Below the pieces are notes generated by a model. That model was not told the origin of the DNA and made no database searches. It saw only the letters and a program-made list of their open reading frames with translations. A DNA stretch of 40,001 nucleotides. It comes from Escherichia coli. GTDB lineage: Bacteria; Pseudomonadota; Gammaproteobacteria; Enterobacterales; Enterobacteriaceae. The translations under genes were made by a program, and so were the position numbers. The DNA is taken from NCBI GenBank assembly GCA_011601165.1, contig GCA_011601165.1_4547.1; one strand, written 5' to 3'. Numbering within the stretch: the stretch's first letter is position 1; every line of letters starts with the position of its first letter. Of the stretch, positions 1 through 40,001 are shown in pieces.

Positions 1-1643
1 AGAATCTTATCAGCTTTAGGGAACTCCCAGTGCGACCAAGAGGCTTGAAGCTGTACGCCGTCCTTAAACAAGAACTTGTAGATGTAGATTCGGTTATATG
101 CACCTGTAGAGTTGACGCAGATGTAGTTCTCAGTACCTGTACCTTGAATGTCAAACACCCCGTTAGGGATATAGGACAGTACGTGGCCAGTGGTATCATC
201 GGCATCCTTCACGTCAGACACATCTGCTACAGCGAAGTATCGCTTAATGCTGGTGAATGACCCACGAGGCGCTGAGAAGAAGACTGAGCGTCCTACAGCG
301 AACGGTCTGGCATTATCGCCTAAGGCAAACTCTGAGCCTACATCAAGCTGGATAGACTTCGAGGTAAGGACCCCTGAGCTTGTCATCACGAACTGCACCT
401 CATCTGACCAAAGTAGTAGCTGCTCACTAAACGGAACGGCATACTTAAGGATTGAGATTCTAGGGTGACTTACAGCTACGTCAATAGGATCATCATCACT
501 CAGTGTCGCCACACTCTTAGGGAAGAACGAAAAGTAGTTTGCTGAACGGCTCATGATTACGTTCTCGCCTGACAAGAACCCCAGCCTATTCCTGTAGAAG
601 AACACATCGTTAATCGTGGCATCCACGAAGCTAGGCATAGGGTTTGTGTCATCATTACCAGCACCACGCTTAGACCAGTCCAGAGTCTTGAACTCAAAGG
701 AGCCGTCAGATTGTCTAACCAGAGCATGTGGCATTGTGGTGTTATCGAACCCAGTGACCACTCCCGGCTCTACTGTCTCCTTCCACGTCTTAGTGCTGGA
801 GTCATACATCACGTAATATTCATCGGCGCTACTGTTGGTCTCACCTTGAATCTTAATGATGTACCCATTTGGAGCTGCAAGAGGCAACTTAGAGATTGTT
901 TGCACCGTGTCGATTACTGGGCTGATTAGCTGGTTAGCGTAGCCATCCTCCGTCTCCACTGAGTTAATGTCAGTCCCTGAAGGGGCAGTGATTAACAGGA
1001 AGCCAGGCCCAAGGTCGAACGTGAAGGTAGGGTAAGCAGCAACAAGAAGGTCTCTCAGAGCTGCACCGATAGCCTGAGCATCAACCTTAGGAGGGTCATT
1101 CTCGGCATCATTACCTGCTGGCAACTTATGCTCTACCTTAACGCCCCCGTTGATTCCTACCTTAAGGGTGCGACCATACTGTCCACCACGCAGGTTAATT
1201 AAAGCACGAGCTTTACGATTATAACCAGAGTGTGACTTCTCGCTTCCACCTTTAATGAAAACCTTACGGTTCACGATGAACGTATAGTCTGCAACGGTAA
1301 CGACACGGATGTCATCTCGCGGGTTGGACGACTCAACGTAGTCTACCACACCGGAAACTGAGTATTGATTACCGCTCAAGTCAACTACCTGAATGTTGGA
1401 CCCGTTGAACACGATGTAATACTGCTCCTGCTCATCACGGTTAATCAGGTGGAACTTAGGGTTGCTCCCAACGTCGATGTTAAGACGTCGCTTGAAGACT
1501 GTAGGTGGGCGCTTCTGGAGGCCATCACTCTCTGATGACCAGCAGTTAACTTGCGACTCGCCTTGGTCTGAGAACCTCAGTATGTCAGGCTGTTGGCTAA
1601 TGCCACCTTTAAGGTTCTTGATTGATTGAGTAATTAGTGGCAT
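1..1643 (-). CDS. 12: tail tubular protein B (T7 gp12), N-terminal part; runs off window start
   Basis: ATG at 1643-1641 preceded by AAGGAGG; translation begins MPLITQSI and stays open to position 1; remainder of gene found at 39287-40001. Confidence 0.85.
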   Translation of the reverse strand, partial: MPLITQSIKNLKGGISQQPDILRFSDQGESQVNCWSSESDGLQKRPPTVFKRRLNIDVGSNPKFHLINRDEQEQYYIVFNGSNIQVVDLSGNQYSVSGVVDYVESSNPRDDIRVVTVADYTFIVNRKVFIKGGSEKSHSGYNRKARALINLRGGQYGRTLKVGINGGVKVEHKLPAGNDAENDPPKVDAQAIGAALRDLLVAAYPTFTFDLGPGFLLITAPSGTDINSVETEDGYANQLISPVIDTVQTISKLPLAAPNGYIIKIQGETNSSADEYYVMYDSSTKTWKETVEPGVVTGFDNTTMPHALVRQSDGSFEFKTLDWSKRGAGNDDTNPMPSFVDATINDVFFYRNRLGFLSGENVIMSRSANYFSFFPKSVATLSDDDPIDVAVSHPRISILKYAVPFSEQLLLWSDEVQFVMTSSGVLTSKSIQLDVGSEFALGDNARPFAVGRSVFFSAPRGSFTSIKRYFAVADVSDVKDADDTTGHVLSYIPNGVFDIQGTGTENYICVNSTGAYNRIYIYKFLFKDGVQLQASWSHWEFPKADKI

Positions 1644-1652
1644 AGGCCCTCC

Positions 1653-1880
1653 TTAAATCATACTCATTAGGACGTATCCCTCAGCGATGTCACCAACGTC
1701 AGCCACATGGACAACCTTACGTGCTACCTGTTGTCCAGTATATCCGTTGTCCCACTCGTTCAGGATAAGCCAGTCGCCAACCTTAAAGTCCCGGTCGTTA
1801 AGTCTCAGCTCTGCTGTCTTTAGACCTAGTTGTACTGGACCAAAGTGCTGGCGGTGAATCTTCAGGTTATGCGCTGCCAT
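1653..1880 (-). CDS. small ASCH/PUA-like (DUF3850-type) protein, 75 aa; not present at this position in T7
   Basis: ORF MAAHNLKIHRQHFGPVQLGLKTAELRLNDRDFKVGDWLILNEW...; ATG overlaps gp11 stop (TAATG); motif pattern recalled from DUF3850/ASCH family. Confidence 0.5.
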   Translation of the reverse strand: MAAHNLKIHRQHFGPVQLGLKTAELRLNDRDFKVGDWLILNEWDNGYTGQQVARKVVHVADVGDIAEGYVLMSMI

Positions 1881-2446
1881 TAGTCCCTCCCGATGTCGGA
1901 CATCATGTTGTAGCGACCAGTATCCATCTCGTATTCCATGACCTGCTGATAGAGTTCTGCTTCCTGCTCACGAAGGTACAGTTCAGACTCTTGGCTACCG
2001 AAGAACTTAGCGTTGAACTCACGGCTAGCCTTGGTAACGATGTAGTCCCTGAAGACCACTGGCATCTCAGAGAATGGTTTCATCTCAACAAGCTCTACCG
2101 TTATAGGGTCGGTGAAAGTTGTTGACTGAGTGGACAGGTCGTACAGGTATCCACCCATGTTGCTGTAGTAGCTGGTGGCCCCAGCAGTCATTACACGAAG
2201 GTATGACGGTAGGAATCGAATCCTGTTGTCTTGGACATCAGGTATCAGGACAGCAGCTTCGTTGATGTTAAAGTTCCAGCCTTTAGCTTGTACCTGACGA
2301 TTGACACGATGCAGGATACGTTGAGCGTTCGAGACGTCAGCGTTACCTTCGTCAAGCTGTAGGACTGCTGGTTCACCGATAGCAGCTAACATATCATTGA
2401 TGGCATCTAAGTCATCGTTAGCATTCAGTGGAATGTATTGAGCCAT
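1880..2446 (-). CDS. 11: tail tubular protein A (T7 gp11)
   Basis: 188 aa, resembles T7 gp11 as recalled (…LAAIGEP…GWNFNI…YIVTKASREFN…MEYEMD); SD GGAGGG upstream. Confidence 0.85.
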   Translation of the reverse strand: MAQYIPLNANDDLDAINDMLAAIGEPAVLQLDEGNADVSNAQRILHRVNRQVQAKGWNFNINEAAVLIPDVQDNRIRFLPSYLRVMTAGATSYYSNMGGYLYDLSTQSTTFTDPITVELVEMKPFSEMPVVFRDYIVTKASREFNAKFFGSQESELYLREQEAELYQQVMEYEMDTGRYNMMSDIGRD

Positions 2447-2460
2447 AGGCCCTCCTTAAG

Positions 2461-2499
2461 CAAAAAACCCCTCAAGCACCCGAAGGCACCCAAGGGGTT
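2461..2499 (-). terminator. Tphi-like intrinsic terminator for phage RNAP between genes 10 and 11
   Basis: mRNA sense CCCCTTGGGTGCC-TTCG-GGTGCTTGAGGGG followed by TTTTTTG; resembles T7 Tphi as recalled. Confidence 0.8.
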
Positions 2500-2503
2500 T
2501 CAA

Positions 2504-3816
2504 TTAGTTTGTGAAAGATACGTTGAAGGAACGCACAGGCGAACCGTCATACTCAACAATCACTAGACCTTCCACGCCAGAGGTGGCCTTGAAGTAGAGA
2601 CTGTTGGTTCTACGGGAGTAACTAACACCATCAGGCGTAGCAACATCAAGCAGCGACCAGTCGGTCACATCTGAAAGCTCAGGGAAGTCAACCTTCAAGC
2701 TGGTTCCCACCGTAGAACTATACGTCTCTAAGGTAGGACCCTCGGTAGAGAGGGCCTTAAAGGTCGTTAACCCGCTGACGCTGCTGTGAAAACCAGTGCG
2801 CCTGCTGCTTCTGGACGCAGCCCACCGTGACCCATAGCGTACTTACCAACAATCAGGTCGCCCTGAGCATCGACGTCACGGTCACGTTCCAGCGCCAAAT
2901 CACGCAGCTTAACAGTGCCTACGGCAGATCGGTGAGAGAACAGGCCCACAACGTTGTCCAGCGCAACTTTAACATCACCAGTAGCAGTAGCCGGGAAGGC
3001 GTGCTTCTGACCGGAAGCGATAGTGATACCATCATCACCACGAGTCTCACCAGCACCGCCCTGAGTCAAGTGTGGAACTTCAACAACCACGAAGCCCATT
3101 ACGTTACGGATGTTACCAGTCTCTGGATCAATCAGCGCAGCATAGTTAGCAGCGTTTGGCATCAGAGCCGCGAGGATCGCAGAGTAGTTATCAGGCGTGG
3201 TGTAGAAGTAACGGTCGCCAGCAGGAACGTAGTTGGAGGTCAGCTTCGCACGCGCAATGGTCAATTGACCGATGATTGCTTCACCCAGTTTAGCTGGGGT
3301 ATCGAGGGCAGCTTTCGTACCAACTTCCAGTACGGATGCGGTGCCTAGACCAGCAATGTTCTCGTTGGATGCGGACGGAAGGTTACACAGGATAGCCATT
3401 TCAGCTAAAACCGCACCATCGGCAGCGATAGCCAGAGCTTCACCTAGCTGGTTGGAATACTCACCGGCCACGTCATAGTGGTTCATCGCGTCTTCAATAT
3501 CGAAAATCATCACATCGGCAGTCAGCAGACCATCAATGGTAATCACTTTCTCGGTATGTTTGATACCTTTACGCTTATCGGACAGTCGCTCACCGGGAGC
3601 CAGATACACACCAGAGGTGCGACCCATGACCGGGAACTGAGCAGACTTACCGTTCTGAATGGTACGGACAATATGCTTGTCAGCCGTTACAGAGCGGCGA
3701 GTGAATGCGGTCAGGACTTCACCAGCAAAGACCTTCAGGAACAACGCCAGAGCGTCGGAACTAGATTTGCCTTTACCTTGGTCTGTACCAATTTTCTGAC
3801 CCGGAACGTTTGCCAT
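2504..3816 (-). CDS. 10B: minor capsid protein 10B by programmed -1 frameshift at GGTTTTC (2788-2794), extension ends at 2504
   Basis: -1 frame is open from 2842 to 2504 with no stop; slippery heptamer G GTT TTC sits 8 codons before the 10A stop; same heptamer is used by T7 gene 10 as recalled. Confidence 0.65.
2767..3816 (-). CDS. 10A: major capsid protein 10A
   Basis: 349 aa, resembles T7 gp10A as recalled (…KVITIDGLLTADV…EDAMNHYDV…KYAMGHGGLRPEAAGA…); SD AGGAGA 8 nt before ATG. Confidence 0.95.
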   Translation of the reverse strand: MANVPGQKIGTDQGKGKSSSDALALFLKVFAGEVLTAFTRRSVTADKHIVRTIQNGKSAQFPVMGRTSGVYLAPGERLSDKRKGIKHTEKVITIDGLLTADVMIFDIEDAMNHYDVAGEYSNQLGEALAIAADGAVLAEMAILCNLPSASNENIAGLGTASVLEVGTKAALDTPAKLGEAIIGQLTIARAKLTSNYVPAGDRYFYTTPDNYSAILAALMPNAANYAALIDPETGNIRNVMGFVVVEVPHLTQGGAGETRGDDGITIASGQKHAFPATATGDVKVALDNVVGLFSHRSAVGTVKLRDLALERDRDVDAQGDLIVGKYAMGHGGLRPEAAGALVFTAASAG

Positions 3817-3920
3817 ATGATAATTCTCCTATTCAATTGAAAGATAAAGTTTATTACTTACTGTACGCCCAATCCGTATGGACTGAAGTAATAGGGGAAA
3901 ACCTTGAGTCTGCCTCTTGG

Positions 3921-3943
3921 TCTCCCTATAGTGATAGTTTAGT
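3921..3943 (-). promoter_or_regulatory. phage RNAP promoter (phi10 equivalent)
   Basis: ACTAAACTATCACTATAGGGAGA on minus strand, +1 G near 3926, upstream of capsid gene. Confidence 0.85.
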
Positions 3944-3944
3944 C

Positions 3945-4832
3945 CTACAGACTTGATGCAGCTACCTTAGCGCGAACTTCCATCGTGTACTTAGCGTCGC
4001 GCAGGTATCGCGGGTCACTCATAGCCTTAATCATGTCAGCCTTAGAGCTGAATGCTTCGGTCTGAGGAGCCTTAGGTGCGACCACAGGTTTAGCCTGAGT
4101 GGTGATGGTACGCTGAGGTTTAACGCCTACAGCTTTACCAAGTGTCTTTCCAGCAAGATTCAGCAGAGCTTTGGTAGTCGCAATGTCCTTACGAACGATA
4201 GCAGCTTCCAGTGCTTCACGAGTTGACGGGTCGGTTGACTCAAGGTGGGACAGGATTCGATTAAACTGTTCAGCTCCACCAGCGTAGCGAACCACACCAG
4301 CAGCATACTGTTCAGCCAGAGCTTCCTGACCACGGACAAACGAATCTACGAAACGCTTGGTGTAACCTGCTTCCTGCAACTTAGCGTAGGATGCGTCAGA
4401 CAGCTTACCGTCCTTGGCGTATTCAGCCTTGATAGCGGTAATTTCATCAGCAGTGACCTTGCCAGCTTCCACAGCAGAAGACACCATGTCGTCGAATGCA
4501 GCTTCGTTTTCATCCAACGCGGTGACACTTTCAGTCAGCTCTTTCGGTGCATCGCCCAGTTCGATGAACTCAGGCTGCTCACCATCGGTCTCAGACTCTT
4601 CGTCATCGGACTCGTGGTCTTCTTCACCTTCAGTCTCTTCGACGTTCTCGTCTTCTTCTTCGGTAGCCTCTTCGTTTTCGGCTTCCAGTTGCTTGAAGGT
4701 AATAGCGTCGTCGCCATCACGAACAGCTACGTCCTGTTCAAGCATAGACTTCTGGTGTTCGTTCAGGTCCTCAACGGAACCAGTGATTGCATTAGAGCTA
4801 ACGCCAAACTCGGCATAAACTGATTGAGACAT
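3945..4832 (-). CDS. 9: scaffolding protein (T7 gp9)
   Basis: acidic protein resembling T7 gp9 as recalled; start reset to ATG 4832 (MSQSVYAEFGV) with SD AAGGAG; track start 4898 lies upstream of the promoter +1. Confidence 0.85.
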   Translation of the reverse strand: MSQSVYAEFGVSSNAITGSVEDLNEHQKSMLEQDVAVRDGDDAITFKQLEAENEEATEEEDENVEETEGEEDHESDDEESETDGEQPEFIELGDAPKELTESVTALDENEAAFDDMVSSAVEAGKVTADEITAIKAEYAKDGKLSDASYAKLQEAGYTKRFVDSFVRGQEALAEQYAAGVVRYAGGAEQFNRILSHLESTDPSTREALEAAIVRKDIATTKALLNLAGKTLGKAVGVKPQRTITTQAKPVVAPKAPQTEAFSSKADMIKAMSDPRYLRDAKYTMEVRAKVAASSL

Positions 4833-4920
4833 TGAGTCATTCTCCTTTAAGTCGTTAATAGGTAACGGGACAGAGTATGGTGGCTCCCAGTGGCACACTC
4901 TCGGTGAATGTGTGTCCCGT

Positions 4921-4943
4921 TGTTCCTATAGTGATAGTTTAGG
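4921..4943 (-). promoter_or_regulatory. phage RNAP promoter (phi9 equivalent)
   Basis: CCTAAACTATCACTATAGGAACA on minus strand. Confidence 0.8.
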
Positions 4944-6507
4944 CTTGAGCCATGTCCTCACCAGCTCCCTGACCTACAGCAGCGCCCATGTTAGCACCAG
5001 CAGCAGACGCACCGTTGACCACAGCTCCTTGAGCGGATTGTTCAGCCATACGTTGCAACTTCTCGTCCTGGGTCAGCAGTAGACCAGCGGTGTCAATACC
5101 TAAGGCATTCAGCAGTCGCAGCTTCAGGGTCGGCAAGTTAATGTCAGGGTCCTGAGAGAGCTGCTGAAGACCAGTCATCATGTTGATTGCCTGAGTCAGC
5201 TTCTCTAAGTCTTGACCACGACCTAACGCTTCCAGACCGGTGGAGACCGTAGGCTCTACCACTTCTTTCGGAAGGTCAGGAATCATGCCAGCAGACTGAA
5301 GCTGGTTCATCAGCACACGGACGATAGGTAACTGAAGCTCTTGTGACTGTACTGAGTACACGCCACCTAAGGTCGCCTCCAGTTCGCCAGCAACATAACG
5401 AATCTCTTCAGCAGTGACTCGCTCGGCATTACGCTGAACAGCACTATTAAGAAGGAAGGCCCATCCTAAACGTTGCTCGATAGCATCAGCCACCGACTTG
5501 GCAATCGTAAAGTCCTGACCTTTCGTCAGTTGCAGGAAGTTGATGTCCTCAACGCGACCAGCCACGAACTCACCTGTAGCCGCCTTGTTCAGACGTCGAG
5601 GTTGCGTGATACCGTTCGGGTTAACGAGGCCCACCACCTTGGAGGCTACCTTAGCCATTTTGGTGATAGCTTCTGTAATCGTCTCCAGCGAGTTGAGGTC
5701 GCCCAGATACTCCTCGCAGTAAGAACGACCGTAGTCTTCACCATCCAGTCGAACCATTCGTACCGGGATGTATGGACATGCAGTCAGCGGGTAGGAACCA
5801 TCGGTCCCTGCTACCTCAATGCCTTCCACTTCCTCGTAACGCAGGTACTCGTCGTCCTGACGGTAGATGTGCGTATACACTTCAAGCTCGGTGTCAGGCT
5901 CATAGTCGTCTGCGTTGAGTTGAGACTTCACGTCTTCTGGTAGAGCACTAAACGCTACCTTGTCGAGAGTCACAATCTGCAAGATGTTACCGAACGCATC
6001 ACGTTGAACAACGTAAGACACTAAGCGGTACATTCTCATGGGACTGTAGGTCCCCTGTTCAGGCTCTGGAATGTAGAGCAGACAGTTACCGGAGACGATA
6101 AGCTGCTTCAGAGCTTCGAACAATGGCACACGGAAACTGTTAGTCTCCATGTAAGCCATCAACACACGCTCGACCATAGCCAGCCCTTCGTCAACACGAG
6201 CAGCCGCCTCTGAGTCCTGACTCAAGGTCTTGGCCTCATATTCGGAGACCGTCAGTCGCATCCATGGTGACTGAGGGAATAACGCCAACATCAGCTTTGC
6301 AGCCAAGTTGTTCAAGCAGCGAGCACCTACAGCTTGCCATGGAGTGGTGTACTCAGTAGACGAGTTGTCGGACTCCTTGGGAAATAGCGAGGGGATGGTC
6401 ACGGCAGCGCAGTTCTGTGCGCGTGTCTCATACGGCTGTCTTCCGTTCTTCAGTCTATCATAAACTGACTTCGCGCCTTCAGCAGCAAATCCTTCACGTT
6501 CAGCCAT
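4939..6507 (-). CDS. 8: portal (head-tail connector) protein (T7 gp8)
   Basis: 522 aa; N-terminus MAEREGFAAEGAKSVYDRLKNGRQPYETRAQNCA matches T7 gp8 as recalled; SD GGAGG. Confidence 0.95.
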   Translation of the reverse strand: MAEREGFAAEGAKSVYDRLKNGRQPYETRAQNCAAVTIPSLFPKESDNSSTEYTTPWQAVGARCLNNLAAKLMLALFPQSPWMRLTVSEYEAKTLSQDSEAAARVDEGLAMVERVLMAYMETNSFRVPLFEALKQLIVSGNCLLYIPEPEQGTYSPMRMYRLVSYVVQRDAFGNILQIVTLDKVAFSALPEDVKSQLNADDYEPDTELEVYTHIYRQDDEYLRYEEVEGIEVAGTDGSYPLTACPYIPVRMVRLDGEDYGRSYCEEYLGDLNSLETITEAITKMAKVASKVVGLVNPNGITQPRRLNKAATGEFVAGRVEDINFLQLTKGQDFTIAKSVADAIEQRLGWAFLLNSAVQRNAERVTAEEIRYVAGELEATLGGVYSVQSQELQLPIVRVLMNQLQSAGMIPDLPKEVVEPTVSTGLEALGRGQDLEKLTQAINMMTGLQQLSQDPDINLPTLKLRLLNALGIDTAGLLLTQDEKLQRMAEQSAQGAVVNGASAAGANMGAAVGQGAGEDMAQA

Positions 6508-6916
6508 CTACGTGCCTCCATGTTTTACCTTGGCGAACACGCAAAACTGTAGACTTGCTAACGCCTAGCTCACGAGCCAGTGTTGTACAACCTACGGTTG
6601 ACTTGCGGATTTCTCGAACAAGGTCTTCTGTTAAAACCGATAACCCTTGGTCTTCACCTCTAGCCATTTTGGTTTTATTGATGCGACCACGCTTTGAGGC
6701 GTCCTGCATGTTATCACGCTGAGTTCCTAACTCTAAGTGGTTTACGTTGAAACACGCTGGATTATCACACTTATGACGGACGAGCATTCCGTCTGGTATT
6801 GGCCCATGCGCATCGGCGTAAGCGAGTCGGTGCATATACACTAACTTACCGTCTATACGCTTCTGCCCGTATCCTGCTGAGGATTTGGCCCACTTCCACT
6901 CGATGCACCCGGTCAA
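6500..6916 (-). CDS. HNH homing-type endonuclease with C-terminal HTH
   Basis: GCIEWKW…SAGYG…HRLAYADAHGPIPDGMLVRHKCDNPACFNVNHLELGT…; apparent TTG start overlapping gp7.3 stop (TTGA). Confidence 0.75.
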   Translation of the reverse strand: MTGCIEWKWAKSSAGYGQKRIDGKLVYMHRLAYADAHGPIPDGMLVRHKCDNPACFNVNHLELGTQRDNMQDASKRGRINKTKMARGEDQGLSVLTEDLVREIRKSTVGCTTLARELGVSKSTVLRVRQGKTWRHVDG

Positions 6917-7161
6917 ATAGAGATGCCTCCACCAGAGGTACGAGAGACCTGAAGGCTACGCTTACCGGAACGCTTCACTTTCTTCTCGTCAGATGCGGTT
7001 GCTTCAGTATCCACATCCTCCACTTTGTCGTTCGGTACTTCCACTGGTACTGCTGGGGTCTGAGCCTCAACAACCTTAGGTGCATCGCTAGAGCCAAGAC
7101 CCACTGTCCCTAACGTGCTTTTCACCACTTTCTTGAAAGCCTTACTGATTGATTTACCCAC
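6913..7161 (-). CDS. 7.3: tail/host-range protein gp7.3-like
   Basis: 82 aa, lysine-rich N-terminus and C-terminus …SGGGISI resembling T7 gp7.3 as recalled. Confidence 0.65.
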   Translation of the reverse strand: MGKSISKAFKKVVKSTLGTVGLGSSDAPKVVEAQTPAVPVEVPNDKVEDVDTEATASDEKKVKRSGKRSLQVSRTSGGGISI

Positions 7162-7576
7162 GGTTAATCTCCTTGTTCGTGCTAACGCACTTGGTTGTTA
7201 CGATGTCTACCGACCCTGAAACATGCTTGACACGAGAATACCAGCCAAGACCCCAACGCTTGCACTCTTCGTCTATGATGTGCCTGACAGTCTCAAGAAC
7301 CTTGCGGGAGGACTGCGAGTCATGACGAATAGCGACGATTGAAAGGTCAAGACCGGGAGTTGGTCGGTGCCAAGATGTGGTCGCCAGCATGTAGAGATAC
7401 GCTACTGGTTTACCTGAGACATCGTAGATTGTGTACTCTTCACCGTCGAACTCGTCAGCCATACGGTAAGTATGAGCCTTGAAGTCCTCGAATGACTTGA
7501 AGTTAGACTGCCCGTCTTCCCAGAGGCGACAGGCGCACATGTGGCGACCTTCGCGTGAGTTGAGATATGGTAGCAT
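7154..7576 (-). CDS. 7: gp7-like virion/host-range protein
   Basis: 140 aa ORF in the T7 gene 7 position. Confidence 0.55.
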   Translation of the reverse strand: MLPYLNSREGRHMCACRLWEDGQSNFKSFEDFKAHTYRMADEFDGEEYTIYDVSGKPVAYLYMLATTSWHRPTPGLDLSIVAIRHDSQSSRKVLETVRHIIDEECKRWGLGWYSRVKHVSGSVDIVTTKCVSTNKEINRG

Positions 7577-7580
7577 TGTC

Positions 7581-7805
7581 TTACCCCATGTTTACGCCAG
7601 AGGCCCGCATAGCGCGACTCACTGACGATTTATCTTTAGGTGCGGACTCCTTCTTAACCTTAAGGTCTTTGATACCTTTGGTCTCATTGGTGTCCACATC
7701 CGATTCAGCCCCGATGTCAACTGACGCAACTTCCTCACTCAGAGGTGCTGGTTCAGGTGCTTGGACCGAAGGCTTCGGAGTGCTAATCTTTGGACTGAAA
7801 CACAT
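7581..7805 (-). CDS. 6.7: gp6.7-like virion protein
   Basis: 74 aa beginning MCFSPKISTPK, as T7 gp6.7 as recalled. Confidence 0.7.
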   Translation of the reverse strand: MCFSPKISTPKPSVQAPEPAPLSEEVASVDIGAESDVDTNETKGIKDLKVKKESAPKDKSSVSRAMRASGVNMG

Positions 7806-7819
7806 AGTCCCTCCTACAG

Positions 7820-8092
7820 TTAATCGAACTGAACGGTATCTTTCAGCTCACGACGCATAGCAATCGCAGAGTCGAGAGTGTCAGAACAATACTGGAGACC
7901 CTTGATGAACCCGGCAATGAACGCATCGCTGTAGCCTTGCTGCTTGAGGAGGCTAATAGCTCCCATCTTCTCAGCGTAGCTTGCGTTGAACAGTACGTGC
8001 AGGAACTGGATGGCAGACTGGGAGATGTTAGGGACATCAAGTCTTTCTTCCTGTAACTGCTTAACAACGTTTTCAATAGCATTAAGCGCCAT
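7820..8092 (-). CDS. 6.5: gp6.5-like protein
   Basis: 90 aa ORF directly downstream of a phage promoter, at the T7 6.5 position. Confidence 0.5.
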   Translation of the reverse strand: MALNAIENVVKQLQEERLDVPNISQSAIQFLHVLFNASYAEKMGAISLLKQQGYSDAFIAGFIKGLQYCSDTLDSAIAMRRELKDTVQFD

Positions 8093-8153
8093 CTTGAATC
8101 TCCTCTTTAAGTTAAGACTAAAGTCTATCTTATAGTCATATCTTAGGTCCTAA

Positions 8154-8176
8154 AGTCCCTATAGTGATAGTTTAGT
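8154..8176 (-). promoter_or_regulatory. phage RNAP promoter (phi6.5 equivalent)
   Basis: ACTAAACTATCACTATAGGGACT on minus strand. Confidence 0.85.
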
Positions 8177-8302
8177 GTTTCACCTATGGATGACTGTTGG
8201 ATTGATAGGATATGACTATCGGTTAGACTCAGTGTTTAGGACGGTTGTTCGACCCGAACCACGTGTACATGCAGTAAAGGGCCAGAAGTCCGGCCCAGTA
8301 AA

Positions 8303-9172
8303 TTACATGGATGGTGTCCACAGGATGACCTCCTTGGACTTAGGGTCATAGTCAGAGGCTCGACAAATACGAGCGACCTGAGCTTGGACCAGAAGTTCCT
8401 CCTCGGTCATCCCAGCTTTAGCAGCCAGAGTCACCATGCAGTCCCACAGCGTCATGTCGTCACGCTTTGGATACTTCTTCCACTCAGTCTTAATCTGGCC
8501 TTTGTTCTTACCAGTCTTAAGCTCACGGCTCTCCTGAACGAAGTAGTACGGCTCATCCAGGAACGCACGAGTGGTATCCTCCCCCATCCCCGGAATGCCA
8601 CCGTAGCCATCTGTACTGTCACCCTTGATGGTTTGTTCCATGTGCCAGTAGTCTGCCTCAGCAGTAGTGTGGCTAAGGATTTCACCAGTGGTTAACCAGA
8701 AGAACTCACAGTTCGGGATGGTCTTGAAGTCCTTATCGCAGGATACCAAAACAGCATGGTCACAACCTACAATCTGAGGTCGTGTCCCGATGATACCCAT
8801 ACAGTCATCACCCTCAAGCGTTGGCCTCAGGAAGCTGTTGAACCGTGGGTCAGCCATAACTTCTGCTACGAACTTCTTGTATCCTACAGGCTTGCGAGAA
8901 CCTTTACGGTTGGCCTTATAGGTAGGCAGGACGTCCTTGCGCCAGTTATAATCATCAGTGAAGCACATCACAATCTTAGCGTCTTTCCACGCCTTTCGCT
9001 TCTTAATGATTTCAGCGATGGTGTTATCAAGGATACGACGAGCCTTCTCGTGGTCGCAGATAAGGGTCCAGATGTCATCACCCCAGTCTGTCTCGTCCTC
9101 GGCAGCAGCCATAGAAGAGAATACTAGGTAATCGCCATCAAGAACAAGAGCTATCTTCTTCTCAGCACCCAT
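8303..9172 (-). CDS. 6: 5'-3' exonuclease (T7 gp6)
   Basis: resembles T7 gp6 as recalled (…LVLDGDYLVF…DKDFKTIPNC…WDC…AKAGMTEEE…); start reset to ATG 9172 with SD AGGAGG. Confidence 0.9.
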   Translation of the reverse strand: MGAEKKIALVLDGDYLVFSSMAAAEDETDWGDDIWTLICDHEKARRILDNTIAEIIKKRKAWKDAKIVMCFTDDYNWRKDVLPTYKANRKGSRKPVGYKKFVAEVMADPRFNSFLRPTLEGDDCMGIIGTRPQIVGCDHAVLVSCDKDFKTIPNCEFFWLTTGEILSHTTAEADYWHMEQTIKGDSTDGYGGIPGMGEDTTRAFLDEPYYFVQESRELKTGKNKGQIKTEWKKYPKRDDMTLWDCMVTLAAKAGMTEEELLVQAQVARICRASDYDPKSKEVILWTPSM

Positions 9173-9611
9173 CGTCCAGACCTCCTGTAGCCATAGCGAC
9201 TGCATATGGCATCAAGGGAACTTTAGGCTCCTCAATACGTTCGAGAGTAACCTCAGGCTTCAGCCATTTGTTGGCGAACTCATGGGCCATGTCGTTGTCC
9301 TCTGAGTTTAGGTGTGACATCAAGCTCCAGAAGTTGGAAGACATTTCGGTCTCCTTCTCAACCGTGCGATACACGTCCCAGTCGTTTACCTCTGAGCCAT
9401 AGCTGTCATCCCACATACCACTAGCTACTATGGTCAGTCCAATGAATGGACGCCACTCATAAGCCTCAGAAGGAGACTCGGCGTAGGACTCCACGGCCTT
9501 CTCGGTCAGGGTGTAAGACCAAGATGCGTAGAACTCAGCGTACTTACGGTGCTCCCTCTCGCACTCACCCATTTCAAGGACCAGCTCTTTCAGACCTTCA
9601 GGTATCTTCAT
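9162..9611 (-). CDS. acidic hypothetical protein, 149 aa, in the gene 5.9 slot
   Basis: ORF coupled to gp5.7 (ATGA overlap); strongly acidic; no family recognised. Confidence 0.6.
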   Translation of the reverse strand: MKIPEGLKELVLEMGECEREHRKYAEFYASWSYTLTEKAVESYAESPSEAYEWRPFIGLTIVASGMWDDSYGSEVNDWDVYRTVEKETEMSSNFWSLMSHLNSEDNDMAHEFANKWLKPEVTLERIEEPKVPLMPYAVAMATGGLDDGC

Positions 9612-9817
9612 AGACAGCCTCCATGTTGATTTAGGAACTTGGTGCCTTCAGCGGTAATCTCCCACGCACCGTTGTTACGCCCGTCCATCGACAGGCAGCT
9701 CAGATGTCCACGACTCGCAGCCTCAGCCACAAGTGCAGCGTTGTTGCGCACATAGTTGGACTGGAAGGTCTTCGGGCAGGACTTAAGGGCCGCAAGGACC
9801 CGAAGGTATTCACTCAT
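9608..9817 (-). CDS. 5.7: gp5.7-like protein
   Basis: 69 aa; MSEYLRVLAALKSCPKTFQSNYVRNNAALVAEAASRGH resembles T7 gp5.7 as recalled. Confidence 0.65.
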   Translation of the reverse strand: MSEYLRVLAALKSCPKTFQSNYVRNNAALVAEAASRGHLSCLSMDGRNNGAWEITAEGTKFLNQHGGCL

Positions 9818-10113
9818 CGTTCGAACTCCACCCGGAAGTTACCAAAGCTCGGCTGGTCAGAGTAATTGCTCAGGTCTTCTTTCAGCCCATCGACGATACC
9901 TTTCTTGAAGACAAGTTCGATTACAGCTTCCAGACCTTCAGTCACGCCAACCTCTACCATCTTGCGCTCAAAACCAGTGGTCTTCTCTCCGTTGAGGACC
10001 TTACGGCTCAGCTCGCAGAGATCCTTCTTGAAGTTCTCCACGTTTTCAGTTGACAACACAGCACCCAGCGAGAACGAAACTCGCATACGTTTGGTCATAG
10101 CCATTAGTGACAC
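9814..10113 (-). CDS. 5.5: gp5.5-like protein
   Basis: 99 aa ORF at the T7 5.5 position, same length. Confidence 0.55.
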   Translation of the reverse strand: MSLMAMTKRMRVSFSLGAVLSTENVENFKKDLCELSRKVLNGEKTTGFERKMVEVGVTEGLEAVIELVFKKGIVDGLKEDLSNYSDQPSFGNFRVEFER

Positions 10114-10385
10114 TCCTTCTTGACAAGTTTGCGCTCGCGGTTCGTCTTAATAACGTGCTCACGCTTAGGAATACATTGCAGATGCTCAACGTTACAGCAC
10201 CCACGGTTCAAGCACAAATGGTCTATCTCGTAGCCATCTGGTATCGGTCCGCACTTCTGCTCCCAGACCCATCGGTGGAACATGAACGCGAACTTATTCC
10301 CCTTTCGGTAGCTTCCCATAGAGTACCGGAAGTACCCGTCATGGTTCCTCTTATGAGATACGCAGACAATACATCCGGTAGGCAT
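10104..10385 (-). CDS. HNH endonuclease (gp5.3-like position)
   Basis: Cys/His motifs …DHLCLNRGCCNVEHL…; start reset to ATG 10385 (MPTGCIV) downstream of the DNA polymerase stop. Confidence 0.7.
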   Translation of the reverse strand: MPTGCIVCVSHKRNHDGYFRYSMGSYRKGNKFAFMFHRWVWEQKCGPIPDGYEIDHLCLNRGCCNVEHLQCIPKREHVIKTNRERKLVKKECH

Positions 10386-10416
10386 GGTGTGAAACCTCAA
10401 GGTCTGAGTGCGTTGG

Positions 10417-12588
10417 TCAATGACACTCTTTCCACGTTGGTCCAATCTTACCCTCCGTATCAAGTTCACACTTGAAGTTATAGAAGCGCCCGACCTCACG
10501 CATTGCCTCTTGCGCAATACGGACGACATCTTCGGCTATCTTCTGAGTACGACACGCAATCTGTAATTCGTCGTGAATCCAAGCCATTAACGCAAAGTCA
10601 CCATCCCATCCGTTACCGTAGCCAGCTTCCTCAAGTTTCTTCTCCGTCAGCACCATCCAGTGCTTACATACTACCGCACCATCACCCTGAAGTAAGGCGT
10701 TCAGTGCTGAGTGTGGAGACCGGATGTGAATGCGGCGACCATCCAGACCTTTCAGCCAGCGACGTTTCCACTTCACGATATTCTCACCATCTACCCACTT
10801 CGATTCTGAGATGAGCGTGTTCTGCACAGCTTCCCTGAGGTCCTTGATAGCTGGTGTACCCTCAATGAATTTCTTCATCAGGGCCGCACCTTCCTTCTTA
10901 CCACCGCCAACTATCAGTCCAATCTTAGCGGCCCCTGCACCATACAGGAACGCATAGATGAACGTCTTAGCGTTGTTACGGAAAGCATCATGGTCGTGGT
11001 TCGACTTATCGCGTGGGACGTTAGGTGCTAACCCAGCGTTGACTGCGTTGGCCCAGTGGATATCACCTTCGACCACAGTCTTCGCATAGTCGCCACCATC
11101 AAACGGAGCAGCTCGGTTTCCCAGACAACGAAGCTCAAGACCTGAAGCATCCACGCCTACTTGAATCCAAGGGTCTGGCTTACCGTCCTTCTTGTTCCAC
11201 GCTGCACCGAAAGCACCACGGCAAGTCTCACCATACGGAGCACCGTTAGCCGGGACCTGAGCCATGTTTGGTGAACTATGGGTCGCACGTCCGGTTACTG
11301 CACCACATGGGTTGATTGAACCGTGCATACGTCCGTCTGGACCTACAAGTTTCAACCATGCGTTCTTACCTTCAGCAGCCTGACCTATGCGCTTCTGGAC
11401 CACCAGATACTCACGGACCAGCTCTACGCAAGCCTGAGCCTCTGCGTCTGGTAACTTAACGTGTTCTAACGTCTCGTCATCGACTACAGGTTTCCCGGTG
11501 TCAGTGAAGTCCACAGGCTCCCAGCCACGCTCCATCAGGACTTTCGCTAAGTGGTCTCCGCTTCCCGGATTAAACTCAACGTAAGTGATTGGCGTGAATG
11601 GCGCTCCCTCCATCGTGTCTCGCGTATCGCGTTCACGAGGTTCAAGACCTAAGCGTTGAGCTTTGTTCTTAGGCTTCTTAAAGATGCCACCGACCTTAGG
11701 ATACACGACTCTCGGATACTTCGGAAGGTCCTTACCTGTTCGTGGATGCCTGAAGAACTCCTTGCCTCCCTTTGGTGCATACCAGCTACCGAAAGTCGAG
11801 CGCAGCTTGTCAAGCAACTCCGCACGTTTGACAGTGAGTTCACGATATAAGCCTTCGACCATCTCGGTGTTCATCGGATAGCCGTTACGCTCCATCTTCG
11901 CACAGGTCCACGCAGCATCATGTTCCAGACGCAACGCATAAATCTGTTCGAAAGCGAACTGTTCAGACTGGAAGTAATACTTGTCAGTCAGGAACTTCTT
12001 GAACAACGCCAGTGTAACCACAACGTCTTGAACGTTATAGTCCAGCATCTCCTGAGACGGGAACAACCATTCGTCACCAGCCTTATATTCGATACCTTCG
12101 GCCTTGCACTTGGCAATGTAATCGTGTTTGTACTCACCCTTCATCTCACCTAGACGATAGCCCCAAGCCTCAAGAGACTGGCGTCCCATCAGCTTAGGAG
12201 GCAGACGACCAGCTTTCACTGCGCCCATGTCTGAGAACTTAATGTTGGGATACATCAAGCGGCCCAGAACCAAGGTATCAATCATCTTGTGTTTCGGGAA
12301 GTTAAATCGTTTCCCAAAGTACAGACGCTTCAGTTTGTCTATAGCTGGTACGTCATAGTTGATACCGTTATGGAAGACCAACATACCCGTAGGTGTTGCC
12401 GCGATCTCTTCCACCTTCTGTACATACTCTTTGAAGCCACCGACGATACCGACCATCGGCGCTACCCCATACTTAAGGGTCTCATTCGACTCGGCATTAA
12501 TCAGGACCCCACAATGGAACTGGGACACGGTGTCAAGGAGACCGTTGGTCTCGATGTCCGAACCCCAAATATCCTTAAGGTCAAACAT
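10417..12588 (-). CDS. 5: DNA polymerase (T7 gp5)
   Basis: 723 aa; exonuclease and polymerase motifs; resembles T7 gp5 as recalled (…DIETNGLL…FHNG..YDVPA…KLMERQSLEAWGYRLGEMKGEYK…). Confidence 0.95.
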   Translation of the reverse strand: MFDLKDIWGSDIETNGLLDTVSQFHCGVLINAESNETLKYGVAPMVGIVGGFKEYVQKVEEIAATPTGMLVFHNGINYDVPAIDKLKRLYFGKRFNFPKHKMIDTLVLGRLMYPNIKFSDMGAVKAGRLPPKLMGRQSLEAWGYRLGEMKGEYKHDYIAKCKAEGIEYKAGDEWLFPSQEMLDYNVQDVVVTLALFKKFLTDKYYFQSEQFAFEQIYALRLEHDAAWTCAKMERNGYPMNTEMVEGLYRELTVKRAELLDKLRSTFGSWYAPKGGKEFFRHPRTGKDLPKYPRVVYPKVGGIFKKPKNKAQRLGLEPRERDTRDTMEGAPFTPITYVEFNPGSGDHLAKVLMERGWEPVDFTDTGKPVVDDETLEHVKLPDAEAQACVELVREYLVVQKRIGQAAEGKNAWLKLVGPDGRMHGSINPCGAVTGRATHSSPNMAQVPANGAPYGETCRGAFGAAWNKKDGKPDPWIQVGVDASGLELRCLGNRAAPFDGGDYAKTVVEGDIHWANAVNAGLAPNVPRDKSNHDHDAFRNNAKTFIYAFLYGAGAAKIGLIVGGGKKEGAALMKKFIEGTPAIKDLREAVQNTLISESKWVDGENIVKWKRRWLKGLDGRRIHIRSPHSALNALLQGDGAVVCKHWMVLTEKKLEEAGYGNGWDGDFALMAWIHDELQIACRTQKIAEDVVRIAQEAMREVGRFYNFKCELDTEGKIGPTWKECH

Positions 12589-12604
12589 GGTTAATCCTCC
12601 GCTT

Positions 12605-12650
12605 TAGTCTAATCATAAAGGCCACTCGATGTGAATGACCTTGAGTCTAG
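12605..12650 (-). promoter_or_regulatory. conserved RNA hairpin, candidate RNase III site upstream of gene 5
   Basis: mRNA GACTCAAGGTCAT…GTGGCCTTTATGATTAGACT; one of four copies of the AAGGTCA/TGGCCTT stem. Confidence 0.5.
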
Positions 12651-12652
12651 AC

Positions 12653-12817
12653 CTAGAAGTCTGTACGCAAGAAGTGATACATGAACTTCCGGTTAGCTTT
12701 CTTCCATGCCTCAGAGTTGAACCGCTGGTCTCCCAGAATGTTCGACAGGCAGGTAGCTTCATCGCTCCACCATTTGTACATGAACCGATGGTATCGAGCT
12801 TTAAGTTTCTTAAACAC
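12653..12817 (-). CDS. small basic protein, 54 aa (gene 4.x region)
   Basis: GTG start 7 nt after GGAGG; MFKKLKARYHRFMYKWWSDEATCLS…; not in ORF track (under 60 aa). Confidence 0.4.
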   Translation of the reverse strand: MFKKLKARYHRFMYKWWSDEATCLSNILGDQRFNSEAWKKANRKFMYHFLRTDF

Positions 12818-12859
12818 TAACGGTCCTCCGTAAAATTCTTATAGTCAGCGATGTCCCGA

Positions 12860-14563
<1,704 letters not shown>

Positions 14564-14610
14564 TCACTCCTTAATCACAAATGCGAACAGAGGGACAGGA
14601 CTCACGGTCC

Positions 14611-14633
14611 CATCCCTAAGGTGATAGTTTAGG
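14611..14633 (-). promoter_or_regulatory. variant phage RNAP promoter upstream of gene 4
   Basis: CCTAAACTATCACCTTAGGGATG; differs from consensus at -3/-4, probably weaker. Confidence 0.55.
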
Positions 14634-14844
14634 CTTTGAAGAACTGAGATAACTGCTCAGCTTTGGTGTCAGCCTGACGCGCCTTCATGCCAGCTTCCAG
14701 TGACGCGATTCTCAGCTTGTCAGCCAGAGCAGCAGCATCAGCCGCACCGTCAGCAGTCTTCTTTGCTACCTTTCGTTCCATAACCGCAGCACGACGATAA
14801 CCACGCACCACCAGACGACCAAGAAATTCGATAAGTTTAATCAT
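14629..14844 (-). CDS. hypothetical protein, 71 aa
   Basis: ATG with SD AAGGAG spacing 8; alanine/lysine-rich, helical. Confidence 0.6.
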   Translation of the reverse strand: MIKLIEFLGRLVVRGYRRAAVMERKVAKKTADGAADAAALADKLRIASLEAGMKARQADTKAEQLSQFFKA

Positions 14845-14866
14845 TTAGTGTTCTCCTTGGAGTTTA

Positions 14867-15325
14867 TTAACCGTGGTCGGAAGTGACCAGTTCATCGGTA
14901 GATAGCCAGCGCTGTAAGTCAAAACTTGGACACGCCTTGGGTGCTACGTCATGGTGCGCTTTTATTTCTGCCTGAGGATACAGGACCTTCAGGTCAGCCA
15001 GCTTGTTGCGTAGGGATGTCATCTGGGCCTGAGTGAAGTTGGCTTCAAACTTGCCCTTAGCGTCAATTCCACCTACAAGGCAGACGCCTACAGACCGGGA
15101 GTTCCAATCTTTAACATGTGACCCTACGACATTGACCGGGCGGCCCTCTTCCACAGTCCCATCTCGCTTGATGATAAAGTGGTATCCTACGTCCAGCCAG
15201 CCCTGCTGCTTATGCCACATACGGATAGTCTCTACCCCGATGTCCATCTCTGGCTTGGTAGCCGAACAGTGAACGAAGATAGCGTCAGTCCGGGACCGTG
15301 GGTTGAACTTCACTTTACTCACCAT
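14867..15325 (-). CDS. 3.5: lysozyme / N-acetylmuramoyl-L-alanine amidase (T7 gp3.5)
   Basis: …DAIFVHCSATKP…GWLDVGYHFIIKRDGTVEEGR…HHDVAPKACPSFDL… closely resembles T7 lysozyme as recalled. Confidence 0.95.
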   Translation of the reverse strand: MVSKVKFNPRSRTDAIFVHCSATKPEMDIGVETIRMWHKQQGWLDVGYHFIIKRDGTVEEGRPVNVVGSHVKDWNSRSVGVCLVGGIDAKGKFEANFTQAQMTSLRNKLADLKVLYPQAEIKAHHDVAPKACPSFDLQRWLSTDELVTSDHG

Positions 15326-15539
15326 CGTACACCACCAGCTCTACAGCTACGAGGTTCAGATGACGTTGGAAGCGGGTAGCATCCGTGGTGTGCATCTGTA
15401 GTAACTTATGGTTGAAGACGTGAGAGTTACTAATCTTCACGTACACTTCACCCGGCTTACCGTGGATGATAAACGCATAGCCTACCGGGATTTTATCAAT
15501 GGTCAGACGCTTACGAACGACCTTAACTTCCTGAGTCAT
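15315..15539 (-). CDS. hypothetical protein, 74 aa, between genes 3 and 3.5
   Basis: ATG overlaps endonuclease I stop (TGATG); SD GGGAG. Confidence 0.5.
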   Translation of the reverse strand: MTQEVKVVRKRLTIDKIPVGYAFIIHGKPGEVYVKISNSHVFNHKLLQMHTTDATRFQRHLNLVAVELVVYDGE

Positions 15540-15991
15540 CACTTAACTCCTTTCTTCTTGGGGATGAGTATACCTGAAGGCAGACGTACAGTCGCCTCTC
15601 TAAGCCACTCAACCGGGATGAACTTATCGGCATATTTATAGCCGTTCTTTTCGCACCATGCGCCATACGTGGTCGGAGACCCTTTGTATAACTTGGAGCG
15701 GGAACTTGAGAACACGAACCGGATGTCTAACTCTGGGTACTGTTCTCGTACCAGAAGGTGCTTCTTACGGTCATCGCTATCGAAGATACCTTTGGTCTCA
15801 ACGATGATACCGTTAGGAAGGATAAAGTCTGGTGTGTACTTGTGGTCGGAAGCCGGAATCACATAGTTGATATAATGGCTTTCGTACTCCGCTTTGACGC
15901 CGTTCTGTTCCAGCCACTGCTGGTTCTTGGCTTCAAGTCCAGAGCGGTAGGCACCCACAGAGTGCCCCCGTTTTGCAGACCATTGGGCCAT
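15539..15991 (-). CDS. 3: endonuclease I (T7 gp3)
   Basis: 150 aa; …YVIPAS.HKYTPDF.LPNGI.VETKG….DDRKKHLL.REQ.PELDIR.VFSS… as T7 gp3 as recalled. Confidence 0.9.
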   Translation of the reverse strand: MAQWSAKRGHSVGAYRSGLEAKNQQWLEQNGVKAEYESHYINYVIPASDHKYTPDFILPNGIIVETKGIFDSDDRKKHLLVREQYPELDIRFVFSSSRSKLYKGSPTTYGAWCEKNGYKYADKFIPVEWLREATVRLPSGILIPKKKGVK

Positions 15992-16689
15992 TAGAAGTCG
16001 TAATCGCCACCAGAGCCAGAGTCGTCACCACCTTCGGAGCCATCGTCACCGAAGTCGTCAGACCCGAAGTCGCCATCGGTTGACGCTTTGTAGCCAGTAC
16101 CGAGGTCTTCATCATCACCCCAGCCACCATCACCACCAGCACCATCACCTTTCCACTCCTTCAGTTCTACCAGAAGGCAGGACTCAAGCTGGAGCTTAAC
16201 GCTTGCACCAGTCGCCGCGTTCCACTTAAACGGCAGGACTTTGAACTTGACCTTCAGCTTAGACCCAGCGCCAATATTCGGGACGTCACGGATGAGTTTA
16301 GCATCGGTGTCGTAGAACCGTAATATGATAGGCTCGGACTTGCCGTCTTTCAGGTAAGACGCAAAGCATTTAAACTTCAGGGTAACAGTACCGTCACCAT
16401 TCTCAATCCACGGCATATCGCCTTCACGCGGTTCGATAGGCTTCTTGCCACGCTGAACCTGAGGTGGGTTCTTCTCGTGGTCTGCGAGTGCTTTCGCATA
16501 CGCATCGTCGTGAATCTTCTGTAAGACATCAATCATCTTACGAACCTTCGGGTCATCCAGACTGAAAGTCAGGTTAACCTTATGCTCACCACGCTCATTA
16601 AACTTGGTGTCTGCTTTGTTCAGCCATGCGTAAGGCTCAACGATACCAGCTACCGGAGTGGTGAAAGTCTTCAGTTGCTCTTTAGCCAT
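15991..16689 (-). CDS. 2.5: single-stranded DNA-binding protein (T7 gp2.5)
   Basis: 232 aa; acidic C-terminal tail ending DYDF; …GASVKLQLES… as T7 gp2.5 as recalled. Confidence 0.9.
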   Translation of the reverse strand: MAKEQLKTFTTPVAGIVEPYAWLNKADTKFNERGEHKVNLTFSLDDPKVRKMIDVLQKIHDDAYAKALADHEKNPPQVQRGKKPIEPREGDMPWIENGDGTVTLKFKCFASYLKDGKSEPIILRFYDTDAKLIRDVPNIGAGSKLKVKFKVLPFKWNAATGASVKLQLESCLLVELKEWKGDGAGGDGGWGDDEDLGTGYKASTDGDFGSDDFGDDGSEGGDDSGSGGDYDF

Positions 16690-16728
16690 CAGTGTAAATC
16701 TCCTAATTTAAAGTTACGAACTGGACGT

Positions 16729-16751
16729 CTGTCCTACAGTGATAGTTTAGG
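16729..16751 (-). promoter_or_regulatory. phage RNAP promoter (phi2.5 equivalent), variant
   Basis: CCTAAACTATCACTGTAGGAC. Confidence 0.65.
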
Positions 16752-16905
16752 TCTCAGGACGAATCCGTCCGACCACAAACCCTGCATCCTCATACTCTTG
16801 GGACTTCAGGGTAGCCTCTTCAAGAGACTTTGCGTACACCGGAACCTCGAAGGATTGAACTCGACCCTCAAGCTCCACGATGTACTTCTTCTCAACCTCA
16901 GTCAT
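16747..16905 (-). CDS. 2: host RNA polymerase inhibitor (T7 gp2-like)
   Basis: 52 aa [52 protein letters not shown]; SFEVP.YA..L.EA…GF.V.R.RP matches T7 gp2 as recalled; SD AAGGAG. Confidence 0.75.
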
Positions 16906-16983
16906 AAACCTCGCTCCTTCCAATGGTTATATAACGTAATGTAGTCCGGGTTGAGAGTCTTCTCATACATCTCCCGGCACCAC

Positions 16984-17409
16984 TCACTCGGCAGCATAGC
17001 ATTTACCTTTATGTTGGTCGAACAGCTCCTGATAGAAGGCTGCTTTGTTCAGGTCCTTCTCCATAGTAGCCAGCTCTGACTTCTTACCAGCCCGGAGTCG
17101 ATACTTCAGGACGTTACCCATGCAGAAACCACGGAACTCACTCACAGTCATTGACCGTGCGATAATCTCAATGGATTCCACGCCATCAAAGACCTGATAG
17201 TGAGATGGCTTGCGCACACCATCATCTTCACTGCATATTCCCACAGAGGCCCGTAAGTCACGAAGGGTTTTGTACTCGCCATTACCCAATGGGCATTGGT
17301 CGCATGATACTCCCATGCAATACACACCGTTACCGCAGCTAGCTTCGTCTATTGCGTTAACGTTAAGTGCCAGAAGTTCTTTGGCAACAGTTGGTTTAAG
17401 GTTAGCCAT
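16984..17409 (-). CDS. 1.7: gp1.7-like protein (DUF3310-type, putative nucleotide kinase) with N-terminal Cys-rich zinc ribbon
   Basis: start reset to ATG 17409 (MANLK); …IEIIARSMTVSEFRGFCMGNVLKYRLRAGKK…; family assignment from memory. Confidence 0.6.
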   Translation of the reverse strand: MANLKPTVAKELLALNVNAIDEASCGNGVYCMGVSCDQCPLGNGEYKTLRDLRASVGICSEDDGVRKPSHYQVFDGVESIEIIARSMTVSEFRGFCMGNVLKYRLRAGKKSELATMEKDLNKAAFYQELFDQHKGKCYAAE

Positions 17410-17662
17410 TGACCACCTCCTTAACGAACTCAACGAACAGACGAACGCGGGGCCACTTAGTGTAGACCACGGGTACATTGGTCTCACGATTCTGGCGAGC
17501 CTCTTCAGCTTTGCCAGGAGTAATCAGAGCGAATACTGTAGGTGATAACTTAACGGCCTTCCCAAAGTATCCAAGCTTCTCGTTGCGCTTAATGCAAGCG
17601 AACGGGTTGTTGGACAGGTGGAAGGTATCGGTATAACGATTGAACATTAAGTTCTTAGACAT
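17402..17662 (-). CDS. hypothetical protein, 86 aa (gene 1.6 position)
   Basis: ATG with SD AAGGAG, 30 nt after promoter +1. Confidence 0.6.
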   Translation of the reverse strand: MSKNLMFNRYTDTFHLSNNPFACIKRNEKLGYFGKAVKLSPTVFALITPGKAEEARQNRETNVPVVYTKWPRVRLFVEFVKEVVNG

Positions 17663-17686
17663 AAAGTCTCCTTAGGTTGTTGATGG

Positions 17687-17709
17687 TTGTCCTATAGTGA
17701 TAGCTTAGG
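17687..17709 (-). promoter_or_regulatory. phage RNAP promoter (phi1.5/1.6 equivalent)
   Basis: CCTAAGCTATCACTATAGGACAA. Confidence 0.75.
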
Positions 17710-17720
17710 GTCTAGCTGGT

Positions 17721-17752
17721 GGTCCAGACGCAAAGAAACCCAGCAGTCCGAA
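17721..17752 (-). terminator. intrinsic terminator after ligase gene (early terminator TE equivalent)
   Basis: mRNA CCCAGTGGTC-TTCG-GACTGCTGGG then TTTCTTTG; 10-bp stem with two G-U pairs and a UUCG tetraloop. Confidence 0.7.
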
Positions 17753-17773
17753 GACCACTGGGTTGACGTTTAG

Positions 17774-18811
17774 TTAACTCTTAACGGTTGGATTGTCTTC
17801 CGTCCCACGCCAGCACTTGAAGCTTGGATGACGAAGGGAACCATCTGGGAACCGCTCCATGAAGAGGACTTCACACTGCCATCCTTCATAGGCGTGGTTG
17901 TCACCGTTTAGCTCCTGAGTCTTAACAGCTAGTGTGAACTCGTCCTTCTGTTCTTCAGTCAGACCGCAAGCGTTAACCACCATGCCATCTTCCAGTAGAA
18001 CCTCAAAGCCGATGATCTTACCTTCGTTAGCCTTACCCGGAGTCCCCCACACGAGTCCAACCACAGTACCATCAATGGTGTCTTCAGGCTTCATTTTCCA
18101 CATGCCTGACTTCTTGCCACGCTTCCACTTACCCAGTGGGTCCTTGACTACCAGACCCTCATGTCCTTCCAGACGCTTCTCTTCGTACAGGGAGTTGAGC
18201 GACTCAAGGTCATAGACCGTGTGTGACTCAGACAGAACCCAGTCGATTTCCGGGAAGTATTTCTGGAGGAGAGGGACGATAGCTTCGGCCTTCAGGCGTG
18301 TGACGCTATGAATAGGACCTTCTGCTTTCGGGTCAGCAATGGTTGTCATATCGACGACACCGTAAACCACAACCTTAAGTCGTGACCGGTCGACCCAGAA
18401 CGGGACCTTCTTGCCACGTCCCGGATAGCATTCAGCGAACTCCTCGTTGCTAGGCTTGAGCCACTTGGTTCGAATTAGACCTGAGGAGGTGTTGAAGTCT
18501 ACACCTTTGACCATGACCTCGCCATCAATCATCAAGCCTACCCCTTCGTAGCCAGCTTGACGCAGGAACCATCGCCAGCCAGCTTGGGTCCACGCATTCT
18601 CTAACTCAGAGTTCATCCACTCCAAAGCAGGCAGAGGTTTCGACTCACGGCTCAGCCAGTATGTCTCACCTTCACGAAGTACCATGAGGTTTAAACGCAC
18701 ACCGTCATACTTCACCTCAGCTTCCAGAGACCCGGCTGCCGCCAGTGCCTTCTTAATGCCAGACTCAGAGTAATCTACAGCGCGGTGTGGGTTAGTTTTG
18801 ATAGTTGTCAT
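17774..18811 (-). CDS. 1.3: ATP-dependent DNA ligase (T7 gp1.3)
   Basis: 345 aa; adenylation motif KYDGVR; resembles T7 ligase as recalled. Confidence 0.9.
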   Translation of the reverse strand: MTTIKTNPHRAVDYSESGIKKALAAAGSLEAEVKYDGVRLNLMVLREGETYWLSRESKPLPALEWMNSELENAWTQAGWRWFLRQAGYEGVGLMIDGEVMVKGVDFNTSSGLIRTKWLKPSNEEFAECYPGRGKKVPFWVDRSRLKVVVYGVVDMTTIADPKAEGPIHSVTRLKAEAIVPLLQKYFPEIDWVLSESHTVYDLESLNSLYEEKRLEGHEGLVVKDPLGKWKRGKKSGMWKMKPEDTIDGTVVGLVWGTPGKANEGKIIGFEVLLEDGMVVNACGLTEEQKDEFTLAVKTQELNGDNHAYEGWQCEVLFMERFPDGSLRHPSFKCWRGTEDNPTVKS

Positions 18812-19062
18812 TATTTCCAGCTCCTATAAGCGTTCAATTGTTGTAAGCACCATTGCTCACAGCTAAAGATTTCATCTTCGGTAAATTCGCGGGAGACCAG
18901 AAGACTCCCACCGTCTGCTTCAATGATTCGGACCAGAGTTTTTCCGGAGCACGGCGAGTCATCCATTAGGACATCAAGTCCTGCCTCACTCATCTCGCGG
19001 TGAGTCCGGCCTAGCGCTGACCACTGGCTCGTGGATGCGTCGAATAACCAACGTTTACTCAT
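18811..19062 (-). CDS. 1.2: gp1.2-like protein
   Basis: 83 aa ORF between 1.1 and ligase, ends …WK; position-based. Confidence 0.5.
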   Translation of the reverse strand: MSKRWLFDASTSQWSALGRTHREMSEAGLDVLMDDSPCSGKTLVRIIEADGGSLLVSREFTEDEIFSCEQWCLQQLNAYRSWK

Positions 19063-19065
19063 GGC

Positions 19066-19245
19066 TTATACTCCTACGAAGTATTTCTCTTGGTTGACCA
19101 GAGAGTCTTTGCCTTCAGCGTTACGGAAAGCGCCCTTTACACCACCACCACGTTTAGTCTTGTTCAGCTTGCGTCCCTTAGGAATGTAACCTTCAGTCTG
19201 CTGACGTTCACGGATGCGCTCAAAGTTGATAGTGTTCTGATACAT
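19066..19245 (-). CDS. 1.1: gp1.1-like basic protein, 59 aa
   Basis: MYQNTINFERIRERQQTEGYIPKGRKLNKTKRGGG…; KGRKLNKTKR matches T7 gp1.1 as recalled; missed by ORF track. Confidence 0.65.
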   Translation of the reverse strand: MYQNTINFERIRERQQTEGYIPKGRKLNKTKRGGGVKGAFRNAEGKDSLVNQEKYFVGV

Positions 19246-19279
19246 ATGGCTAAATCTCCAGTAGTGTTTATTTAGGGTT

Positions 19280-19320
19280 AATCATGAAGGCCACGACTTT
19301 TAGTCATGACCTTTAGTCTA
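19280..19320 (-). promoter_or_regulatory. conserved RNA hairpin, candidate RNase III site (R1.1 equivalent)
   Basis: mRNA AAGGTCATGACTAAAAGTCGTGGCCTT. Confidence 0.5.
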
Positions 19321-19341
19321 ATCCTATAGTGATAGTTTAGG
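19319..19341 (-). promoter_or_regulatory. phage RNAP promoter (phi1.1 equivalent)
   Basis: CCTAAACTATCACTATAGGAT. Confidence 0.8.
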
Positions 19342-19342
19342 G

Positions 19343-19420
19343 TTAACCTCTTCTGCGTTGGATTAAAGTGAATACTGCGAGTGCTCCCAGCCACAGGGCC
19401 AGCAACTGTAGGTCTGTCAT
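19343..19420 (-). CDS. 25-aa hydrophobic peptide
   Basis: MTDLQLLALWLGALAVFTLIQRRRG; SD AAGAGGAGG 8 nt upstream; ATG overlaps stop of preceding ORF (ATGA). Confidence 0.4.
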   Translation of the reverse strand: MTDLQLLALWLGALAVFTLIQRRRG

Positions 19421-19617
19421 TTGGTAGCCTCCTCTTTAAGAGCTTGCTCGTGTGTCTGCTTAACCAGCTTAACCAGCCACTTGAATGTTACGTTAAGCCG
19501 TTTTGACAGCTCTGTAGGGATGACCGTGGTCTTCACCAGACCCTTGCCGTTGTGTTCTGTTACAGTCACGATTTGAGTCCCACCATTAACGCCAGTCTGC
19601 GTGTGTGCAAATTTCAT
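19417..19617 (-). CDS. hypothetical protein, 66 aa, immediately after RNAP gene
   Basis: ATG with SD AGGAG spacing 8. Confidence 0.55.
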   Translation of the reverse strand: MKFAHTQTGVNGGTQIVTVTEHNGKGLVKTTVIPTELSKRLNVTFKWLVKLVKQTHEQALKEEATK

Positions 19618-19631
19618 AACTCTCTCTCCTG

Positions 19632-22313
19632 TTAAGCGAATGCAAAGTCTGAAGACAAGATGTCTTCGATATTCAGTTTACCTTTCTTCGGAAGCTCAGG
19701 CAGCTTGTCGCGTTGGCTCTCATGAAGTTGGTATTCAAACTGCTCGTAGAAGTCAAGCAGCACATCGTTGTCGCGGTAGGTCTCGACCATCGTCTCACGG
19801 ACACCCCGGAACAGATACTCAGCGTCAGCCGGGATGGTCCCGAAGCTATCGTGAATCACTGCGAACGACATCACGCCATACTTACGGTGAGTGTGGACTA
19901 CAGTCTTGCGGAGGTGGCTACCATCTTGTGAGTGGACGAAGTTCGGGCTAATGCCTGACTCCTGCTTGTGCTTATCCAGCTCTTTCTTCGTGCCTTTATT
20001 GACTGTAGGCTGAAGGTTGAATGACCCTAAGAACATCAGGTTCAGACGCGTGGTATCCTTCTTGCGGTATTCCTGCCATACCGGGAACCCATCAGGTGTG
20101 ATCCAGTGTACCGGAAGGCAAGGCTTCAGGATTTCGCCAGTCTTCTTGTCCTTCACTTCAGCAGCCAGCAGCTTGGCAGCACCTTGAAGCCACTTCATCG
20201 CGTCAACCGCAGCAACTACGGTCACGCTCACAGCTTCCCAAATCATCTTAGCCATGAAGCGAGACGCTTGGCTTGGCTCGGTGAACATAGCGCCAGACCC
20301 TGAGTCAATCGCTGGCATTACGATGTCCTCATAAACTTGGTCTGCGAAACCATACTCTTTCGACCCGTAGGCCAGAGTCATGACTGAACGCTTAGTGACC
20401 TTGCGTGACATGCCGTAAGTCAGCCACTGCCGGGCCAGCTCTCGTGTCCCCAGCTTGAGACGTTCGGTAATCTCACCAGTTTTCTTGTCCTCGTGAGTTA
20501 CCATCTCGTTGTCCGTGCCGTTAACCAGCAGGACTTTAAGCTTCTCCTCAATGCGGTCAGATACGATGCGGTAGATGTCTTGGACCTTACCGGAAGGCGT
20601 CAGGTTTACTGCATGTCCACCGATGTGATCACGCAGCATCGCGCTGAAGTGCTGAATCCCAGAGCAGGACCCATCGAATGCTATCGGCAGCGAGCAGGAG
20701 TAAGACAATCCGTGGTGCATTACGCCAGCATACTCGAAGCAGAACGCTAGGAAGCAGAACGGAGAGTCTAACTTGCCCCACCACTCAATGCTGTCCATCG
20801 GTGCCTTAGCAGTAGCCATGATGTTGTCGTGGTTGTCTTCCACCCACTTGATGCGCTCCTCGAAGGTGACTTTATCAATACCCGCACAGTTTGCACCGTG
20901 GACCTTCAGCCATTTGAAACCGTCAGCACCAATAGGCTTACCGACTGCCAGAGTAAGGAGACCCTTCTGCATGTCGTTACCCTGAGGGTTGAACATCGGC
21001 ACAGCGTAGACGCGACCGCGCCAGTCCATGTTGTACGGGAACCAGATGGCCTTGAACTGGGAGAACTTGTTCGCCTGGTTAACGATAAAGCTCAGTGACA
21101 ATCTGCGTGACTGCCGGGCCTTCTCTCGGCGGTAGATACCAGCAGCAGCCTTCTTCCATGCCTTCAGTTCTTCCTCGGTCTCACCCGCATAGTCTTCAGG
21201 CTTCAGCGGCTCCATCTGAGGGATGTCGTCAATAGGCGTGTTGTTTAGCTTCTCGACCGTGTTCACCACTTCCAGCACCTTCTTGTTTACCTTCCAAGGT
21301 GTATTCTGGATGATGTTCACAGCGTCATAGACTTCAGGCATGTACACGTCCTCGTAACGCGCCACCGCAGACTTAGACCCTAAGCGAATCAGTGGTAGCG
21401 GTCTGCGACCTTTGGCCCAGTACCCACCGCCTACAACACCAGTCCACGGCTTAGGTGGAACGACGCAAGGCTGGTATACTGGAGCGATGCCCGCAAGGCT
21501 GAAGCCTCGTTGTGCCATCTTCTTGACCCAGAAGTCTGACAGGTGGATCATCTCGACGTCAGCCGCTGCATTGCCAGCACCGTAACGCGTAAGCTCGACC
21601 AGTTGTGTAGACTGAATGACAATCTCAAGCATCTTGATTCCAACGTGGACAGCCTCGGTCGGACTCCAAGTCCCCCACGCATCTTCTAGTTGACCTTGCT
21701 CCAGCATGGACGTCTCAACCGCTTGCATGTAGGCTTTCTTGTAGGATGCCCCTGCTCGCTTGTTCAGGTTATCAGCTATCGCCTTCTTGAAGTGCTCCTT
21801 CTCCTTGTCACGAATGCGGCCGAATCGGATTTCATCCTCAAGTGTGCGGCCTATCGCGGAGGCCATCGGTGTAATCGGTATCCCTTCAGGCTTGATCAGC
21901 TTGGAGAGGATGACCTTCAGTATGATAACCGCAGCAGACTCACAGGAGATGCGCAGAGAGCGGTCCTTTACGGCCTTCTCTTCAGTGCTCAACATGGTGA
22001 ATGCTACGCTAGGACGAGAGGTTGACAGCTTCCCGTCTGGACCTTCATGCCACTCCTTGACAGCTTGCGCAATCTTAGGTACCAGAGTCTGCATCAAAGG
22101 CTTGGCGACCTGATTGTCTGCCAGTTCCCCGCGCTCAGTCTGTCGCTCAAGGTTCTTGATGAAACGTCGCTCGCCTTCAGTGTATGCCTCATGCTCAAGC
22201 TGAAGCTGTTTGACTGCAAGGTCTTGCCCGTAGTGGTCAGCCAGCAGGTTAAACGGCTCAATAGCGTTAGATACATCAGAGAAGTCGTGTTTGTCAATGG
22301 AGATGACGCTCAT
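19632..22313 (-). CDS. 1: single-subunit DNA-directed RNA polymerase (T7 gp1)
   Basis: 893 aa; …HDSFGT…, C-terminus …DFAFA; colinear with T7 RNAP as recalled; recognition loop region differs from T7. Confidence 0.97.
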   Translation of the reverse strand: MSVISIDKHDFSDVSNAIEPFNLLADHYGQDLAVKQLQLEHEAYTEGERRFIKNLERQTERGELADNQVAKPLMQTLVPKIAQAVKEWHEGPDGKLSTSRPSVAFTMLSTEEKAVKDRSLRISCESAAVIILKVILSKLIKPEGIPITPMASAIGRTLEDEIRFGRIRDKEKEHFKKAIADNLNKRAGASYKKAYMQAVETSMLEQGQLEDAWGTWSPTEAVHVGIKMLEIVIQSTQLVELTRYGAGNAAADVEMIHLSDFWVKKMAQRGFSLAGIAPVYQPCVVPPKPWTGVVGGGYWAKGRRPLPLIRLGSKSAVARYEDVYMPEVYDAVNIIQNTPWKVNKKVLEVVNTVEKLNNTPIDDIPQMEPLKPEDYAGETEEELKAWKKAAAGIYRREKARQSRRLSLSFIVNQANKFSQFKAIWFPYNMDWRGRVYAVPMFNPQGNDMQKGLLTLAVGKPIGADGFKWLKVHGANCAGIDKVTFEERIKWVEDNHDNIMATAKAPMDSIEWWGKLDSPFCFLAFCFEYAGVMHHGLSYSCSLPIAFDGSCSGIQHFSAMLRDHIGGHAVNLTPSGKVQDIYRIVSDRIEEKLKVLLVNGTDNEMVTHEDKKTGEITERLKLGTRELARQWLTYGMSRKVTKRSVMTLAYGSKEYGFADQVYEDIVMPAIDSGSGAMFTEPSQASRFMAKMIWEAVSVTVVAAVDAMKWLQGAAKLLAAEVKDKKTGEILKPCLPVHWITPDGFPVWQEYRKKDTTRLNLMFLGSFNLQPTVNKGTKKELDKHKQESGISPNFVHSQDGSHLRKTVVHTHRKYGVMSFAVIHDSFGTIPADAEYLFRGVRETMVETYRDNDVLLDFYEQFEYQLHESQRDKLPELPKKGKLNIEDILSSDFAFA

Positions 22314-22382
22314 ACTTAAAGTCCTTGTTATTAGTCTTTCACTTAAAGTCTCTTTGGTCTTTCACTTGGAGTCTTAGACCTT

Positions 22383-22405
22383 TAGTCCTATAGTGATAGT
22401 TAAGT
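22383..22405 (-). promoter_or_regulatory. phage RNAP promoter directly upstream of the RNAP gene
   Basis: ACTTAACTATCACTATAGGACTA; about 75 nt before the gene 1 ATG. Confidence 0.7.
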
Positions 22406-22671
22406 CAGAAACATTTACATATCAGTGGGTTAGCGTGAAGATGACTGAAGTCACCATGAGTCGTGTGCTTGATGGTTGATCGTTGGTCTATCGCCTTCCA
22501 GCCTGAGACCAGAAGTTTACCATCTTCGGTGATCGGTCGTCCACCATACGCCAGACGCAGCAGTTCGGACTTATGGCCCTCAGCTATCATGCGGCGCTGT
22601 AAGAACATGTCACGCTGCATCTGCTCCACACGGCTACGGCTAGATGGTTTGTTAGTGTATGCGGTTTTCAT
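22405..22671 (-). CDS. hypothetical early protein, 88 aa
   Basis: ORF coupled to upstream gene (ATGA overlap). Confidence 0.55.
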   Translation of the reverse strand: MKTAYTNKPSSRSRVEQMQRDMFLQRRMIAEGHKSELLRLAYGGRPITEDGKLLVSGWKAIDQRSTIKHTTHGDFSHLHANPLICKCF

Positions 22672-22868
22672 TTCAGTTTGCTCCCAAGAGTTGCTATATC
22701 CCAGACGTTCGCTAAGTTGCGCATGAATCGTCCGTTAGGTTGACGTACAGTCCAGCGGCCCAGACGTACATAGTTGAATTTGTAGACTTTACGCGCTTTG
22801 TTGATGTCTCTCACCAGCACGTAGGCGATAAGTCCATAGCCTATGGCTATCAATAGTGCAAGACTCAT
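22668..22868 (-). CDS. small membrane protein, 66 aa
   Basis: N-terminal hydrophobic helix MSLALLIAIGYGLIAYVLV then basic tail. Confidence 0.55.
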   Translation of the reverse strand: MSLALLIAIGYGLIAYVLVRDINKARKVYKFNYVRLGRWTVRQPNGRFMRNLANVWDIATLGSKLK

Positions 22869-22954
22869 AGTGATTTCCGTTTAATGCAGTCGTATAACCC
22901 ATAGCCTATCAGCCAAATAACTGGCGCTAGGCAGACCCAATATCCCACACTCAT
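22865..22954 (-). CDS. 29-aa membrane peptide, paralog-like of the 66-aa protein
   Basis: MSVGYWVCLAPVIWLIGYGLYDCIKRKSL; SD AGGAG; stop overlaps next ATG; shares IGYGL with neighbour. Confidence 0.45.
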   Translation of the reverse strand: MSVGYWVCLAPVIWLIGYGLYDCIKRKSL

Positions 22955-22984
22955 AGTTAACTCCTATTAATGCAAGTGGTAATC

Positions 22985-23018
22985 TTTGAGGCCACCTATC
23001 AGTCGATGACCTCTCGTC
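22985..23018 (-). promoter_or_regulatory. conserved RNA hairpin variant, candidate RNase III site
   Basis: mRNA GAGGTCATCGACTGATAGGTGGCCTC. Confidence 0.4.
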
Positions 23019-23028
23019 TATCACTCTC

Positions 23029-23400
23029 CTACACCTCCACCGCTACAGTGGTCATCTTGGTTACAGTCATCCCACCAGCAAGCTCAACCGCATAGCGTAT
23101 CGCCTCCTCTTTGGACTTGAAGTCCTTTCCTGCAAGGTGGTAAATGTCGCCATTAACTACTTTGTTTGGCCTGCGACTCACTGATACAGCGTTACTGAGG
23201 CAAAGCTCACCCTTTAACCACTGAGCGTGCCAGCGCATTACGCTCTTATCTGATACGCCGAAGTCCCTTGCCACCATCCCCACCATGGATTCAAGTCCGG
23301 AGGTACCGTATTGTGGCTGGCGAACTAAATCATACGCCTTCGCTACTCGGATTTTAAACTCGACTGTGTAGCTGTTGCGGGTTTTCGCGTTGGTGCTCAT
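23029..23400 (-). CDS. early DNA-binding protein with transposase-type helix-turn-helix, 123 aa
   Basis: …YTVEFKIRVAKAY…MVARDFGVSDKSVMRWHAQW… resembles IS3-family OrfA N-terminal HTH; no DDE domain. Confidence 0.6.
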   Translation of the reverse strand: MSTNAKTRNSYTVEFKIRVAKAYDLVRQPQYGTSGLESMVGMVARDFGVSDKSVMRWHAQWLKGELCLSNAVSVSRRPNKVVNGDIYHLAGKDFKSKEEAIRYAVELAGGMTVTKMTTVAVEV

Positions 23401-23434
23401 TAGTATATCCTCTGTTAGTTATATAAGTGACAAT

Positions 23435-23466
23435 CAGTCAGGCCCTTCAGTCAAAGGACCTGTAGT
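23435..23466 (-). promoter_or_regulatory. RNA hairpin, candidate RNase III site (R0.5-like)
   Basis: mRNA CAGGTCCTT-TGACTG-AAGGGCCTG; related copy upstream of gene 0.3. Confidence 0.45.
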
Positions 23467-23476
23467 CTGGCACTCG

Positions 23477-23632
23477 TTACTTATCCTCAGCGTGCAAACT
23501 GTCGTGTATACGCTTGCGGCGATTGTAGACCACTTTCAAGAGACGCATAGTCGCATCGTGGTTCAACTGCCTGGTCTTGACCATAAGCCGGGCGCTAGTG
23601 ACGTGTTGCTGGCAGAGACCATAAGCTATCAT
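23477..23632 (-). CDS. small basic protein, 51 aa
   Basis: ATG overlaps Ocr stop (TGATG); not in ORF track. Confidence 0.4.
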   Translation of the reverse strand: MIAYGLCQQHVTSARLMVKTRQLNHDATMRLLKVVYNRRKRIHDSLHAEDK

Positions 23633-24144
23633 CACTCGCAGTCCTCCTCGGTAGGGTCGAACACTACGTTATCGTTGATGTCTTCGACCTTCAGGTGGCG
23701 ACCTACCGCATAGTGGTCTTTAGCACATGCAATAGCCTCGTAAAGTGATACAGCTTGCTCAATGATTATACCAGTCTTAGCGTCAACTACCCAGTATTCG
23801 TCCTCCTCGTCCTCCTCGTCGCTCTCTTCAGGCTCGAACCAGACCACCTCAGAGCTATTAGACACGTCGTTATATAATGCCTCATAGATGCGAGCTTGCA
23901 GTATACGCGTCACGTCCTTGGTCTCAGGCATCAGCCCGGAGTCTTCAAACTCATGGTCGATACCATCAGCAGCCATCACCGTGAAAATCTCGTGGTAATA
24001 ATGCGGAACCATATCGTCTACGACTTCATGCAGCGCATCGTGGTAGTCATCACCTTCAGCTATTTCATCGTACTGAATGCGCTCGTTAAATGCTTCAACG
24101 GTTGCAGCCAGCAGCTCATAGTATGCATTATCGTTACGTTCCAT
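23632..24144 (-). CDS. 0.3: Ocr-like DNA-mimic anti-restriction protein (T7 gp0.3 family) with C-terminal extension
   Basis: …VPHYYHEIFTVMAADGIDHEFEDSGLMPETKDVTRILQARIYEAL… matches T7 Ocr as recalled; 170 aa against 117 in T7. Confidence 0.85.
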   Translation of the reverse strand: MERNDNAYYELLAATVEAFNERIQYDEIAEGDDYHDALHEVVDDMVPHYYHEIFTVMAADGIDHEFEDSGLMPETKDVTRILQARIYEALYNDVSNSSEVVWFEPEESDEEDEEDEYWVVDAKTGIIIEQAVSLYEAIACAKDHYAVGRHLKVEDINDNVVFDPTEEDCE

Positions 24145-24184
24145 AGTTATATCCTCTCAAAGTTAAGTGTATGTTAGTGACTAT

Positions 24185-24225
24185 CAGTCAGGGCCTTCAG
24201 ATGTAGACTCAAAGACCCTGTAGTT
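24185..24225 (-). promoter_or_regulatory. RNA hairpin, candidate RNase III site (R0.3-like)
   Basis: mRNA CAGGGTCTT…AAGGCCCTG, imperfect stem. Confidence 0.45.
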
Positions 24226-24343
24226 AGTCGCTATCGGCGCACATTAAGAGTTTATCCAGATTTTTAAAGAGCATTCGCATTGGCTGTCGTCGCCGTGCTA
24301 GCCTGTTTCAGTGTTAGGCTTCACCGTTGTTTCAGTGTGGTAC

Positions 24344-24372
24344 ATCGTACAGCTTTTAAAGGAGGCTGTCAA
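24344..24372 (-). promoter_or_regulatory. host sigma70 early promoter (T7 A3-like)
   Basis: TTGACA-17 nt-TACGAT then GTACCACA, matching T7 A3 as recalled. Confidence 0.65.
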
Positions 24373-24490
24373 CCTGTTATTCTTTTACGCGGTGAGTGAC
24401 CGAATTCGACTCACGGCTAGTGCCTTATCCTTGGCTGGTCTCGGGCAGGTTTCTCGGTTCCTATCCCTACGCCATCTTGCTACGTGGTAC

Positions 24491-24520
24491 ATACTACTTT
24501 AAGTCGGTACAGCTTGTCAA
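24491..24520 (-). promoter_or_regulatory. host sigma70 early promoter (A2-like)
   Basis: TTGACA-18 nt-TAGTAT then GTACCAC. Confidence 0.55.
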
Positions 24521-24631
24521 CTACTTTCTGTCATCTGCCTGGTTTTCGTATGACTTATCAGGCTGTCTACTTAACCGGGATGACCCGGCGTCTTCACTAT
24601 CCGGTTGTTGCCGTGTCGTGTTGACGGAAGC

Positions 24632-24661
24632 TATTAAGCCACAGTATGGACCCATAGTCAA
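24632..24661 (-). promoter_or_regulatory. candidate host sigma70 promoter (A1-like)
   Basis: TTGACT preceded by AT-rich tract; -10 element poor. Confidence 0.3.
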
Positions 24662-24780
24662 TAGGTAATTTGAAATAATATTGATTGAGCTATCGTCGGC
24701 CCCATGGTGTAAGAGGATATAGTCTTTGACTAACATGTATTAGACCTTAAGTCTATAGCCATTGTGTCTATTAACTGTAG

Positions 24781-24875
24781 GTCTCTGACTGTAGGTGTTG
24801 GTGTCTTATGGTTGAGACAGTAGGTTAGTGAGGCTGTAGGTTGTGACTTATGGTTGAGACTTATGGTTATACAGA
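24781..24875. repeat. left-end short direct repeat array
   Basis: CTTATGGTTGAGAC twice plus CTGTAGG units on plus strand. Confidence 0.6.
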
Positions 24876-24876
24876 T

Positions 24877-25076
24877 AGGGACTCGGAGAAGACCAATAGT
24901 CCCGACCTATCGTCCCGACCTCCAGCCATAGCCTCAACCTATCGTTGACCTGAAGGCTTGACAGCTGGTCAAACCTTATGATAGACTGGAGGTATAGACC
25001 GAAGGTCTAGGGGTAGGGCCTTTGGTCGGACTGAAGGAGGGCCTATGGGGAGACTTGAGGTTCTTGAACTGTGAGA
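24877..25076. repeat. candidate direct terminal repeat, single collapsed copy (T7-like genome terminus)
   Basis: minus strand TCTCACAGT…CCCCATAGG… and …TCCCTATCTGT resemble the T7 terminal-repeat start and end as recalled; boundaries inferred. Confidence 0.3.
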
Positions 25077-25331
25077 TGTGGTCTCAAACTTTTGGTCCAA
25101 AACTCATCGTCACTACTGTAGGCCACAGCTAGCTTGCTAGCCACAGCCACTGTAGGTCAAGGACCGTATGTCAGGCGACACTAGGATAGACCAATAAGTA
25201 GGATGACCCTAAGTGAGCTTCTCTTAAGGTGTTACCTAAAGTCCTTGACTACAGTAGCTAAGGTCAGTAGAGTAGCGTCAGCTATGAACTGACCTTAGGT
25301 CTTACTTTCGTTGATTGTTACCATTACGGCG

Positions 25332-25490
25332 TTAATTACACTGAGACACCAGAGAACATACGAGAGTCTCGACCCACCCGACCCACTGGCTTCCAGCAGT
25401 AACGCCAGCAGCAAGTAGAACAGCAGCAAGAAACCTGTATGTAGCTCGATTGGTCGCCAGAGCTTTAAGTACAGCTTTGGTCTTTGCCAT
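25332..25490 (-). CDS. 19.5: gp19.5-like small membrane protein, 52 aa
   Basis: MAKTKAVLKALATNRATYRFLAAVLLAAGV…; TYRFL hydrophobic core as in T7 gp19.5 as recalled; SD AGGAGG. Confidence 0.6.
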   Translation of the reverse strand: MAKTKAVLKALATNRATYRFLAAVLLAAGVTAGSQWVGWVETLVCSLVSQCN

Positions 25491-25670
25491 ATGCTACATA
25501 CCTCCTGTATCTATGGTCGGTGACTATCTGTATTGGAGGGATTATGATTAATATCACCCTCCTTCCATCTGTGCAAGCCTTAGGTAAGAACTCGGAGTCT
25601 GCCTCCTAAGGTCTTGCATAAAGTCTGCATATGTATATTCACTACAGTAATACTATAAGTAACCGGGGGT

Positions 25671-25693
25671 CTTCCCTATAGTGATAGTTAAGT
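25671..25693 (-). promoter_or_regulatory. phage RNAP promoter (phiOR equivalent)
   Basis: ACTTAACTATCACTATAGGGAAG, after gene 19. Confidence 0.8.
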
Positions 25694-25787
25694 CCAAACT
25701 CCTTGTAAAACAGTAGGTTAGACTGGTAGTAACTATAGGTTACTAACCGCGTATTCATGCAGCTTTCACCTATAGTTATTCATTCAG

Positions 25788-27551
25788 CTAGTGGAACGTA
25801 ACGTATGACCCTAGCCCAAGCTCGTCGTCCATATCGTGAGTTACCCGGACCCCATTGTCCCAGAACTCAGTGTGGATGGACTCGAAGCCTTTCCGTGGGT
25901 TCTCCATCTGTTCCTCCAACCACTCCTCAGTGACTTCACGTTCACCTTTGTTGGCATCCTTAGCCATAGACTCAACGAAGAACTGCACACCGATAGCCAG
26001 TGCATCAAGTCGGTCATCGTGTGCCAAGGCTCCACGTTCACGAGAGATACGTGTCATCTGGTAGAAGAGAGAGTAGATAGGGTTACGAACACCATCCTTA
26101 TCAGAGGCTGACTGGTAGTCTTGGACGATAGCAGCAGCGTTAACGATAAGTCGGTGAGACCCCATGATAGGCTCCAGAACGTCACAGATGCGGAGTTCTT
26201 TCTGACCCTTACTCTTCACTTCAGTTACAGCAGCAGGATGGATACGGGCCGCTACAGGCTTGAATAGCTCAAGGTACATACCATCCCCGAAGTTGCCCTC
26301 AATGACGTACTCGTTGACCTTCCACTTACGACCAATCTTAGCCAGTGCTTCAAGCGTAGAGTCTTCATAGCCACCACGCATGCCACCAACTTCCATAGCG
26401 AAGATGTAGCCGTTGAGCTGGTACAGTACCGCATAACCAGTTTCATCCTTACCGCGACCACTAGGGTCAATGACCAGAATCTTCTGGGTGTACGAACTGA
26501 AGGCAGAACCTACAGTCTGATACGTGTGGTATGAGTCACCCATGAGTCCAACGTTAGGAACGTCCTCACGCTTGTTCTGAGGGTTAGGCAGCCATTGGTA
26601 GACCATTGGGCTGGATGCTGGGTCCAAGTCTGCTACGATAAGGTCACGGAGCTTCAGAGGGTACTTCTCAGCATCACTTAGGTTCGGGTTAAGCATAAAC
26701 TGTAGAGCGAAACCAGCTTTACCGTATGACAGCTCGCGTTCCTTCAGGTCTGTATCATCGAAGCGTACTTCATCAGTCGGACGCCAGTAGAAGGACTCAG
26801 GGTCCTCTTCAAGCTCTGCCTGAAGCATCGGTGCTAGACGGTCGCCGTAAGACTGCCAGTCCTTCCTGTCGCGTGGATAACGAGCAGGCCAGATAGTAGT
26901 GGTGTACCCACGACCTTCCAACTCACGATACAGGGTCATCTCGTTCTGAGGAGTACCCAGATAGATGATTGTACCTCCCGGCTTCAGGATAGCGTCGAAC
27001 TCTTTCACAAGCTCTGACAGACGGTCTCGTGCGGCCTGAGTCGCTGAGTTGTTCGGAACCTCCACGTCATCGGCAATCAGGATGTCAGCACGACTACCAG
27101 TCAACTGACCAGTGATACCAACGGACTTAACCGAAGGTGAGTGGTCTGGCTTGGCTGGTCCAACGTCGAAGCTGATAACCGCATCTCGCTGCCCCTGCTT
27201 AGGTTTTAGTTCCTGAAGCTGAGGCATGAGGTCGATGATTCGCTTGATGAAGATGGAGTTAGCATCGGCTCGTTCCTTTGAGGCCGACACAATCATGAAC
27301 TTCAAGTCTGGGTTGTTCCATAGCTTCCAGACAACGAAGGCACACGTAATGAAGGACTTCCCTATACCACGGAACGCCTGTAGGATGAAGCGCCTGTTGT
27401 CCCCAGCCGATAGTTTCTTCGCCATGTCAATCTGACAGCGAGTCGGGACTGGGAGTGACAGAGCTTTCCACAGTACGAACAGGAAGAACACGAAGTCTGC
27501 CTTCATACGTGCAGTCATTAGCGCCTGACGCGCCACTAAGTCTTTACTCAA
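25788..27551 (-). CDS. 19: terminase large subunit (T7 gp19)
   Basis: 587 aa; …[24 protein letters not shown]…[10 protein letters not shown]… as T7 gp19 as recalled; apparent TTG start with SD GAGGTG. Confidence 0.95.
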
Positions 27552-27562
27552 TGCGTCACCTC

Positions 27563-28354
27563 TTAAGAGTTAAAGATGCGGTCAACGCGAACAGTCAGGG
27601 AGGTCAGAGTAAGGTCCTCAGACCCTGTAACTGCAATGCCAAGCATGATGCCAGTAGTAACGAACGAGTCGTCTGTATTAGCTATGTAGCTATGGATGGC
27701 TGCCTCACGAATGGTGAATAACTGCTGGTCATCTGTGTCCGTCACGGAAGACATGGTAGTGTTATCGGGTCTACGCAGCTGCACTCGCCACTTATGGGCT
27801 GAGGCTGTAGGGAACTCACCAGCGAACCGAACGACGAAGTTTACACCACTGAGTCCCTCTTTAGCTGGGAACATCATCTTTCCTTCGGAGATAGTAACGA
27901 CGCCGCTGTCCACTCTCTTCACTAAAGGTAGAGTCATTAGGTTAGTGAACTGACCAGCCGCACACACTTGGGTTCCTGACCAGTCGAAGGTATCCAGAGA
28001 ATACTCAGCGTGGGATACAGGACGTGACTCCCGATAAGTATACTCTACCTTAACAAGTCCGACGCCGCTGTTATTCAGCTTGGTGACTTTAAGAATCAGG
28101 AAGTCGTCTTCTGTGGTACCAACCGCTTCCAGACGTACACTGCCTGATTGTAGAGGCCAGCCGCCACCATCGGAGAAATTACCAGTAGCAGACGTACCGT
28201 CGCTTAGTGTAATCCTTGTAGACTCGGCGTTAGCTGGGACCTTCACGTATATTGTACCAGATAACAAGTGACCGGATGCGTTCTTCAGTCCAGATGGGGT
28301 ACCAGTAGCAAAATGCCAAACTACGTCAGTTCTCAAAGTAATAATATTACCCAT
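27563..28354 (-). CDS. hypothetical protein, 263 aa; no T7 counterpart at this position
   Basis: ORF starts 8 nt inside Rz 3' end; Gly/Ser/Thr/Val-rich, predicted beta-rich; no motif recognised. Confidence 0.6.
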
Positions 28355-28799
28355 TGTCTTTCTCCTTGTCTTGTTGAAGTTTTCGAATAGTATCCTGTAG
28401 TGCTTTAATCCAAGCGTCCCCTTTCAGTCCGATGGAGATAAGACGTTTAGCATCTCGTTCGTCAAGTTCGGCGTAACCATCAATGATGCATCGACCGTCA
28501 CTTTGCGGGGTTCCACTCGTAGGTTTGACTCGGATGCGCAACCGCTTATTGTCAGACTGAAGGTCAGCAATAATCCTATCAGTGCTACCTTCCAGCGAGG
28601 ACATTTCGTCCTGAAACCGTTTGGACACCTTGTTGACTTCAGCTTGGACAGCAAGTCTTGTATCCTCCGATGCCTTAAGATTCGAGGTGTATTCTGCATT
28701 GATCTTAGCCTCCCACTTGTTGTTAGCGGTGTGATAGCCACCAGCAAACATCACTGCTGCAAGTAACCACGGAGCCGCTCTCTTTAAAAAATCGAGCAT
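28347..28799 (-). CDS. 18.5: i-spanin Rz (gp18.5)
   Basis: 150 aa, N-terminal TM helix then coiled coil; Rz1 embedded. Confidence 0.8.
   Translation of the reverse strand: MLDFLKRAAPWLLAAVMFAGGYHTANNKWEAKINAEYTSNLKASEDTRLAVQAEVNKVSKRFQDEMSSLEGSTDRIIADLQSDNKRLRIRVKPTSGTPQSDGRCIIDGYAELDERDAKRLISIGLKGDAWIKALQDTIRKLQQDKEKDNG
28424..28699 (-). CDS. 18.7: o-spanin Rz1 (gp18.7), embedded in Rz in another frame
   Basis: lipobox LTISGC; C-terminus …LMVTPNLTNEMLNV… as T7 Rz1 as recalled; start set at ATG 28699 with SD GGGAGG. Confidence 0.7.
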   Translation of the reverse strand: MQNTPRILRHRRIQDLLSKLKSTRCPNGFRTKCPRWKVALIGLLLTFSLTISGCASESNLRVEPRKVTVDASLMVTPNLTNEMLNVLSPSD

Positions 28800-28854
28800 A
28801 GTTGCCCTCCCGGTTTATCAGATTTCACGTAGAGTCTCCTCCACTAGTTAGTGT

Positions 28855-28896
28855 TAACCATAAAGGCCACTACATATAGTAATGACCTTGAGTCTA
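28855..28896 (-). promoter_or_regulatory. conserved RNA hairpin, candidate RNase III site (R18.5 equivalent)
   Basis: mRNA GACTCAAGGTCATTACTATATGTAGTGGCCTTTATGG. Confidence 0.5.
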
Positions 28897-28900
28897 ACGC

Positions 28901-29164
28901 TTACTGCACTCCATATCCAGTGTCATTATCTTCCGTAGCGGATAGCACCTTATCGTACTCTGCGTTCAGGGCCTCCATATCAGCAAGCGTCTTCTCGTCA
29001 ACAGACACCTTGCTTAGCACGAAGTTGTGACGAGCCAGTAGCTTCTCAATGGCGTTGTAAAGCTGAGGTGAACGCTTAGAGTCATCCCGCAGGTCTTGCA
29101 GCATGAGTCGAGCACGTTCAGTATCTAGCATTAAGAGGAACTTCTCTAAGTCCATCTGCGTCAT
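28901..29164 (-). CDS. 18: terminase small subunit (gp18)
   Basis: 87 aa ORF at the T7 gene 18 position, coupled to holin (ATGA). Confidence 0.7.
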   Translation of the reverse strand: MTQMDLEKFLLMLDTERARLMLQDLRDDSKRSPQLYNAIEKLLARHNFVLSKVSVDEKTLADMEALNAEYDKVLSATEDNDTGYGVQ

Positions 29165-29358
29165 GTTTTACCACCCCCTCCTTTAATCGTTTTGTAGACT
29201 AGCACACCAATCTGGACAACGGTGTACGCGATAGCTGCAACGTAGAACCACTCGTTCAGTGTAAGTCCGAAGAAGAACCGACTGGCACCATCAGCCGCAG
29301 CGGTCCCGACGATAGGAGAGGCTTTAAGGACCTCATTCTTGAAGTCTAACTCAATCAT
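29161..29358 (-). CDS. 17.5: holin (gp17.5)
   Basis: …KASPIVGTAAADGASRFFFGLTLNEWFYVAAIAYTVVQIG… matches T7 gp17.5 as recalled. Confidence 0.85.
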   Translation of the reverse strand: MIELDFKNEVLKASPIVGTAAADGASRFFFGLTLNEWFYVAAIAYTVVQIGVLVYKTIKGGGGKT

Positions 29359-29472
29359 AAAACCTCCAGTTTAAAGCGGGTCGTCCGTGACCATAAGTTG
29401 TTACCATACGTTGGTCAGCGTGTAGTTAGCCTCTACCTCCACAACCTTCGATGACGACATTCCGCTCTAATT

Positions 29473-31917
29473 TTAATTGTACCAACTTGCCTGACTCTGG
29501 GACTTGCTATCACACCTTAATGCGAACGTGTAATACGCAGCCGCCCGCCCGGGGAACGTAAATACAATCCTTGCTGATTGTTTGTCACCAGGTAGAACAG
29601 GCTGCCAGTCAAATTCACCAAACAAGTTAGGGTTGTAGTCTGCGCTATGAATAGTTGCGGTGTCAGGTGCAATAATATCATCACCGTACATCTTTGTTAT
29701 CCGTAACGAACTAGAGCCATCGAATCTCTGCAGTACATACCGGGCGTGCCCGTTAGGATTTGTTCCGTTGTTTGTTGACCCCCTAACTGTAATGTCTAAA
29801 TACGCAACCTGAGTATCATAAAACGACGTTATTTGAGCCTGCCATGTCTGCATACCATCCGGCATAGGAACGGTGACCGTACCCAGTATAGCCGCAGCCG
29901 GAGTTCTTGATACATCAGAACCCTGAGGATACGGGACGTGGGTAATGAAACATTCAGTTTCTGCTGGTCTACCGTTGAACAACGCCGCTTGGATAACATC
30001 CTTCACCCGCGCTGGCTTAATCCGGATGCCTGAAACGTAGATGTTTGTAGCATTTGCTCCATAGGTACTTATGTAAATGGTTTTCCATCCAGCACCTACC
30101 AATGTACCCGCCCATGCGTCCAGTCCTTTTGAGTTTGTTCGACCGCCCTTGACCTGATAGCCGGAGGTTTCGGTAATGGCTTTACCCTGATTACGTTTTA
30201 GTGTGTCTCTGTTGCGCGCCGCTGGTACCCGTGCTGCATACTCAGGGAGCTTTTCGTTAGCCTCTTCAGCAATGGTTACATATGCACCGTCAAGGATCCC
30301 GACTATATCCAGCGTAGCCAGTTCACATCCTAGATAAAAACTGAATGAAATTCTGGCTGTGGAATTAGCGGCAAAATCAGCAACACCGCCATTGGTCAGG
30401 TACGAATTACGCGTATAGGCCATCGTGGCACCTTTATTCCAGAACCCAACTTTTGACGAGCTTCTGCCGACCTGCTGAGAATAAAGTCCGGTTACTGGGA
30501 CGATGTTTTGCACATAACCACCAGCCAATACGAATGAGGCCACTGCTCGACCGTATTTGAAATAACCCTGCTTATTGAAATGCGCCCCATCTGAGTATAT
30601 ACCAGCATATTCAGCATATTGCGTGACAATTTCTGATTCAAATACCGGGCACCCATAAACCTCGGCGATTGACTGTACAAACTGATAATATGGTGCATTA
30701 AAGTTATTACCGGAGTTAAATTGTAGTGCCGTTGTTGTGTGTAAAACTACGCCACAACCCCAATCAATGTATCTCTTTACTAGTTTCTCGATGTACTCAC
30801 AGAACTGTTCAAATGTTGAACCTAACTTACCCTCTGTGTCATTAATGCCGAGCATTATATGAGCGACATGTGCATTTGGGTTAGTTGTCCATCTATCAAA
30901 ACTTGCCTTTGCAGTGTCACCGGAGAAACCACGGTTAATAACAGTTACCGTCGAGTTGGTCATTGCATTTAAAGAATTTTGCAGTTGTTTAGGATATGTG
31001 ATAGGTGCATGAGTTGCCCAATCGCCGTTGTCTGCCGGTACTTTGTCCGCCGAGTTATTGTCATAGCCCGCCGTCAGGCTATCACCAACGCAGACTATTG
31101 TAAGTGGCTCGCCAGAGCGTAAACGTTTATTAGCCTGACCAAGTAACCTACGGTTTTTGTGCCGATATTTAGCTGACGCCAAGCGCTGAATCTCTGCCCC
31201 AATACTATCATCCTGATAAGACTTAGAGTCGTCATAACCCACCAGCCCAGCGCCAGTTCCTTCATTTAAAGCCGCTCTCAACGAGGCATCACCAACGCTA
31301 ACCCATGCACCCAAACCAACGCCGCCGGTTGAAGCTGGGGTTGAACCAGCAGGCACTGTTTTTGGTAGGCCACCATCCCAGCGGTAATACTCACCATCCG
31401 CTTCCCATAGCAGGACCTCGCTCCATGTTGTAACGTTGAAGCCTTTCTCGAAGGAGCGACGGGTAATATAGCCAAGTAGACCTGCCTTGACACTCGAAGA
31501 GATTCGTCGAGCTTCGTCCTCGCTATCCTTAGCGCTAGCAGCAGAGATACCAGCAGCATCGGCATACTCCTTCGCTAAGTCAACAGTTTGGTCTCGACCT
31601 TCTTCTGCAATATGGATAGCCTGAAGCTCTGCATTGGTCAGGTCACTAGCTGTCAACACTGAGCCATTCCTGAAGTCTACCACTAAGTCAGTCCCAGTCT
31701 GACGGTGAATACGAACGATGTCGAAACCTGATTGGTCAACCAACATCTCAATCATCGTTGGGTTAAGGAATCGGTAATCTCGACCAACTTCCAGTACACG
31801 GTTCAGGGTAGGGTTAGAGCTATTCACCAGCGTAACAACAACAAACGTTCTGGCTAGGTAGTCGAACTCAATCCTGTACTGAGTGTTTCCTGAAGGGAAT
31901 TGTGTAATCGTGGACAT
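29473..31917 (-). CDS. 17: tail fiber/tailspike: T7 gp17-type N-terminal anchor plus GDSL/SGNH esterase domain and C-terminal beta-rich region
   Basis: N-terminus …FDYLARTFVVVTL…LVVDFRNGSVL… as T7 gp17; SGNH blocks GDSLT (near 31069-31083), GINDT, DGAHF. Confidence 0.85.
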   Translation of the reverse strand: MSTITQFPSGNTQYRIEFDYLARTFVVVTLVNSSNPTLNRVLEVGRDYRFLNPTMIEMLVDQSGFDIVRIHRQTGTDLVVDFRNGSVLTASDLTNAELQAIHIAEEGRDQTVDLAKEYADAAGISAASAKDSEDEARRISSSVKAGLLGYITRRSFEKGFNVTTWSEVLLWEADGEYYRWDGGLPKTVPAGSTPASTGGVGLGAWVSVGDASLRAALNEGTGAGLVGYDDSKSYQDDSIGAEIQRLASAKYRHKNRRLLGQANKRLRSGEPLTIVCVGDSLTAGYDNNSADKVPADNGDWATHAPITYPKQLQNSLNAMTNSTVTVINRGFSGDTAKASFDRWTTNPNAHVAHIMLGINDTEGKLGSTFEQFCEYIEKLVKRYIDWGCGVVLHTTTALQFNSGNNFNAPYYQFVQSIAEVYGCPVFESEIVTQYAEYAGIYSDGAHFNKQGYFKYGRAVASFVLAGGYVQNIVPVTGLYSQQVGRSSSKVGFWNKGATMAYTRNSYLTNGGVADFAANSTARISFSFYLGCELATLDIVGILDGAYVTIAEEANEKLPEYAARVPAARNRDTLKRNQGKAITETSGYQVKGGRTNSKGLDAWAGTLVGAGWKTIYISTYGANATNIYVSGIRIKPARVKDVIQAALFNGRPAETECFITHVPYPQGSDVSRTPAAAILGTVTVPMPDGMQTWQAQITSFYDTQVAYLDITVRGSTNNGTNPNGHARYVLQRFDGSSSLRITKMYGDDIIAPDTATIHSADYNPNLFGEFDWQPVLPGDKQSARIVFTFPGRAAAYYTFALRCDSKSQSQASWYN

Positions 31918-31963
31918 TATGCCTCCTTTGTGATTTAAACGGAGACCTATGGTAGCGCCTCCA

Positions 31964-31986
31964 GTTTCCTATAGTGATAGTTTAGT
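31964..31986 (-). promoter_or_regulatory. phage RNAP promoter (phi17 equivalent)
   Basis: ACTAAACTATCACTATAGGAAAC. Confidence 0.8.
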
Positions 31987-34900
31987 CCTTGATGTGGATG
32001 CCTTGCTCCTCAAACGTTCCAAGCAACAGCTTCTGGGTAATGGGGTCGTTCGGAACCAGTTCACGGAACGTATTATACATCCCGGTCATGTAGTCACGCT
32101 CGTTGACACGAGTATCAGCCTTTAGGTAGCCAGCCAAGTTGTAAGCCGAAGCGCCAACGTTAGCAGCATATCCGAAAGCTGGAACCTGCTCCAAGAAGTT
32201 ACCAACAACATTCATCACAGGGTCACTTGTAGCTGCACCATACGTGATGGCACGTTCAGGCTTCTCTGTAGGTGAACGAGGTAGGATAGACGAACGGAGC
32301 ATCTTAGTGTCCTCGTACCCAGCGATACCACCCAGAATGTTAGCTACCCCAAGTGGTCCACCGAGATGTGAACTACGGGACAGAGCCGCATATCCAATCA
32401 TCGTCGGGTCCAGAGCTTGCTTGAGGTAGTCACGGTCACGACCATCCTGCATAGCGTAAGCCTTGATATGTGCCTGAGCCATGTAGTAGATACCAGCAAG
32501 ACCCATAGAGATCACAGTGGACAGAGCAGCATCCATCGCTCGGTTGTTCTTCGTGGCGTTATAGAAGGTTCGCATGGTACGCCCATTGATAGACTTGATG
32601 ACGAAGTTCTTAAACTGAAGGACAGCCTTAGCGCGAGGACCATAAGCCTTGGCGTCCATGTTTGACAGCTTGTGGGGCCGGAGTAACGTTTCGTCAGCGA
32701 TGGTGTCACCCATACGCCACAGGTCCATAGCCCTTGGGTCCTGACTGAACGCCTTCTTATCCTTGATGGTATACTTCCCGTCTGGACCACGAGTCACTGA
32801 CTCACGGATTAGGGACTTAATACCCTTCCACTGCTCGTCAGAGATACCAGCGGTCTTCAGCCAGCGGTCATCGAACTTACGCTTACTGCCAGTCAGACTA
32901 TGCTCCACGATGTCAGACAGGAAGCCTTGACGTCCAGCATCTAACAGGTAGTTTGTCGTACCGTTGAGGACTTTAGTGAACGGAGAGCGTACTGCAAGTT
33001 CACCAGTGTAATACTTGGCAGAGCCTAAAACCGTAGCCGTAGGTTTACTCAAGGCGCTGTAAGACCGCAGACGGTCAATGACATCCTGTTTAGACGGACG
33101 GATTGAGTCATCCAGTTCCTTACCGAAGATAACATTGTGCAGGTCCTTAATCTCTGAGGCCCCTACCTTCTTGTTACGGAATGCTAGGTCACGGAAAATC
33201 GGGACTCCATGCAGCATTGCACGGACGTTACCACGGGCCAGCATACCACCAATCTCCGTTAAGTTCTGAACACCCATGTAGGCATTCTTAGCGAAGAACG
33301 ATAGGTCTGTCATTGTGCGCATCACTGTAGCGAAGGCTGCATCATCAGCACCATCACGTCGAGCACGACCAGTGAGAATCTTCAAGGTGTCACGTAAGGT
33401 CGAGACCTCACCTTTCAACTTACCGTCATCCCCGGCCTTGTTCATCATGGTCTCAACCAAGTCCTTCATGTCCTTCGTGGTCTTTCCTGTACCAGCCATG
33501 ATAGCGATGTCCCCATTAACTCGACGGTTGTACGCCGGAACAATCTTGTCCATGTCCCACTCACGCAGGTTGTTGACACTGAAGGTCTGGCCGTTAGGCA
33601 GGACTATTGACATATCGCTATCGAACAGGTTACGAGCCTCAAGGAAGCTGTTGTTCTCCAGACCCACCAGACCGTTGATGTTCTCTTCCATTACGGAGGA
33701 GCGTTCGAACTGCTCGGTGTGAGAGATACCGTAAGCCTTATCATTGGCGTACTTATCGACCGCAGCCGCAAGTCCTTCTGGAGTCAACGTAGGGTCAGCC
33801 TCTAATAGTGCCTCGTCCACACGTTTCTTGACTTCAGGTCGAGACGCATAGCTGGTAAGCCATGACTTCTTGATTGCCTCCTGCAACGCCTCTGGACTCC
33901 CAAGCTCCTTGATGTACAGCTCCTTCATCTGGTGGCTATACACATGCGGGACGTAGGTTCCCTTGAAGCGGCTACCCGGAAAGATAGACTTAGCGTCTGG
34001 ACGCCCAAACATAGACGGGTTCTCCATCATCTCACGCTTGGCGTCAAACTGGTTCTTCAGCAGGTCATATACTTTCAGCTCTCCCGGAGTCAGTTCAGCC
34101 TTCAGGTTCCCACTACCATCTTCGATAGCCATAGACACGCGCTGATAGATGTCTTGACGGAATGCGCCAGAGTCTCGCCAGAATGCTGTCTGGAAGTAAG
34201 GGTCCTTGAGTGCCTCAGTAATAGCATCGTCGATGTCGTTGTAGAACCGATGGTCCACAGCACGAAGTCTCTCGAATACGTCTGACGCTGTGGTCCCGAT
34301 TTTACCTGAAGCCCCAGACTGCATACCAGTTGGTGAACGCACTAAGTCAGCAGCTACTCCCCGAATCTCAGGGTTCTCAGACCGAAGCAGCTTCAGGCCA
34401 ATCTCAGTCAGACCACCAAGGTTCACACCAGCAGCGGCACGTTCAGGCTCAATCACTTCGTCAAAGACCTTACGTGTCTTAGGGTTAAGAGGGTTCTCAC
34501 CAATCAGGATTGAACCATCTTCAAGTCGTACACTGCCCGGCTCATTCGGAACGTCAGCGAACTTAACGCCTTGATGACTAAAGGTCTGCTCACCTTCCTG
34601 AATGGGGAGACGAGACAGGTCTTGACCATCAACGTTACGAGCGGTCTCACGAGCTTCCAGACGTGTAGCTGGACCAGCGAACTCGTTAGTGTTTCGTCCT
34701 AAGGCTCTGCCTAGCCCATCAGCGATAGCAGTCATACCACCACCGAAGAGAGCACCACCAAGGATAGCTTCAGCCACATGAGCATCACCGCCAGCCACTG
34801 AGGTACGGGCCATCTCAGACACACCAGCCAGTGCCCCAGATTGAGCAGCCACGGTGAACATCTTGTTGACCAGCTTGCCACCTTTACCCACCTGTCCAGC

Positions 34901-35869
34901 GATAGGAACGTAAGTCAGAGGGTCCACGCCAGCGCCAATCACACCAGCCGCCAGTTGAGCGCCAGTCCCAGCCTTGGCCTTCTCTTGGTCCAACTTCTGG
35001 TTCTCAAGCGCCAAGTTAATAAGCTCGGTCAGGTTCTGAGGAGAGCCGCCAGTAATGACTCCGTAATACTGAGGCAGCACCCCAGCGTTACGAATCTGGT
35101 CCAGCTCCTCACGCGACCACTTATGGTTGTTCCATCTGGTCGGGTTGAACACATCACCAATGACATCCAGTGAATCCTCAGTCTGGCCAGCTCGGATAGC
35201 CACGCCGACCATAGAGTTCTTCACTTCAGCTTCTGTAGCCGCACCGAAACCGAACCACGTAGAGCGATCCTCTCGCTCCTGCAGGGTCTCTCCAGTAGCC
35301 TTATAGAACATCTCACCGAACGATTCGTTGGGAGCTTCAGGTGCTTGACCCTCAATGTTCAGACCAGCAGCGGTCGGAAGGTTCTCACCCAGAGCTACTT
35401 TAGGTTTAGCCTTGAGTCCTTCCGTGAGTGCGTCAAATACGTTAGCGCTTACTGGTGGAGTCTTTGGGCTGATACCGTTGAGTGCTCTTGCGACTCCCTG
35501 CTGATAGACTTCAGGGTTGTACCGGGAGCCTGTCTCATGGAAGCTGATAGCTTGCACCAGAGAAGACAGGGTGTCCGGGTTCGAGAGGTCGAGACTCTGG
35601 GTAGCTGGAATACCAGTCGCAGCCACCACTGAGTCAATATAAGCCTGAGTGTCGTTCTCATTAGGAGGTGCCCATCGGTTGATAATCTTCTCGATGGAGT
35701 CATAACCTTGGCGACCGTAGGACAGCAGGTTTTTACCTAAAGCTCGGACGCCAGACTCTGGACTATCGAAGGTGACGAATGCGCCATCATCTCCAGTCAT
35801 TCCTTCCCATTGGTCCTTACTTACCCGGATGTTCCCCGGATTGTTATTGCGAATACCTCGAGTCGCCAT
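31982..35869 (-). CDS. 16: internal virion protein D with N-terminal lytic transglycosylase domain (gp16)
   Basis: about 1295 aa; start reset to ATG 35869 (MATRG) with SD AAGGAG; size and position as T7 gp16. Confidence 0.9.
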   Translation of the reverse strand: MATRGIRNNNPGNIRVSKDQWEGMTGDDGAFVTFDSPESGVRALGKNLLSYGRQGYDSIEKIINRWAPPNENDTQAYIDSVVAATGIPATQSLDLSNPDTLSSLVQAISFHETGSRYNPEVYQQGVARALNGISPKTPPVSANVFDALTEGLKAKPKVALGENLPTAAGLNIEGQAPEAPNESFGEMFYKATGETLQEREDRSTWFGFGAATEAEVKNSMVGVAIRAGQTEDSLDVIGDVFNPTRWNNHKWSREELDQIRNAGVLPQYYGVITGGSPQNLTELINLALENQKLDQEKAKAGTGAQLAAGVIGAGVDPLTYVPIAGQVGKGGKLVNKMFTVAAQSGALAGVSEMARTSVAGGDAHVAEAILGGALFGGGMTAIADGLGRALGRNTNEFAGPATRLEARETARNVDGQDLSRLPIQEGEQTFSHQGVKFADVPNEPGSVRLEDGSILIGENPLNPKTRKVFDEVIEPERAAAGVNLGGLTEIGLKLLRSENPEIRGVAADLVRSPTGMQSGASGKIGTTASDVFERLRAVDHRFYNDIDDAITEALKDPYFQTAFWRDSGAFRQDIYQRVSMAIEDGSGNLKAELTPGELKVYDLLKNQFDAKREMMENPSMFGRPDAKSIFPGSRFKGTYVPHVYSHQMKELYIKELGSPEALQEAIKKSWLTSYASRPEVKKRVDEALLEADPTLTPEGLAAAVDKYANDKAYGISHTEQFERSSVMEENINGLVGLENNSFLEARNLFDSDMSIVLPNGQTFSVNNLREWDMDKIVPAYNRRVNGDIAIMAGTGKTTKDMKDLVETMMNKAGDDGKLKGEVSTLRDTLKILTGRARRDGADDAAFATVMRTMTDLSFFAKNAYMGVQNLTEIGGMLARGNVRAMLHGVPIFRDLAFRNKKVGASEIKDLHNVIFGKELDDSIRPSKQDVIDRLRSYSALSKPTATVLGSAKYYTGELAVRSPFTKVLNGTTNYLLDAGRQGFLSDIVEHSLTGSKRKFDDRWLKTAGISDEQWKGIKSLIRESVTRGPDGKYTIKDKKAFSQDPRAMDLWRMGDTIADETLLRPHKLSNMDAKAYGPRAKAVLQFKNFVIKSINGRTMRTFYNATKNNRAMDAALSTVISMGLAGIYYMAQAHIKAYAMQDGRDRDYLKQALDPTMIGYAALSRSSHLGGPLGVANILGGIAGYEDTKMLRSSILPRSPTEKPERAITYGAATSDPVMNVVGNFLEQVPAFGYAANVGASAYNLAGYLKADTRVNERDYMTGMYNTFRELVPNDPITQKLLLGTFEEQGIHIKD

Positions 35870-35873
35870 TATG

Positions 35874-38156
35874 TTACTCCTTACCAATTAGTACGTTTGC
35901 GATACCCTCCAGTGAGACGTCATTGTACATCCCACCGCGCTTCTCGATGTTGGCCTCTCGGTCAGCTCGACGTTTGTCACCAGCAGCTTTAGTCCCGACG
36001 ATACGCGCTCGCTTGTTAGCGTCACGTTCTGCCTGAGCATATGCGGCATCCTGTGCCTTCTGCTGTTGTTCACGGTACAGTTTACCAACCAGTTCTTTAT
36101 CGTATCGAATGCGTAGGGTTCCGTTAGCGCTCTGCAGGAAGACCGAGCCGTTCTGCTCAACTACAGAGAGCTGAGAGTTCACTACCCAAGGATTAGTCTT
36201 GATGAGCTGCTTGCGAGCTATGTCGATAATGTCTCGACCCACCTGCCAAGACTCAGGGTTATCCCCGACCATAAGTTGATGTTTGGACACCATGCCTATG
36301 GACTTACCATCCTGACCCTCATCGGTGAAAGTCACGGTGTTTTCATTCAACCACTTCTGGGTATTCTGAGTTGCAGCGTCAGCGTTACCTGTCCTGTAGT
36401 ACCATGAGTCCCATACTTTTCGTGCAGTCATCTTCAATTCAGTCGGTATCCGTGAGAGTTGAGTCTCCTTTGAGTCATTCGTCAGCTCTCTCCACTCCTT
36501 GTCTGCCTCACTTCGCATCTCACGCGATAAACTTGCAGCTTGCTTATCAGCTTCAATCAGCGTCTGAGTGTCCAGACCTATCTTGTCCATCTGATCGAAA
36601 GTCGTGAACAATTGGGCCTGCTCAGGGTAGAGGGCCGCGAAGCTGGAAGGGTCCTGAGTGTAGACACGACGAAGAGACTCGAAGCGTTTCATCTTGTCTG
36701 GGTCGTACTGTCCACGGATGACCGCAGCTTGCCACTCACCAGCAGCATCCTGAGTCAGCGTCTGGAAGGCATTACGGAAAGGACCATTGTTAGTATCAGC
36801 CCTCAACAATGCCACCTTCTGAGCGTCCTTAGCAGCCTCAGGGATGTCCATCTGGTCAATCTGCTGTAGCTTGGCAGACGCATAGTTGTTCATGTCTGAA
36901 CGCTTGAACTCTCCTGTAGCTTCAGAGACCGGAAGGTCCTCATAGTTGGTGGACACATTGTCCCCAGCCAGACGTCGCTGATACACTTGGTCAATGACCA
37001 GTTGCTTGTTCTGGGTCTGGATTAACTTCGTGTTCTCCTTCGCCTGTTCAGCAGACTTACGCTTGACCGCTTCCAGTAGTGTGGCTTCTGCGTTAATGAG
37101 CATCTGGCGCTGAGGAGTGAGTTCTTCACCGGGTTGAAGCTGGTTGTTCTGCTCCTTGAGTTTCTGAATCTGGGCAAGACCAATGGTTGGGTCATCCTGA
37201 AGAATTGCAGACTGAACGCCTAACGCCAAGTCTTCCTGATACTTAGCCACCAGTTTATACTCAGTACCTTGGGCCTCAACCATAGCAGCATTGAAGATGT
37301 CAGGTCCTACAATCTCTTCGATGGTAGCGTCAACACCATTAAGGGTGATACGCTCGCCACGGACTTGCTGTAGGAAGTTTGAGCCTCCTGACTTCTGGAT
37401 TGCGTCACGGACCGTCTGGGTGATGACCTCTCGTGCTCTCTGGTCCGAAGGTATAGCAGCAGTCGTCAATCCATCCCTAAGGTAGGCCATGAAGGTCTTT
37501 CCAGACTCAGGCGAACGCATCAGGTCCCCATCGTTAAGGAACGAGTTCATCTCAATACGAGTGTTCAACATTGCTGTCTCTTCAGACTGCTTGCTGAAAT
37601 ACTTATTGAAAGACCCATAGATGGCGATGTTTCGGTCTGTGATGTTATCGTTGAACCCGCGCTGGAAGAACTCATCTGTAGGGTTAATACCTGCCTCTTC
37701 AGCATAGGACTTAGCGGCGTCCTGAAGTCGCTGGTGGCGATACTCTTCCATCTCCTGACGTGTACGGAACTCACCGTTCTGAATCTTAACGTTAATCTCG
37801 TCATCCACAGCAAAGGCAGCGTTACGACCTGTCTTGACTCGAAGTGCTTCCATAGCGTAAGGGTCATCCTGATATAGCAGTGTGCCGTTCTGAATAGCCT
37901 CACGTCTTTGCTGAGGTGTCAGCTTACGGATAATCTCGTTAGACCGCTCGTCGGCCCGTGTCTTCTCCTCGTCTTTGAACTGCTTGTATAATCCAGTACC
38001 AGACTCAACGAAGTTGGTTAACGCCCTAGCCAGACCTGAGTCACCAGTTGGAGCCTGAACGCTGGCTGCTTGATAGTTGACGGCGATAGTTTTACCCGGC
38101 GCTCTGCCACGACCCATAGTCCGATTAGCCAGAGCTGATTCAATATTACTAGCCAT
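35874..38156 (-). CDS. 15: internal virion protein C (gp15)
   Basis: 760 aa ORF at the T7 gp15 position, similar length. Confidence 0.85.
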   Translation of the reverse strand: MASNIESALANRTMGRGRAPGKTIAVNYQAASVQAPTGDSGLARALTNFVESGTGLYKQFKDEEKTRADERSNEIIRKLTPQQRREAIQNGTLLYQDDPYAMEALRVKTGRNAAFAVDDEINVKIQNGEFRTRQEMEEYRHQRLQDAAKSYAEEAGINPTDEFFQRGFNDNITDRNIAIYGSFNKYFSKQSEETAMLNTRIEMNSFLNDGDLMRSPESGKTFMAYLRDGLTTAAIPSDQRAREVITQTVRDAIQKSGGSNFLQQVRGERITLNGVDATIEEIVGPDIFNAAMVEAQGTEYKLVAKYQEDLALGVQSAILQDDPTIGLAQIQKLKEQNNQLQPGEELTPQRQMLINAEATLLEAVKRKSAEQAKENTKLIQTQNKQLVIDQVYQRRLAGDNVSTNYEDLPVSEATGEFKRSDMNNYASAKLQQIDQMDIPEAAKDAQKVALLRADTNNGPFRNAFQTLTQDAAGEWQAAVIRGQYDPDKMKRFESLRRVYTQDPSSFAALYPEQAQLFTTFDQMDKIGLDTQTLIEADKQAASLSREMRSEADKEWRELTNDSKETQLSRIPTELKMTARKVWDSWYYRTGNADAATQNTQKWLNENTVTFTDEGQDGKSIGMVSKHQLMVGDNPESWQVGRDIIDIARKQLIKTNPWVVNSQLSVVEQNGSVFLQSANGTLRIRYDKELVGKLYREQQQKAQDAAYAQAERDANKRARIVGTKAAGDKRRADREANIEKRGGMYNDVSLEGIANVLIGKE

Positions 38157-38167
38157 TAGTCCTCCTC

Positions 38168-38755
38168 TTAGCTATGACCTGTAGGTGTGCCTTTGGCAGC
38201 ACTAATTGGTGCAGCACCGCCAGAGCTGGACGCTCCAGAGATAGATTTACCAGCAGCGTACCCTTGCATCCCGGCGTTAGCAACATTAAGTGCATGAGCT
38301 AGTGGGCTGGTCTTGATGATTTTACCTTGACCACGGATAGCAGACTTGGTGTTCTCAATGTTGGCGATACGGTTCCCGAAGATAGCCGCATAGTCACGGT
38401 TGTAGCTTTCGGTAATCCCGGCCCTCTCCTTGACTGTGTCTCCCGCGACCTGACGTTCAATCCTGTCCATAGAGTTACCTTCCAGACCTGACTCAGCTAC
38501 CGCAGCTCGGACCATGCCCTGATTGCGGATACCGTTCAACGTGGTCTCTGTCAGTTCAGCCATCTGCTGTTCCTTCAGGTCTCGCTCCTGCATCTTCAGG
38601 TTGGCGTCAGAGTAGTTCATCTGCTTAACCATCTCCTGAGCCTGACGGTTCTGAGCGTCGATAGCAGCACCCTCAGCTTTGGCCTGACTAGAAGCTGACA
38701 TAGTGGCACCAGCTACAGCCATAATACCCATGCCGATACTTACTGGCTCGCACAT
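38168..38755 (-). CDS. 14: internal virion protein B (gp14)
   Basis: 195 aa, starts MC…, resembles T7 gp14 as recalled. Confidence 0.85.
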   Translation of the reverse strand: MCEPVSIGMGIMAVAGATMSASSQAKAEGAAIDAQNRQAQEMVKQMNYSDANLKMQERDLKEQQMAELTETTLNGIRNQGMVRAAVAESGLEGNSMDRIERQVAGDTVKERAGITESYNRDYAAIFGNRIANIENTKSAIRGQGKIIKTSPLAHALNVANAGMQGYAAGKSISGASSSGGAAPISAAKGTPTGHS

Positions 38756-39210
38756 ACGTCCTCCTTAGAGATAGTGAATAGTTGAAAACGCTCACCAGTT
38801 ACCGGGCTTACAGTCCACTCATCATGGAACTTAGCGCCAAGCAACTTCAAGAATTTAATGTGAGACTTATTGCCTGACCACACGTAGTTCCAGATGGTCC
38901 CGTATTGGTCTAACATTAAGTCCCTGTACTCAGAGATACACTTTATGAACTCTCTCTTCTCTTTAGGTCTCAGCTTGTAGACCAGACCTGAAGTCAAGAA
39001 CCATACGTTATCCCCTTGGTTTCCACCATAGGCAAACACTTCACCTACACCGTTCGTTAAAACCACAGATGATGGGGATAGGTGCTTAAGCAGTCTCTCA
39101 GAGAGACCCACGGTTGACCCGTAGTTTGCTTTGCACTCATTAACATCATCTGCTGAAAGATGCCGCATAAAGTAGTGGACATCTGGTTCCGTAGCCTTGC
39201 GAATATACAT
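38740..39210 (-). CDS. 13: internal virion protein A (gp13)
   Basis: 156 aa ORF directly downstream of a phage promoter, at the T7 gene 13 position. Confidence 0.75.
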   Translation of the reverse strand: MYIRKATEPDVHYFMRHLSADDVNECKANYGSTVGLSERLLKHLSPSSVVLTNGVGEVFAYGGNQGDNVWFLTSGLVYKLRPKEKREFIKCISEYRDLMLDQYGTIWNYVWSGNKSHIKFLKLLGAKFHDEWTVSPVTGERFQLFTISKEDVCASQ

Positions 39211-39239
39211 AAAGTCTCCTTATAACCTTAAGGGCCTAT

Positions 39240-39262
39240 AGTCCCTATAGTGATAGTTAAGG
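39240..39262 (-). promoter_or_regulatory. phage RNAP promoter (phi13 equivalent)
   Basis: CCTTAACTATCACTATAGGGACT. Confidence 0.8.
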
Positions 39263-39286
39263 TAAATCTATAGGCCCTTCAATAAG

Positions 39287-40001
39287 TTAGACGGAACGAG
39301 CTTTCTTAGCGTATGACGCCTCCCAGCCACAGCCAACGATGGACACTGGGGTAGGATAATCTGACTCTAAGGTTAGACTCGTGGTTAATGCGTTACCATT
39401 CATAGCGAAGCGATACTGACCATCCCCAATGTTGGTAGTCCCGATGGTTTGCTGACCAAGGGTGTACCCATTAAAGGTGTTCACGAACTCCCGCTCACCG
39501 TTTCTGACAATGAGCCTAAGAGCGCCAGTGTCCTTGTAGTTGACCCACGCCCGACGAAGCTGTAGGCGTCCAGTGTCTTCAGACTGAGTGCCGCTATCGT
39601 CTTCAATCTTAATCAGGAACCGTGAGAACTTGTAGGACATCTGATAAGACCGTCCGATGAACACTGTACGTCCTGACCAATCGCCATTGAGTATAGCCAC
39701 AGTTGAGATGTTGGTCAGTTCACCAAGGTCCACATAGGCACCCTGACTGTCAATCAGATAGTACCGACCGGGAGACGGAGCGTTTCCACCATAAGCAGAA
39801 CCAATATCGACCGTAGTCTTATAGGTGTCAGCGTTGTATGAGCCAATTGGTATTACCATAGACACCTTGGAGTCAACGTGGAGTCTATACGGCTCTAATG
39901 GAAAGTCAGTTGCCTCCTTGATGAACTTAAGGTGCTCAAGGTCCACGCCGCCTTGGTGCTGACGAACAATGAACATGGTAGAGCCAATCGACGCAGACGC
40001 C
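39287..40001 (-). CDS. 12: tail tubular protein B (gp12), C-terminal part; 5' end beyond window end
   Basis: frame open from window end to TAA at 39287-39289; lengths of the two gp12 pieces sum to about 786 codons against about 794 in T7. Confidence 0.85.
   Translation of the reverse strand, partial: ASASIGSTMFIVRQHQGGVDLEHLKFIKEATDFPLEPYRLHVDSKVSMVIPIGSYNADTYKTTVDIGSAYGGNAPSPGRYYLIDSQGAYVDLGELTNISTVAILNGDWSGRTVFIGRSYQMSYKFSRFLIKIEDDSGTQSEDTGRLQLRRAWVNYKDTGALRLIVRNGEREFVNTFNGYTLGQQTIGTTNIGDGQYRFAMNGNALTTSLTLESDYPTPVSIVGCGWEASYAKKARSV

What the first reader, a model, noticed from the sequence alone, without database searches (positions are those of the whole stretch)
1653..1880. ASCH/PUA-like small gene inserted between tail tubular genes 11 and 12
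T7 genes 11 and 12 are adjacent. Here a 75-aa ORF is coupled to gp11 (TAATG overlap) and ends just before the gp12 SD. Its sequence resembles DUF3850/ASCH-type domains, which are putative RNA or modified-nucleotide binders, an unusual thing to find inside the structural operon.
Basis: partly seen in the sequence, partly recalled or inferred. Interest (0 to 1): 0.45.

Follow-up and report, generated by a model that had tools for sequence, protein, structure and literature searches.

The report
Small ASCH-fold gene between tail genes
A real, conserved 75-residue gene for a miniature ASCH/DUF3850 (PUA-like) protein sits between tail genes 11 and 12 of this K1F-like T7 relative; most of its close relatives have it there and it is already annotated, and it is most likely a dispensable non-virion accessory protein that acts on a cytosine-type base or on RNA.

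Summary

The window is a complete, circularly permuted Kayfunavirus genome. About 160 of about 200 close relatives carry the gene at this junction, and diverged orthologues (75%, 66%, 46% identity) sit there too. K1F and Zappy, whose gp11 is 99% identical, lack it cleanly. It is therefore old in the genus, dispensable and sometimes lost. dN/dS is 0.1-0.25, so it is under purifying selection.

Elsewhere, DUF3850 genes lie in replication/nin accessory regions. The CR44b orthologue (gene 11.05) carries no mass-spectrometry note, although gp11 and gp12 do.

The junction is a hot spot. Two relatives add an endonuclease VII gene after the ORF, and one keeps a deletion remnant of both.

Best reading: a late, translationally coupled, non-structural mini-ASCH protein that binds or deacylates a cytosine derivative such as ac4C. 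The function is untested. The gene is already annotated, so interest is low to moderate.

The parts
1653..1880 (-). 75-aa ORF for a stand-alone DUF3850 / mini-ASCH protein (8.5 kDa, pI 6.4). It carries the octapeptide G19-L-K21-T-A-E24-L-R26 followed by the DUF3850-specific N28-D29-R30.
1885..1890 (-). Shine-Dalgarno GGAGGG for the ORF, inside the gp11 3' end. The gp11 stop and the ORF start overlap as TAATG (1882-1878).
   Evidence: In K1F and Zappy the same GGGAGGGACTAATG serves gp12 directly.
1647..1652 (-). Shine-Dalgarno GGAGGG for gp12, directly after the ORF stop (TAA 1655-1653). The gp12 ATG is at 1643-1641.
   Evidence: The 15-mer TAAGGAGGGCCTATG (1641-1655) is identical to the one in front of gene 11 (2444-2458).
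1880..2446 (-). Gene 11, tail tubular protein A (188 aa)
   Evidence: Pfam Tube E 3e-46 and PHROG 446
1..1643 (-). Gene 12, nozzle / tail tubular protein B, N-terminal 547 codons. The gene continues at the right end of the window.
   Evidence: Pfam Phage_nozzle E 3e-255
39287..40001 (-). C-terminal part of gene 12. The window is a circularly permuted whole genome: 1643 + 715 = 2358 nt, the same length as gene 12 in relatives.
   Evidence: gp12 is 2358 nt in L001. This is inference from the lengths and was not separately translated.
2469..2486 (-). Tphi-like intrinsic terminator between the 10B extension and gene 11. Genes 11, 11.05 and 12 lie downstream of it.
   Evidence: T7 has Tphi at the equivalent place.
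3924..3950 (-). Nearest upstream phage-type promoter (phi10 equivalent, CTAAACTATCACTATAGG on the coding strand). No such promoter lies between it and the ORF.
   Evidence: repeat family D1, 11 copies

Best explanation
The ORF encodes a non-structural, dispensable accessory protein of the phage. It is a minimal ASCH-superfamily (DUF3850) beta-barrel whose conserved pocket takes up a cytosine-type base.

Shown:
- The gene lies in the late transcript that starts at the phi10-type promoter and reads through the Tphi-like terminator.
- It has its own strong Shine-Dalgarno inside the end of gene 11.
- Its stop codon abuts the Shine-Dalgarno of gene 12.

Inferred from that layout: its translation is coupled to termination of gp11, and initiation of gp12 is coupled to its own termination. 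It would then be made late, in roughly tail-protein amounts, without disturbing gp11/gp12 expression.

Inferred from the fold and motif: Lys21 and Glu24 of the octapeptide GxKxxExR, together with Arg26 and the family-specific Asn28-Asp29-Arg30, Glu42 and Thr48, form the ligand site. The most likely chemistry is recognition, and possibly hydrolytic deacylation, of an N4-modified cytidine such as ac4C. The substrate could be tRNA or other RNA, or the free nucleoside, as now reported for ASCH proteins of the 'GKER' type.

The benefit to the phage is unknown. It could be tuning of host translation, nucleoside salvage, or counter-defence. It is conditional, because close relatives do without the gene.
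For: Family and fold:
- Pfam DUF3850 E 1.5e-19 and ASCH 26.2 bits.
- AlphaFold model pLDDT 87.

Motif:
- hhalign puts K21, E24 and R26 onto YqfB K21, T24 and R26.
- K21 is the only invariant residue among 150 diverse family members. E24, R26, N28, D29, R30, E42 and T48 are at least 90% conserved.
- bioRxiv 10.64898/2026.02.27.708502 reports that GKER-type ASCH proteins remove ac4C from tRNA and need the Lys and Glu.

Not structural and dispensable:
- K1F and Zappy have 99% identical gp11 and 96-97% identical gp12 but no ORF. SH3 also has none.
- The CR44b record carries mass-spectrometry notes for gp8, 9, 10A, 11, 12 and 14 but not for 11.05.
- Homologues in other phages lie in nin/replication accessory regions.

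Functional gene: dN/dS is 0.08-0.27, and orthologues at the same junction go down to 46% identity.

Expression: the promoter and terminator map and the junction sequence.

Not a general nucleic-acid binder by itself: pI 6.4. Relatives recruit separate nucleic-acid-binding modules, namely LexA wHTH and the ParB-CTPase fold.
Against: - No biochemical or genetic data exist for any DUF3850 protein. 3IUW has no accompanying paper among those found.
- The domain is only 75 aa and lacks the helical insert that carries Glu74 of YqfB (one search aligns residues 10-47 only).
- According to the preprint's discussion, Meng et al. 2025 (Structure 33:2095) found Glu-type ASCH proteins inactive on ac4C. The activity of GKER proteins is therefore disputed.
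- The strongly conserved N-D-R triplet has no counterpart in characterised ASCH enzymes, so the ligand may be something else.
- The CR44b orthologue has lost N-D-R (GIKTCDLRPSIPE).
- Late expression is atypical for host-takeover or counter-defence genes.
- The virion-absence evidence is a single negative annotation.
Confidence: 0.5

Rival explanations
1. The protein is a non-catalytic reader or binder. The barrel binds RNA or DNA, possibly at a modified base, as YTH, EVE and some ASCH domains do. It would act as a small regulator, for example of late mRNA or host RNA, or as a shield against modification-dependent nucleases.
For: - PHROG 986 is labelled 'RNA-binding protein'.
- DUF3850 is fused to a LexA DNA-binding domain and to ParB-CTPase folds next to ParA.
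- ASCH domains have been predicted to bind modified DNA (PMC7641849).
Against: - The protein has a near-neutral pI of 6.4 and no basic surface signal in the sequence.
- Stand-alone ASCH domains did not shift tRNA in EMSA, whereas their HTH partners did.
- An invariant Lys with a near-invariant Glu/Arg is the pattern of a catalytic site as much as of a binding site.
Confidence: 0.25
2. The protein is a counter-defence factor. It would sequester or destroy a cytosine-derived or acylated nucleotide used by a host immune system, such as a GNAT-type acetylating toxin or a cytidine-based signal. This would explain the patchy presence among close relatives.
For: - Presence/absence varies among near-identical genomes.
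- The family is broadly distributed in unrelated phages, in accessory regions.
- ASCH genes accompany (PIN)-GNAT-EVE and type I RM operons in prokaryotes (PMC7641849).
- An ASCH-like barrel is the predicted base-flipping module of an anti-phage 5hmC glycosylase (PMC13160076).
Against: - There is no meaningful match in PADLOC (best E 0.006).
- No experimental link was found.
- Late-operon expression is atypical for anti-defence genes.
Confidence: 0.12
3. The protein is a virion or tail-assembly component, such as a chaperone or minor tail protein. This is suggested by its place between the two tail tube genes.
For: - Its position and translational coupling within the tail operon.
Against: - K1F, Zappy and SH3 assemble tails with 96-99% identical gp11 and gp12 and no such gene.
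- There is no mass-spectrometry note for CR44b 11.05.
- The family lives mainly in non-structural regions of siphoviruses, myoviruses and prophages.
- ASCH matches are much stronger than hub matches.
Confidence: 0.05
4. The ORF is a selfish or decaying passenger with no function for the phage, left at a recombination and homing hot spot.
For: - The junction is a hot spot. Endonuclease VII genes are inserted there, and a deletion remnant exists.
- The gene has been lost in some genomes.
- CR44b has lost the N-D-R motif.
Against: - dN/dS is 0.08-0.27 over dS up to saturation.
- The reading frame is intact in about 160 records.
- Motif residues are invariant in 30 orthologues.
Confidence: 0.04

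Closest known systems
Pfam PF12961 DUF3850 (PUA-like clan); solved member PDB 3IUW, Enterococcus faecalis NP_814290 'activating signal cointegrator'
   Different: Nothing of substance. The family itself has no demonstrated function.
Gene 11.05 of Citrobacter phage CR44b, and the 'RNA-binding protein'/hypothetical genes between genes 11 and 12 of other Kayfunavirus genomes (PHROG 986)
   Same: Same locus and same junction architecture: an ATG overlapping the gp11 stop, and a 9-nt Shine-Dalgarno spacer before gp12. Most records are 93-98% identical.
   Different: CR44b 11.05 is only 46% identical. It has GIKTCDLR in place of GLKTAELR and has lost N-D-R.
E. coli YqfB, N4-acetylcytidine amidohydrolase (ASCH; PDB 9KYF, 1TE7)
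   Different: YqfB has Thr24 ('GKTR'); this protein has Glu24 ('GKER'). YqfB is 103 aa and has a helical insert bearing Glu74, which the 75-aa protein lacks (residues as given).
GKER-type ASCH proteins reported as tRNA ac4C erasers (TthASCH 2DP9, EOLA1, TRIP4 ASCH; bioRxiv 10.64898/2026.02.27.708502)
   Same: The Glu-type octapeptide with Lys and Glu, the reported essential dyad.
   Different: Those proteins have 120-160-aa domains with extra helices and aromatic contacts (Tyr14 and Tyr81 in TthASCH). No DUF3850 member was among the 19 proteins tested, and their activity is disputed.
ZmASCH, the Zymomonas mobilis ssRNA-specific ribonuclease (PDB 5GUQ)
   Different: 8% identity. It is a 143-aa protein with an added HTH-like part. 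There is no evidence for a metal site in the ORF.

Membership tests
Pfam DUF3850 (PF12961) | Score above the curated gathering cut-off over the whole domain | tested here: met
   70.4 bits against a cut-off of 22.9; residues 3-73 on profile positions 1-76 of 77
Pfam DUF3850 (PF12961) | Family motif K-T-x-E-x-R-x-N-D-R ... G-D ... E ... T-G | tested here: met
   K21, T22, E24, R26, N28, D29, R30, G35, D36, E42, T48 and G49 are present. They are invariant or at least 90% conserved in 30 orthologues and 150 diverse members.
ASCH superfamily (PF04266; Iyer, Burroughs & Aravind 2006) | [quoted passage not shown] | tested here: met
ASCH superfamily (PF04266; Iyer, Burroughs & Aravind 2006) | Octapeptide GxKxxExR | tested here: met
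   G19-L-K21-T-A-E24-L-R26, aligned to the YqfB octapeptide by hhalign. The Pfam ASCH score is 26.2 against a cut-off of 21.2.
YqfB-type N4-acylcytidine amidohydrolases | Thr at octapeptide position 24 (GKTR) and Glu74 on the helical insert | tested here: not met
   Position 24 is Glu. The alignment covers only residues 10-47, and the 75-aa protein has no counterpart of the insert.
GKER-type ASCH tRNA ac4C deacetylases | Lys + Glu dyad of the octapeptide | tested here: met
   K21 and E24 are present, and K21 is invariant in 150 relatives.
GKER-type ASCH tRNA ac4C deacetylases | Measured removal of ac4C from tRNA or nucleoside | not testable with these tools
   This needs an enzyme assay. No DUF3850 protein is in the published set.
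T7-group virion (structural) proteins | Presence in purified particles; requirement for assembly | tested here: inconclusive
   The evidence is indirect. CR44b 11.05 has no mass-spectrometry note while its neighbours do. K1F, Zappy and SH3 lack the gene. No proteomics exists for this phage.
Known anti-phage defence or counter-defence families (PADLOC-DB) | Significant profile match | tested here: not met
   The best hit is PDC-M07B at E 0.006 over 34 residues.

The most novel reading that the evidence does not exclude
DUF3850 proteins, about 5,000 clusters at 50% identity and mostly from phages and prophages, could be the smallest natural ASCH enzymes. This phage would then use one late in infection to strip N4-acetyl or other N4-acyl groups from cytidine. 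The target could be host RNA, for example ac4C34 of elongator tRNA-Met, or a defence-made acylated nucleotide. That would make it a phage-encoded RNA-modification eraser or counter-defence deacylase.
Probability: 0.15. Interest if true: 0.6.

Novelty: already known. Interest (0 to 1): 0.27.

Why it matters
For this window it settles an annotation. The ORF is a genuine, selected gene of a known family at a position already recorded in related genomes. It is not a structural novelty.

The wider value is modest but real. DUF3850 is a large, phage-rich family with no assigned function. Recent work on ASCH proteins gives a concrete, cheap test: ac4C or N4-acylcytidine hydrolysis with Lys21 and Glu24 mutants. 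Natural isogenic-like pairs already exist (the window type against K1F or Zappy) for a fitness or host-range comparison.

The gp11/gp12 junction also emerges as a small hot spot with four allelic states. That is useful for people who engineer T7-like phages and need a tolerated insertion site inside the late operon.

Tried and rejected
- NCBIfam gave no match. PADLOC gave only a sub-threshold hit.
- A sequence search of the PDB finds only 3IUW, with the single sequence and with the profile.
- Pfam and PHROG scans of 150 diverse family members, looking for informative fusion partners, gave mostly domains of unknown function: DUF551, DUF7415, one dATP/dGTP pyrophosphohydrolase, and unnamed PHROGs.
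- Literature searches for DUF3850, Kayfunavirus plus RNA-binding protein, and accessory-region screens in T7-like phages found no functional study. Meng et al. 2025 (Structure) is not held.
- I first used 80% coverage as a presence count and rejected it. The ORF is only 19% of that query, so genomes without the ORF also pass. The tighter query was used instead.
- Horizontal-transfer signal by composition: the ORF has GC 0.49 and GC3 0.51, the same as its neighbours, so this is uninformative.
- The antisense ORF 1687-1857 (+), 56 aa, has no support and is taken as a shadow of the real frame.
- A residue-level 3D comparison of the model with the ac4C-bound YqfB pocket could not be done, because the tools return scores but no coordinates.

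Full report
**What is there.** All long ORFs of the window are on the minus strand, in T7 order. Those identified here are:
- portal, 4939-6507
- scaffold, 3945-4898
- major capsid, 2767-3816
- a 68-aa frame at 2504-2710, annotated in a relative as the -1 frameshift extension of the minor capsid protein
- gene 11, 1880-2446 (Pfam Tube, E 3e-46)
- gene 12, from 1643 off the left edge (Pfam Phage_nozzle, E 3e-255)

Gene 12 appears to resume at the right edge, 39287-40001. The two pieces add up to 2358 nt, the length of gene 12 in relatives. The window is therefore a whole, circularly permuted genome of about 40 kb.

DNA searches place it in the genus Kayfunavirus (K1F-like Studiervirinae). The best records are 94-97% identical.

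**The ORF and its junctions.** The ORF is 1653-1880 (minus), 75 aa, 8.5 kDa, pI 6.4.

On the coding strand the upstream junction reads GGGAGGGAC-TAATG. The gp11 stop TAA (1882-1880) shares its last A with the ORF ATG (1880-1878). A GGAGGG Shine-Dalgarno lies 4 nt upstream of the ATG.

The downstream junction reads ATT-TAA-GGAGGG-CCT-ATG. The ORF stop (1655-1653) abuts the gp12 Shine-Dalgarno (1652-1647), and the gp12 ATG is at 1643.

T7 has only a 23-nt spacer between genes 11 and 12.

**Operon.** Eleven copies of a phage-type promoter (coding-strand CTAAACTATCACTATAGG) occur in the window. The nearest one upstream of the ORF is at 3924-3950, in front of the capsid gene. None lies between it and the ORF.

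A stem-loop followed by a T-run at 2486-2469 sits where T7 has Tphi.

The ORF is thus transcribed late, with genes 11 and 12, by read-through. Its translation is probably coupled on both sides. The layout is shown; the coupling is inferred from it.

**Family and fold.** Sequence matches:
- Pfam DUF3850: 70.4 bits, E 1.5e-19, full length
- Pfam ASCH: 26.2 bits, above the cut-off of 21.2
- PHROG 986 'RNA-binding protein': E 3e-35
- the only sequence-detectable solved relative is 3IUW of Enterococcus faecalis (E 1.4e-10, or 3e-19 with a profile)

The sequence G19-L-K21-T-A-E24-L-R26 is the ASCH octapeptide GxKxxExR. hhalign superposes it on YqfB K21, T24 and R26.

Among 150 diverse family members K21 is the only invariant residue. 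H4, K7, G19, E24, R26, N28, D29, R30, G35, D36, E42, T48 and G49 are at least 90% conserved.

The family is large. It has 5,276 representative clusters at E <= 1e-3.

**Distribution at this locus.** With an 828-nt query of which the ORF makes up 27%, 203 records match at 80% identity or more, and 164 of them cover 80% or more of the query. So about four in five close relatives carry the ORF. tblastn finds 156 records with at least 80% protein identity.

More distant orthologues sit at exactly the same junction in T7-like contigs:
- P0024, 75% identical
- P0028, 66% identical
- CR44b gene 11.05, 46% identical

Their gp11 is 94%, 91% and 81% identical to the window's. K1F and Zappy have 99% identical gp11 and no ORF. 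Their junction is GGGAGGGACTAATGCC, with the gp11 stop overlapping the gp12 start. Citrobacter phage SH3 also has only 11 nt between the two genes.

The simplest history is an old resident of the genus that is occasionally lost by a clean deletion between the two SD-ATG blocks.

Pairwise dN/dS is 0.08-0.27 for the ORF and 0.03-0.13 for gp11. The ORF is under purifying selection, but less tightly than its neighbour.

**A hot spot.** The junction has four states in the genus: empty, DUF3850 alone, DUF3850 plus endonuclease, and a deletion remnant of both.
- In Escherichia phage KM02 and Hafnia phage yong1 a 146-aa gene follows the DUF3850 gene and overlaps the gp12 start. It matches Pfam Endonuclease_7, E 2e-20.
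- Kayfunavirus LI10P1 keeps a 50-codon remnant. The first five DUF3850 codons (MASHN) are fused in frame to the last 45 residues of that endonuclease.
- In the Przondovirus HZJ31 an endonuclease VII gene alone lies between genes 11 and 12.

**Context elsewhere.** In other phages the family sits in accessory regions, not in tail operons:
- in the nin region after the replication genes, next to NinX (Erwinia phage Midgardsormr38)
- directly after gene A in a P2-like phage
- among small early genes near SSB in a Listeria phage
- among small ORFs between lysis and terminase in K1ind1

Family members are fused to:
- a LexA-type winged-helix domain
- DUF7415
- DUF551
- a dATP/dGTP pyrophosphohydrolase
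- Cys-rich CxxCxGxG tails
- ParB-CTPase folds encoded next to ParA, according to a 2025 survey

**Mechanism.** Known ASCH activities all centre on a cytosine derivative held in the barrel's cleft.
- YqfB hydrolyses ac4C, and its catalytic residues K21, T24 and R26 lie in the octapeptide.
- A 2026 preprint reports that 19 ASCH proteins, including Glu-type (GKER) ones, remove ac4C from tRNA and need the Lys and Glu. It also reports that stand-alone ASCH domains did not detectably shift tRNA in EMSA unless an HTH was attached.
- An ASCH-like barrel is the predicted base-flipping module of a 5hmC DNA glycosylase.
- ZmASCH cuts single-stranded RNA.

The ORF has the Lys/Glu/Arg triad, a near-neutral pI, and relatives that borrow DNA- or RNA-binding partners. 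I therefore take it to be a pocket module for a cytosine-type base, possibly an N4-deacylase.

The caveats are serious:
- No DUF3850 protein has been assayed.
- The domain lacks the insert carrying YqfB Glu74.
- The activity of Glu-type ASCH proteins is disputed.
- The family-specific N-D-R triplet has no characterised counterpart and is missing from the CR44b orthologue.

**Not structural.** Three lines argue against a virion or assembly role:
- Viable relatives with near-identical tail proteins lack the gene.
- The CR44b record notes mass-spectrometry matches for its neighbours but not for 11.05.
- The family's usual genomic homes are non-structural.

This evidence is indirect.

**Verdict.** The feature is already annotated in many public genomes, so it is not new. 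What remains open is the function of the family, for which a specific and inexpensive test now exists.

Noticed in passing
L041 1210-1650 (KM02); L042 1210-1650 (Hafnia phage yong1); L040 2210-2611 (HZJ31): An endonuclease VII-type (Pfam Endonuclease_7, HNH-like) gene is inserted at the gp11/gp12 junction and overlaps the gp12 start. In two Kayfunavirus genomes it lies after the DUF3850 gene. In a Przondovirus it is alone. This looks like a homing-endonuclease hot spot.
   Followed up: partly
L007 about 791-919 (Kayfunavirus LI10P1): A 50-codon hybrid ORF, MASHN + HETGEVRGLLCRHCNKSLGG..., joins the first five DUF3850 codons in frame to the C-terminal 45 residues of the endonuclease VII gene. 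It is a deletion remnant of the two-gene state.
   Followed up: yes
L004 3001-3225 (CR44b gene 11.05): This orthologue at the same junction is only 46% identical, while gp11 and gp12 are 81-84% identical. It has GIKTCDLR and has lost the family's N-D-R triplet (RPSIPE). Its specificity may have changed or its function decayed.
   Followed up: partly
window 1641-1655 and 2444-2458 (minus strand); 25033-25047 (plus strand): The exact 15-mer TAAGGAGGGCCTATG (stop, Shine-Dalgarno, start) precedes both gene 11 and gene 12. A copy with one mismatch lies on the plus strand near the presumed genome ends. About 0.08 matches with up to two mismatches are expected by chance, and four were found.
   Followed up: partly
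window 2504-2710 (minus strand): A 68-aa frame (PHROG 7473) lies after the capsid gene. In the relative Peacock it is annotated as the extension of a minor capsid protein made by -1 frameshifting.
   Followed up: no
window 2447-2503 versus L001 4048-4207: Many relatives have about 100 extra bases between the capsid extension and gene 11, annotated in one record as a 29-aa hypothetical ORF. The window lacks them.
   Followed up: no
window 24798-24869: A cluster of short direct repeats (ACTTATGGTTGAGAC-like, three to four copies within 70 nt) lies in the gap between the early genes and the terminase end. This is presumably near the physical genome ends or terminal repeat.
   Followed up: no
window 3924, 4924, 8157, 14614, 16732, 17690, 19257, 19322, 22386, 25674, 31967 (27-nt repeat units; promoters on the minus strand): There are eleven copies of the phage RNA-polymerase promoter-like motif (coding-strand CTAAACTATCACTATAGG).
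   Followed up: partly
L026 2995-3543; L024 2995-3372; L027 2995-3375: DUF3850 is fused to a LexA-type winged-helix DNA-binding domain (L026) and to Cys-rich CxxCxGxG tails (L024, L027) in other viral contigs.
   Followed up: partly
window 1653-1880 versus 1880-2446, compared across L001-L020: Among close relatives the ORF has lower synonymous diversity than the adjacent gp11 (pooled pS 0.165 against 0.276). This may reflect a more recent spread of one allele by recombination.
   Followed up: no

What the first reader, a model, noticed from the sequence alone, without database searches (positions are those of the whole stretch)
2504..2842. Programmed -1 ribosomal frameshift generating capsid 10B
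The -1 frame relative to 10A is open from 2842 to 2504. The heptamer G GTT TTC (minus strand, 2794-2788) lies 8 codons before the 10A stop. The frameshift product would carry about 95 extra residues and terminates just before the Tphi hairpin.
Basis: partly seen in the sequence, partly recalled or inferred. Interest (0 to 1): 0.4.

Follow-up and report, generated by a model that had tools for sequence, protein, structure and literature searches.

The report
T7-type capsid gene 10 frameshift
This is the well-known ribosomal slip near the end of the major capsid gene of T7-like phages, which here adds a small immunoglobulin-like domain to a minority of capsid subunits; it is real but ordinary, and near-identical phages already have it annotated.

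Summary
The window is a reverse-complemented Kayfunavirus (K1F-like T7 relative), 97% identical to phage CLB_P1.

- **Frame and site.** The capsid gene 10A is 3816..2767 (-). The -1 frame is stop-free from 2842 to the TAA at 2506-2504. The T7 slip site G_GTT_TTC lies at 2794-2788 in the right register.
- **Product.** The shift would give a 437-aa 10B of 46 kDa, against 349 aa and 36 kDa for 10A. That is 94 trans-frame residues, a net gain of 88.
- **Terminator.** The tail ends 3 nt before a Tphi-like terminator hairpin (2501-2464).
- **Comparative support.** All 55 related loci with a tail or a tail remnant keep GTTTTC. All 16 loci with no tail lack it, 13 through synonymous Val-Phe codons. 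The tail evolves under purifying selection in the -1 frame. This holds even upstream of any possible start codon, and no start or Shine-Dalgarno site is conserved.
- **The tail itself.** It has a 20-residue linker and a seven-strand Ig-like beta-sandwich. It has no Pfam family and belongs to PHROG 7473 ("unknown function"). It is unrelated in sequence to T7/K1F's helical tail and to T3's Big_2 tail, and behaves as a swappable cassette.
- **Status.** GenBank already annotates the joined product in phage Peacock (95% identical). Production of the protein was not tested here. Interest is low.

The parts
2767..3816 (-). Gene 10A, major capsid protein (349 aa, 36.3 kDa), stop TAA at 2769-2767
   Evidence: ORF list. 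Pfam Gp10A-like 1e-105. PDB T7 10A 2xvr at 3.5e-148 and 9vvq at 3.9e-213.
2788..2794 (-). Slippery heptamer G_GTT_TTC (Val342-Phe343 of 10A), identical to the T7 gene 10 shift site
   Evidence: Sequence and frame. Conserved in all 55 relatives that have a tail or tail remnant; absent in the 16 without one. T7 site documented in PMC1635266 and PMC5009743.
2504..2788 (-). Trans-frame (-1) part of 10B: 94 codons plus TAA (2506-2504). Nucleotide 2788 is read twice. 10B = join(3816..2788, 2788..2504), 437 aa, 46.0 kDa.
   Evidence: Translation. dN/dS 0.09-0.5 in this frame against 29 relatives. Same length as the joined CDS annotated in phage Peacock. Molecular weights.
2729..2788 (-). Linker, tail residues 1-20 (HSSVSGLTTFKALSTEGPTL). 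The first 22 nt (2788-2767) overlap the end of 10A.
   Evidence: AF2 pLDDT below 50 for residues 1-16. Purifying selection, pN/pS 0-0.37, although no start codon lies upstream of it.
2507..2728 (-). Ig-like beta-sandwich domain, tail residues 21-94, seven strands. PHROG 7473; no Pfam family.
   Evidence: AF2 pLDDT about 90. Foldseek best PDB hit is the lambda gpV C-terminal Ig-like domain 2L04, TM 0.56. BFVD best hit is 'Minor capsid protein' of Pectobacterium phage PP81, 1e-8. PHROG 7473 at 1.6e-35. Pfam none.
2464..2501 (-). Tphi-like intrinsic terminator hairpin with a T-run. Its 5' arm contains CCCC (2497-2494), the motif reported to affect T7 gene 10 frameshifting.
   Evidence: Fold dG -25.2 kcal/mol, z = -3.9. 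Terminator scan. Near-identical hairpin in K1F and many relatives. CCCC statement in PMC5009743.
2690..2765 (-). Candidate conserved RNA domain: a long-range helix GACCUUUAAG (2765-2756) with CUUGAAGGUU (2699-2690), enclosing local hairpins. It starts 22 nt 3' of the heptamer. Its role is unproven.
   Evidence: RNAalifold and pair counts on 27 window-type (class A) sequences: 90% of cells paired, 3 of 10 pairs change on both sides, 0 of 500 shuffles reach this, slid controls 16-68%. Present in the window's MFE fold.
2679..2778 (-). Outer stem seen only in the window's own subclade: UCAG-GGG (2778-2771) with UCCCUGA (2685-2679). It brings the base of the structure to 9 nt after the heptamer.
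   Evidence: MFE -43.4 kcal/mol, z = -3.4 for the 110 nt after the heptamer. Not conserved outside the closest relatives.
3921..3933 (-). Core of the phage-RNA-polymerase promoter upstream of gene 10 (CACTATAGGGAGA); context only
   Evidence: Sequence. Single match in the window. T7/T3 phi10 promoters are annotated at the same relative position.

Best explanation
A programmed -1 ribosomal frameshift of the T7 gene 10 type.

Most ribosomes translating the capsid mRNA read through G_GUU_UUC and stop 7 codons later, giving 10A. A minority slip back one nucleotide while tRNA-Val (GUU to GGU) and tRNA-Phe (UUC to UUU) occupy the P and A sites. They continue for 94 codons and stop 3 nt before the Tphi terminator.

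The product, 10B (437 aa), is the whole HK97-fold capsid protein minus its last 6 residues. It is extended by a flexible linker of about 20 residues and an Ig-like beta-sandwich of about 74 residues. By analogy with T7, T3 and K1F, it would co-assemble into the shell at low copy number with the domain on the outside.

**Shown here:** the frame, the site, their co-conservation, the coding constraint on the tail, the lack of an independent start, and the predicted fold.

**Inferred:** that the shift actually happens, its efficiency, incorporation into virions, and any surface-binding role of the domain.
For: - **Geometry.** The heptamer is in register 8 codons before the 10A stop, and the -1 frame is open through to 2507.
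- **Same site as T7.** It is the same heptamer as in T7, where it gives about 10% 10B (PMC1635266; PMC5009743; T7 sequence).
- **Co-occurrence.** All 50 loci with a window-type or T7/K1F-type tail have GTTTTC (48 GGTTTTC, 2 CGTTTTC). So do L028, L064 and three damaged tails. The 16 loci with no tail have GTC/GTA/GTG-TTC (13) or ATC-TTC/GTT-TAC (3) instead.
- **Coding constraint.** Tail dN/dS is 0.09-0.5. The linker and first beta-strand, which lie upstream of the only candidate start (GTG 2710), are also constrained.
- **No separate start.** No start codon exists in that frame between 2842 and 2710. No start column or SD is conserved among 30 tails. Gene callers give inconsistent fragments of 54-87 aa.
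- **Domain integrity.** Strand 1 of the predicted domain (residues 21-26) lies upstream of GTG 2710.
- **Prior annotation.** The joined CDS is already annotated in phage Peacock.
- **Experimental precedent.** K1F's g10b frameshift product carries functional GFP and adhesin fusions (PMC6277420 and PMC13370021).
- **Chance.** 0 of 7193 control -1-frame windows are open for 112 codons.
Against: - No protein-level evidence was obtained for this phage or, as far as I could find, for any phage with this tail type.
[quoted passage not shown] Most GenBank records call it a separate hypothetical gene.
- No canonical stimulator sits 5-9 nt downstream that is conserved across clades. The conserved helix starts 22 nt downstream, and the closer outer stem is subclade-specific.
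- In T7 the heptamer alone gave less than 1% shifting, so efficiency here is unknown.
- Two relatives (L024, L025) have CGTTTTC, which weakens P-site re-pairing.
- The association counts are not phylogenetically independent.
Confidence: 0.9

Rival explanations
1. The tail is an independent small gene ('gp10.1' or a stand-alone 'minor capsid protein'). It would be translated from its own start (GTG 2710, 68 aa) and would not be fused to 10A.
For: This is how most GenBank records annotate it (CLB_P1 gp10.1, Dev2 gp10.1, KP32 isolates). The protein databases hold it as 54-87 aa ORFs. PHROG 7473 is an 82-aa family.
Against: - There is no SD-like motif before GTG 2710, and no start column is shared by more than 14 of 30 homologues.
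- Called starts differ from record to record.
- The 19 codons upstream of GTG 2710 are under purifying selection in this frame, and no start codon lies upstream of them.
- Predicted beta-strand 1 lies upstream of the GTG.
- The frame is continuous with the heptamer in all 30 homologues, and the heptamer is conserved only where a tail exists.
Confidence: 0.05
2. The extended product arises from transcriptional slippage of the phage RNA polymerase on the T-run, adding one nucleotide to the mRNA, rather than from ribosomal slippage.
For: One inserted base in the mRNA would also give access to the -1 frame. The site contains T4.
Against: A run of four T is well below the length at which polymerases slip productively (established knowledge; reviewed in PMC5009743). 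The same heptamer in T7 is classed as a ribosomal X_XXY_YYZ-type site, G_GU U_UUC. The conserved unit is the whole GTTTTC in codon register, not merely the T-run.
Confidence: 0.02
3. The open -1 frame and the heptamer are coincidental or a decaying relic, and no functional 10B is made.
For: The heptamer alone is not rarer than chance. 10B is dispensable in T7 under laboratory conditions (own knowledge). Some relatives carry damaged tails (L014, L015, L036).
Against: Purifying selection on the tail across Kayfunavirus, Przondovirus and Pectobacterium phages at saturated dS. 455 phage records keep the domain. A confident folded model. The heptamer and tail co-occur. 0 of 7193 control windows are open.
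Confidence: 0.02

Closest known systems
Bacteriophage T7 gene 10A/10B -1 programmed frameshift (Condron, Atkins and Gesteland 1991; reviewed in PMC5009743)
   Same: Homologous capsid gene. Identical heptamer G_GUU_UUC in the same register a few codons before the 10A stop. The -1 tail ends just before Tphi. CCCC is present in the terminator's 5' arm.
   Different: The T7 tail is 56 residues, helical and basic (…LTPAQEAARTRAANKARKEAELAAATAEQ; PHROG 12582, no Pfam). It is unrelated to the window's 94-residue linker plus beta-sandwich. The terminator is about 290 nt from the site here, against more than 200 nt in T7.
Phage K1F gene10b (type species of the same genus, Kayfunavirus)
   Same: Same genus. 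10A about 97% identical in K1F-type loci. Same GGTTTTC. Same Tphi hairpin. The frameshift product has been used experimentally to display GFP and adhesins.
   Different: K1F's tail is the short T7-type helical tail, 44 codons beyond the 10A stop. DNA identity between the window and K1F-type loci collapses about 20 nt after the heptamer and resumes at the terminator, so the tail is a different cassette.
Phage T3 10B: Ig-like (Big_2) extension made by -1 frameshifting
   Same: A -1 frameshift at the end of gene 10 adds one Ig-like domain of about 85 residues to a fraction of capsid subunits.
   Different: T3 shifts at C_CCA_AAG, not G_GUU_UUC. Its domain is Pfam Big_2 (4e-10). The window's domain has no Pfam hit and no profile-profile similarity to these Big_2 tails (hhalign probability 1%).
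Annotated 'minor capsid protein' of phages Peacock (MK903279), Pisces, NS1, Citrobacter CR8, Klebsiella KP32 and Pectobacterium PP81
   Same: The same tail family. Peacock carries the same joined 437-aa CDS with a -1 frameshift note.
   Different: Nothing substantive. Most of those records, unlike Peacock, annotate the tail as a free-standing ORF.

Membership tests
T7-type gene 10 -1 programmed ribosomal frameshift (10A/10B) | The host gene is a homologue of the T7 major capsid protein gp10A | tested here: met
   Pfam Gp10A-like 1e-105. T7 10A structure 2xvr at 3.5e-148.
T7-type gene 10 -1 programmed ribosomal frameshift (10A/10B) | Slippery heptamer G_GUU_UUC in the 0-frame register near the 3' end of 10A | tested here: met
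   2794-2788, read G|GTT|TTC, 8 codons before the stop. Same as T7 (PMC1635266).
T7-type gene 10 -1 programmed ribosomal frameshift (10A/10B) | The -1 frame is open from the site to a stop just upstream of Tphi | tested here: met
   Open 2842..2507, TAA 2506-2504, hairpin 2501-2464.
T7-type gene 10 -1 programmed ribosomal frameshift (10A/10B) | The heptamer is conserved at synonymous positions and co-occurs with a -1 tail | tested here: met
   55 of 55 loci with a tail or remnant have GTTTTC; 0 of 16 tail-less loci do. The loci are not phylogenetically independent.
T7-type gene 10 -1 programmed ribosomal frameshift (10A/10B) | The tail is under protein-coding selection in the -1 frame and has no start of its own | tested here: met
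   dN/dS 0.09-0.5. The region upstream of any start is constrained. No conserved start or SD.
T7-type gene 10 -1 programmed ribosomal frameshift (10A/10B) | A larger capsid protein (10B) is made at roughly 10% and incorporated into virions | not testable with these tools
   Needs SDS-PAGE or MS of virions. Shown for T7 and used in K1F, but not for this tail type.
T7-type gene 10 -1 programmed ribosomal frameshift (10A/10B) | Distal 3' stimulator involving CCCC of the transcription terminator | tested here: inconclusive
   CCCC is present at 2497-2494. No consistent duplex between the post-site spacer and the terminator region across 17 loci (z from -1.9 to +2.0).
Phage Ig-like domains appended by frameshifting (T3 10B type, Pfam Big_2) | Ig-like beta-sandwich fold of the appended domain | tested here: met
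   AF2 gives seven strands at pLDDT about 90. The best PDB hits are Ig-like domains (lambda gpV C-terminal domain at TM 0.56, filamin repeats), but E is only 3e-3.
Phage Ig-like domains appended by frameshifting (T3 10B type, Pfam Big_2) | Sequence membership in Pfam Big_2 | tested here: not met
   No Pfam hit for the window tail or 7 homologues. hhalign against a Big_2 tail alignment gives probability 1%. The T3 tail scores 4e-10 as a positive control.
BACON domain (Pfam PF13004 / PF19190) | Significant match to the BACON profile, or reciprocal profile similarity | tested here: inconclusive
   The tail profile hits a BACON-repeat protein, P0036, at 6.7e-13 summed over 5 repeats. hhalign gives probability 46%, E 2e-4, 35% identity over 71 columns. 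There is no direct Pfam BACON hit and no BACON structure among the top Foldseek hits.
PHROG 7473 (unknown function) | Match to the family profile over its full length | tested here: met
   1.6e-35, tail residues 15-94 on profile positions 2-82 of 82.

The most novel reading that the evidence does not exclude
The trans-frame end of gene 10 may be a plug-in slot. Studiervirinae would exchange, by recombination between the slip site and Tphi, at least three unrelated display modules: the T7/K1F helical tail, the Big_2 domain, and this PHROG-7473 beta-sandwich. The window's module would be a BACON-like glycan or mucus adhesin. The frameshift would set its copy number on the capsid, making it a natural counterpart of the BACON and Ig domains that were engineered onto K1F 10B to make it stick to epithelia (PMC13370021). 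A conserved RNA domain that begins 22 nt after the site could be part of the still unexplained stimulator of gene 10 frameshifting.
Probability: 0.25. Interest if true: 0.45.

Novelty: already known. Interest (0 to 1): 0.18.

Why it matters
**Annotation.** The tail is filed as 'hypothetical protein', 'gp10.1', a free-standing 'minor capsid protein', or even 'capsid assembly protein' in hundreds of Kayfunavirus, Przondovirus and Pectobacterium phage genomes. Many of these are phage-therapy candidates. PHROGs lists the family as of unknown function. It should be a joined 10B CDS.

**Engineering.** It marks a natural, tolerated site for displaying a folded domain of about 75 residues on the capsid at low copy number.

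**Biology.** It adds one more example to the known pattern of Ig-like domains appended to phage structural proteins by frameshifting. It shows that closely related phages carry different modules at this slot. None of this changes current understanding.

Tried and rejected
- **Pfam on the tail and 7 homologues:** nothing.
- **Sequence search of the PDB with the tail profile:** nothing.
- **hhalign against T3-type Big_2 tails:** no relation.
- **Rfam on 2400-2900 at E <= 1:** only chance-level hits, all below gathering scores.
- **Long-range duplex search.** I tested pairing between the 30 nt after the heptamer and the 10B-end/terminator region in 17 loci, looking for a partner of the terminator CCCC implicated in T7. 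No consistent or significant pairing was found.
- **RNAalifold over the whole 400-nt region** gave an unconvincing, noisy consensus.
- **The outer stem** that would put a structure 9 nt from the site is confined to the window's subclade.
- **Local folding 3' of the site is uneven across lineages.** z is -3.4 in the window, -4.1 in Przondovirus and -4.2 in T3, but -0.5 in T7 and -0.1 in L019. No universal stimulator can therefore be claimed.
- **Spurious profile hits.** P0039 and similar proteins match through a repeated 'NNALYF' motif; I discounted them.
- **Primary papers not held in the library:** Condron et al. 1991 (two papers), Sipley et al. 1991, and Scholl and Merril 2005. T7 details therefore rest on PMC1635266, PMC5009743 and my own knowledge.
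- **Five extra GenBank loci** added no new clade for covariation.

Full report
**What the window is.** The region is the capsid gene cluster of a T7-like phage, read on the minus strand. Megablast of 2400-3900 finds 246 phage records. The best is Escherichia phage CLB_P1 (97%), followed by many Kayfunavirus genomes at 93-95%. The long ORF at 3816..2767 (-) is the major capsid protein: Pfam Gp10A-like at 1e-105, with close matches to solved T7-like capsid proteins. Gene 11 (tail tubular protein A) follows at 2446..1880.

**Checking the observation.**
The 10A frame ends …PEAAGALVFTAASAG*.
- The -1 frame has a stop at 2845-2843 and then runs open from 2842 to a TAA at 2506-2504. The +1 frame is full of stops.
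- GGTTTTC sits at 2794-2788 and is read G|GTT|TTC, with GTT eight codons before the 10A stop.
- A -1 shift on this site gives join(3816..2788, 2788..2504), which is 343 + 94 = 437 residues and 46.0 kDa. 10A is 349 residues and 36.3 kDa.
- Three nucleotides after the 10B stop, a 38-nt hairpin (2501-2464; -25.2 kcal/mol, z = -3.9) with a T-run closely resembles T7/K1F Tphi.
- The heptamer alone is not improbable: 8 in the window against 3.65 expected. The open frame is improbable: none of 7193 control windows of 112 codons in the -1 frame of the window's long ORFs lacks a stop.

**Comparative evidence that the site and tail belong together.** I fetched 80 loci encoding relatives of 10A (97% to 72% amino-acid identity) from IMG/VR, plus T3, T7, K1F and several GenBank phages. 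Reading the -1 frame past the 10A stop in each sorts them into classes.
- **Class A**, the window's type, has the motif …DVTDWS…RRTNSLYFK… It occurs in 30 loci of Kayfunavirus, Przondovirus (KP32-like) and Pectobacterium phages.
- **Class B** is the T7/K1F helical basic tail …LTPQQKAARTRAAN…
- **Class C** carries one or more Big_2 Ig-like domains, as in T3.
- **Sixteen loci** have no recognisable tail.
- **Heptamer distribution.** All 50 class A and B loci carry GTTTTC (48 GGTTTTC, 2 CGTTTTC). So do L028, L064 and three loci with damaged tails.
- The 16 tail-less loci lack GTTTTC. Thirteen keep the same Val-Phe dipeptide but encode it as GTC/GTA/GTG-TTC; the other three have ATC-TTC or GTT-TAC. 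This pattern of synonymous-site conservation tied to the presence of a tail is what a functional slip site predicts. The loci are not phylogenetically independent.
- Class C tails instead have A_AAG two codons before the stop, matching T3's C_CCA_AAG.

**The tail is coding, and is not a separate gene.**
- Against 29 class A homologues, dN/dS in the -1 frame is 0.09-0.5, even where dS is saturated.
- In the window that frame has no ATG, GTG or TTG between 2842 and GTG 2710. Yet the 19 codons between the 10A stop and that GTG are also under purifying selection (pN/pS 0-0.37 in six within-clade pairs; small counts).
- No candidate start column is shared by more than 14 of 30 sequences. None of the window's candidates has an SD-like motif.
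- Gene callers have produced fragments of 54, 63, 64, 68, 75, 83 and 87 aa for the same domain.
- The AlphaFold model places beta-strand 1 (tail residues 21-26) upstream of the GTG.
- I therefore reject the widespread annotation as a free-standing 'gp10.1' or 'hypothetical protein'. Phage Peacock (95% identical) already carries the joined 437-aa CDS with a -1 frameshift note.

**What the tail is.**
- AlphaFold2 on a 20-sequence alignment gives a disordered N-terminal stretch (pLDDT below 50 for residues 1-16, strands beginning at residue 21) and a seven-strand beta-sandwich at pLDDT about 90 (mean 80.6).
- Foldseek's best PDB match is the C-terminal Ig-like domain of the lambda tail tube protein (2L04; TM 0.56, E 3e-3). 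Next come VirB9, filamin repeats and phage N4 capsid decoration.
- In BFVD the only strong hit is 'Minor capsid protein' of Pectobacterium phage PP81.
- Pfam finds nothing. PHROGs places it in family 7473, 'unknown function'. No PDB entry contains it.
- It has no profile-profile similarity to the Big_2 tails. T3's tail scores Big_2 at 4e-10 and T7's tail has no Pfam family.
- A profile search of 1.8 billion representatives finds mainly the same small ORFs. It also finds a Bacteroidota-type BACON-repeat protein (6.7e-13 over five repeats; hhalign probability 46%). I treat this as a lead, not a finding.
- tblastn finds the domain in 455 phage records.

**The tail is a cassette.** Window and K1F-type loci are 85-100% identical up to about 20 nt past the heptamer. 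They are unalignable through the tail and identical again from the terminator on. K1F itself has the heptamer and the short helical tail. This matches the '44 triplets' described when GFP and adhesins were fused to its g10b product (PMC6277420 and PMC13370021). The 2016 review by Atkins and colleagues already notes that T3's extension is Ig-like, that T7's is not, and that such domains move around and are sometimes captured out of frame. The window adds a third module to that picture.

**Mechanism and its open part.**
- The shift itself follows the established tandem-slippage model. P-site tRNA-Val moves from GUU to GGU, keeping two of three pairs. A-site tRNA-Phe moves from UUC to UUU. The review lists G_GU of T7 gene 10 as an accepted variant of X_XX.
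- What stimulates it is unresolved even in T7. The bare heptamer gave under 1% against about 10% in the phage. A CCCC in the terminator more than 200 nt away is involved 'and remains to be explained'.
- Here CCCC is present at 2497-2494, 291 nt from the site. I found no consistent pairing partner for it.
- In class A, a long-range helix (window 2765-2756 with 2699-2690) is 90% paired in 27 sequences. Three pairs change on both sides, the ACC/GGU core is invariant at synonymous positions, and both controls are clearly beaten. K1F, which lacks the partner arm, has ACT instead of ACC at that codon.
- The helix starts 22 nt after the heptamer, which is too far for a canonical stimulator. An outer stem that brings the structure to 9 nt is confined to the window's subclade.
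- I rate the helix as probably real (about 0.5) and its role in frameshifting as unproven (about 0.15).

**Verdict.** The finding is a correct recognition of a textbook recoding event in a genus where it has already been annotated and exploited. I put the confidence that 10B is made by a -1 shift at G_GTT_TTC at 0.9. The increments are the fold of this tail type, its mis-annotation at scale, and the cassette view of the trans-frame slot. Novelty: already known. Interest: low.

Noticed in passing
window 2765-2756 with 2699-2690 (-); alignment A2 columns 36-45 and 105-114: A conserved long-range RNA helix (GACCUUUAAG / CUUGAAGGUU) encloses clade-specific hairpins in the linker-coding region of window-type tails. 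It is 90% paired in 27 sequences, has 3 covarying pairs, and an ACC/GGU core that is invariant at synonymous sites. Its function is unknown. It starts 2 nt after the 10A stop in every clade.
   Followed up: partly
window 2788-2504 versus L005, L023, L043 and K1F (L092 730-960): The trans-frame tail is a swappable cassette. Near-identical 10A genes and Tphi terminators flank completely unrelated tails: a beta-sandwich here and a helical basic tail in K1F-type phages.
   Followed up: yes
L045, L055, L057-L061, L065, L068, L071; T3 = L084 1917-1923: Relatives with Big_2 (T3-type) tails lack GGTTTTC. They all have A_AAG two codons before the 10A stop (T3: C_CCA_AAG). L028 is an exception, combining GGTTTTC with a Big_2 tail.
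   Followed up: partly
L056 1233-2466 (IMGVR_UViG_3300034349_000001): One relative has G_GTT_TTT followed by a -1 frame open for at least 405 codons, cut by the contig end. It encodes a Big_2 domain (5e-11) and then about 320 further residues with GDSL/SGNH-like motifs (FEGDSLT, HCGTNNY, DGTHS) that Pfam does not recognise. It may be an enzyme displayed on the capsid by frameshifting.
   Followed up: partly
L039 2193-2900 and L062 2193-2888: In two tail-less relatives the -1 frame of 10A runs, with no slippery heptamer, straight through the intergenic region into gene 11 (tail tubular protein A) in frame. This is probably coincidence.
   Followed up: no
L014, L015, L036: Three loci keep GGTTTTC but have disrupted tails. 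In L014 the domain is replaced halfway by a hydrophobic stretch. In L015 the tail continues in the +1 frame. L036 has a premature stop. These are either sequencing errors or natural loss of 10B.
   Followed up: no
window 1653-1880 (-): A 75-aa DUF3850/ASCH-domain gene (Pfam 1.5e-19) is wedged directly after gene 11; its start overlaps the gene 11 stop. Neither the T7/T3 region nor the K1F region shown here has a gene at that spot: in K1F, gene 12 follows gene 11 directly.
   Followed up: partly
tail residues 15-85 (window 2746-2534) versus P0036: There is weak similarity between the tail and BACON repeats of a T9SS-sorted protein: hmmsearch 6.7e-13 over 5 repeats, hhalign probability 46%, shared W and S-R-T-x-S-[IL] motifs. 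BACON domains were recently shown to make K1F adhere to epithelia when fused to its 10B (PMC13370021).
   Followed up: partly
GenBank records under: The annotation of this locus is chaotic. The tail is called 'hypothetical protein', 'gp10.1', a stand-alone 'minor capsid protein', or 'putative capsid assembly protein' (PP74). In vB_EcoP-U8, 10A itself is labelled 'minor capsid protein 10B'.
   Followed up: yes
window 3921-3933 (-): The promoter core CACTATAGGGAGA upstream of gene 10 is the only copy of that 13-mer (up to 1 mismatch) in the 40-kb window. The other phage promoters must therefore differ from it by more than one base in this core.
   Followed up: no

Follow-up and report, generated by a model that had tools for sequence, protein, structure and literature searches.

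Eleven K1F-type promoters in a Kayfunavirus genome form a family with a specificity different from that of T7

The window, meaning the whole 40,001-nucleotide stretch of Escherichia coli-assigned DNA analyzed here (GCA_011601165.1), is, judging from its sequence, an entire Kayfunavirus genome (K1F-like, T7 group) in circularly permuted form and reverse orientation. Many Kayfunavirus records cover about 90% of a 25-kb query at 92-94% identity, and 39 of the 40 K1F proteins queried were matched, most at 90-100% identity, with all matches in K1F gene order. The features relevant to phage transcription are given below by window coordinates, with promoter sequences read 5' to 3' on the minus strand.

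39240-39262, minus strand: phi13 promoter; +1 G at 39245; CCTTAACTATCACTATA followed by GGGACT; T at -14; gene 13 begins 35 nt downstream; positions -16 to +6 equal the Ro45lw promoter tested in vitro
31964-31986, minus strand: phi17 promoter; +1 at 31969; ACTAAACTATCACTATA followed by GGAAAC; overlaps the 3' end of gene 16; gene 17 (tailspike) begins 52 nt downstream
25671-25693, minus strand: phiOR-position promoter; +1 at 25676; ACTTAACTATCACTATA followed by GGGAAG; T at -14; 112 nt past the gene 19 stop, ahead of the genome-end region; the EcoDS1 homologue is annotated phiOR
22383-22405, minus strand: gene 1 (RNAP) promoter; +1 at 22388; ACTTAACTATCACTATA followed by GGACTA; T at -14; RNAP start codon 75 nt downstream; both EcoDS1 and CR44b have a promoter annotated at the homologous site
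19319-19341, minus strand: phi1.1-position promoter; +1 at 19324; CCTAAACTATCACTATA followed by GGATTA; past gene 1 and a 66-aa ORF, before the gene 1.1-like, gene 1.2 (dGTPase inhibitor) and ligase genes
17687-17709, minus strand: phi1.6 promoter; +1 at 17692; CCTAAGCTATCACTATA followed by GGACAA; G at -12; gene 1.6 begins 30 nt downstream
16729-16751, minus strand: phi2.5 promoter; +1 at 16734; CCTAAACTATCACTGTA followed by GGACAG; G at -3; overlaps the 3' end of gene 2; gene 2.5 begins 45 nt downstream
14611-14633, minus strand: phi4 promoter; +1 at 14616; CCTAAACTATCACCTTA followed by GGGATG; C at -4 and T at -3; primase/helicase gene begins 56 nt downstream
8154-8176, minus strand: phi6.5 promoter; +1 at 8159; ACTAAACTATCACTATA followed by GGGACT; gene 6.5 begins 67 nt downstream
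4921-4943, minus strand: phi9 promoter; +1 at 4926; CCTAAACTATCACTATA followed by GGAACA; overlaps the 3' end of gene 8; 28 nt before an ATG-less ORF start (4898) and 94 nt before the K1F-homologous gene 9 start (4832)
3921-3943, minus strand: phi10 promoter; +1 at 3926; ACTAAACTATCACTATA followed by GGGAGA; major capsid gene begins 110 nt downstream
19632-22313, minus strand: gene 1, single-subunit RNA polymerase of 893 aa; Pfam RNA_pol and RPOL_N
20001-20054, minus strand: specificity-loop hairpin of the polymerase, residues 754-771 (T7 Q744-I761); TTRLNLMFLGSFNLQPTV
2458-2501, minus strand: Tphi-like terminator between genes 10 and 11; 17-bp stem, then a U tract; EcoDS1 has an annotated terminator there too
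24344-24520, minus strand: pair of sigma-70-like early promoters ahead of gene 0.3, at 24520-24491 and 24372-24344, recognized only as consensus matches; the EcoDS1 record has host RNAP promoters at the corresponding place

The phi13 site is flanked by a 12-bp inverted repeat, and a hairpin lies 3' of phi1.1.

A search of the window with CTAAACTATCACTATAGG, allowing at most two mismatches, returned 11 matches against a chance expectation of 0.02, and none of 100 shuffled controls reached that number. All lie on the minus (coding) strand, at 3925-3942, 4925-4942, 8158-8175, 14615-14632, 16733-16750, 17691-17708, 19323-19340, 22387-22404, 25675-25692, 31968-31985 and 39244-39261. The same 11 sites scored 33-42 bits in a weight-matrix scan of both strands, in which the runner-up, a degenerate copy with its +1 at 8130, reached 17 bits and all others stayed at or below 10 bits. 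Because of this gap (at least 33 bits versus 17 bits or less), the family has exactly eleven members. The original prediction of an eleven-member repeat family is therefore borne out by the motif search and by the weight-matrix scan it had proposed as a check. Its motif was written in the correct reading direction with the strand unstated, and each start coordinate it listed marks position +6, the end of a 23-bp promoter on the minus strand, and is 4 nt lower than the motif match. It had also singled out the copies at 14611 and 16729 as deviating between -4 and -1 and as probable class II promoters, and both points agree with the bases found (C at -4 and T at -3 in the copy with +1 at 14616; G at -3 in that with +1 at 16734) and with their positions before genes 2.5 and 4. 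Absent from it were a G at -12 in the 17708-17691 copy and a T at -14 in three copies, those at 22404, 25692 and 39261.

Each promoter spans 23 bp, from -17 to +6, and all 11 copies are invariant at -16, -15, -13, -11 to -5, -2, -1, +1 and +2. As in T7-group promoters, the element is about 23 bp long with a core of CACTATAG and a G start, and it occurs in multiple copies per genome. The bases from -12 to -7 are of the K1F type, reading ACTATC in 10 of the 11 copies and GCTATC in the remaining one. They fall within the genus consensus CTWAACTATCACTATAGG, which is the promoter repeat consensus of another Kayfunavirus, Sparklingdew (PMC13298934). Every site is co-oriented with all genes and lies either 28-110 nt 5' of gene 1, 1.6, 2.5, 4, 6.5, 9, 10, 13 or 17 or in a phi1.1 or phiOR position. 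This placement is syntenic with T7, with sites before genes 1, 1.1, 1.6, 2.5, 4, 6.5, 9, 10, 13 and 17 and after gene 19.

The cognate enzyme is encoded in the same window. The gene 1 product matches Pfam RNA_pol (E = 1e-106) together with RPOL_N and is 98.5% identical to K1F gp1, 94% to the Ro45lw RNAP and 62% to T7 RNAP; about 220 records in the phage collection carry an RNAP at least 80% identical to it. Its specificity loop is identical to that of K1F, as is every residue past position 738. Positions 748, 756 and 758 are the dominant specificity determinants in a network analysis that includes a K1F node (PMC11880802), and at these positions (T7 numbering) the window's polymerase has the K1F-type N, N and Q; the key loop residues are R746, N748, N756 (R in T7) and Q758. 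Several earlier claims bear on this comparison, and each is supported. The loop peptide that had been read as the recognition region, LNLMFLGSFNLQPTVNKGTKKELDKHKQESG, is found within this minus-strand RNAP (19632-22313), where it occupies residues 757-787, and it is unlike T7 as proposed, with N rather than R at T7 position 756. The consensus agrees with that of the 17 annotated T7 promoters at -13 and from -8 through +2, in keeping with the predicted match near the start, while -12 to -9 reads A, C, T, A here versus C, G, A, C in T7. The further upstream difference that had been noted is seen at -14 to -17. The central claim, a specificity distinct from T7, agrees with the K1F-identical loop and with the published discrimination of the K1F loop and promoter against T7 (PMC4299498, PMC3458549).

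The family is conserved across relatives. K1F, Bas105, PSK1, EcoDS1 and CR44b share all 11 sites, gene positions and site-specific variants included, which answers a comparison with T7-group promoter sets that had likewise been proposed. The G at -12 of phi1.6 is kept in five of five comparison genomes, and the G at -3 of phi2.5 and the phi4 variant are kept in all. Between genomes, promoter cores are 98.4% identical and the 30-nt flanks 81-89%. The GenBank records of EcoDS1 and CR44b each annotate 11 'phi' phage promoters that coincide with motif matches, and two such promoters are annotated within the 8 kb of the Ro45lw record that was examined.

We consider it nearly certain that the eleven elements are 23-bp promoters for the phage's own single-subunit RNAP, of the Kayfunavirus kind. 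Published work on near-identical components, taken by analogy, indicates where transcription would start: purified Ro45lw RNAP transcribes in vitro from ACTTAACTATCACTATAGGGACT with +1 at G (Takatsuki 2025, PMC12272871). In the scheme that we propose, host RNAP would transcribe the early region, gene 1 included, from sigma-70 promoters, and the phage RNAP would then bind the eleven elements. Its specificity-loop beta-hairpin would read -12 to -7 in the major groove; N in place of the R756 of T7 would match ACTA in place of CGAC at -12 to -9, while R746, N748 and Q758 are retained, and so are bases -8 and -7. Melting would take place at the conserved TATA (-4 to -1), with the first G of GG as the start. 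The promoters phi1.1, phi1.6, phi2.5 and phi4 would serve a DNA-metabolism unit, and phi6.5, phi9, phi10, phi13 and phi17 a virion and lysis unit, with phiOR at the right end. From its place 75 nt before gene 1, one promoter would feed back positively on RNAP synthesis. The deviant spellings of phi1.6, phi2.5 and phi4, which are fixed in the genus, most likely set a lower strength for class II genes, and it is plausible that phi2.5 and phi4 are weak, as originally suggested. We infer that all 11 sites are active in the window's phage, and likewise their relative strengths and the feedback loop.

A role other than transcription, in which the repeats act mainly as recombination or packaging signals, replication origins or RNA-processing sites and are only promoter-like, might draw on the inverted repeat around phi13, the hairpin after phi1.1 and an upstream element at -45 to -35 common to three copies. 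These extra structures occur at few copies, however, whereas the 23-bp element is present in all eleven, and a secondary function at some sites would be compatible with promoter function. Strict co-orientation with genes and T7-syntenic placement are as promoters predict, and the sequence has been verified biochemically as a promoter with an RNAP 94% identical to the window's (PMC12272871), so we regard a mainly non-promoter role as exceedingly improbable. Somewhat less remote, but still unlikely, is that the copies with +1 at 14616 and 16734 are dead relics and that genes 2.5 to 6 are expressed by upstream read-through only. Their substitutions do lie in the -4 to -1 melting region, and a non-systematic look detected no terminator between phi1.6 and phi2.5/phi4, so read-through is possible. 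Yet across six genomes representing several species, the orthologous sites keep the exact variant spellings despite a flank divergence of 11-19%, and both sites stand at the standard 45-56 nt before essential replication genes. Functional class II promoters of T7 deviate too, with A at -2 in phi1.5, phi1.6, phi3.8, phi4c and phi4.3 and T at -1 in phi2.5. Weak but working promoters remain our preferred reading of phi2.5 and phi4.

The specificity itself could be overstated if these promoters, though real, were cross-recognized by the T7 system, with which they share an identical -8 to +2 core. Loop chimeras of the Temme T3, K1F and N4 variants showed limited orthogonality, with relatively high non-cognate activity (PMC11880802), and a 'distinct' specificity is therefore not absolute. 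In the source data of Segall-Shapiro 2014, activity on PK1F was 2448 when the K1FR fragment was supplied, 19 for the T7 fragment and 5 when there was no fragment (PMC4299498); the 19 against a background of 5 means some cross-talk, but 2448 versus 19 is a discrimination of more than 100-fold. Grafting the K1F loop (T7 Q744-I761) together with K1F bases -12 to -7 yielded an active pair orthogonal to T7, and the RNAP/promoter pairs of that study were described as highly orthogonal (Temme 2012, PMC3458549). Four consecutive loop-read bases (-12 to -9) differ from T7, the contact residue R756 is N, and the T7 genome has no CTAAACTATCACTATAGG match within three mismatches. Cross-recognition on a scale that would undo the claim is in our judgment very unlikely, and the evidence supports a promoter family with a specificity different from that of T7; the discrimination by the window's own polymerase is taken by analogy with these near-identical components.

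Beyond the family as such, we tentatively raise the less probable idea that the promoter set is a genus-wide fixed regulatory program rather than a uniform family. The frozen deviations in phi1.6, phi2.5 and phi4 could encode a graded strength hierarchy. The subclass with T at -14 (phi1, phi13 and phiOR) shares CTAAYYYAYTG at exactly -45 to -35, a possible mark of sites that have a second role, for example in replication or packaging. By its arrangement, the RNAP gene would be a natural 'autogene' with positive feedback, an arrangement absent in T7; the sole promoter that the T7 record annotates just before gene 1 is the E. coli C promoter (3113), not a phage promoter. Together with the Tphi-like terminator and the sigma-70-like early promoters, the eleven sites make up a complete transcription map of the genome, which is of use for annotation. 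The variant promoters and the gene 1 promoter offer small targets for promoter-strength tuning in a T7-group phage other than T7.

Comparison with known systems places the family precisely. T7 shares with the window the 23-bp architecture, the -8 to +2 core (TCACTATAGG), the A at -13 and the +1 G, as well as promoters before genes 1.1, 1.6, 2.5, 6.5, 9, 10, 13 and 17 and at OR, a Tphi-like terminator after gene 10, and class II promoters that deviate near the start. It differs in having CGAC rather than ACTA at -12 to -9, other bases at -17 to -14, R rather than N at RNAP residue 756 (the polymerases being 62% identical) and 17 promoters rather than 11. Relative to T7, the window has a promoter directly before gene 1 and lacks phiOL at the left end, and the T7 class III initial sequence GGGAGA is found at phi10 only among the 11 copies. 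Membership in the T7-type (Teseptimavirus) specificity class was considered and rejected, as -12 to -9 is ACTA, not CGAC, and residue 756 is N. The engineered T7(K1F) RNAP and PK1F carry the same loop segment (equivalent to T7 Q744-I761) and the same -12 to -7 bases as the window; unlike the natural pair, this polymerase is a chimera on a T7 backbone used with T7 promoter flanks, and an extra M750R was needed in a split-polymerase context. In Ro45lw, the tested promoter equals the window's phi13 from -16 to +6 and the RNAP is 94% identical; its loop differs by M to L and T to S at positions other than key contacts, and the key loop residues are the same. The closest relation is K1F, in which all 11 sites recur in an unchanged gene order, each spelled identically from -16 to +2, with differences only at -17 and +3 to +6 of a few sites. 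The two genomes differ elsewhere, for example in the C-terminal domain of gene 17, in extra small ORFs and in HNH endonuclease genes, but the promoter/RNAP system is the same. Since the promoters are of the known K1F type, the family is not new. The K1F-type promoter and polymerase are reportedly described in the account of the K1F genome, the pair is orthogonal to T7 in synthetic biology and annotated in Kayfunavirus records, and a congener has been characterized biochemically.

A search of the window with the 18-mer CTAAACTATCACTATAGG returned 11 matches with two or fewer mismatches, all on the minus strand, against a chance expectation of 0.02. A weight matrix covering -22 to +8, run over both strands of the window, scored 11 sites at 33-42 bits, a single degenerate copy at 17 bits, and everything else at 10 bits or less. 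Both approaches recovered the eleven-member family of the original prediction, and the gap in matrix scores between these sites and all others indicates that the family has exactly eleven members. The predicted coordinates (3921 to 39240) are correct: each marks the +6 end of a 23-bp minus-strand element that runs from -17 to +6, the strand being implicit in how the motif was spelled. The promoter-family observation is confirmed. All eleven promoters are co-oriented with the genes and are listed below under T7-style labels reflecting gene position, together with an upstream element shared by three of them.

phi1, 22383-22405 (-): +1 lies 75 nt before gene 1 (22313)
phi1.1: after gene 1
phi1.6: +1 lies 30 nt before gene 1.6
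phi2.5: +1 lies 45 nt before gene 2.5
phi4: +1 lies 56 nt before gene 4
phi6.5: +1 lies 67 nt before gene 6.5
phi9: +1 lies 28 nt before the gene 9 ORF
phi10: +1 lies 110 nt before gene 10
phi13: +1 lies 35 nt before gene 13
phi17: +1 lies 52 nt before gene 17
phiOR: +1 lies 112 nt after the gene 19 stop
CTAAYYYAYTG, 22423-22433, 25711-25721 and 39280-39290 (-): upstream element of phi1, phiOR, and phi13

Beyond these sites, a degenerate promoter-like copy, CCTAAGATATGACTATAAGATAG, occurs at about 8125-8147 (-), with its +1-equivalent (8130) 29 nt downstream of the phi6.5 start. This candidate twelfth member was rejected as a functional promoter given its score of 15-17 bits, an A at +1, and a G at -7. 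The copy is identical in K1F and Bas105 and could be the relic of a tandem promoter or a piece of 5' leader structure. An Rfam scan of the whole window gave no match at the gathering threshold.

A T7 consensus was built from the 17 annotated T7 promoters and aligned to the window consensus. The two agree at every position from -8 to +2 and at -13 but differ from -12 to -9, where the window has ACTA and T7 has CGAC, and again from -17 to -14. This alignment agrees with the predicted T7 match from -8 to +1 and mismatch at -12 to -9 and further upstream. Within three mismatches, the window motif was not found in the T7 genome. The cognate candidate is the single-subunit RNA polymerase (RNAP) of gene 1 (19632-22313, minus strand), an 893-residue protein with Pfam RNA_pol and RPOL_N domains and 62% identity to T7 RNAP. 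In the T7 RNAP-promoter structure, R746, N748, R756, and Q758 make base-specific contacts, with residues 748, 756, and 758 being the main determinants of specificity among T7-like RNAPs (PMC11880802). The specificity loop of the window RNAP retains R746, N748, and Q758 and replaces R756 with N. The recognition-loop region was also said to differ from T7, and it does so at R756; the peptide singled out in that claim comprises residues 757-787 of the RNAP. The interpretation that these are promoters for the phage's own RNAP, with a specificity unlike that of T7, is supported.

Promoters of this type have a published history. K1F promoters were reportedly described by Scholl and Merril in 2005, with the K1F genome, and by Chen and Schneider in 2005, and the PK1F part of Temme 2012, a K1F-type promoter used in synthetic biology, is said to be TAATAACTATCACTATAGGGAGA. 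Temme et al. (2012) placed the K1F hairpin (T7 Q744-I761) into T7 RNAP and gave the T7 promoter K1F consensus bases at -12 to -7, and the resulting pair was active and orthogonal (PMC3458549). As a caution, the orthogonality of the Temme variant set has been described as limited, with relatively high non-cognate activity (PMC11880802). In source data from Segall-Shapiro et al. (2014), PK1F activity was 2448 when the K1FR polymerase fragment was supplied, 19 when it was the T7 fragment, and 5 when no fragment was present (PMC4299498). More recently, Takatsuki et al. (2025) purified the RNAP of the Kayfunavirus Ro45lw, which transcribes from ACTTAACTATCACTATAGGGACT with a start at G and has ACTTAACTATCACTATAGGGA as its minimal promoter (PMC12272871). 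Compared with the window RNAP, the Ro45lw enzyme shows 94% identity and shares the key loop residues, and the tested promoter equals the window phi13 from -16 to +6. The promoter repeat of another Kayfunavirus was given as CTWAACTATCACTATAGG in a 2026 genome paper (PMC13298934).

Three of the eleven copies depart from the consensus. In the copy before gene 4 (14632-14615), positions -4 and -3 are C and T; the copy before gene 2.5 (16750-16733) carries G at -3, and the one before gene 1.6 (17708-17691) carries G at -12. All three occupy class II positions. The predicted deviation from -4 to -1 of the copies near 14611 and 16729, at class II positions, is thereby borne out by both bases and gene context. 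Departures close to the start are also seen in T7 class II promoters, with A at -2 in phi1.5, 1.6, 3.8, 4c, and 4.3 and T at -1 in phi2.5. The phi4, phi2.5, and phi1.6 copies are likely weaker. Each variant recurs at its own site in every one of the six genomes compared, an argument for maintenance and against decay.

The three copies with T at -14 (phi1, phiOR, and phi13) carry CTAAYYYAYTG at exactly -45 to -35. The element has four matches in the window against 0.36 expected, the fourth (24818-24828) lying in a short-repeat array near the genome end, and it is kept in K1F and Bas105. The promoter region upstream of -17 is not known to have a role. The array itself (24780-24960, minus strand) consists of short imperfect repeats, with units such as ACCATAAGNC and ACCTACAG. 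It lies in the interval that separates the early promoters from the presumed terminal repeat and resembles arrays adjoining the T7 terminal repeats. phi13 sits inside a perfect 12-bp inverted repeat, AAGGGCCTATAG / CTATAGGCCCTT (about 39229-39279, minus strand), and a 12-bp hairpin follows phi1.1 (about 19270-19300, minus strand); their fold z-scores are -2.7 and -2.8, respectively. In T7, the corresponding positions hold the RNase III processing sites R13 and R1.1.

The genome is that of a Kayfunavirus, a genus of K1F-like phages within the T7 group. Megablast with a 25-kb query retrieved many Kayfunavirus records at about 90% coverage and 92-94% identity, and tblastn placed 39 of 40 K1F proteins on the window, all on the minus strand, in K1F gene order, and mostly at 90-100% identity. 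Gene 12 is split over the window ends (residues 1-547 at 1643-3, residues 549-786 at 40000-39287), and no direct repeats of at least 40 nt other than the promoters were found within the window. Because gene 12 wraps exactly and a long direct repeat is absent, a duplicated terminal repeat or end overlap was ruled out, and the window is a circularised single-copy assembly: a complete genome, circularly permuted and reverse-complemented, with the terminal repeat in one copy. Between genes 10 and 11, the place of Tphi in T7, lies a 17-bp hairpin with a U tract after it, and two good sigma-70 matches occur upstream of gene 0.3.

Several other genes differ from K1F. The gene 17 tailspike (29473-31917, minus strand; 814 aa) has a K1F-like N-terminal adaptor (residues 1-226, 87% identical), but lacks the K1F endosialidase in its C-terminal part; matches to Tail_spike_N and a GDSL/SGNH lipase-acylhydrolase domain (residues 274-452) suggest that the spike modifies its receptor as an esterase and that the host is not K1-capsulated E. 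coli. Between genes 11 and 12, a 75-aa ORF (1653-1880, minus strand) matches Pfam DUF3850/ASCH, is named "RNA-binding protein" in other Kayfunavirus records, and occurs in EcoDS1, CR44b, Bas105, and PSK1 but not K1F. The ORF at 10104-10529 (-) is probably a homing endonuclease; the K1F HNH gene lies instead inside gene 5. Two further ORFs have no K1F counterpart: 27563-28354 (-), 263 aa, between the spanin and terminase genes, matching only phrog_17779 (unknown function) and no Pfam family, and 23029-23400 (-), 123 aa, in the early region, with no family match.

Comparison of promoter sets across T7-group phages, as originally proposed, recovered the same 11 sites in K1F, EcoDS1, CR44b, PSK1, and Bas105, spelled identically at every orthologous position (the K1F sequence was checked directly). 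GenBank annotates 11 phage promoters at exactly these positions in both EcoDS1 and CR44b. In 8 kb of the Ro45lw record, two phage promoters are annotated. Across the window, K1F, and Bas105, the three genomes that these figures cover, the 23-bp cores are 98.4% identical versus 88.9% and 81.2% for the upstream and downstream 30-nt flanks. Bas105 has a twelfth full promoter, ACTAAGCTATCACTGTAGGATAG (16754-16782, +1 at 16776), before an endonuclease gene that has been inserted ahead of the DNA polymerase gene. Promoter and endonuclease gene are both absent from the window, and the mobile gene seems to carry a phage promoter of its own with it.

Relative to the annotated T7 record, the window promoter map is the T7 map with fewer members. 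A phiOL-like copy is missing from the left end, unlike in T7, and the GGGAGA initial transcribed sequence is confined to phi10. Directly upstream of gene 1, the only promoter annotated in the T7 record is the E. coli C promoter, whereas the window has a phage promoter (phi1), the homologous site being annotated in EcoDS1 and CR44b. Given this placement directly before gene 1, the phage RNAP should transcribe its own gene in positive feedback. That RNAP is 98.5% identical to K1F gp1, with everything after residue 738, including the whole loop, identical, and RNAPs sharing 80% identity or more with it are encoded in ~220 phage-collection records. The feature is the already known K1F-type promoter/RNAP system, here in a new isolate from a genus that has been sampled heavily.

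What the first reader, a model, noticed from the sequence alone, without database searches (positions are those of the whole stretch)
9162..9611. Acidic 149-aa orphan in the gene 5.9 (RecBCD-inhibitor) slot
In T7 the gene between 5.7 and 6 is the 52-aa acidic RecBCD inhibitor gp5.9. Here that slot holds a protein three times as long, strongly acidic (about 30 Asp/Glu against about 13 Lys/Arg), coupled to gp5.7 and ending just before the exonuclease SD. It looks like a larger DNA-mimic-style anti-nuclease or anti-defence protein, but I recognise no family.
Basis: partly seen in the sequence, partly recalled or inferred. Interest (0 to 1): 0.6.

Follow-up and report, generated by a model that had tools for sequence, protein, structure and literature searches.

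The report
Mosaic acidic protein in gp5.9 slot
This is a real, conserved gene of a K1F-like (T7-family) phage. It is not an orphan: it belongs to a phage protein family of unknown function, and a short piece of it is shared with the RecBCD-inhibitor proteins that fill the same genome slot in sister phages, so it is a plausible but unproven anti-nuclease or anti-defence candidate.

Summary
The 149-aa ORF at 9162-9611 (minus strand) is real. It has 30 Asp/Glu against 13 Lys/Arg and a pI of 4.4. Its start overlaps the gp5.7 stop, and its 3' end contains the SD and start codon of the gp6 exonuclease. dN/dS is 0.16.

It is not an orphan. It belongs to PHROG 4382 (unknown function) and has homologues in 166 phage records.

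The protein is a mosaic of three parts:
- An acidic alpha/beta N-domain (residues 1-86) with no PDB fold match.
- A 35-residue helix-loop-helix "HLN" module (residues 88-122, dN/dS 0.04). This module is homologous to the N-terminal module of small PF25708 (gp5.9-type) proteins (hhalign 98%, E 1.7e-13).
- A weakly constrained tail. Its final GGLDDG is encoded by the gp6 ribosome-binding region.

In the sister Kayfunavirus CLB_P1, the same slot holds a 78-aa HLN+PF25708 protein. DNA similarity breaks exactly at the gp5.7 stop and resumes 4 nt before the gp6 start, so the slot content was exchanged as a cassette. Across 80 T7-like loci the slot holds at least eight unrelated occupants or is empty.

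The window protein itself fails PF25708 and lacks the coiled-coil and GVDNW parts. An anti-RecBCD or DNA-mimic function is therefore suggested by shared ancestry and position, but it is not shown.

The parts
9162..9611 (-). Complete ORF 'X' including the stop codon: 149 aa, pI 4.4, PHROG 4382 (unknown function).
   Evidence: ORF and composition. PHROG 4382 at E 7e-48. Found in 166 phage records. dN/dS 0.16.
9618..9622 (-). GGAGG Shine-Dalgarno of X, 6 nt upstream of its ATG and inside the 3' end of gene 5.7. The X ATG (9609-9611) overlaps the 5.7 stop as ATGA.
   Evidence: Read directly from the sequence.
9354..9611 (-). N-domain, residues 1-86. Its secondary structure is alpha1-beta1-beta2-alpha2-alpha3-beta3-beta4. 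Conserved motifs are E-H-R-K-Y (20-24), PFxG (55-58) and GMWDDSYGSE (65-74). It also occurs alone ('short form') and as a separate gene next to gp5.9-like genes in Chaseviridae.
9246..9350 (-). HLN module, residues 88-122 (TEMSSNFWSLMSHLNSEDNDMAHEFANKWLKPEVT). It is a helix-loop-helix and the most constrained part of the protein. It is homologous to the N-terminal module of PHROG 6163 / PF25708 gp5.9-type proteins.
   Evidence: hhalign A3 vs A4: 98%, E 1.7e-13 over 35 columns. phrog_6163: E 6.6e-4 for residues 90-115. An HMM built only from gp5.9-like proteins hits the window ORF at E 2.6e-9. dN/dS 0.04. The same helix-loop-helix is predicted in P0058.
9165..9245 (-). C-terminal region, residues 123-149. 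It is weakly constrained, and residues 129-149 are predicted disordered. The final TGGLDDGC is encoded by the gp6 translation-initiation region.
   Evidence: pLDDT is below 50 for residues 129-149. dN/dS is about 0.39. The same 'KGGLDDGC' tail is found on an unrelated slot occupant in L034.
9181..9186 (-). AGGAGG Shine-Dalgarno of gene 6, embedded in the X ORF.
   Evidence: Read directly from the sequence.
8303..9172 (-). Gene 6, the 5'-3' exonuclease (289 aa). Its ATG at 9170-9172 overlaps the X ORF by 11 nt. It is the downstream boundary of the cassette.
   Evidence: Similarity to CLB_P1 is 93.9% and resumes at 9176.
9608..9817 (-). Gene 5.7 homologue (69 aa). It is the upstream boundary of the cassette.
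   Evidence: PHROG 1334 at E 1e-38. The 92.8% DNA similarity to CLB_P1 ends exactly at 9608.

Best explanation
X is an accessory, middle-class (DNA-metabolism) gene of a Kayfunavirus. It is carried as an exchangeable cassette between genes 5.7 and 6.

The protein is a mosaic of an acidic alpha/beta N-domain and a 35-residue helix-loop-helix (HLN) module. It shares the HLN module with the gp5.9-type RecBCD-inhibitor proteins that fill the same slot in sister phages.

My best reading is that it is a functional alternative to those inhibitors. In this reading it is made at the time of phage DNA replication and binds and blocks a host DNA-handling enzyme, most likely RecBCD or another DNA-end or DNA-binding target of gp5.9-type proteins. 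The conserved HLN hairpin would act as the shared docking or assembly element. The conserved negative surface of the N-domain would replace the coiled-coil/acidic-tail 'DNA-mimic' part.

Shown: the gene is real, it belongs to a family, it is a mosaic, the module is homologous, the cassette has been exchanged, and the acidity is conserved.
Inferred: the target, and inhibition by charge mimicry.
For: - Module homology: hhalign of X-long against the HLN-gp5.9-like alignment gives 98%, E 1.7e-13 over 35 columns. The Kayfunavirus-only profile gives 97%. A database-scale hit to phrog_6163 has E 6.6e-4.
- The HLN-bearing small proteins pass Pfam's own cutoff (24.5 bits) for PF25708 Phage_T7_Gp5_9, scoring 41.6-56 bits. 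They are linked to T7/T3 gp5.9 by hhalign at 97%, E 1e-11.
- Same slot in the same genus: CLB_P1 gp5.8 (HLN+PF25708) lies between 5.7 and 6. DNA identity of 93% on both sides breaks exactly at the cassette borders, 9608 and 9176.
- In 80 T7-like loci, 12 carry X, 17 carry a gp5.9-like gene and none carries both.
- In three Chaseviridae loci, an HLN-gp5.9-like gene is immediately followed by an N-domain gene. In Erwinia phage Y2 the two annotated genes overlap.
- Acidity is conserved in all 26 family representatives, with pI 4.2-4.8. Sixteen positions are conserved as acidic, including the stripes E5/E9/E13 on helix 1 and 38/41/45/49 on helices 2-3.
- The window encodes no other gp5.9-type gene.
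- The HLN module is the most constrained part, with dN/dS 0.04.
- gp5.9 is known to be sensed by abortive systems, retron Ec48 and Sir2-HerA III (PMC9836394, PMC13434337). This gives a plausible pressure for cassette replacement.
Against: - X fails PF25708, as a whole protein and as its C-terminal fragment.
- It lacks the coiled-coil, GVDNWxGY and acidic-tail parts. In T7 gp5.9 these are the parts that make many of the RecB-arm contacts (PMC9836394).
- Direct comparison with T7/T3 gp5.9 finds nothing.
- Only T7 gp5.9 has been tested experimentally. The HLN-type proteins are 'RecBCD inhibitors' by annotation only.
- The HLN module also occurs fused to a third, unrelated C-terminal domain (L023, L026 and L027), so it may be a generic structural element.
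- The slot hosts many unrelated genes and is often empty, so position is weak evidence. Zero co-occurrence in 80 loci is not significant: about 2.5 would be expected by chance.
- Net charge per residue (-0.11) is lower than for Ocr or gp5.9.
- Long-form relatives in larger phages sit beside nrdD/nrdG, DHFR/ThyA and NAMPT.
- Surface electrostatics could not be computed because no model coordinates were available.
Confidence: 0.38

Rival explanations
1. X is an anti-defence or host-takeover protein with a target other than RecBCD. One example would be a counter-measure against guard systems that sense gp5.9-type inhibitors. Another would be an inhibitor of a different nuclease or nucleotide-depleting defence. 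In this reading the HLN module is only a shared structural or oligomerisation element moved around by recombination.
For: - The slot is a hypervariable accessory site with at least 8 unrelated cassettes, which is typical of counter-defence loci.
- In Chaseviridae the N-domain gene is kept next to, not instead of, a gp5.9-like gene. That suggests a complementary function rather than a redundant one.
- The HLN module is fused to three different partners.
- The N-domain has specific conserved polar residues (H21, K23, D69, E74) that suggest a defined binding pocket.
- The N-domain has no fold match in the PDB.
Against: - There is no hit to any PADLOC, Pfam or NCBIfam model, nor to solved anti-defence structures.
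- It is absent from the accessory-gene screen whose supplements I searched.
- No direct evidence exists for any target.
Confidence: 0.3
2. X is an accessory factor of phage DNA or nucleotide metabolism. It could be a partner or regulator of the gp6 exonuclease, to which it is translationally coupled, or of nucleotide-supply enzymes. In this reading it is not an inhibitor of a host protein.
For: - In every T7-like relative where the neighbourhood was read (the window, K1F-type phage F, Eapunavirus phiEap-1, and metagenomic P0042 and P0039 at 27-29% identity), the gene lies directly upstream of gene 6, mostly overlapping it. In three Klebsiella-type loci a 60-aa ORF lies between them.
- In other phages it sits between nrdD and nrdG (SUSP1), between DHFR and thymidylate synthase, and directly after PRPP synthetase and NAMPT. 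In Y2 the gene pair follows dUTPase.
Against: - 17 of 80 T7-like loci have no gene between 5.7 and 6, and many others carry unrelated genes there. gp6 therefore does not need X.
- T7 gp5.9, a host-enzyme inhibitor, has the same coupled position.
- The neighbours in large phages are different enzymes each time, as expected for any small gene in an early or middle DNA-metabolism cluster.
- X has no enzymatic or nucleotide-binding signature.
Confidence: 0.17
3. X is simply a longer orthologue of T7 gp5.9: the same family and the same coiled-coil DNA-mimic mechanism, with extensions.
For: It occupies the same slot, is acidic, and shares a short stretch with PF25708 members.
Against: - There is no PF25708 hit at E<=10.
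- hhalign against T7/T3 gp5.9 gives 0.2-0.4% probability.
- AF2 predicts a globular alpha/beta fold with a five-stranded sheet, not a coiled coil.
- At most about 16 residues (107-122) map transitively onto gp5.9 residues 7-22.
Confidence: 0.03

Closest known systems
PHROG 4382 (phage protein family, function unknown)
   Same: Full-length match: E 7e-48, residues 1-130 against profile positions 6-129 of 130. Members occur in Kayfunavirus, Przondovirus and Eapunavirus (Klebsiella/Enterobacter), Pectobacterium and Dickeya T7-likes, and Ounavirinae.
   Different: Nothing differs. This is the family it belongs to, but the family carries no functional information.
HLN-type gp5.9-like proteins (PHROG 6163; Pfam PF25708 Phage_T7_Gp5_9), for example Escherichia phage CLB_P1 gp5.8, Klebsiella phage RCIP0140_00029, Erwinia phage Y2 gp58 and phiEa104 P104_00100
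   Same: - It shares the about 35-residue module F..LMSHLNxE[ED]NxMAxEF (hhalign 98%, E 1.7e-13).
- The module has the same predicted helix-loop-helix.
- It occupies the same 5.7/6 slot in the same genus.
- It is acidic.
   Different: - Those proteins are 65-85 aa and carry the module at the N-terminus, followed by a coiled coil, GVDNWxGY and a poly-acidic tail. All of these are absent from X.
- X instead has an 86-aa alpha/beta N-domain in front of the module.
- X does not reach the PF25708 threshold.
T7 gp5.9 (PHROG 9014), the RecBCD and MukBEF inhibitor; a coiled-coil DNA mimic (PDB 8B1R; PMC9836394, PMC7617805)
   Same: It has the same genome position, a translationally coupled arrangement, a low pI, and expression within the DNA-metabolism gene block.
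   Different: - There is no detectable sequence similarity.
- It is 52 aa against 149 aa, and a dimeric parallel coiled coil against a globular alpha/beta model.
- The only link is transitive: X 107-122 to HLN-type 23-38 to gp5.9 7-22.
Other viral DNA mimics (Ocr, lambda Gam, Ugi)
   Different: - Its net charge per residue is about half that of the window's own Ocr-like protein, -0.11 against -0.23.

Membership tests
PHROG 4382 | Significant full-length match to the family profile. | tested here: met
   E 7.2e-48, 163 bits, residues 1-130 against profile positions 6-129 of 130.
Pfam PF25708 Phage_T7_Gp5_9 (gp5.9 RecBCD inhibitor) | HMM score at or above the gathering threshold (24.5 bits). | tested here: not met
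   No hit at E<=10 for the whole protein, nor for C-terminal fragments of three alleles. T7 gp5.9 scores 27.8 bits, and the HLN-type slot proteins score 41.6-56 bits.
Pfam PF25708 Phage_T7_Gp5_9 (gp5.9 RecBCD inhibitor) | All-helical coiled-coil architecture (a parallel dimer braced by an N-terminal strand in T7 gp5.9). | tested here: not met
   The AF2 model (pLDDT 80) is alpha/beta with five strands. An HMM of the coiled-coil/GVDNW part finds nothing in the window. The oligomeric state could not be tested.
Pfam PF25708 Phage_T7_Gp5_9 (gp5.9 RecBCD inhibitor) | Position between genes 5.7 and 6 of a T7-like genome, coupled to gene 6. | tested here: met
Pfam PF25708 Phage_T7_Gp5_9 (gp5.9 RecBCD inhibitor) | Inhibition of RecBCD DNA binding and nuclease activity. 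| not testable with these tools
   Needs biochemistry or genetics.
PHROG 6163 (HLN-type small proteins) | Match to the family profile over its length. | tested here: inconclusive
   Only the first 26 of 84 profile positions match (E 6.6e-4). hhalign confirms homology of that module alone. This is a shared module, not family membership.
DNA-mimic proteins (a functional class) | Small and strongly acidic (pI below about 5). | tested here: met
   pI 4.41, net charge -17. This is conserved in 26 relatives at pI 4.2-4.8.
DNA-mimic proteins (a functional class) | Surface rows of carboxylates spaced like DNA phosphates. | tested here: inconclusive
   There are conserved acidic positions at i/i+4/i+8 on helix 1 (5, 9, 13) and at 38/41/45/49. 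No model coordinates were available, so no surface or spacing analysis was possible.
DNA-mimic proteins (a functional class) | Competes with DNA for the binding site of a DNA-binding protein. | not testable with these tools
   Needs binding assays or a co-structure.

The most novel reading that the evidence does not exclude
The N-domain is a previously undescribed fold that defines a new class of phage counter-defence effector. Two versions are possible. It may inhibit RecBCD or another DNA-handling enzyme through a globular, non-coiled-coil acidic surface that docks via the HLN hairpin. Alternatively, it may neutralise the guard systems (retron Ec48-type, Sir2-HerA III) that detect gp5.9-type inhibitors. 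The second version would explain why Chaseviridae keep it coupled to a gp5.9-like gene and why T7-like phages swap it in as an alternative cassette.
Probability: 0.15. Interest if true: 0.75.

Novelty: new variant of a known kind. Interest (0 to 1): 0.45.

Why it matters
gp5.9 is the textbook T7 RecBCD inhibitor. It is now known to hit MukBEF and to trigger abortive-infection systems.

This analysis shows that the gp5.9 position is a cassette-exchange site. It also shows that gp5.9-type proteins are built from shuffled modules, one of which (HLN) has been grafted onto an unrelated acidic domain of unknown fold.

That gives a concrete, testable set of natural alternatives (X-long, X-short, HLN-gp5.9, T3-type, T7-type) for asking three questions: which module provides target binding, which provides mimicry, and which lets the phage escape guard systems. 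It would also put a first functional hypothesis on a family (PHROG 4382) found in many therapeutic-candidate E. coli, Salmonella and Klebsiella podophages.

Tried and rejected
- Sequence searches for a known family found nothing usable: Pfam, NCBIfam, PADLOC, and PDB sequences with both the single protein and a profile.
- An exhaustive HMMER profile search of 1.84 billion representatives gave only 24 clusters, so the family is small and no annotated distant relative turned up.
- I considered that the acidic tail ...GGLDD(D)F mimics the gp2.5/gp4 C-terminal tails that bind T7 DNA polymerase. I rejected this. These codons are the gp6 SD and start region, and the same tail sits on an unrelated slot protein in L034. 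The window allele ends in Cys, not Phe.
- I suspected by eye that the 'WSDELPDxW...GDWxDxHK' slot family (PHROG 18166/2294) is a remote N-domain relative. hhalign gives 0.5%, so I rejected it.
- I tested whether HLN-gp5.9 (phiEa104) and X-long (SUSP1) are positional alternates in Ounavirinae. They are not: one is near rIIB/regB, the other in the nrd cluster.
- I looked for short-form members in cultured phages. tblastn with two short-form queries returned no match covering at least 80% of either query, only hits to the long-form N-domain. The Chaseviridae N-domain genes are more distant relatives.
- Literature searches for the motifs and the PHROG id found no papers. The supplements of the Silas et al. 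accessory-gene screen do not contain the protein.
- No Rfam family, terminator or promoter is present in the region.
Full report
**What the window is.** The window is a nearly complete genome of a Kayfunavirus (K1F-like, Autographiviridae, Studiervirinae), read on the reverse strand. The first 25 kb match Kayfunavirus genomes at 92-94% identity. The target protein is 94.6% identical to the one in Escherichia phage vB_EcoP_F.

**Checking the observation.**
- The ORF lies at 9162..9611 on the minus strand and encodes 149 aa. It has D8+E22 = 30 acidic and K8+R5 = 13 basic residues, pI 4.41.
- Its ATG overlaps the stop of the gp5.7 homologue as ATGA at 9608-9611. That homologue is PHROG 1334, E 1e-38. 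A GGAGG SD lies 6 nt upstream of the ATG.
- Upstream of 5.7 lies a gp5.5-like H-NS inhibitor (PHROG 1452).
- The ORF does not stop before the exonuclease SD. The gp6 SD (AGGAGG, 9181-9186) and the gp6 ATG (9170-9172) lie inside its last codons.
- The gene is under purifying selection, with dN/dS 0.16 over five Kayfunavirus alleles.
- Among about 47 genes of the window, only the Ocr-like protein is more acidic per residue.
- No RNA family, terminator or credible promoter lies in the region.
- The observation therefore holds, except for 'ending just before the SD' and 'orphan'.

**It is not an orphan.**
- tblastn finds the protein in 166 phage records: 80-95% identity in Kayfunavirus, about 45% in Klebsiella/Enterobacter T7-likes, and weaker matches in Pectobacterium/Dickeya T7-likes and, at about 29%, in Ounavirinae myoviruses.
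- It matches PHROG 4382 (unknown function) at E 7e-48.
- Pfam, NCBIfam, PADLOC and PDB sequences give nothing.
- An exhaustive profile search of 1.84 billion representatives returns only 24 clusters. The family is small, and every member with known source or context comes from a phage genome or phage-like contig.

**Anatomy.**
- AlphaFold2 with a 26-sequence alignment gives a confident model for residues 1-128 (mean pLDDT 80). The order of elements is alpha1-beta1-beta2-alpha2-alpha3-beta3-beta4-alpha4-alpha5-beta5, followed by a disordered tail at 129-149.
- The family alignment shows an N-domain (residues 1-86) with the motifs E-H-R-K-Y, PFxG and GMWSDSxGxE.
- It also shows a strikingly conserved stretch, FxxLMSHLNxE[ED]NxMAxEF (alpha4-loop-alpha5). 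This stretch is present in 'long-form' members and replaced by beta-strand sequence in 'short-form' members.
- Constraint differs by segment: dN/dS is 0.15 for the N-domain, 0.04 for the HLN stretch and about 0.39 for residues 119-149.
- Acidity is conserved in all 26 representatives, at pI 4.2-4.8.
- Sixteen alignment positions are conserved as acidic. These include i/i+4/i+8 stripes on helix 1 (residues 5, 9, 13) and positions 38/41/45/49.

**The key lead: a shared module.**
- A pattern scan for the conserved stretch in IMG/VR recovered family members. It also recovered small acidic proteins (65-102 aa) of 52-98 kb phages that carry the stretch at their N-terminus.
- Three of the four tested pass the Pfam threshold for PF25708, 'Phage T7 gp5.9 RecBCD inhibitor' (47-56 bits against a cutoff of 24.5). 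All four match PHROG 6163, and those three also match PHROG 6234/4790, 'host RecBCD nuclease inhibitor'.
- Profile-profile comparison of long-form X against these proteins gives 98% probability, E 1.7e-13, over 35 columns: window residues 88-122 against their residues 3-37. The Kayfunavirus-only profile gives 97%.
- An HMM built only from the small proteins finds the window ORF at E 2.6e-9.
- AF2 of one such protein (P0058) predicts the same helix-loop-helix around HLNSEEN.
- The similarity stops there. An HMM of their coiled-coil/GVDNWxGY/acidic-tail part finds nothing in the window. Neither X nor its C-terminal fragment hits PF25708.
- T7 gp5.9 itself shows no similarity to X, although T7/T3-type gp5.9 proteins are homologous to the HLN-type ones (97%, E 1e-11).
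- By transitivity, at most X residues 107-122 correspond to gp5.9 residues 7-22. That is the N-terminal brace, which contacts RecB and RecC via D11, D15 and D21 (PMC9836394). Only E111, matching D11, is preserved.
- These hhalign E-values are for single comparisons, not for a database search. The database-scale support is the phrog_6163 hit at E 6.6e-4.

**The slot is a cassette site.**
- In Kayfunavirus CLB_P1 the 5.7/6 slot holds gp5.8. This is a 78-aa HLN+PF25708 protein scoring 41.6 bits.
- DNA similarity between the window and CLB_P1 is 92.8% through gene 5.7 and stops exactly at 9608. It resumes at 9176, 4 nt before the gp6 ATG, at 93.9%. This is a clean cassette replacement.
- Klebsiella phage RCIP0140 carries the same kind of small protein in the slot.
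- I surveyed 80 T7-like loci anchored on gp6. The content between 5.7 and 6 was:

| Content of the slot | Loci |
|---|---|
| Nothing | 17 |
| X-long | 12 (three of them together with a 60-aa ORF) |
| gp5.9-type proteins of four module combinations | 17 |
| PHROG 2251-like small proteins | 11-12 |
| PHROG 18166 family | 11 |
| PHROG 12303 | 6-10 |
| Unclassified | 6 |

- X and a gp5.9-type gene never occurred together. About 2.5 co-occurrences would be expected by chance, so this is only suggestive.
- The MAFFT alignment of slot proteins shows that the gp5.9 family is itself mosaic. The N part is either T7-type or HLN-type. The C part is either a T7-type coiled coil or GVDNWxGY plus an acidic tail.

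**A second, independent association.**
- In three Chaseviridae loci (Erwinia phage Y2 and the IMG/VR contigs L022 and L028, whose lengths match Pantoea phage SSEM1 and Escherichia phage 4HA13), an HLN-gp5.9-like gene is immediately followed by a gene matching the N-domain HMM at E 4e-7 to 7e-4. In Y2 the two annotated genes overlap.
- Y2 gp59 aligns to the family profile with hhalign 83%, E 9.5e-6. It was also a Foldseek hit of the model (E 0.033, probability 0.99).
- So the N-domain and gp5.9-type proteins are linked in three ways: fusion of a module, alternation in one slot, and adjacency.

**Other contexts.**
- In T7-like phages, including distant relatives at 27-29% identity and a short-form member, the gene sits upstream of the exonuclease gene. 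It is directly adjacent in most cases, but a 60-aa ORF intervenes in three Klebsiella-type loci.
- In larger phages it lies between nrdD and nrdG, between DHFR and thymidylate synthase, and directly after PRPP synthetase and NAMPT.
- These are all DNA/nucleotide-metabolism blocks. That fits expression at the time of replication, but it does not discriminate between the hypotheses.

**Ideas that failed.**
- The acidic tail GGLDD(G/D)(C/F) looked like the polymerase-binding tails of gp2.5 and gp4. It is in fact encoded by the gp6 ribosome-binding region and is shared with an unrelated slot protein in L034.
- The PHROG 18166 slot family looked related by eye but is not (hhalign 0.5%).
- HLN-gp5.9 and X-long are not positional alternates in Ounavirinae.
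- No paper mentions the motifs or the PHROG, and a large accessory-gene screen does not include the protein.

**Interpretation.**
- Solid findings: X is a real, conserved accessory gene, a member of PHROG 4382, and a mosaic that shares a 35-residue, highly constrained module with gp5.9-type proteins. It is exchanged as a cassette with those proteins in the same genus.
- Inferred: that it does a similar job, namely blocking RecBCD or another DNA-handling host enzyme through an acidic surface, with the HLN hairpin as the common docking or assembly element. I put this at about 0.38.
- The main rival (about 0.30) is a different counter-defence target with HLN as a generic structural piece. The Chaseviridae arrangement, where both genes are kept, favours a complementary function over a redundant one.
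- A role in phage DNA or nucleotide metabolism, or as a gp6 partner, gets about 0.17. It is weakened because the slot is often empty.
- 'A longer orthologue of gp5.9' is essentially excluded.
- gp5.9 is sensed by retron Ec48 and by type III Sir2-HerA, and it has a second target, MukBEF (PMC9836394, PMC13434337, PMC7617805). This provides a plausible selective reason for the rapid module and cassette turnover seen here.

**Verdict.** The protein is not an orphan and not a gp5.9 family member. It is a new chimeric variant tied by ancestry and position to gp5.9-type inhibitors. Interest is moderate (0.45), because function and target remain untested.

Noticed in passing
window 23632-24144 (-): A 170-aa protein with 48 Asp/Glu against 9 Lys/Arg (pI 4.05). 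It is an Ocr-like anti-restriction protein (PHROG 2568, E 7e-55) and the most acidic protein of the genome, so this phage already carries a classical DNA mimic.
   Followed up: partly
window 10104-10529 (-) and 6500-6916 (-): Two HNH homing-endonuclease ORFs (PHROG 1872/6254/59). The first overlaps the 3' end of the DNA polymerase gene (10417-12588). It sits where K1F-type phage F has only a 52-aa ORF, so it looks like a mobile insertion next to the variable 5.5-5.9 region.
   Followed up: partly
L030 (Erwinia phage Y2) 2956-3598; also L022 and L028: Chaseviridae keep an HLN-gp5.9-like gene (Y2 gp58) immediately followed by a remote N-domain homologue (Y2 gp59), directly after dUTPase. In Y2 the two annotated genes overlap. 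This looks like a conserved two-gene module.
   Followed up: partly
L064, L068, L075, L082, L088, L089 and others (slot proteins of T7-like loci): The gp5.9 family is itself mosaic. T3-type proteins combine a T7-like N part (…TREAWNDMQxYIxSLE) with a GVDNWxGY plus acidic-tail C part. Klebsiella-type proteins have only a short N part. T7 gp5.9 scores just above the PF25708 threshold (27.8 bits), lower than these relatives.
   Followed up: partly
L041, L058 and nine further loci (the 5.7/6 slot): A roughly 100-aa acidic family (WSDELPDxW…GDWxDxHK…) occupies the same slot. It matches PHROG 2294, which is labelled 'ribonucleotide reductase'. For a protein this small, the label is probably an annotation artefact of neighbourhood.
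   Followed up: no
L001 (KY295894, phage vB_EcoP_F) 3795-5309: The deposited annotation calls the gp5.7 homologue 'HNS binding protein' and the gp6 exonuclease 'DNA polymerase I'. Both labels look wrong.
   Followed up: no
window about 9830-10080 (-), compared with L029 (CLB_P1): The gp5.5 gene is also replaced or strongly diverged between the window and CLB_P1: only 41 bp of similarity lie between the polymerase end and gene 5.7. The variable region is therefore larger than the 5.9 slot.
   Followed up: no
L023, L026, L027 (IMG/VR contigs of 56-98 kb), about 4960-5270: The HLN module is also fused to a third, unrelated C-terminal domain (…VAGGTDGYxSIxY…DPESxGGMDSGPE…VPVWLY; full-length PHROG 6163). 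These proteins get no PF25708 hit. The module is promiscuous.
   Followed up: no

Follow-up and report, generated by a model that had tools for sequence, protein, structure and literature searches.

Two small, coupled open reading frames follow the RNA polymerase (RNAP) gene of K1F-like phages and, judged by their sequences, both behave as real genes. The second of them encodes a hydrophobic peptide of 25 amino acids, which is most likely a microprotein made early and spanning the inner membrane once, as its composition and gene context suggest. To this reading as a whole, i.e. that both ORFs are genuine genes at the 3' end of the message of gene 1 and that the peptide acts in the membrane, we assign a probability of about 0.7. 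The stretch of DNA analysed here (the window; 40,001 nucleotides, deposited as Escherichia coli) is that of a K1F-like (Kayfunavirus) phage of the T7 group with its genes on the minus strand. The 25-aa peptide is the more notable part of the pair and its constant element, and its gene is almost never annotated.

Organization of the region between gene 1 and gene 1.1

On the minus strand, the RNAP gene is followed in this order by the 66-aa gene, the 25-aa gene, a phi1.1 promoter and a hairpin (Table 1). Gene 1, which ends with a TAA codon at 19634..19632, is the upstream cistron of the unit bearing both small ORFs, and the interval that separates it from them contains neither a terminator-like site nor a promoter. 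The preliminary description of this DNA had reported a 66-aa ORF with the Shine-Dalgarno (SD) sequence AGGAG behind the RNAP stop codon and a 25-aa ORF coupled to it. Both were found again as described, on the minus strand. The SD of the 25-aa ORF, AAGAGGAGG, sits within the last codons of the 66-aa ORF, and its ATG overlaps the TGA of the latter (ATGA, 19420..19417). The same description had called this SD strong, which is true of the present genome and its close kin, whereas most relatives have only the 4-nt sequences GAGG or GGAG. Of 27 distinct upstream contexts in relatives, 23 retain an SD core of 4 nt or more with a spacing of 7–12 nt, although they encode differing C-termini. At the junction itself, relatives have an ATGA or GTGA overlap; CR8 has TAATG instead, and one further genome (L055) has a spacer of 3 nt. 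A fusion of the two ORFs through frameshifting or readthrough was ruled out, as their frame relation varies among relatives.

Table 1. Features of the region downstream of the RNAP gene, in the order of the minus strand. Coordinates refer to the window.
Feature	Position	Strand	Basis or remark
Gene 1, T7-type RNA polymerase, 893 aa	19632..22313	-	ORF list; RNA polymerase in relatives' annotation
Shine-Dalgarno AGGAG of 66-aa ORF	19626..19630	-	read from sequence; 8 nt before ATG at 19617
66-aa ORF	19417..19617	-	phrog_8082 match; annotated in relatives
Shine-Dalgarno AAGAGGAGG of 25-aa ORF	19428..19436	-	read from sequence; 7 nt before ATG at 19420
25-aa ORF, MTDLQLLALWLGALAVFTLIQRRRG	19343..19420	-	predicted single-pass membrane microprotein
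38-aa alternative-frame ORF, outside the system	19278..19394	-	frame chosen in some GenBank records of relatives
phi1.1-type phage promoter (-17 to +6, +1 at 19324)	19319..19341	-	perfect 16-nt core
12-bp hairpin from +12 of phi1.1 transcript	19287..19313	-	fold z-score -3.0
Gene 1.1, 59 aa, first gene of next transcription unit	19066..19245	-	phrog_4383, E=1e-41

The 25-aa ORF had also been said to end at a phi1.1-type promoter, and a perfect promoter core indeed lies directly downstream: the ORF stops with TAA at 19345..19343 and the promoter starts 1 nt past this codon. The core, AACTATCACTATAGGA (19337..19322), occurs 11 times in the window, in all cases on the minus strand, as compared to 0.26 copies expected, and the records of CR44b and CR8 carry a promoter annotation at the same place. 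The hairpin in the phi1.1 transcript is probably an RNase III site of the R1.1 type, by analogy with T3, for which R1.1 is annotated at the equivalent place, overlapping phi1.1; it would then end the processed mRNA of gene 1, the 66-aa gene and the peptide gene. The end of the region is marked by gene 1.1, whose homologue in another relative (L054) matches PF08200 (Phage_T7_1_1). From this layout, both small genes would be made early and in step with the polymerase, and ribosomes finishing the 66-aa gene would either restart or bind afresh at the AUG of the peptide gene.

T7 had been stated to have only promoters and the replication origin in the interval from gene 1 to gene 1.1, and its annotation lists just phi1.1A and phi1.1B there. 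The small genes had accordingly been described as inserted, which is appropriate relative to T7. However, no recent insertion has taken place: the order RNAP, 66-aa gene, 25-aa gene is the standard arrangement throughout the K1F clade (~220 GenBank phages). Thus, the pair is an addition relative to T7, yet ancestral to the K1F clade. Inspection of T7, T3, Berlin, KP32, Kvp1 and MmP1 revealed no small ORF after gene 1 that is hydrophobic and also has a plausible start signal. The sole match in this small-ORF comparison was one 15-aa ORF with a GTG start after gene 1 of MmP1.

In T3, the interval from gene 1 to gene 1.1 comprises a promoter, the origin and a gene 1.05 that is unrelated. The family of the latter (PF25755, Phage_T3_1_05) uses the same slot, from gene 1 to phi1.1, but gene 1.05 of T3 and Kvp1 follows a promoter of its own, phi1.05, and is not joined to gene 1. 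Many K1F-like relatives possess a PF25755 member directly after the 25-aa ORF, whereas the window has no such gene. In these relatives, PF25755 marks a separate gene of ~165 aa; the 66-aa protein was rejected as a member, as it has no Pfam match at E values up to 10.

Conservation of the 25-aa ORF and selection on its frame

By itself, an ORF of 25 codons is unremarkable, with 107 ORFs of at least 20 aa present in 7 kb. The 25-aa ORF exceeds this chance level because it combines an SD and an ATGA overlap with presence in all relatives and purifying selection specific to its frame. Lack of conservation in relatives had been named as an observation that would speak against the two genes; when relatives were inspected, both ORFs turned out to be conserved. 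The 25-aa ORF was present in 28/28 relatives retrieved first, in all 55 fetched loci covering the region and in 222 GenBank phage records, each covering at least 80% of the ORF, and the peptide is always 25–26 aa long. It is kept beside alleles of the 66-aa gene that are just ~48% identical, and in CR8 (genus Caroctavirus) behind an unrelated gene of 45 aa. Searches of IMG/VR with two peptide patterns, and of metagenomes with the second pattern, returned true copies on K1F-like contigs only; chance matches were out of frame or not hydrophobic. A tblastn search with the peptide returned nothing, probably owing to the shortness of the query and to low-complexity filtering. The exact peptide of the window does not occur in a collection of 15 billion proteins.

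Annotated copies exist in GA2A (YP_009324944.1, hypothetical) and IMM-002 (YP_009812842.1, 'DUF2842 domain-containing'). Both represent this gene at its usual position, in the allele with K5, W6, A12, F13 and Y17. The DUF2842 label is unsupported, Pfam giving no match for the 25-aa peptide at E values up to 10. Seven other inspected records leave the ORF unannotated and two more, MZ234022 and PV615263, call the 38-aa frame (19394..19278) in its place, so that some deposited genomes carry a wrong-frame annotation at the locus. Literature searches on K1F-like phages, phage small proteins and the peptide motif yielded nothing on either gene.

Analysis of sequence variation revealed purifying selection on each of the two small ORFs in its own frame alone, in line with their initial designation as genes. 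For the 25-aa ORF, dN/dS is 0.25 in its own frame as compared to 1.1–1.2 in the other two. Of 80 variant alleles, 43 are synonymous in this frame versus 27% expected (p=5e-7), while the other frames display no such excess (p=0.5 and 0.96). The identical peptide is specified by ten distinct nucleotide sequences. M1, T2, W10, Q21, R23, R24 and G25 are invariant around a hydrophobic core, and even the divergent peptides MTDLKWLALWLAFLAVYTLIQRRRG, MTQLTLLVIWLAVLAVVIISQRRRG and MTDNQLWLTLWSAFLITFIVFQRRRG retain length, hydrophobicity, W10 and the QRRRG end. These data make it extremely improbable that the 38-aa ORF is the real gene instead, although it is longer than the 25-aa ORF and was the choice of gene callers in the two records named above. 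Its frame has a dN/dS of ~1.1 and no synonymous excess, lacks an SD, passes through promoter and hairpin, and in relatives varies in length from 17 to 38 aa or is fused with the next gene.

At the nucleotide level, the 78 nt of the 25-aa ORF are 94–97% identical, similar to the RNAP gene, even where the neighbouring 66-aa gene is only 61–65% identical. This identity matches that of the surrounding backbone, and high identity alone cannot separate coding from DNA-level constraint. It could accordingly be read as the signature of an element at the level of DNA or RNA, for instance an upstream promoter element, a portion of the replication origin, a recombination linker or an RNA structure, in which the open frame is incidental; the primary origins of T7 and T3 lie in this general area. 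However, variation is concentrated at the synonymous sites of one frame only, and alleles with merely 60–79% nucleotide identity stay open over 25–26 codons and hydrophobic. In addition, many genomes have inserts of 250–500 nt between ORF and promoter, the annotated T3 origin is located downstream of the promoter and not upstream, and the sequence has neither RNA structure beyond that of shuffled controls (z=+0.83) nor an Rfam match. We therefore regard a non-coding element as highly improbable.

Alternatively, the act of translating the 25 codons may matter and not the product. Translation would in this case pass ribosomes on to the gene that follows, or ensure that ribosomes occupy the 3' part of the polymerase mRNA as far as the putative RNase III hairpin, 30 nt before which the ORF of the window ends. 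Compatible with such a relay, about half of the relatives have a PF25755 gene starting 4–8 nt past the peptide stop, which takes AGAGG of the peptide's R-G codons as its SD. In these relatives the RRRG codons (AGAAGAGG) thus double as the SD of the downstream gene, and part of the conservation at the 3' end of the ORF could for this reason be at the nucleotide level. A relay does not account for the selection on amino acids apparent from dN/dS and synonymous excess, nor for the fact that alleles differing by 20–40% in nucleotides retain length, hydrophobic core, W10 and QRRRG. Moreover, conservation of the ORF is the same whether or not a genome has a gene downstream of it, so no single constant neighbour in cis exists. 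We consider this explanation quite unlikely as compared to a function of the peptide itself.

The variable 66-aa gene

The 66-aa gene is a member of an already known hypothetical family. Its product aligns with phrog_8082 over the full length (residues 1–66 on profile positions 1–66; E=4.1e-38), and relatives in this family are encoded directly after a T7-type RNAP gene in genomes of ~40 kb. The gene occupies the 'gene 1.05' position of CR44b, in which it is annotated ('1.05', CDM21534.1) as it is in K1F ('unknown', AAZ72969.1) and CHX131; family and position after gene 1 are thus the same for phrog_8082, the CR44b and K1F genes and the gene of the window. The exact protein is listed at NCBI as WP_166429061.1, a hypothetical protein, and tblastn detected the gene in 221 phage records. 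For the 66-aa protein, a full HMMER scan of 1.84 billion representatives gave 24 matches: the true ones are 39–77 aa long and every encoding contig that was looked up has an adjoining T7-type RNAP gene, while the remaining ones are long repetitive proteins.

The gene is under purifying selection (dN/dS of 0.33 in frame versus 1.4 out of frame), but it is variable and mosaic. Among relatives its nucleotide identity is 61–89% as compared to 94–96% for the flanks, and 66-aa, 71-aa and ~48%-identical allele groups can be distinguished. Since it evolves as interchangeable alleles, its product looks like an accessory factor interacting with the host. The protein is basic (pI 9.9), and the AF2 model (pLDDT 78) predicts a beta-beta-beta-alpha-alpha fold, i.e. 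the product may be a small basic protein composed of a beta-sheet plus helices. Pfam returned no family at E values up to 10, NCBIfam and PADLOC returned nothing, and a profile comparison with PDB sequences retrieved just designed repeat proteins at E ~1. Foldseek searches with the AF2 model against PDB and BFVD gave best E values of 0.25 and 0.08; among the matches is a non-significant one with chromo-shadow-like topology. An AbrB/MazE-like motif (G-x-V-x-T-x-V-I-P-x-E-L-S-K-x-L) was dropped, as no tool supported it.

Gene order and ATGA overlap of the pair resemble antitoxin-toxin operons, and size and build of the peptide, a hydrophobic helix with a charged end, are presumably comparable to those of Ldr-, TisB- or ShoB-type toxins. 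The peptide could accordingly be a membrane-damaging toxin of the type I kind that is restrained by the 66-aa protein. This is very unlikely in view of CR8, which retains the peptide behind the unrelated 45-aa gene, and of the free combination of 66-aa and peptide alleles without co-variation; a type II toxin-antitoxin operon was rejected for the same reason, the upstream partner being neither kept nor co-varying. Furthermore, comparisons with Pfam, PDB sequences and Foldseek linked the 66-aa protein to no family of antitoxins or DNA-binding proteins. On the opposite strand there is one sigma-70-like site (19301..19330), the number expected by chance (1.0), and Rfam has no match in the region.

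Predicted membrane role of the peptide

The peptide had been described as hydrophobic, and its Kyte-Doolittle mean of 2.24 over residues 4–20 bears this out. Summation on the Hessa scale yields an insertion free energy of -2.6 kcal/mol for residues 6–20 and of -1.8 to -4.2 kcal/mol for the variants. Two metagenome contigs encode G12R inside the predicted membrane helix. The peptide exhibits what characterizes a microprotein, namely a length of at most 50 aa and a single hydrophobic segment of sufficient length to cross the membrane, and its gene exhibits a ribosome-binding site, conservation and amino-acid selection. From these sequence features, the peptide is very probably translated, and it is likely to be inserted in the membrane.

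Insertion into the inner membrane would occur post-translationally because a peptide this short cannot emerge from the ribosome until translation has terminated. It would form a single helix from ~L4 to I20, and the positive-inside rule predicts that the short acidic N-terminus (T-D) faces the periplasm and the invariant Q-R-R-R-G tail the cytoplasm. In N-out/C-in orientation and post-translational insertion, it would presumably resemble the Pf3 coat protein. We also take it to share a single hydrophobic helix, a length of at most 50 aa and a charged end with YohP, AcrZ, MgtS, Ldr, TisB and ShoB. However, searches of Pfam, NCBIfam, PADLOC and PHROGs revealed no sequence similarity of the peptide to small membrane proteins or type I toxins, and unlike the bacterial representatives it is phage-encoded and joined to the RNAP gene and shows no hint of an antisense RNA partner. 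Equally small hydrophobic proteins are annotated in the early-to-middle region of T7-group phages, namely those of gene 1.5 of T3 (25 aa, MWLILFAIVATLGLMVADDNIWPDC) and of Kvp1 (26 aa). These have no sequence relation to the peptide of the window, display the opposite charge layout, their hydrophobic part preceding an acidic tail, and are located elsewhere, after the early terminator and phi1.5.

It is rather probable that the peptide acts in trans as a peptide. Its helix might pack against a conserved membrane component, either one of the host or one belonging to the phage's entry or replication machinery. The invariant residues W10 and Q21 are on the less variable helix face; a conserved face is no more than suggested by the data (moment 0.24, permutation p=0.09). 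Neither protein has a fold, homologue or defence-system match pointing to function in Pfam, PDB, Foldseek, PADLOC or NCBIfam. A holin, antiholin or spanin was rejected, as the ORF belongs to the transcription unit of gene 1, ahead of the first middle promoter, and not to the late lysis cassette. Block of superinfecting genomes, neutralisation of a membrane-acting defence or modulation of a host membrane protein are guesses at a role, and any single one that is named is unlikely to be correct. A more far-reaching reading, which we likewise hold to be unlikely, is that the peptide is an indispensable early effector of all K1F-like phages and binds a conserved inner-membrane protein of Enterobacterales or the phage DNA-entry channel; it might then exclude superinfecting genomes or disarm a membrane-acting abortive-infection system. 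In a weaker variant, peptide and polymerase would share one message since the dose of the peptide must track that of the polymerase.

The existence of small unexplained genes in phages of the T7 group is, in general, a familiar idea. K1F-like phages are widely used in therapy and engineering against E. coli K1, Salmonella Typhi, Citrobacter and Enterobacter. If confirmed, the peptide gene would be universal among them, conserved to the level of the RNAP gene and mostly unannotated, which would be relevant to refactoring or minimising these genomes. It would also provide a clean, testable case of a phage microprotein, in which one G-to-A change removes the start codon and leaves the neighbouring protein untouched. 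Should it indeed be an effector, the peptide would be among the smallest phage effectors known and could offer a handle on a new membrane target.

Gene layout behind the RNA polymerase gene

The window shares 89–94% identity (megablast) with members of the genus Kayfunavirus (such as K1F, CR44b, ST31 and LM33_P1) and appears to represent a complete phage genome, deposited as a contig of 40,001 bp within an E. coli assembly. Its minus strand carries the gene for a T7-type RNA polymerase (RNAP) and, further on, gene 1.1, gene 1.2 (dGTPase inhibitor) and the genes for ligase, SSB and endonuclease. The preliminary description had placed two small genes right after the RNAP stop codon, that is a 66-aa ORF with the Shine-Dalgarno (SD) sequence AGGAG and a hydrophobic 25-aa ORF with a strong SD, which ends at a phi1.1-type promoter. 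This arrangement was confirmed on the minus strand, and the hydropathy of the peptide amounts to 2.24. The promoter core AACTATCACTATAGGA perfectly matches a motif occurring 11 times in the window, always on the minus strand, as compared to 0.26 expected copies. No terminator-like site was found in the window between the RNAP gene and the two small ORFs. At the place equivalent to the hairpin following the promoter, the RNase III site R1.1 is annotated in T3.

Features downstream of the RNAP start codon in the window
Feature	Coordinates	Strand	Remarks
T7-type RNAP, 893 aa	22313..19632	-	stop TAA 19634..19632
SD AGGAG of 66-aa ORF	19630..19626	-	8 nt before ATG at 19617
66-aa ORF	19617..19417	-	TGA 19419..19417; read from sequence
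SD AAGAGGAGG of 25-aa ORF	19436..19428	-	7 nt before ATG at 19420
25-aa ORF MTDLQLLALWLGALAVFTLIQRRRG	19420..19343	-	TAA 19345..19343; ATG and upstream TGA share ATGA
38-aa ORF	19394..19278	-	other frame; runs through promoter
Phage promoter, -17 to +6	19341..19319	-	begins one base past peptide stop
12-bp hairpin after promoter	19313..19287	-	z=-3.0

Another perfect promoter core is located 72 nt upstream of the RNAP start codon (22386..22401, minus strand), and therefore the phage's own polymerase may also transcribe the RNAP gene and the two small ORFs; we know of no T7 promoter at the equivalent position. The 11-mer TTAACCCTAAA occurs twice on the minus strand (19336..19346 and 19271..19281), 65 nt apart and flanking promoter and hairpin. 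Its second copy continues into ...TAAACACTACTGGAGA and resembles a degenerate second promoter, comparable to phi1.1B of T7, which now provides the SD for gene 1.1. Upstream of the RNAP gene, a further early ORF of 66 aa (22668..22868, minus strand) with a hydrophobic N-terminus (MSLALLIAIGYGLIAYVLV...) may encode a second early membrane protein.

Variable and constant parts of the region

The 66-aa gene is already known, albeit as a hypothetical family. Its product matches phrog_8082 over the full length (E=4e-38), is identical to NCBI WP_166429061.1 ("hypothetical protein [Escherichia coli]") and retrieves 156 clusters in a search of 5.8 billion proteins, many of those listed lying on contigs of ~40 kb. 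In relatives, the gene is labelled "1.05" (CR44b), "unknown" (K1F) or "hypothetical" (CHX131). The first of these names is purely positional, as the genuine gene 1.05 family of T3 (PF25755) comprises a distinct gene of ~165 aa, which is absent from the window and lies further downstream in many relatives. The 66-aa protein is basic (pI 9.9), and its AF2 model comprises three strands and two helices (pLDDT 78). Searches of Pfam, NCBIfam and PADLOC gave no match, PDB sequences contained no relative, Foldseek returned no significant match for the model in PDB and BFVD, and a full HMMER scan of 1.84 billion representatives retrieved its own family and spurious repeats, but nothing else. Purifying selection is confined to the gene's own frame (dN/dS 0.33 versus 1.4 in the other frames).

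Conservation in relatives, proposed earlier as a check on both ORFs, is borne out: tblastn detects the 66-aa protein in 221 phage records, and DNA of the peptide, with a coverage of at least 80% of the ORF in every case, is present in 222 phage records of GenBank. The variable part of the region is the 66-aa gene, which has a nucleotide identity of 61–89% to relatives and forms 66-aa, 71-aa and ~48%-identical allele groups; the RNAP end, the peptide ORF and gene 1.1 range at 91–96%. The constant part is the 25-aa ORF, found with a length of 25–26 codons in 55/55 fetched loci covering the site. It is present even behind the most divergent 66-aa homologues retrieved, as MTDLQWLGVWLLALAVFTLIQRRRG in locus L053, as MTDNQLWLTLWSAFLITFIVFQRRRG with a GTG start in L054, and as MTQLTLLVIWLAVLAVVIISQRRRG in L055, where a 3-nt spacer replaces the overlap. 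In Citrobacter phage CR8 (genus Caroctavirus), the gene following RNAP encodes an unrelated 45-aa protein, and the peptide ORF MTYLQLFALWMGALAVFTLIQQRRG is kept between this gene and the annotated promoter. Gene order would fit a toxin-antitoxin-like pair formed by the 66-aa protein and the peptide; however, the 66-aa gene is replaced in CR8, and the alleles of both genes mix freely. A fused product arising by frameshift or readthrough is excluded, because the frame relation of the two ORFs differs among relatives. One natural variant (protein P0105, 84 aa) has the stop codon of the 66-aa gene changed from TGA to TGC, adding 18 residues and altering T2 of the peptide to P; a sequencing error may account for this.

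A collection of 15 billion proteins has no entry for the peptide exactly as encoded in the window. On record are two variants, in GA2A (YP_009324944.1, hypothetical) and IMM-002 (YP_009812842.1), the latter under a DUF2842 label that Pfam does not support. The records of CR44b, K1F, CHX131, vB_EcoP_F, SFP20, NS1 and CR8 lack a peptide annotation, and MZ234022 (L058 627-743) and PV615263 (L060 627-743) carry the 38-aa other-frame ORF in its place.

Selection on the peptide frame

A 25-codon ORF is unremarkable by itself, since the 7 kb around it contain 107 ORFs of at least 20 aa. Selection on the peptide ORF, however, is frame-specific. The pairwise dN/dS, when pooled, amounts to 0.25 in its own frame versus 1.1–1.2 in the other two, and comparisons between allele classes point in the same direction in nearly every pair, with a small gap over the +1 frame for the most divergent class (E_L055). 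Among variant alleles (40 haplotypes), 43/80 changes are synonymous as compared to 27% expected (p=5e-7), whereas the same test yields p=0.5 and 0.96 in the two other frames. The identical peptide is encoded by ten different nucleotide versions, and RRR is kept while its arginine codons vary (CGC AGA AGA, CGC CGT AGA or CGA CGC AGA). Positions M1, T2, W10, Q21, R23, R24 and G25 are invariant, and variation in the core is limited to hydrophobic or small residues. The less variable positions L4, L7, W10, L14, A15 and Q21 tend to one helix face (p=0.09), which is only suggestive. An SD core of at least 4 nt at 7–12 nt spacing precedes the peptide in 23/27 upstream contexts, and this stretch is kept despite encoding different C-termini of the upstream protein. 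Metagenome contigs L064 and L065 encode a variant (MTDLQLLSLWLRALAVFTLIQRRRG) whose residue 12, which falls within the predicted membrane helix, is an arginine.

The same tests exclude the 38-aa frame as a real gene: no selection was detected in it and its length is unstable among relatives. Annotation of this ORF follows the wrong frame. Conservation of a DNA or RNA element would leave the frame-specific synonymous variation unexplained, as well as the fact that divergent alleles are still open, hydrophobic and constant in length. The ORF region is no more structured at the RNA level than shuffled sequences (z=+0.83) and has no match in Rfam. The most serious rival is a coupling relay, in which translation of the 25 codons matters rather than the product. 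Indeed, in relatives the next gene starts 4–8 nt past the peptide stop, and the R-G codons constitute its SD. However, selection acts at the amino-acid level and the ORF is equally conserved in genomes without a downstream gene, which argues that the peptide product matters.

Distribution and putative role of the peptide

In IMG/VR, two DNA patterns of the peptide retrieved exclusively K1F-like contigs of 39–40 kb, besides two out-of-frame chance matches. Of the in-frame matches in metagenomes, 13 were hydrophobic and lay, without exception, just behind a T7-type RNAP gene; the other 11 were non-hydrophobic and unrelated. In T7, T3, Berlin, KP32, Kvp1 and MmP1, a phage promoter directly follows gene 1, and a small hydrophobic ORF with a plausible start signal was not found there, the sole match being a 15-aa GTG ORF in MmP1. 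Among the phages compared, the K1F and CR8 clade is thus characterised by genes attached to the polymerase message before the first middle promoter. Solely the promoters phi1.1A and phi1.1B are annotated between genes 1 and 1.1 of T7. The view that the two genes were "inserted" holds in so far as they are present in the K1F clade and absent from T7, but they are no novelty of the window's genome. The slot between RNAP and phi1.1 is an accessory island consisting of an optional 76–86-aa gene, the 66/71-aa gene or the 45-aa gene of CR8, the constant peptide, an optional PF25755 gene or another insert, and finally phi1.1.

In many relatives, the PF25755 gene (phrog_8103) directly follows the peptide ORF (L024 1524-2039; L054 2286-2780; L026 1524-2036), and the peptide allele K5/W6/A12/F13 accompanies it everywhere except in a single locus, metagenome contig L108. 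Citrobacter phage NS1 (L027, about 1650-1780) has a different insert at this place, encoding the small hydrophobic protein MSWLTAVFTDGNALRLGWMAVDIIFSPVGVVRGILMWFGLVG (phrog_7319). Hydrophobic peptides of 25–26 aa are also annotated as gene 1.5 of T3 (L056 2715-2792) and Kvp1 (L132 3572-3652), but these are located right after promoter phi1.5 and have no sequence relation to the K1F-clade peptide.

Both small genes would be expressed early, together with the polymerase, and ribosomes may reach the peptide AUG through termination-reinitiation at AUGA, direct SD binding, or both. The peptide is predicted to be hydrophobic enough to span the membrane: its summed free energy of insertion amounts to -2.6 kcal/mol, and all variants likewise have negative values. 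As 25 residues are necessarily released before targeting, insertion would occur post-translationally, as described for YohP-type small proteins. According to the positive-inside rule, QRRRG would face the cytoplasm, with the T-D end lying outside. Since no co-variation links the peptide to the 66-aa alleles, and since it survives replacement of the 66-aa gene in CR8, we think that it acts on another partner, conserved across Enterobacterales hosts or the phages themselves. Superinfection exclusion is an improbable guess at its role, and interference with a membrane-acting defence is likewise unlikely. Taken together, the 25-aa gene, which occurs throughout the clade, is under strong constraint and is mostly missing from annotations, encodes a microprotein predicted to reside in the membrane and represents a clean and cheap target for experiments.

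What the first reader, a model, noticed from the sequence alone, without database searches (positions are those of the whole stretch)
22334..22367. 11-bp direct repeat in the RNAP gene leader
GTCTTTCACTT occurs twice, 23 bp apart, between the promoter and the gene 1 start (mRNA sense AAGTGAAAGAC). It could be a protein- or RNA-binding element regulating polymerase synthesis.
Basis: seen in the sequence. Interest (0 to 1): 0.2.

Follow-up and report, generated by a model that had tools for sequence, protein, structure and literature searches.

The report
Repeated leader module before polymerase gene
The 11-base repeat is real and lies in the 75-nt untranslated leader between a genuine phage promoter and the RNA polymerase gene of a K1F-like phage, but it is one visible piece of a larger, old, conserved array of reiterated ribosome-binding-site-like units, with no evidence yet for a dedicated regulator.

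Summary
Confirmed: GTCTTTCACTT (mRNA sense AAGUGAAAGAC) occurs exactly at 22334-22344 and 22357-22367, 23 nt apart. It lies inside the 75-nt leader between a perfect phage promoter (+1 at about 22388, minus strand) and the gene 1 ATG (22313). The window is a K1F-like Kayfunavirus.

The 11-mer is the junction of a larger pattern. A 21-nt repeat is 86% identical. There are four GACTnnAAGT units, with (A/G)GAC anchors about every 14 nt. In effect the gene's own SD-spacer-start module is reiterated in tandem. The repeat is non-random given the leader's composition (P about 0.003, and lower for the extended forms). Both copies are invariant in about 45 close relatives and align in register with phage CR8, a different genus.

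Cautions: every promoter leader in these phages is equally conserved. The leader has no stable or covarying RNA structure, so it is not a T7-type RNase III site. It shows no special complementarity to 16S rRNA, and the ribosome site is no more open than in shuffles. The small upstream ORFs are not conserved.

Best reading (about 0.4): a cis-acting, unstructured, purine-rich mRNA leader of duplicated ribosome-binding modules that tunes translation or stability of an RNAP message with a weak Shine-Dalgarno. An operator for a trans-acting factor is not excluded. Modest interest.

The parts
22383..22405 (-). Phage RNAP promoter 'phi1' (-17..+6; core ACTATCACTATAGGA at 22386-22400; inferred +1 = G at 22388). 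The stop codon of the upstream gene (22405-22407) abuts or overlaps its upstream edge.
   Evidence: Perfect match to an 11-copy minus-strand consensus. The orthologous site is annotated 'promoter phi' in EcoDS1 and 'predicted promoter' in CR8. The +1 is inferred from the T7 convention, not mapped.
22314..22388 (-). 75-nt 5' untranslated leader of gene 1 on phi1 transcripts. It is 64% A+T and 65% purine in mRNA sense, and C occurs almost only within GAC. (A/G)GAC anchors have their C at +4, +18, +32, +41, +55 and +68.
   Evidence: Diversity pi=0.0147 in 17 genomes against 0.143 at gene 1 third codon positions.
22357..22367 (-). Distal copy of the 11-mer (mRNA AAGUGAAAGAC, transcript +22..+32).
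   Evidence: Invariant in group A. Altered to CAGUUAAAGAC in group C and GAC>GAU in one metagenomic contig.
22334..22344 (-). Proximal copy of the 11-mer (mRNA AAGUGAAAGAC, transcript +45..+55), 7 nt upstream of the SD.
   Evidence: Invariant in groups A and C. It falls in the block that aligns with the T7 gene 1.1 leader.
22331..22374 (-). Extended tandem repeat: two 21-nt copies (22354-22374 and 22331-22351), 86% identical, period 23. With the gene 1 start this gives three tandem modules: GACUCCAAGUGAAAGACCAAAGA / GACUUUAAGUGAAAGACUAAUAACAAG / GACUUUAAGUAUG...
   Evidence: families D1 and D2; 0/3000 shuffles reach 18/21.
22311..22326 (-). True translation-initiation region: SD AAGGA (22322-22326), spacer CUUUAAGU, AUG (22311-22313). 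The SD is weak.
   Evidence: SD:anti-SD duplex is -5.1 kcal/mol against a genome median of -8.7, rank 43 of 46 in EcoDS1. The 14-mer GGACTTTAAGTATG is identical to the T7 gene 1.1 start region.
22342..22354 (-). Pseudo-initiation module: AAGAG (SD-like) + ACUUUAA + GUG. GUG AAA GAC UAA UAA is a 3-codon mini-ORF. An upstream GUG (22363-22365) opens an 8-codon ORF whose UGA overlaps this GUG (GUGA).
   Evidence: Read from the sequence. SD-like duplex is only -2.9 kcal/mol. The first GUG is lost in group C and both are lost in L023. In group B the first GUG is in frame with gene 1. So the mini-ORFs are not conserved.
22376..22388 (-). Possible weak 5'-terminal hairpin GGACU-AAA-GGUCU (-2.4 kcal/mol). 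It competes with GGUCU...AGACC (+9..+33, -6.0 kcal/mol), which uses the distal 11-mer as its 3' arm.
   Evidence: Only single-sided changes are compatible with pairing, and there are no compensatory double changes.
19632..22313 (-). Gene 1, T7-type single-subunit RNA polymerase (893 aa), the gene served by the leader.

Best explanation
The 11-mer is part of a cis-acting mRNA leader, not a free-standing regulatory site. The 75-nt 5'UTR made from the phage promoter in front of gene 1 is built from degenerate tandem copies of the gene's own ribosome-binding module: a purine-rich SD-like run, then GACUUUAAGU, then a start codon. The last copy is the real initiation region. The upstream copies have decayed into SD-like pseudo-sites followed by GUG.

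Proposed mechanism (inferred, not shown): the array gives a long, purine-rich, essentially unstructured platform. On it, 30S subunits (and possibly S1) can dock and transfer to a start site whose Shine-Dalgarno is weak. Occupancy by ribosomes would also protect the fast-made, poorly coupled phage-RNAP transcript from endonucleases. The array would thereby set the translation yield of the autocatalytic phi1 -> RNAP loop.

Shown: the promoter, the repeat architecture, its age and conservation, the lack of stable structure, the weak SD, and the kinship of the proximal module with the T7 gene 1.1 initiation region. Inferred: ribosome loading or stabilisation as the selected function.
For: (1) Architecture. 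Three tandem modules end in GUG, GUG and AUG. Each is preceded by an AAGAC/AGAGAC/AAGGAC run plus a (U/C)(U/C)(U/C)AAGU spacer. The window's only cluster of three or more GACYNNARG words within 60 nt is here, with four copies. This is non-random given leader composition.

(2) The proximal 45 nt, which include copy 2, align with the T7 gene 1.1 leader. The score is 44 against 16.9+/-2.9 in shuffles, and it is the top hit of 5314 windows across T7. BLAST also finds gene 1.1 leaders of phages 13a and Vi06.

(3) ACTTTAAG is a T7-group initiation-region word. It occurs 11 times on the sense strand against 3 antisense in T7. Seven copies lie 9-34 nt upstream of the starts of genes 1.1, 6.5, 7.3, 9, 10 and 17. 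In gene 10 it lies within the A/U-rich enhancer, which stimulates translation even when moved relative to the SD (PMC8748333).

(4) The gene 1 SD is among the weakest in the genome, rank 43 of 46, so leader context plausibly matters.

(5) There is no stable fold: z=-0.1 to -0.3, against z about -3 for bona fide R1.1-type hairpins.

(6) Purifying selection. Leader pi=0.015, against 0.143 at neighbouring synonymous sites. The leader is near-invariant in 16 metagenomic contigs and 173 phage records. Both copies are retained in register in CR8.

(7) Conservation across phages of many enterobacterial hosts fits a conserved host partner such as the ribosome.
Against: There is no direct evidence of ribosome binding or enhancement.

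TIR accessibility of the native leader (0.56) is not better than with a shuffled upstream 60 nt (0.52+/-0.08; 36% of shuffles are as open).

The repeat units show no 16S complementarity beyond shuffles.

In EcoDS1, ACTTTAAG is not a general RBS word, unlike in T7.

The pseudo-SDs are very weak, at -2.9 and -1.6 kcal/mol.

Nucleotide-level invariance is stronger than a generic 'unstructured A-rich spacer' would require.

All phi leaders are similarly conserved, so conservation does not discriminate between this and other functions, or a role as a conserved recombination linker.
Confidence: 0.4

Rival explanations
1. Historical duplication with only generic function. Replication slippage reiterated a 14-23-nt piece of the initiation region. 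The leader is kept because all promoter-proximal 5'UTRs in these phages are constrained as a block (promoter clearance, length, low structure, or conserved linkers for homologous recombination between mosaic modules). The repeat as such does nothing specific.
For: All 11 phi leaders are 95-100% identical between the window and EcoDS1, generally above adjacent third-codon identity. The leader sits at the border between a hypervariable early module (gp0.38 pi=0.11-0.25, indels) and conserved gene 1. Copy spacing varies between lineages at 14, 23 and 28 nt. The distal copy and the upstream GACUUUAAGU are the parts that vary. Accessibility is no better than in shuffles.
Against: Two copies are retained in register across genera and are invariant in about 45 sequences, while synonymous sites 15 nt away vary. 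A neutral duplicate should have decayed.
Confidence: 0.27
2. Operator for a trans-acting factor. The two AAGUGAAAGAC copies (or the six GAC-anchored units) bind a phage or host protein, on the mRNA or on the DNA. Binding would cap the positive feedback created by a phage promoter in front of the phage RNAP gene.
For: A phage promoter upstream of its own RNAP gives an autocatalytic loop that needs a brake. A published precedent is LUZ100 phi1, and in temperate T7-like phages MarR sites flank the RNAP promoter (PMC10134795). Nucleotide-level invariance of both copies. The two-copy arrangement persists with variable spacing, which an RNA-binding dimer would tolerate. The units are quasi-palindromic (GACTT.AAGTC-like).
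Against: No candidate binder was found. Neighbouring early proteins have no known function and are far more variable than the leader. The motif occurs nowhere else in the genome. The spacing of 23 bp, variable between lineages, is poor for a DNA-binding dimer. T7 lysozyme already provides the known brake on RNAP (established T7 biology). Equal conservation of other leaders.
Confidence: 0.13
3. Alternative-pairing riboregulator. The transcript's 5' end (ACUnAAGGUC) can pair either with the SD-AUG spacer GACUUUAAGU, which would mask the RBS, or with the identical upstream GACUUUAAGU or the distal 11-mer as decoys. The repeat would then decide whether phi1 transcripts are translated.
For: RNAalifold's only consensus helix is 5' end:spacer, with 9 pairs present in all 13 leader variants. 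The ensemble shows competing helices 1-13, 9-33 and 40-48:67-75, each with p about 0.3-0.55. The read-through transcript has a less open TIR, 0.41 against 0.56.
Against: Energies are tiny: consensus -3.95 kcal/mol and hairpins -2.4 to -6. There are no compensatory changes. Natural variants break pairs: GACUCUAAGU in L008, L013 and L021, an insertion in L009, and G>U in L048 and L058. Fold z-scores are about 0.
Confidence: 0.08
4. DNA-level role as a T7-type replication origin: a phage promoter followed by an AT-rich, purine-skewed tract in which transcripts prime DNA synthesis.
For: The arrangement of promoter plus a 64% A+T, 65% purine leader resembles the T7 phi1.1B and phiOL regions. Six 5'-GTC-3' primase cores lie on the complementary strand. 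EcoDS1 has no phiOL, so phi1 is the leftmost phage promoter.
Against: Once the shared RBS is removed, similarity to the T7 origin and phiOL regions is no better than to random T7 windows. AT-richness is matched by other leaders: phi1.1, phi1.6 and phi6.5 are 63-65%. Only one of the GTC sites has the canonical (G/T)(G/T)GTC context.
Confidence: 0.06
5. RNase III processing site, the positional equivalent of T7 R1 just upstream of gene 1.
For: Same position as T7 R1. The leader starts with the same GACUAAAGGUC...GACUnnAAGU as the phage's own phi1.1/R1.1-like site.
Against: There is no roughly 20-bp hairpin. z=-0.1, against -2.9 for the window's R1.1-like site, -3.2 for T7 R1.1 and -1.6 for T7 R1. 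No Rfam hit. No covariation.
Confidence: 0.03

Closest known systems
T7 gene 1.1 leader / translation-initiation region (downstream of promoter phi1.1B)
   Same: A phage promoter is followed by an A/T-rich leader of about 80 nt. GGACTTTAAGTATG is identical. The 45-nt block AGAGA(C)TTTAA.T.AAAGA...GGACTTTAAGTATG aligns. T7 also has two ACTTTAAG words in that leader.
   Different: It serves gene 1.1, not gene 1. T7 has no exact 11-mer duplication. Upstream of the RBS block the similarity is not significant. In T7 the region doubles as the primary origin, which is untested here.
T7 gene 10 leader (g10RBS) A/U-rich translational enhancer ('epsilon', UUAACUUUA)
   Same: It shares the octamer ACUUUAAG next to a Shine-Dalgarno, in an unstructured phage-RNAP-made leader. 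The enhancer works when repositioned (PMC8748333).
   Different: Here the word lies in the SD-AUG spacer and again 27 nt upstream, not directly 5' of the SD. The full 9-mer is not present. No activity data exist. No 16S complementarity beyond chance.
T7 R1 RNase III site upstream of gene 1 (also K11, Ninurta, PZL-Ah1)
   Same: It occupies the same intergenic position immediately before gene 1.
   Different: Those phages have the kinase gene, then a sigma70-type promoter and a stable hairpin. K1F-like phages and CR8 have gp0.38, then a phage promoter and the unstructured repeat array.
Phage-specific promoter directly upstream of the phage RNAP gene (LUZ100 phi1; MarR-flanked RNAP promoters of temperate T7-like phages)
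   Same: The same autocatalytic wiring. The precedent shows that such promoters can carry flanking operator sites (PMC10134795).
   Different: K1F-like phages are lytic, and no MarR-like gene or binder was identified. The repeats lie downstream in the transcribed leader rather than flanking the promoter.

Membership tests
T7-type phage RNAP promoter + 5'UTR (transcribed leader of a class II-like gene) | Match to the phage's own promoter consensus, correctly oriented, immediately upstream of the gene | tested here: met
   Perfect 15/15 match. It is one of 11 minus-strand copies, with 0/100 shuffles reaching that count. The orthologous site is annotated in EcoDS1 and CR8.
T7-type phage RNAP promoter + 5'UTR (transcribed leader of a class II-like gene) | Transcription start mapped at +1 in vivo or in vitro | not testable with these tools
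   No transcript-mapping data for Kayfunavirus were found.
T7-group translational enhancer (g10 'epsilon'/Enh-like leader element) | A/U-rich element UUAACUUUA (core ACUUUA) close to the SD in an unstructured leader | tested here: inconclusive
   ACUUUAAG is present twice but the full 9-mer is absent. Its position differs: in the spacer and 27 nt upstream. The leader is unstructured.
T7-group translational enhancer (g10 'epsilon'/Enh-like leader element) | Raises translation of the downstream gene | not testable with these tools
   This needs reporter fusions. In silico TIR accessibility is not above shuffles.
T7-type RNase III processing site (R1/R1.1 class) | Stable imperfect hairpin of about 20 bp with an internal loop | tested here: not met
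   Leader z=-0.1 to -0.3, and the best local hairpin is -6 kcal/mol. Genuine sites give z about -3.
T7-type RNase III processing site (R1/R1.1 class) | Structure conserved, with covariation, among relatives | tested here: not met
   RNAalifold gives -3.95 kcal/mol with 0 compensatory pairs. No Rfam hit.
Direct-repeat operator / iteron-type protein-binding site | Two or more copies of a specific motif, conserved in sequence among relatives | tested here: met
Direct-repeat operator / iteron-type protein-binding site | Fixed, helically phased spacing and an identified cognate binding protein | tested here: not met
   Spacing is 14, 23 or 28 nt in different lineages. No candidate binder was found among the neighbouring genes. 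Actual binding is not testable here.
Upstream mini-ORF / two-cistron translational coupling | SD + start codon + in-frame stop close to the downstream SD, conserved among relatives | tested here: not met
   GUG AAA GAC UAA UAA exists in groups A and C. The first GUG is lost in group C and both are lost in L023. Frames differ in group B and CR8. The pseudo-SD is -2.9 kcal/mol.
T7 primary-origin-type element (phage promoter + AT-rich tract) | Phage promoter followed by an exceptionally AT-rich region, homologous to T7 ori | tested here: inconclusive
   The promoter is present and the tract is 64% AT (top 1%). Other leaders are equal in AT content, and homology disappears without the RBS. Origin activity is not testable.

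The most novel reading that the evidence does not exclude
The six (A/G)GAC-anchored units, including the two AAGUGAAAGAC copies, form a sequence-specific binding platform on the RNAP mRNA or its DNA. The binder would be a conserved factor, such as the phage RNAP itself, another conserved phage protein, or a host RNA-binding protein. It would act as an autogenous brake or timer on the self-amplifying phi1 -> gene 1 loop. That would be a translational or transcriptional operator not described for T7-like phages.
Probability: 0.12. Interest if true: 0.6.

Novelty: new variant of a known kind. Interest (0 to 1): 0.22.

Why it matters
K1F-like phages and CR8 place a phage promoter directly in front of the phage RNA polymerase gene, so RNAP synthesis is self-amplifying. 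How that loop is dosed is not known. The leader is the only sequence between promoter and gene, it carries a weak Shine-Dalgarno, and it is kept almost base-for-base in hundreds of phages. If the reiterated modules set the translation or stability of this message, they are a compact natural part for tuning single-subunit RNAP expression. K1F RNAP is already used as an orthogonal polymerase (PMC11880802). If instead they bind a factor, that would be a new control point in T7-type development. As the evidence stands, this is an ordinary conserved 5'UTR feature with an unusual repeat anatomy.

Tried and rejected
(1) RNase III site or stable RNA structure. Folding of the leader alone and with upstream sequence gives z about 0. 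No Rfam family matches. RNAalifold finds one weak helix with no covariation.

(2) Homology of the whole leader to the AT-rich tracts of the T7 primary origin and phiOL. This looked convincing by eye. A genome-wide scan of T7 without the RBS gives no better score than random windows.

(3) Exceptional AT-richness as an origin signature. The leader is matched by other leaders.

(4) Base pairing of the repeat units with 16S rRNA. The best duplexes are no better than shuffles.

(5) Selection for an open RBS. The native leader is not better than shuffled upstream sequence.

(6) A genome-wide repeated element. The 11-mer and GACTTTAAGT occur only in this leader. The third EcoDS1 copy is a coding coincidence.

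(7) Conserved leader peptides. The mini-ORFs are not conserved across lineages.

(8) Leader conservation as proof of a special regulatory site. This is undermined by equal conservation of all phi leaders.

(9) A regulator encoded next door. PHROG hits for the neighbouring small early proteins are all 'unknown function'.

(10) Literature. The K1F genome paper and the Chen & Schneider promoter paper are not held. No paper found discusses this leader.

(11) Tandem Repeats Finder reports nothing, because the array is too short and degenerate.

Full report
**Identity of the window.** The sequence is a K1F-like T7-group phage (genus Kayfunavirus). The 500 bp around the finding are 90-94% identical to TH20, RDN8.1, vB_EcoP_F and K1F. 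Genes lie on the minus strand. Gene 1, the single-subunit RNA polymerase of 893 aa, is 19632-22313. The upstream ORF, 22405-22671, belongs to a family of unknown function (phrog_7066) and is called gp0.38 in K1F, EcoDS1 and CR8.

**Checking the observation.** GTCTTTCACTT occurs exactly at 22334-22344 and 22357-22367. In mRNA sense it reads AAGUGAAAGAC.

- ACTATCACTATAGG(A/G) occurs 11 times on the minus strand, against about 1 expected, with 0/100 shuffles reaching that count.
- The copy at 22386-22400 is a perfect match.
- The curated EcoDS1 record annotates the orthologous 23 bp as a 'phi' promoter 70 bp before gene 1. CR8 carries a predicted promoter at the same place.
- By the T7 convention, +1 is the G at 22388. 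That gives a 75-nt leader, 22314-22388.

**Is the repeat more than chance?**
- Judged genome-wide, one exact 11-mer repeated within 50 nt is unremarkable. Expected numbers are 0.4-1.3 per 40 kb, and the window has about five such loci.
- Judged against dinucleotide shuffles of the A-rich leader itself, it is not chance. P(exact repeat of at least 11) = 0.0027. A 21-nt repeat with at least 18 matches occurred in 0/3000 shuffles, and four GACYNNARG words also occurred in 0/3000.

**The anatomy is larger than reported.** The repeat extends to 21 nt at 86% identity (22331-22351 and 22354-22374). It belongs to a family of four GACTnnAAGT units. An alignment of 13 distinct leader variants shows that the invariant columns are a series of (A/G)GAC anchors about 14 nt apart, with the C at +4, +18, +32, +41, +55 and +68.

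Read as RNA, the 3' two-thirds of the leader is three tandem modules:
- GACUCCAAGUGAAAGACCAAAGA
- GACUUUAAGUGAAAGACUAAUAACAAG
- GACUUUAAGUAUG... (the start of gene 1)

So the gene's own SD-spacer-start module (CAAGGACUUUAAGUAUG) is reiterated upstream as AAAGAGACUUUAAGUG.

The word GACYNNARG is about 3-fold enriched genome-wide on both strands. Even so, this leader is the only place with three or more copies within 60 nt. The 11-mer and GACTTTAAGT occur nowhere else in the window.

**Conservation.** In 17 genomes of the K1F/EcoDS1 group:
- Leader diversity is pi=0.0147.
- Gene 1 codon positions 1, 2 and 3 give 0.017, 0.009 and 0.143.
- gp0.38 gives 0.11-0.25.
- Both 11-mers are invariant, and the few variable sites lie between them.

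Sixteen metagenomic contigs add only scattered single changes. The 85-nt leader is at least 95% identical in 173 of 248 phage records, from hosts including Escherichia, Salmonella, Citrobacter, Klebsiella and Morganella.

More diverged lineages keep two AGU(G/U)nAAGAC-type copies at other spacings. The spacing is 14 nt in the Dev2-like group and in L023, and 23 nt in the GW1/SFP20 group. In CR8 (genus Caroctavirus, RNAP N-terminus about 65-69% identical) the two copies, ACTTTAAGTTTAAAGAC and ACTTTAAGTAAATGAC, lie 28 nt apart and align in register with those of the window. So the duplication is old, and both copies have been retained.

**A control that tempers this.** All eleven promoter-to-ATG leaders are 95-100% identical between the window and EcoDS1. 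That is generally above the third-codon identity of the adjacent genes. Conservation therefore shows that the leader is functional as a block. It does not single out the repeat as a regulatory site.

**What the leader is not.**
- Not a T7-type RNase III site, although it occupies the position of T7 R1. T7, K11, Ninurta and PZL-Ah1 have the kinase gene, then a sigma70-type promoter and a stable hairpin there. This leader folds no better than shuffles (z=-0.1 to -0.3). The phage's own R1.1-like site after phi1.1 and T7 R1.1 give z about -3.
- No Rfam match.
- RNAalifold finds only a weak helix between the 5' end and the SD-AUG spacer (-3.95 kcal/mol, no compensatory changes). Natural variants break candidate pairs.
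- The units have no 16S rRNA complementarity beyond shuffles.
- The RBS is no more accessible than with shuffled upstream sequence.
- The two mini-ORFs, GUG-AAA-GAC-CAA-AGA-GAC-UUU-AAG-UGA and GUG-AAA-GAC-UAA-UAA, are not conserved outside the closest groups.
- Resemblance to the AT-rich tracts of the T7 origin and phiOL disappears once the shared RBS is removed. AT-richness is shared with other leaders.

**What it resembles.** The proximal 45 nt, including copy 2, align significantly with the T7 gene 1.1 leader. GGACTTTAAGTATG is identical, the score is 44 against 16.9+/-2.9, and this is the best of 5314 T7 windows.

ACTTTAAG is a characteristic T7 initiation-region word. It occurs 11 times on the sense strand against 3 antisense, and seven copies lie within 34 nt of a start, including genes 9, 10 and 17. 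It is part of the gene 10 leader, whose A/U-rich enhancer boosts translation even when repositioned (PMC8748333).

The gene 1 Shine-Dalgarno is among the weakest in the genome, at -5.1 against a median of -8.7 kcal/mol, rank 43 of 46.

A phage promoter in front of the RNAP gene creates a positive feedback loop. This has been discussed for LUZ100, where related temperate phages flank that promoter with MarR operators (PMC10134795).

**Interpretation.**
- Best-supported reading (confidence about 0.4): the repeat is part of a cis-acting, unstructured, purine-rich 5'UTR built by old tandem reiteration of the ribosome-binding module. It is kept because it sets ribosome loading and/or stability of the self-amplifying RNAP message. 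The architecture, age, conservation, lack of structure, weak SD and kinship with T7 initiation regions are shown. The loading or stability mechanism is inferred.

**Novelty and score.** The promoter is already annotated. I found no description of the repeat array in the accessible literature. It is a new variant of a known kind, a T7-group mRNA leader or initiation region, and of modest interest unless a binder or a strong phenotype is found.

Noticed in passing
window 19287-19313 (-), downstream of the phage promoter at 19322-19336: A stable hairpin, AAGGUCAUGACUAAAAGUCGUGGCCUU (z=-2.9), is clearly homologous to the T7 R1.1 RNase III site after phi1.1A. Its transcript starts with the same GACUAAAGGUC...GACUnnAAGU words as the gene 1 leader. 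This suggests promoter+leader cassettes share ancestry.
   Followed up: partly
window 24805-24870 and 24871-24880 (-): A cluster of short direct repeats (sense AACCATAAGTC / ACCTACAG units) lies next to CCCTATCTGT, the T7-type concatemer-junction pause motif. The window therefore runs across the joined genome ends, with the left end near 25050, and holds only one copy of the terminal repeat (no exact 25-mer repeats). It is a circularly permuted single-unit assembly.
   Followed up: partly
window 22351-22362 (-), transcript +27..+38: The 12-mer AAGACCAAAGAG, made of the end of the distal copy plus the spacer, is identical in sense to E. coli 16S rRNA nt 189-200. About 0.006 such matches are expected by chance. 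It is not conserved in all relatives (GACCGAAGAG variants, and absent in group B), so it is probably coincidence.
   Followed up: partly
window 24304-24338 (+ coordinates; sense ACACTGAAACA x2, 24 nt apart): Another exact 11-mer direct repeat sits just downstream of a sigma70-type early promoter (TTGACA-N17-TACGAT), upstream of the ocr-like gene. T7 has similar CCACATGAAAC...CACACTGAAAG words after promoter A3.
   Followed up: no
window 22322-22326 (-); EcoDS1 (L038) 2336: The RNAP gene has one of the weakest Shine-Dalgarno sequences of the genome (AAGGA, -5.1 kcal/mol; rank 43 of 46 EcoDS1 genes).
   Followed up: yes
whole window, both strands: The word GAC[TC]NNA[AG]G is about 3-fold over-represented on both strands (67 and 64 copies against 21.6+/-5.2 expected). 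Six of the 11 phage promoters are preceded by GAC(Y)(Y)TAA. This echoes the CCTAAAGAC repeats at the left end of T7.
   Followed up: partly
relatives: PV615262.1, MT350292.1, PQ520054.1: Records labelled Acinetobacter phage vB_Aba_01KA and Enterococcus phages EFA-1 and IME_EF3 carry a K1F-type gene 1 region at 76-93% identity. A Gram-positive host for a Kayfunavirus is implausible, so these are likely mislabelled or contaminated.
   Followed up: no
relatives H39-H60; window 22405-22671: The gp0.38 gene just upstream is hypervariable (pi 0.11-0.25). Many relatives carry a roughly 66-bp indel there, and it is 132 aa in EcoDS1 against 88 aa here. This contrasts sharply with the invariant promoter and leader that begin at its stop codon, marking a mosaic boundary.
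   Followed up: partly
L048 and L058 (metagenomic leaders): The same G>T change (AAGACU to AAUACU, in the second GAC anchor at +16..+18) appears in two different leader lineages, both from low-coverage contigs. It is either a recurrent polymorphism or sequencing error.
   Followed up: no
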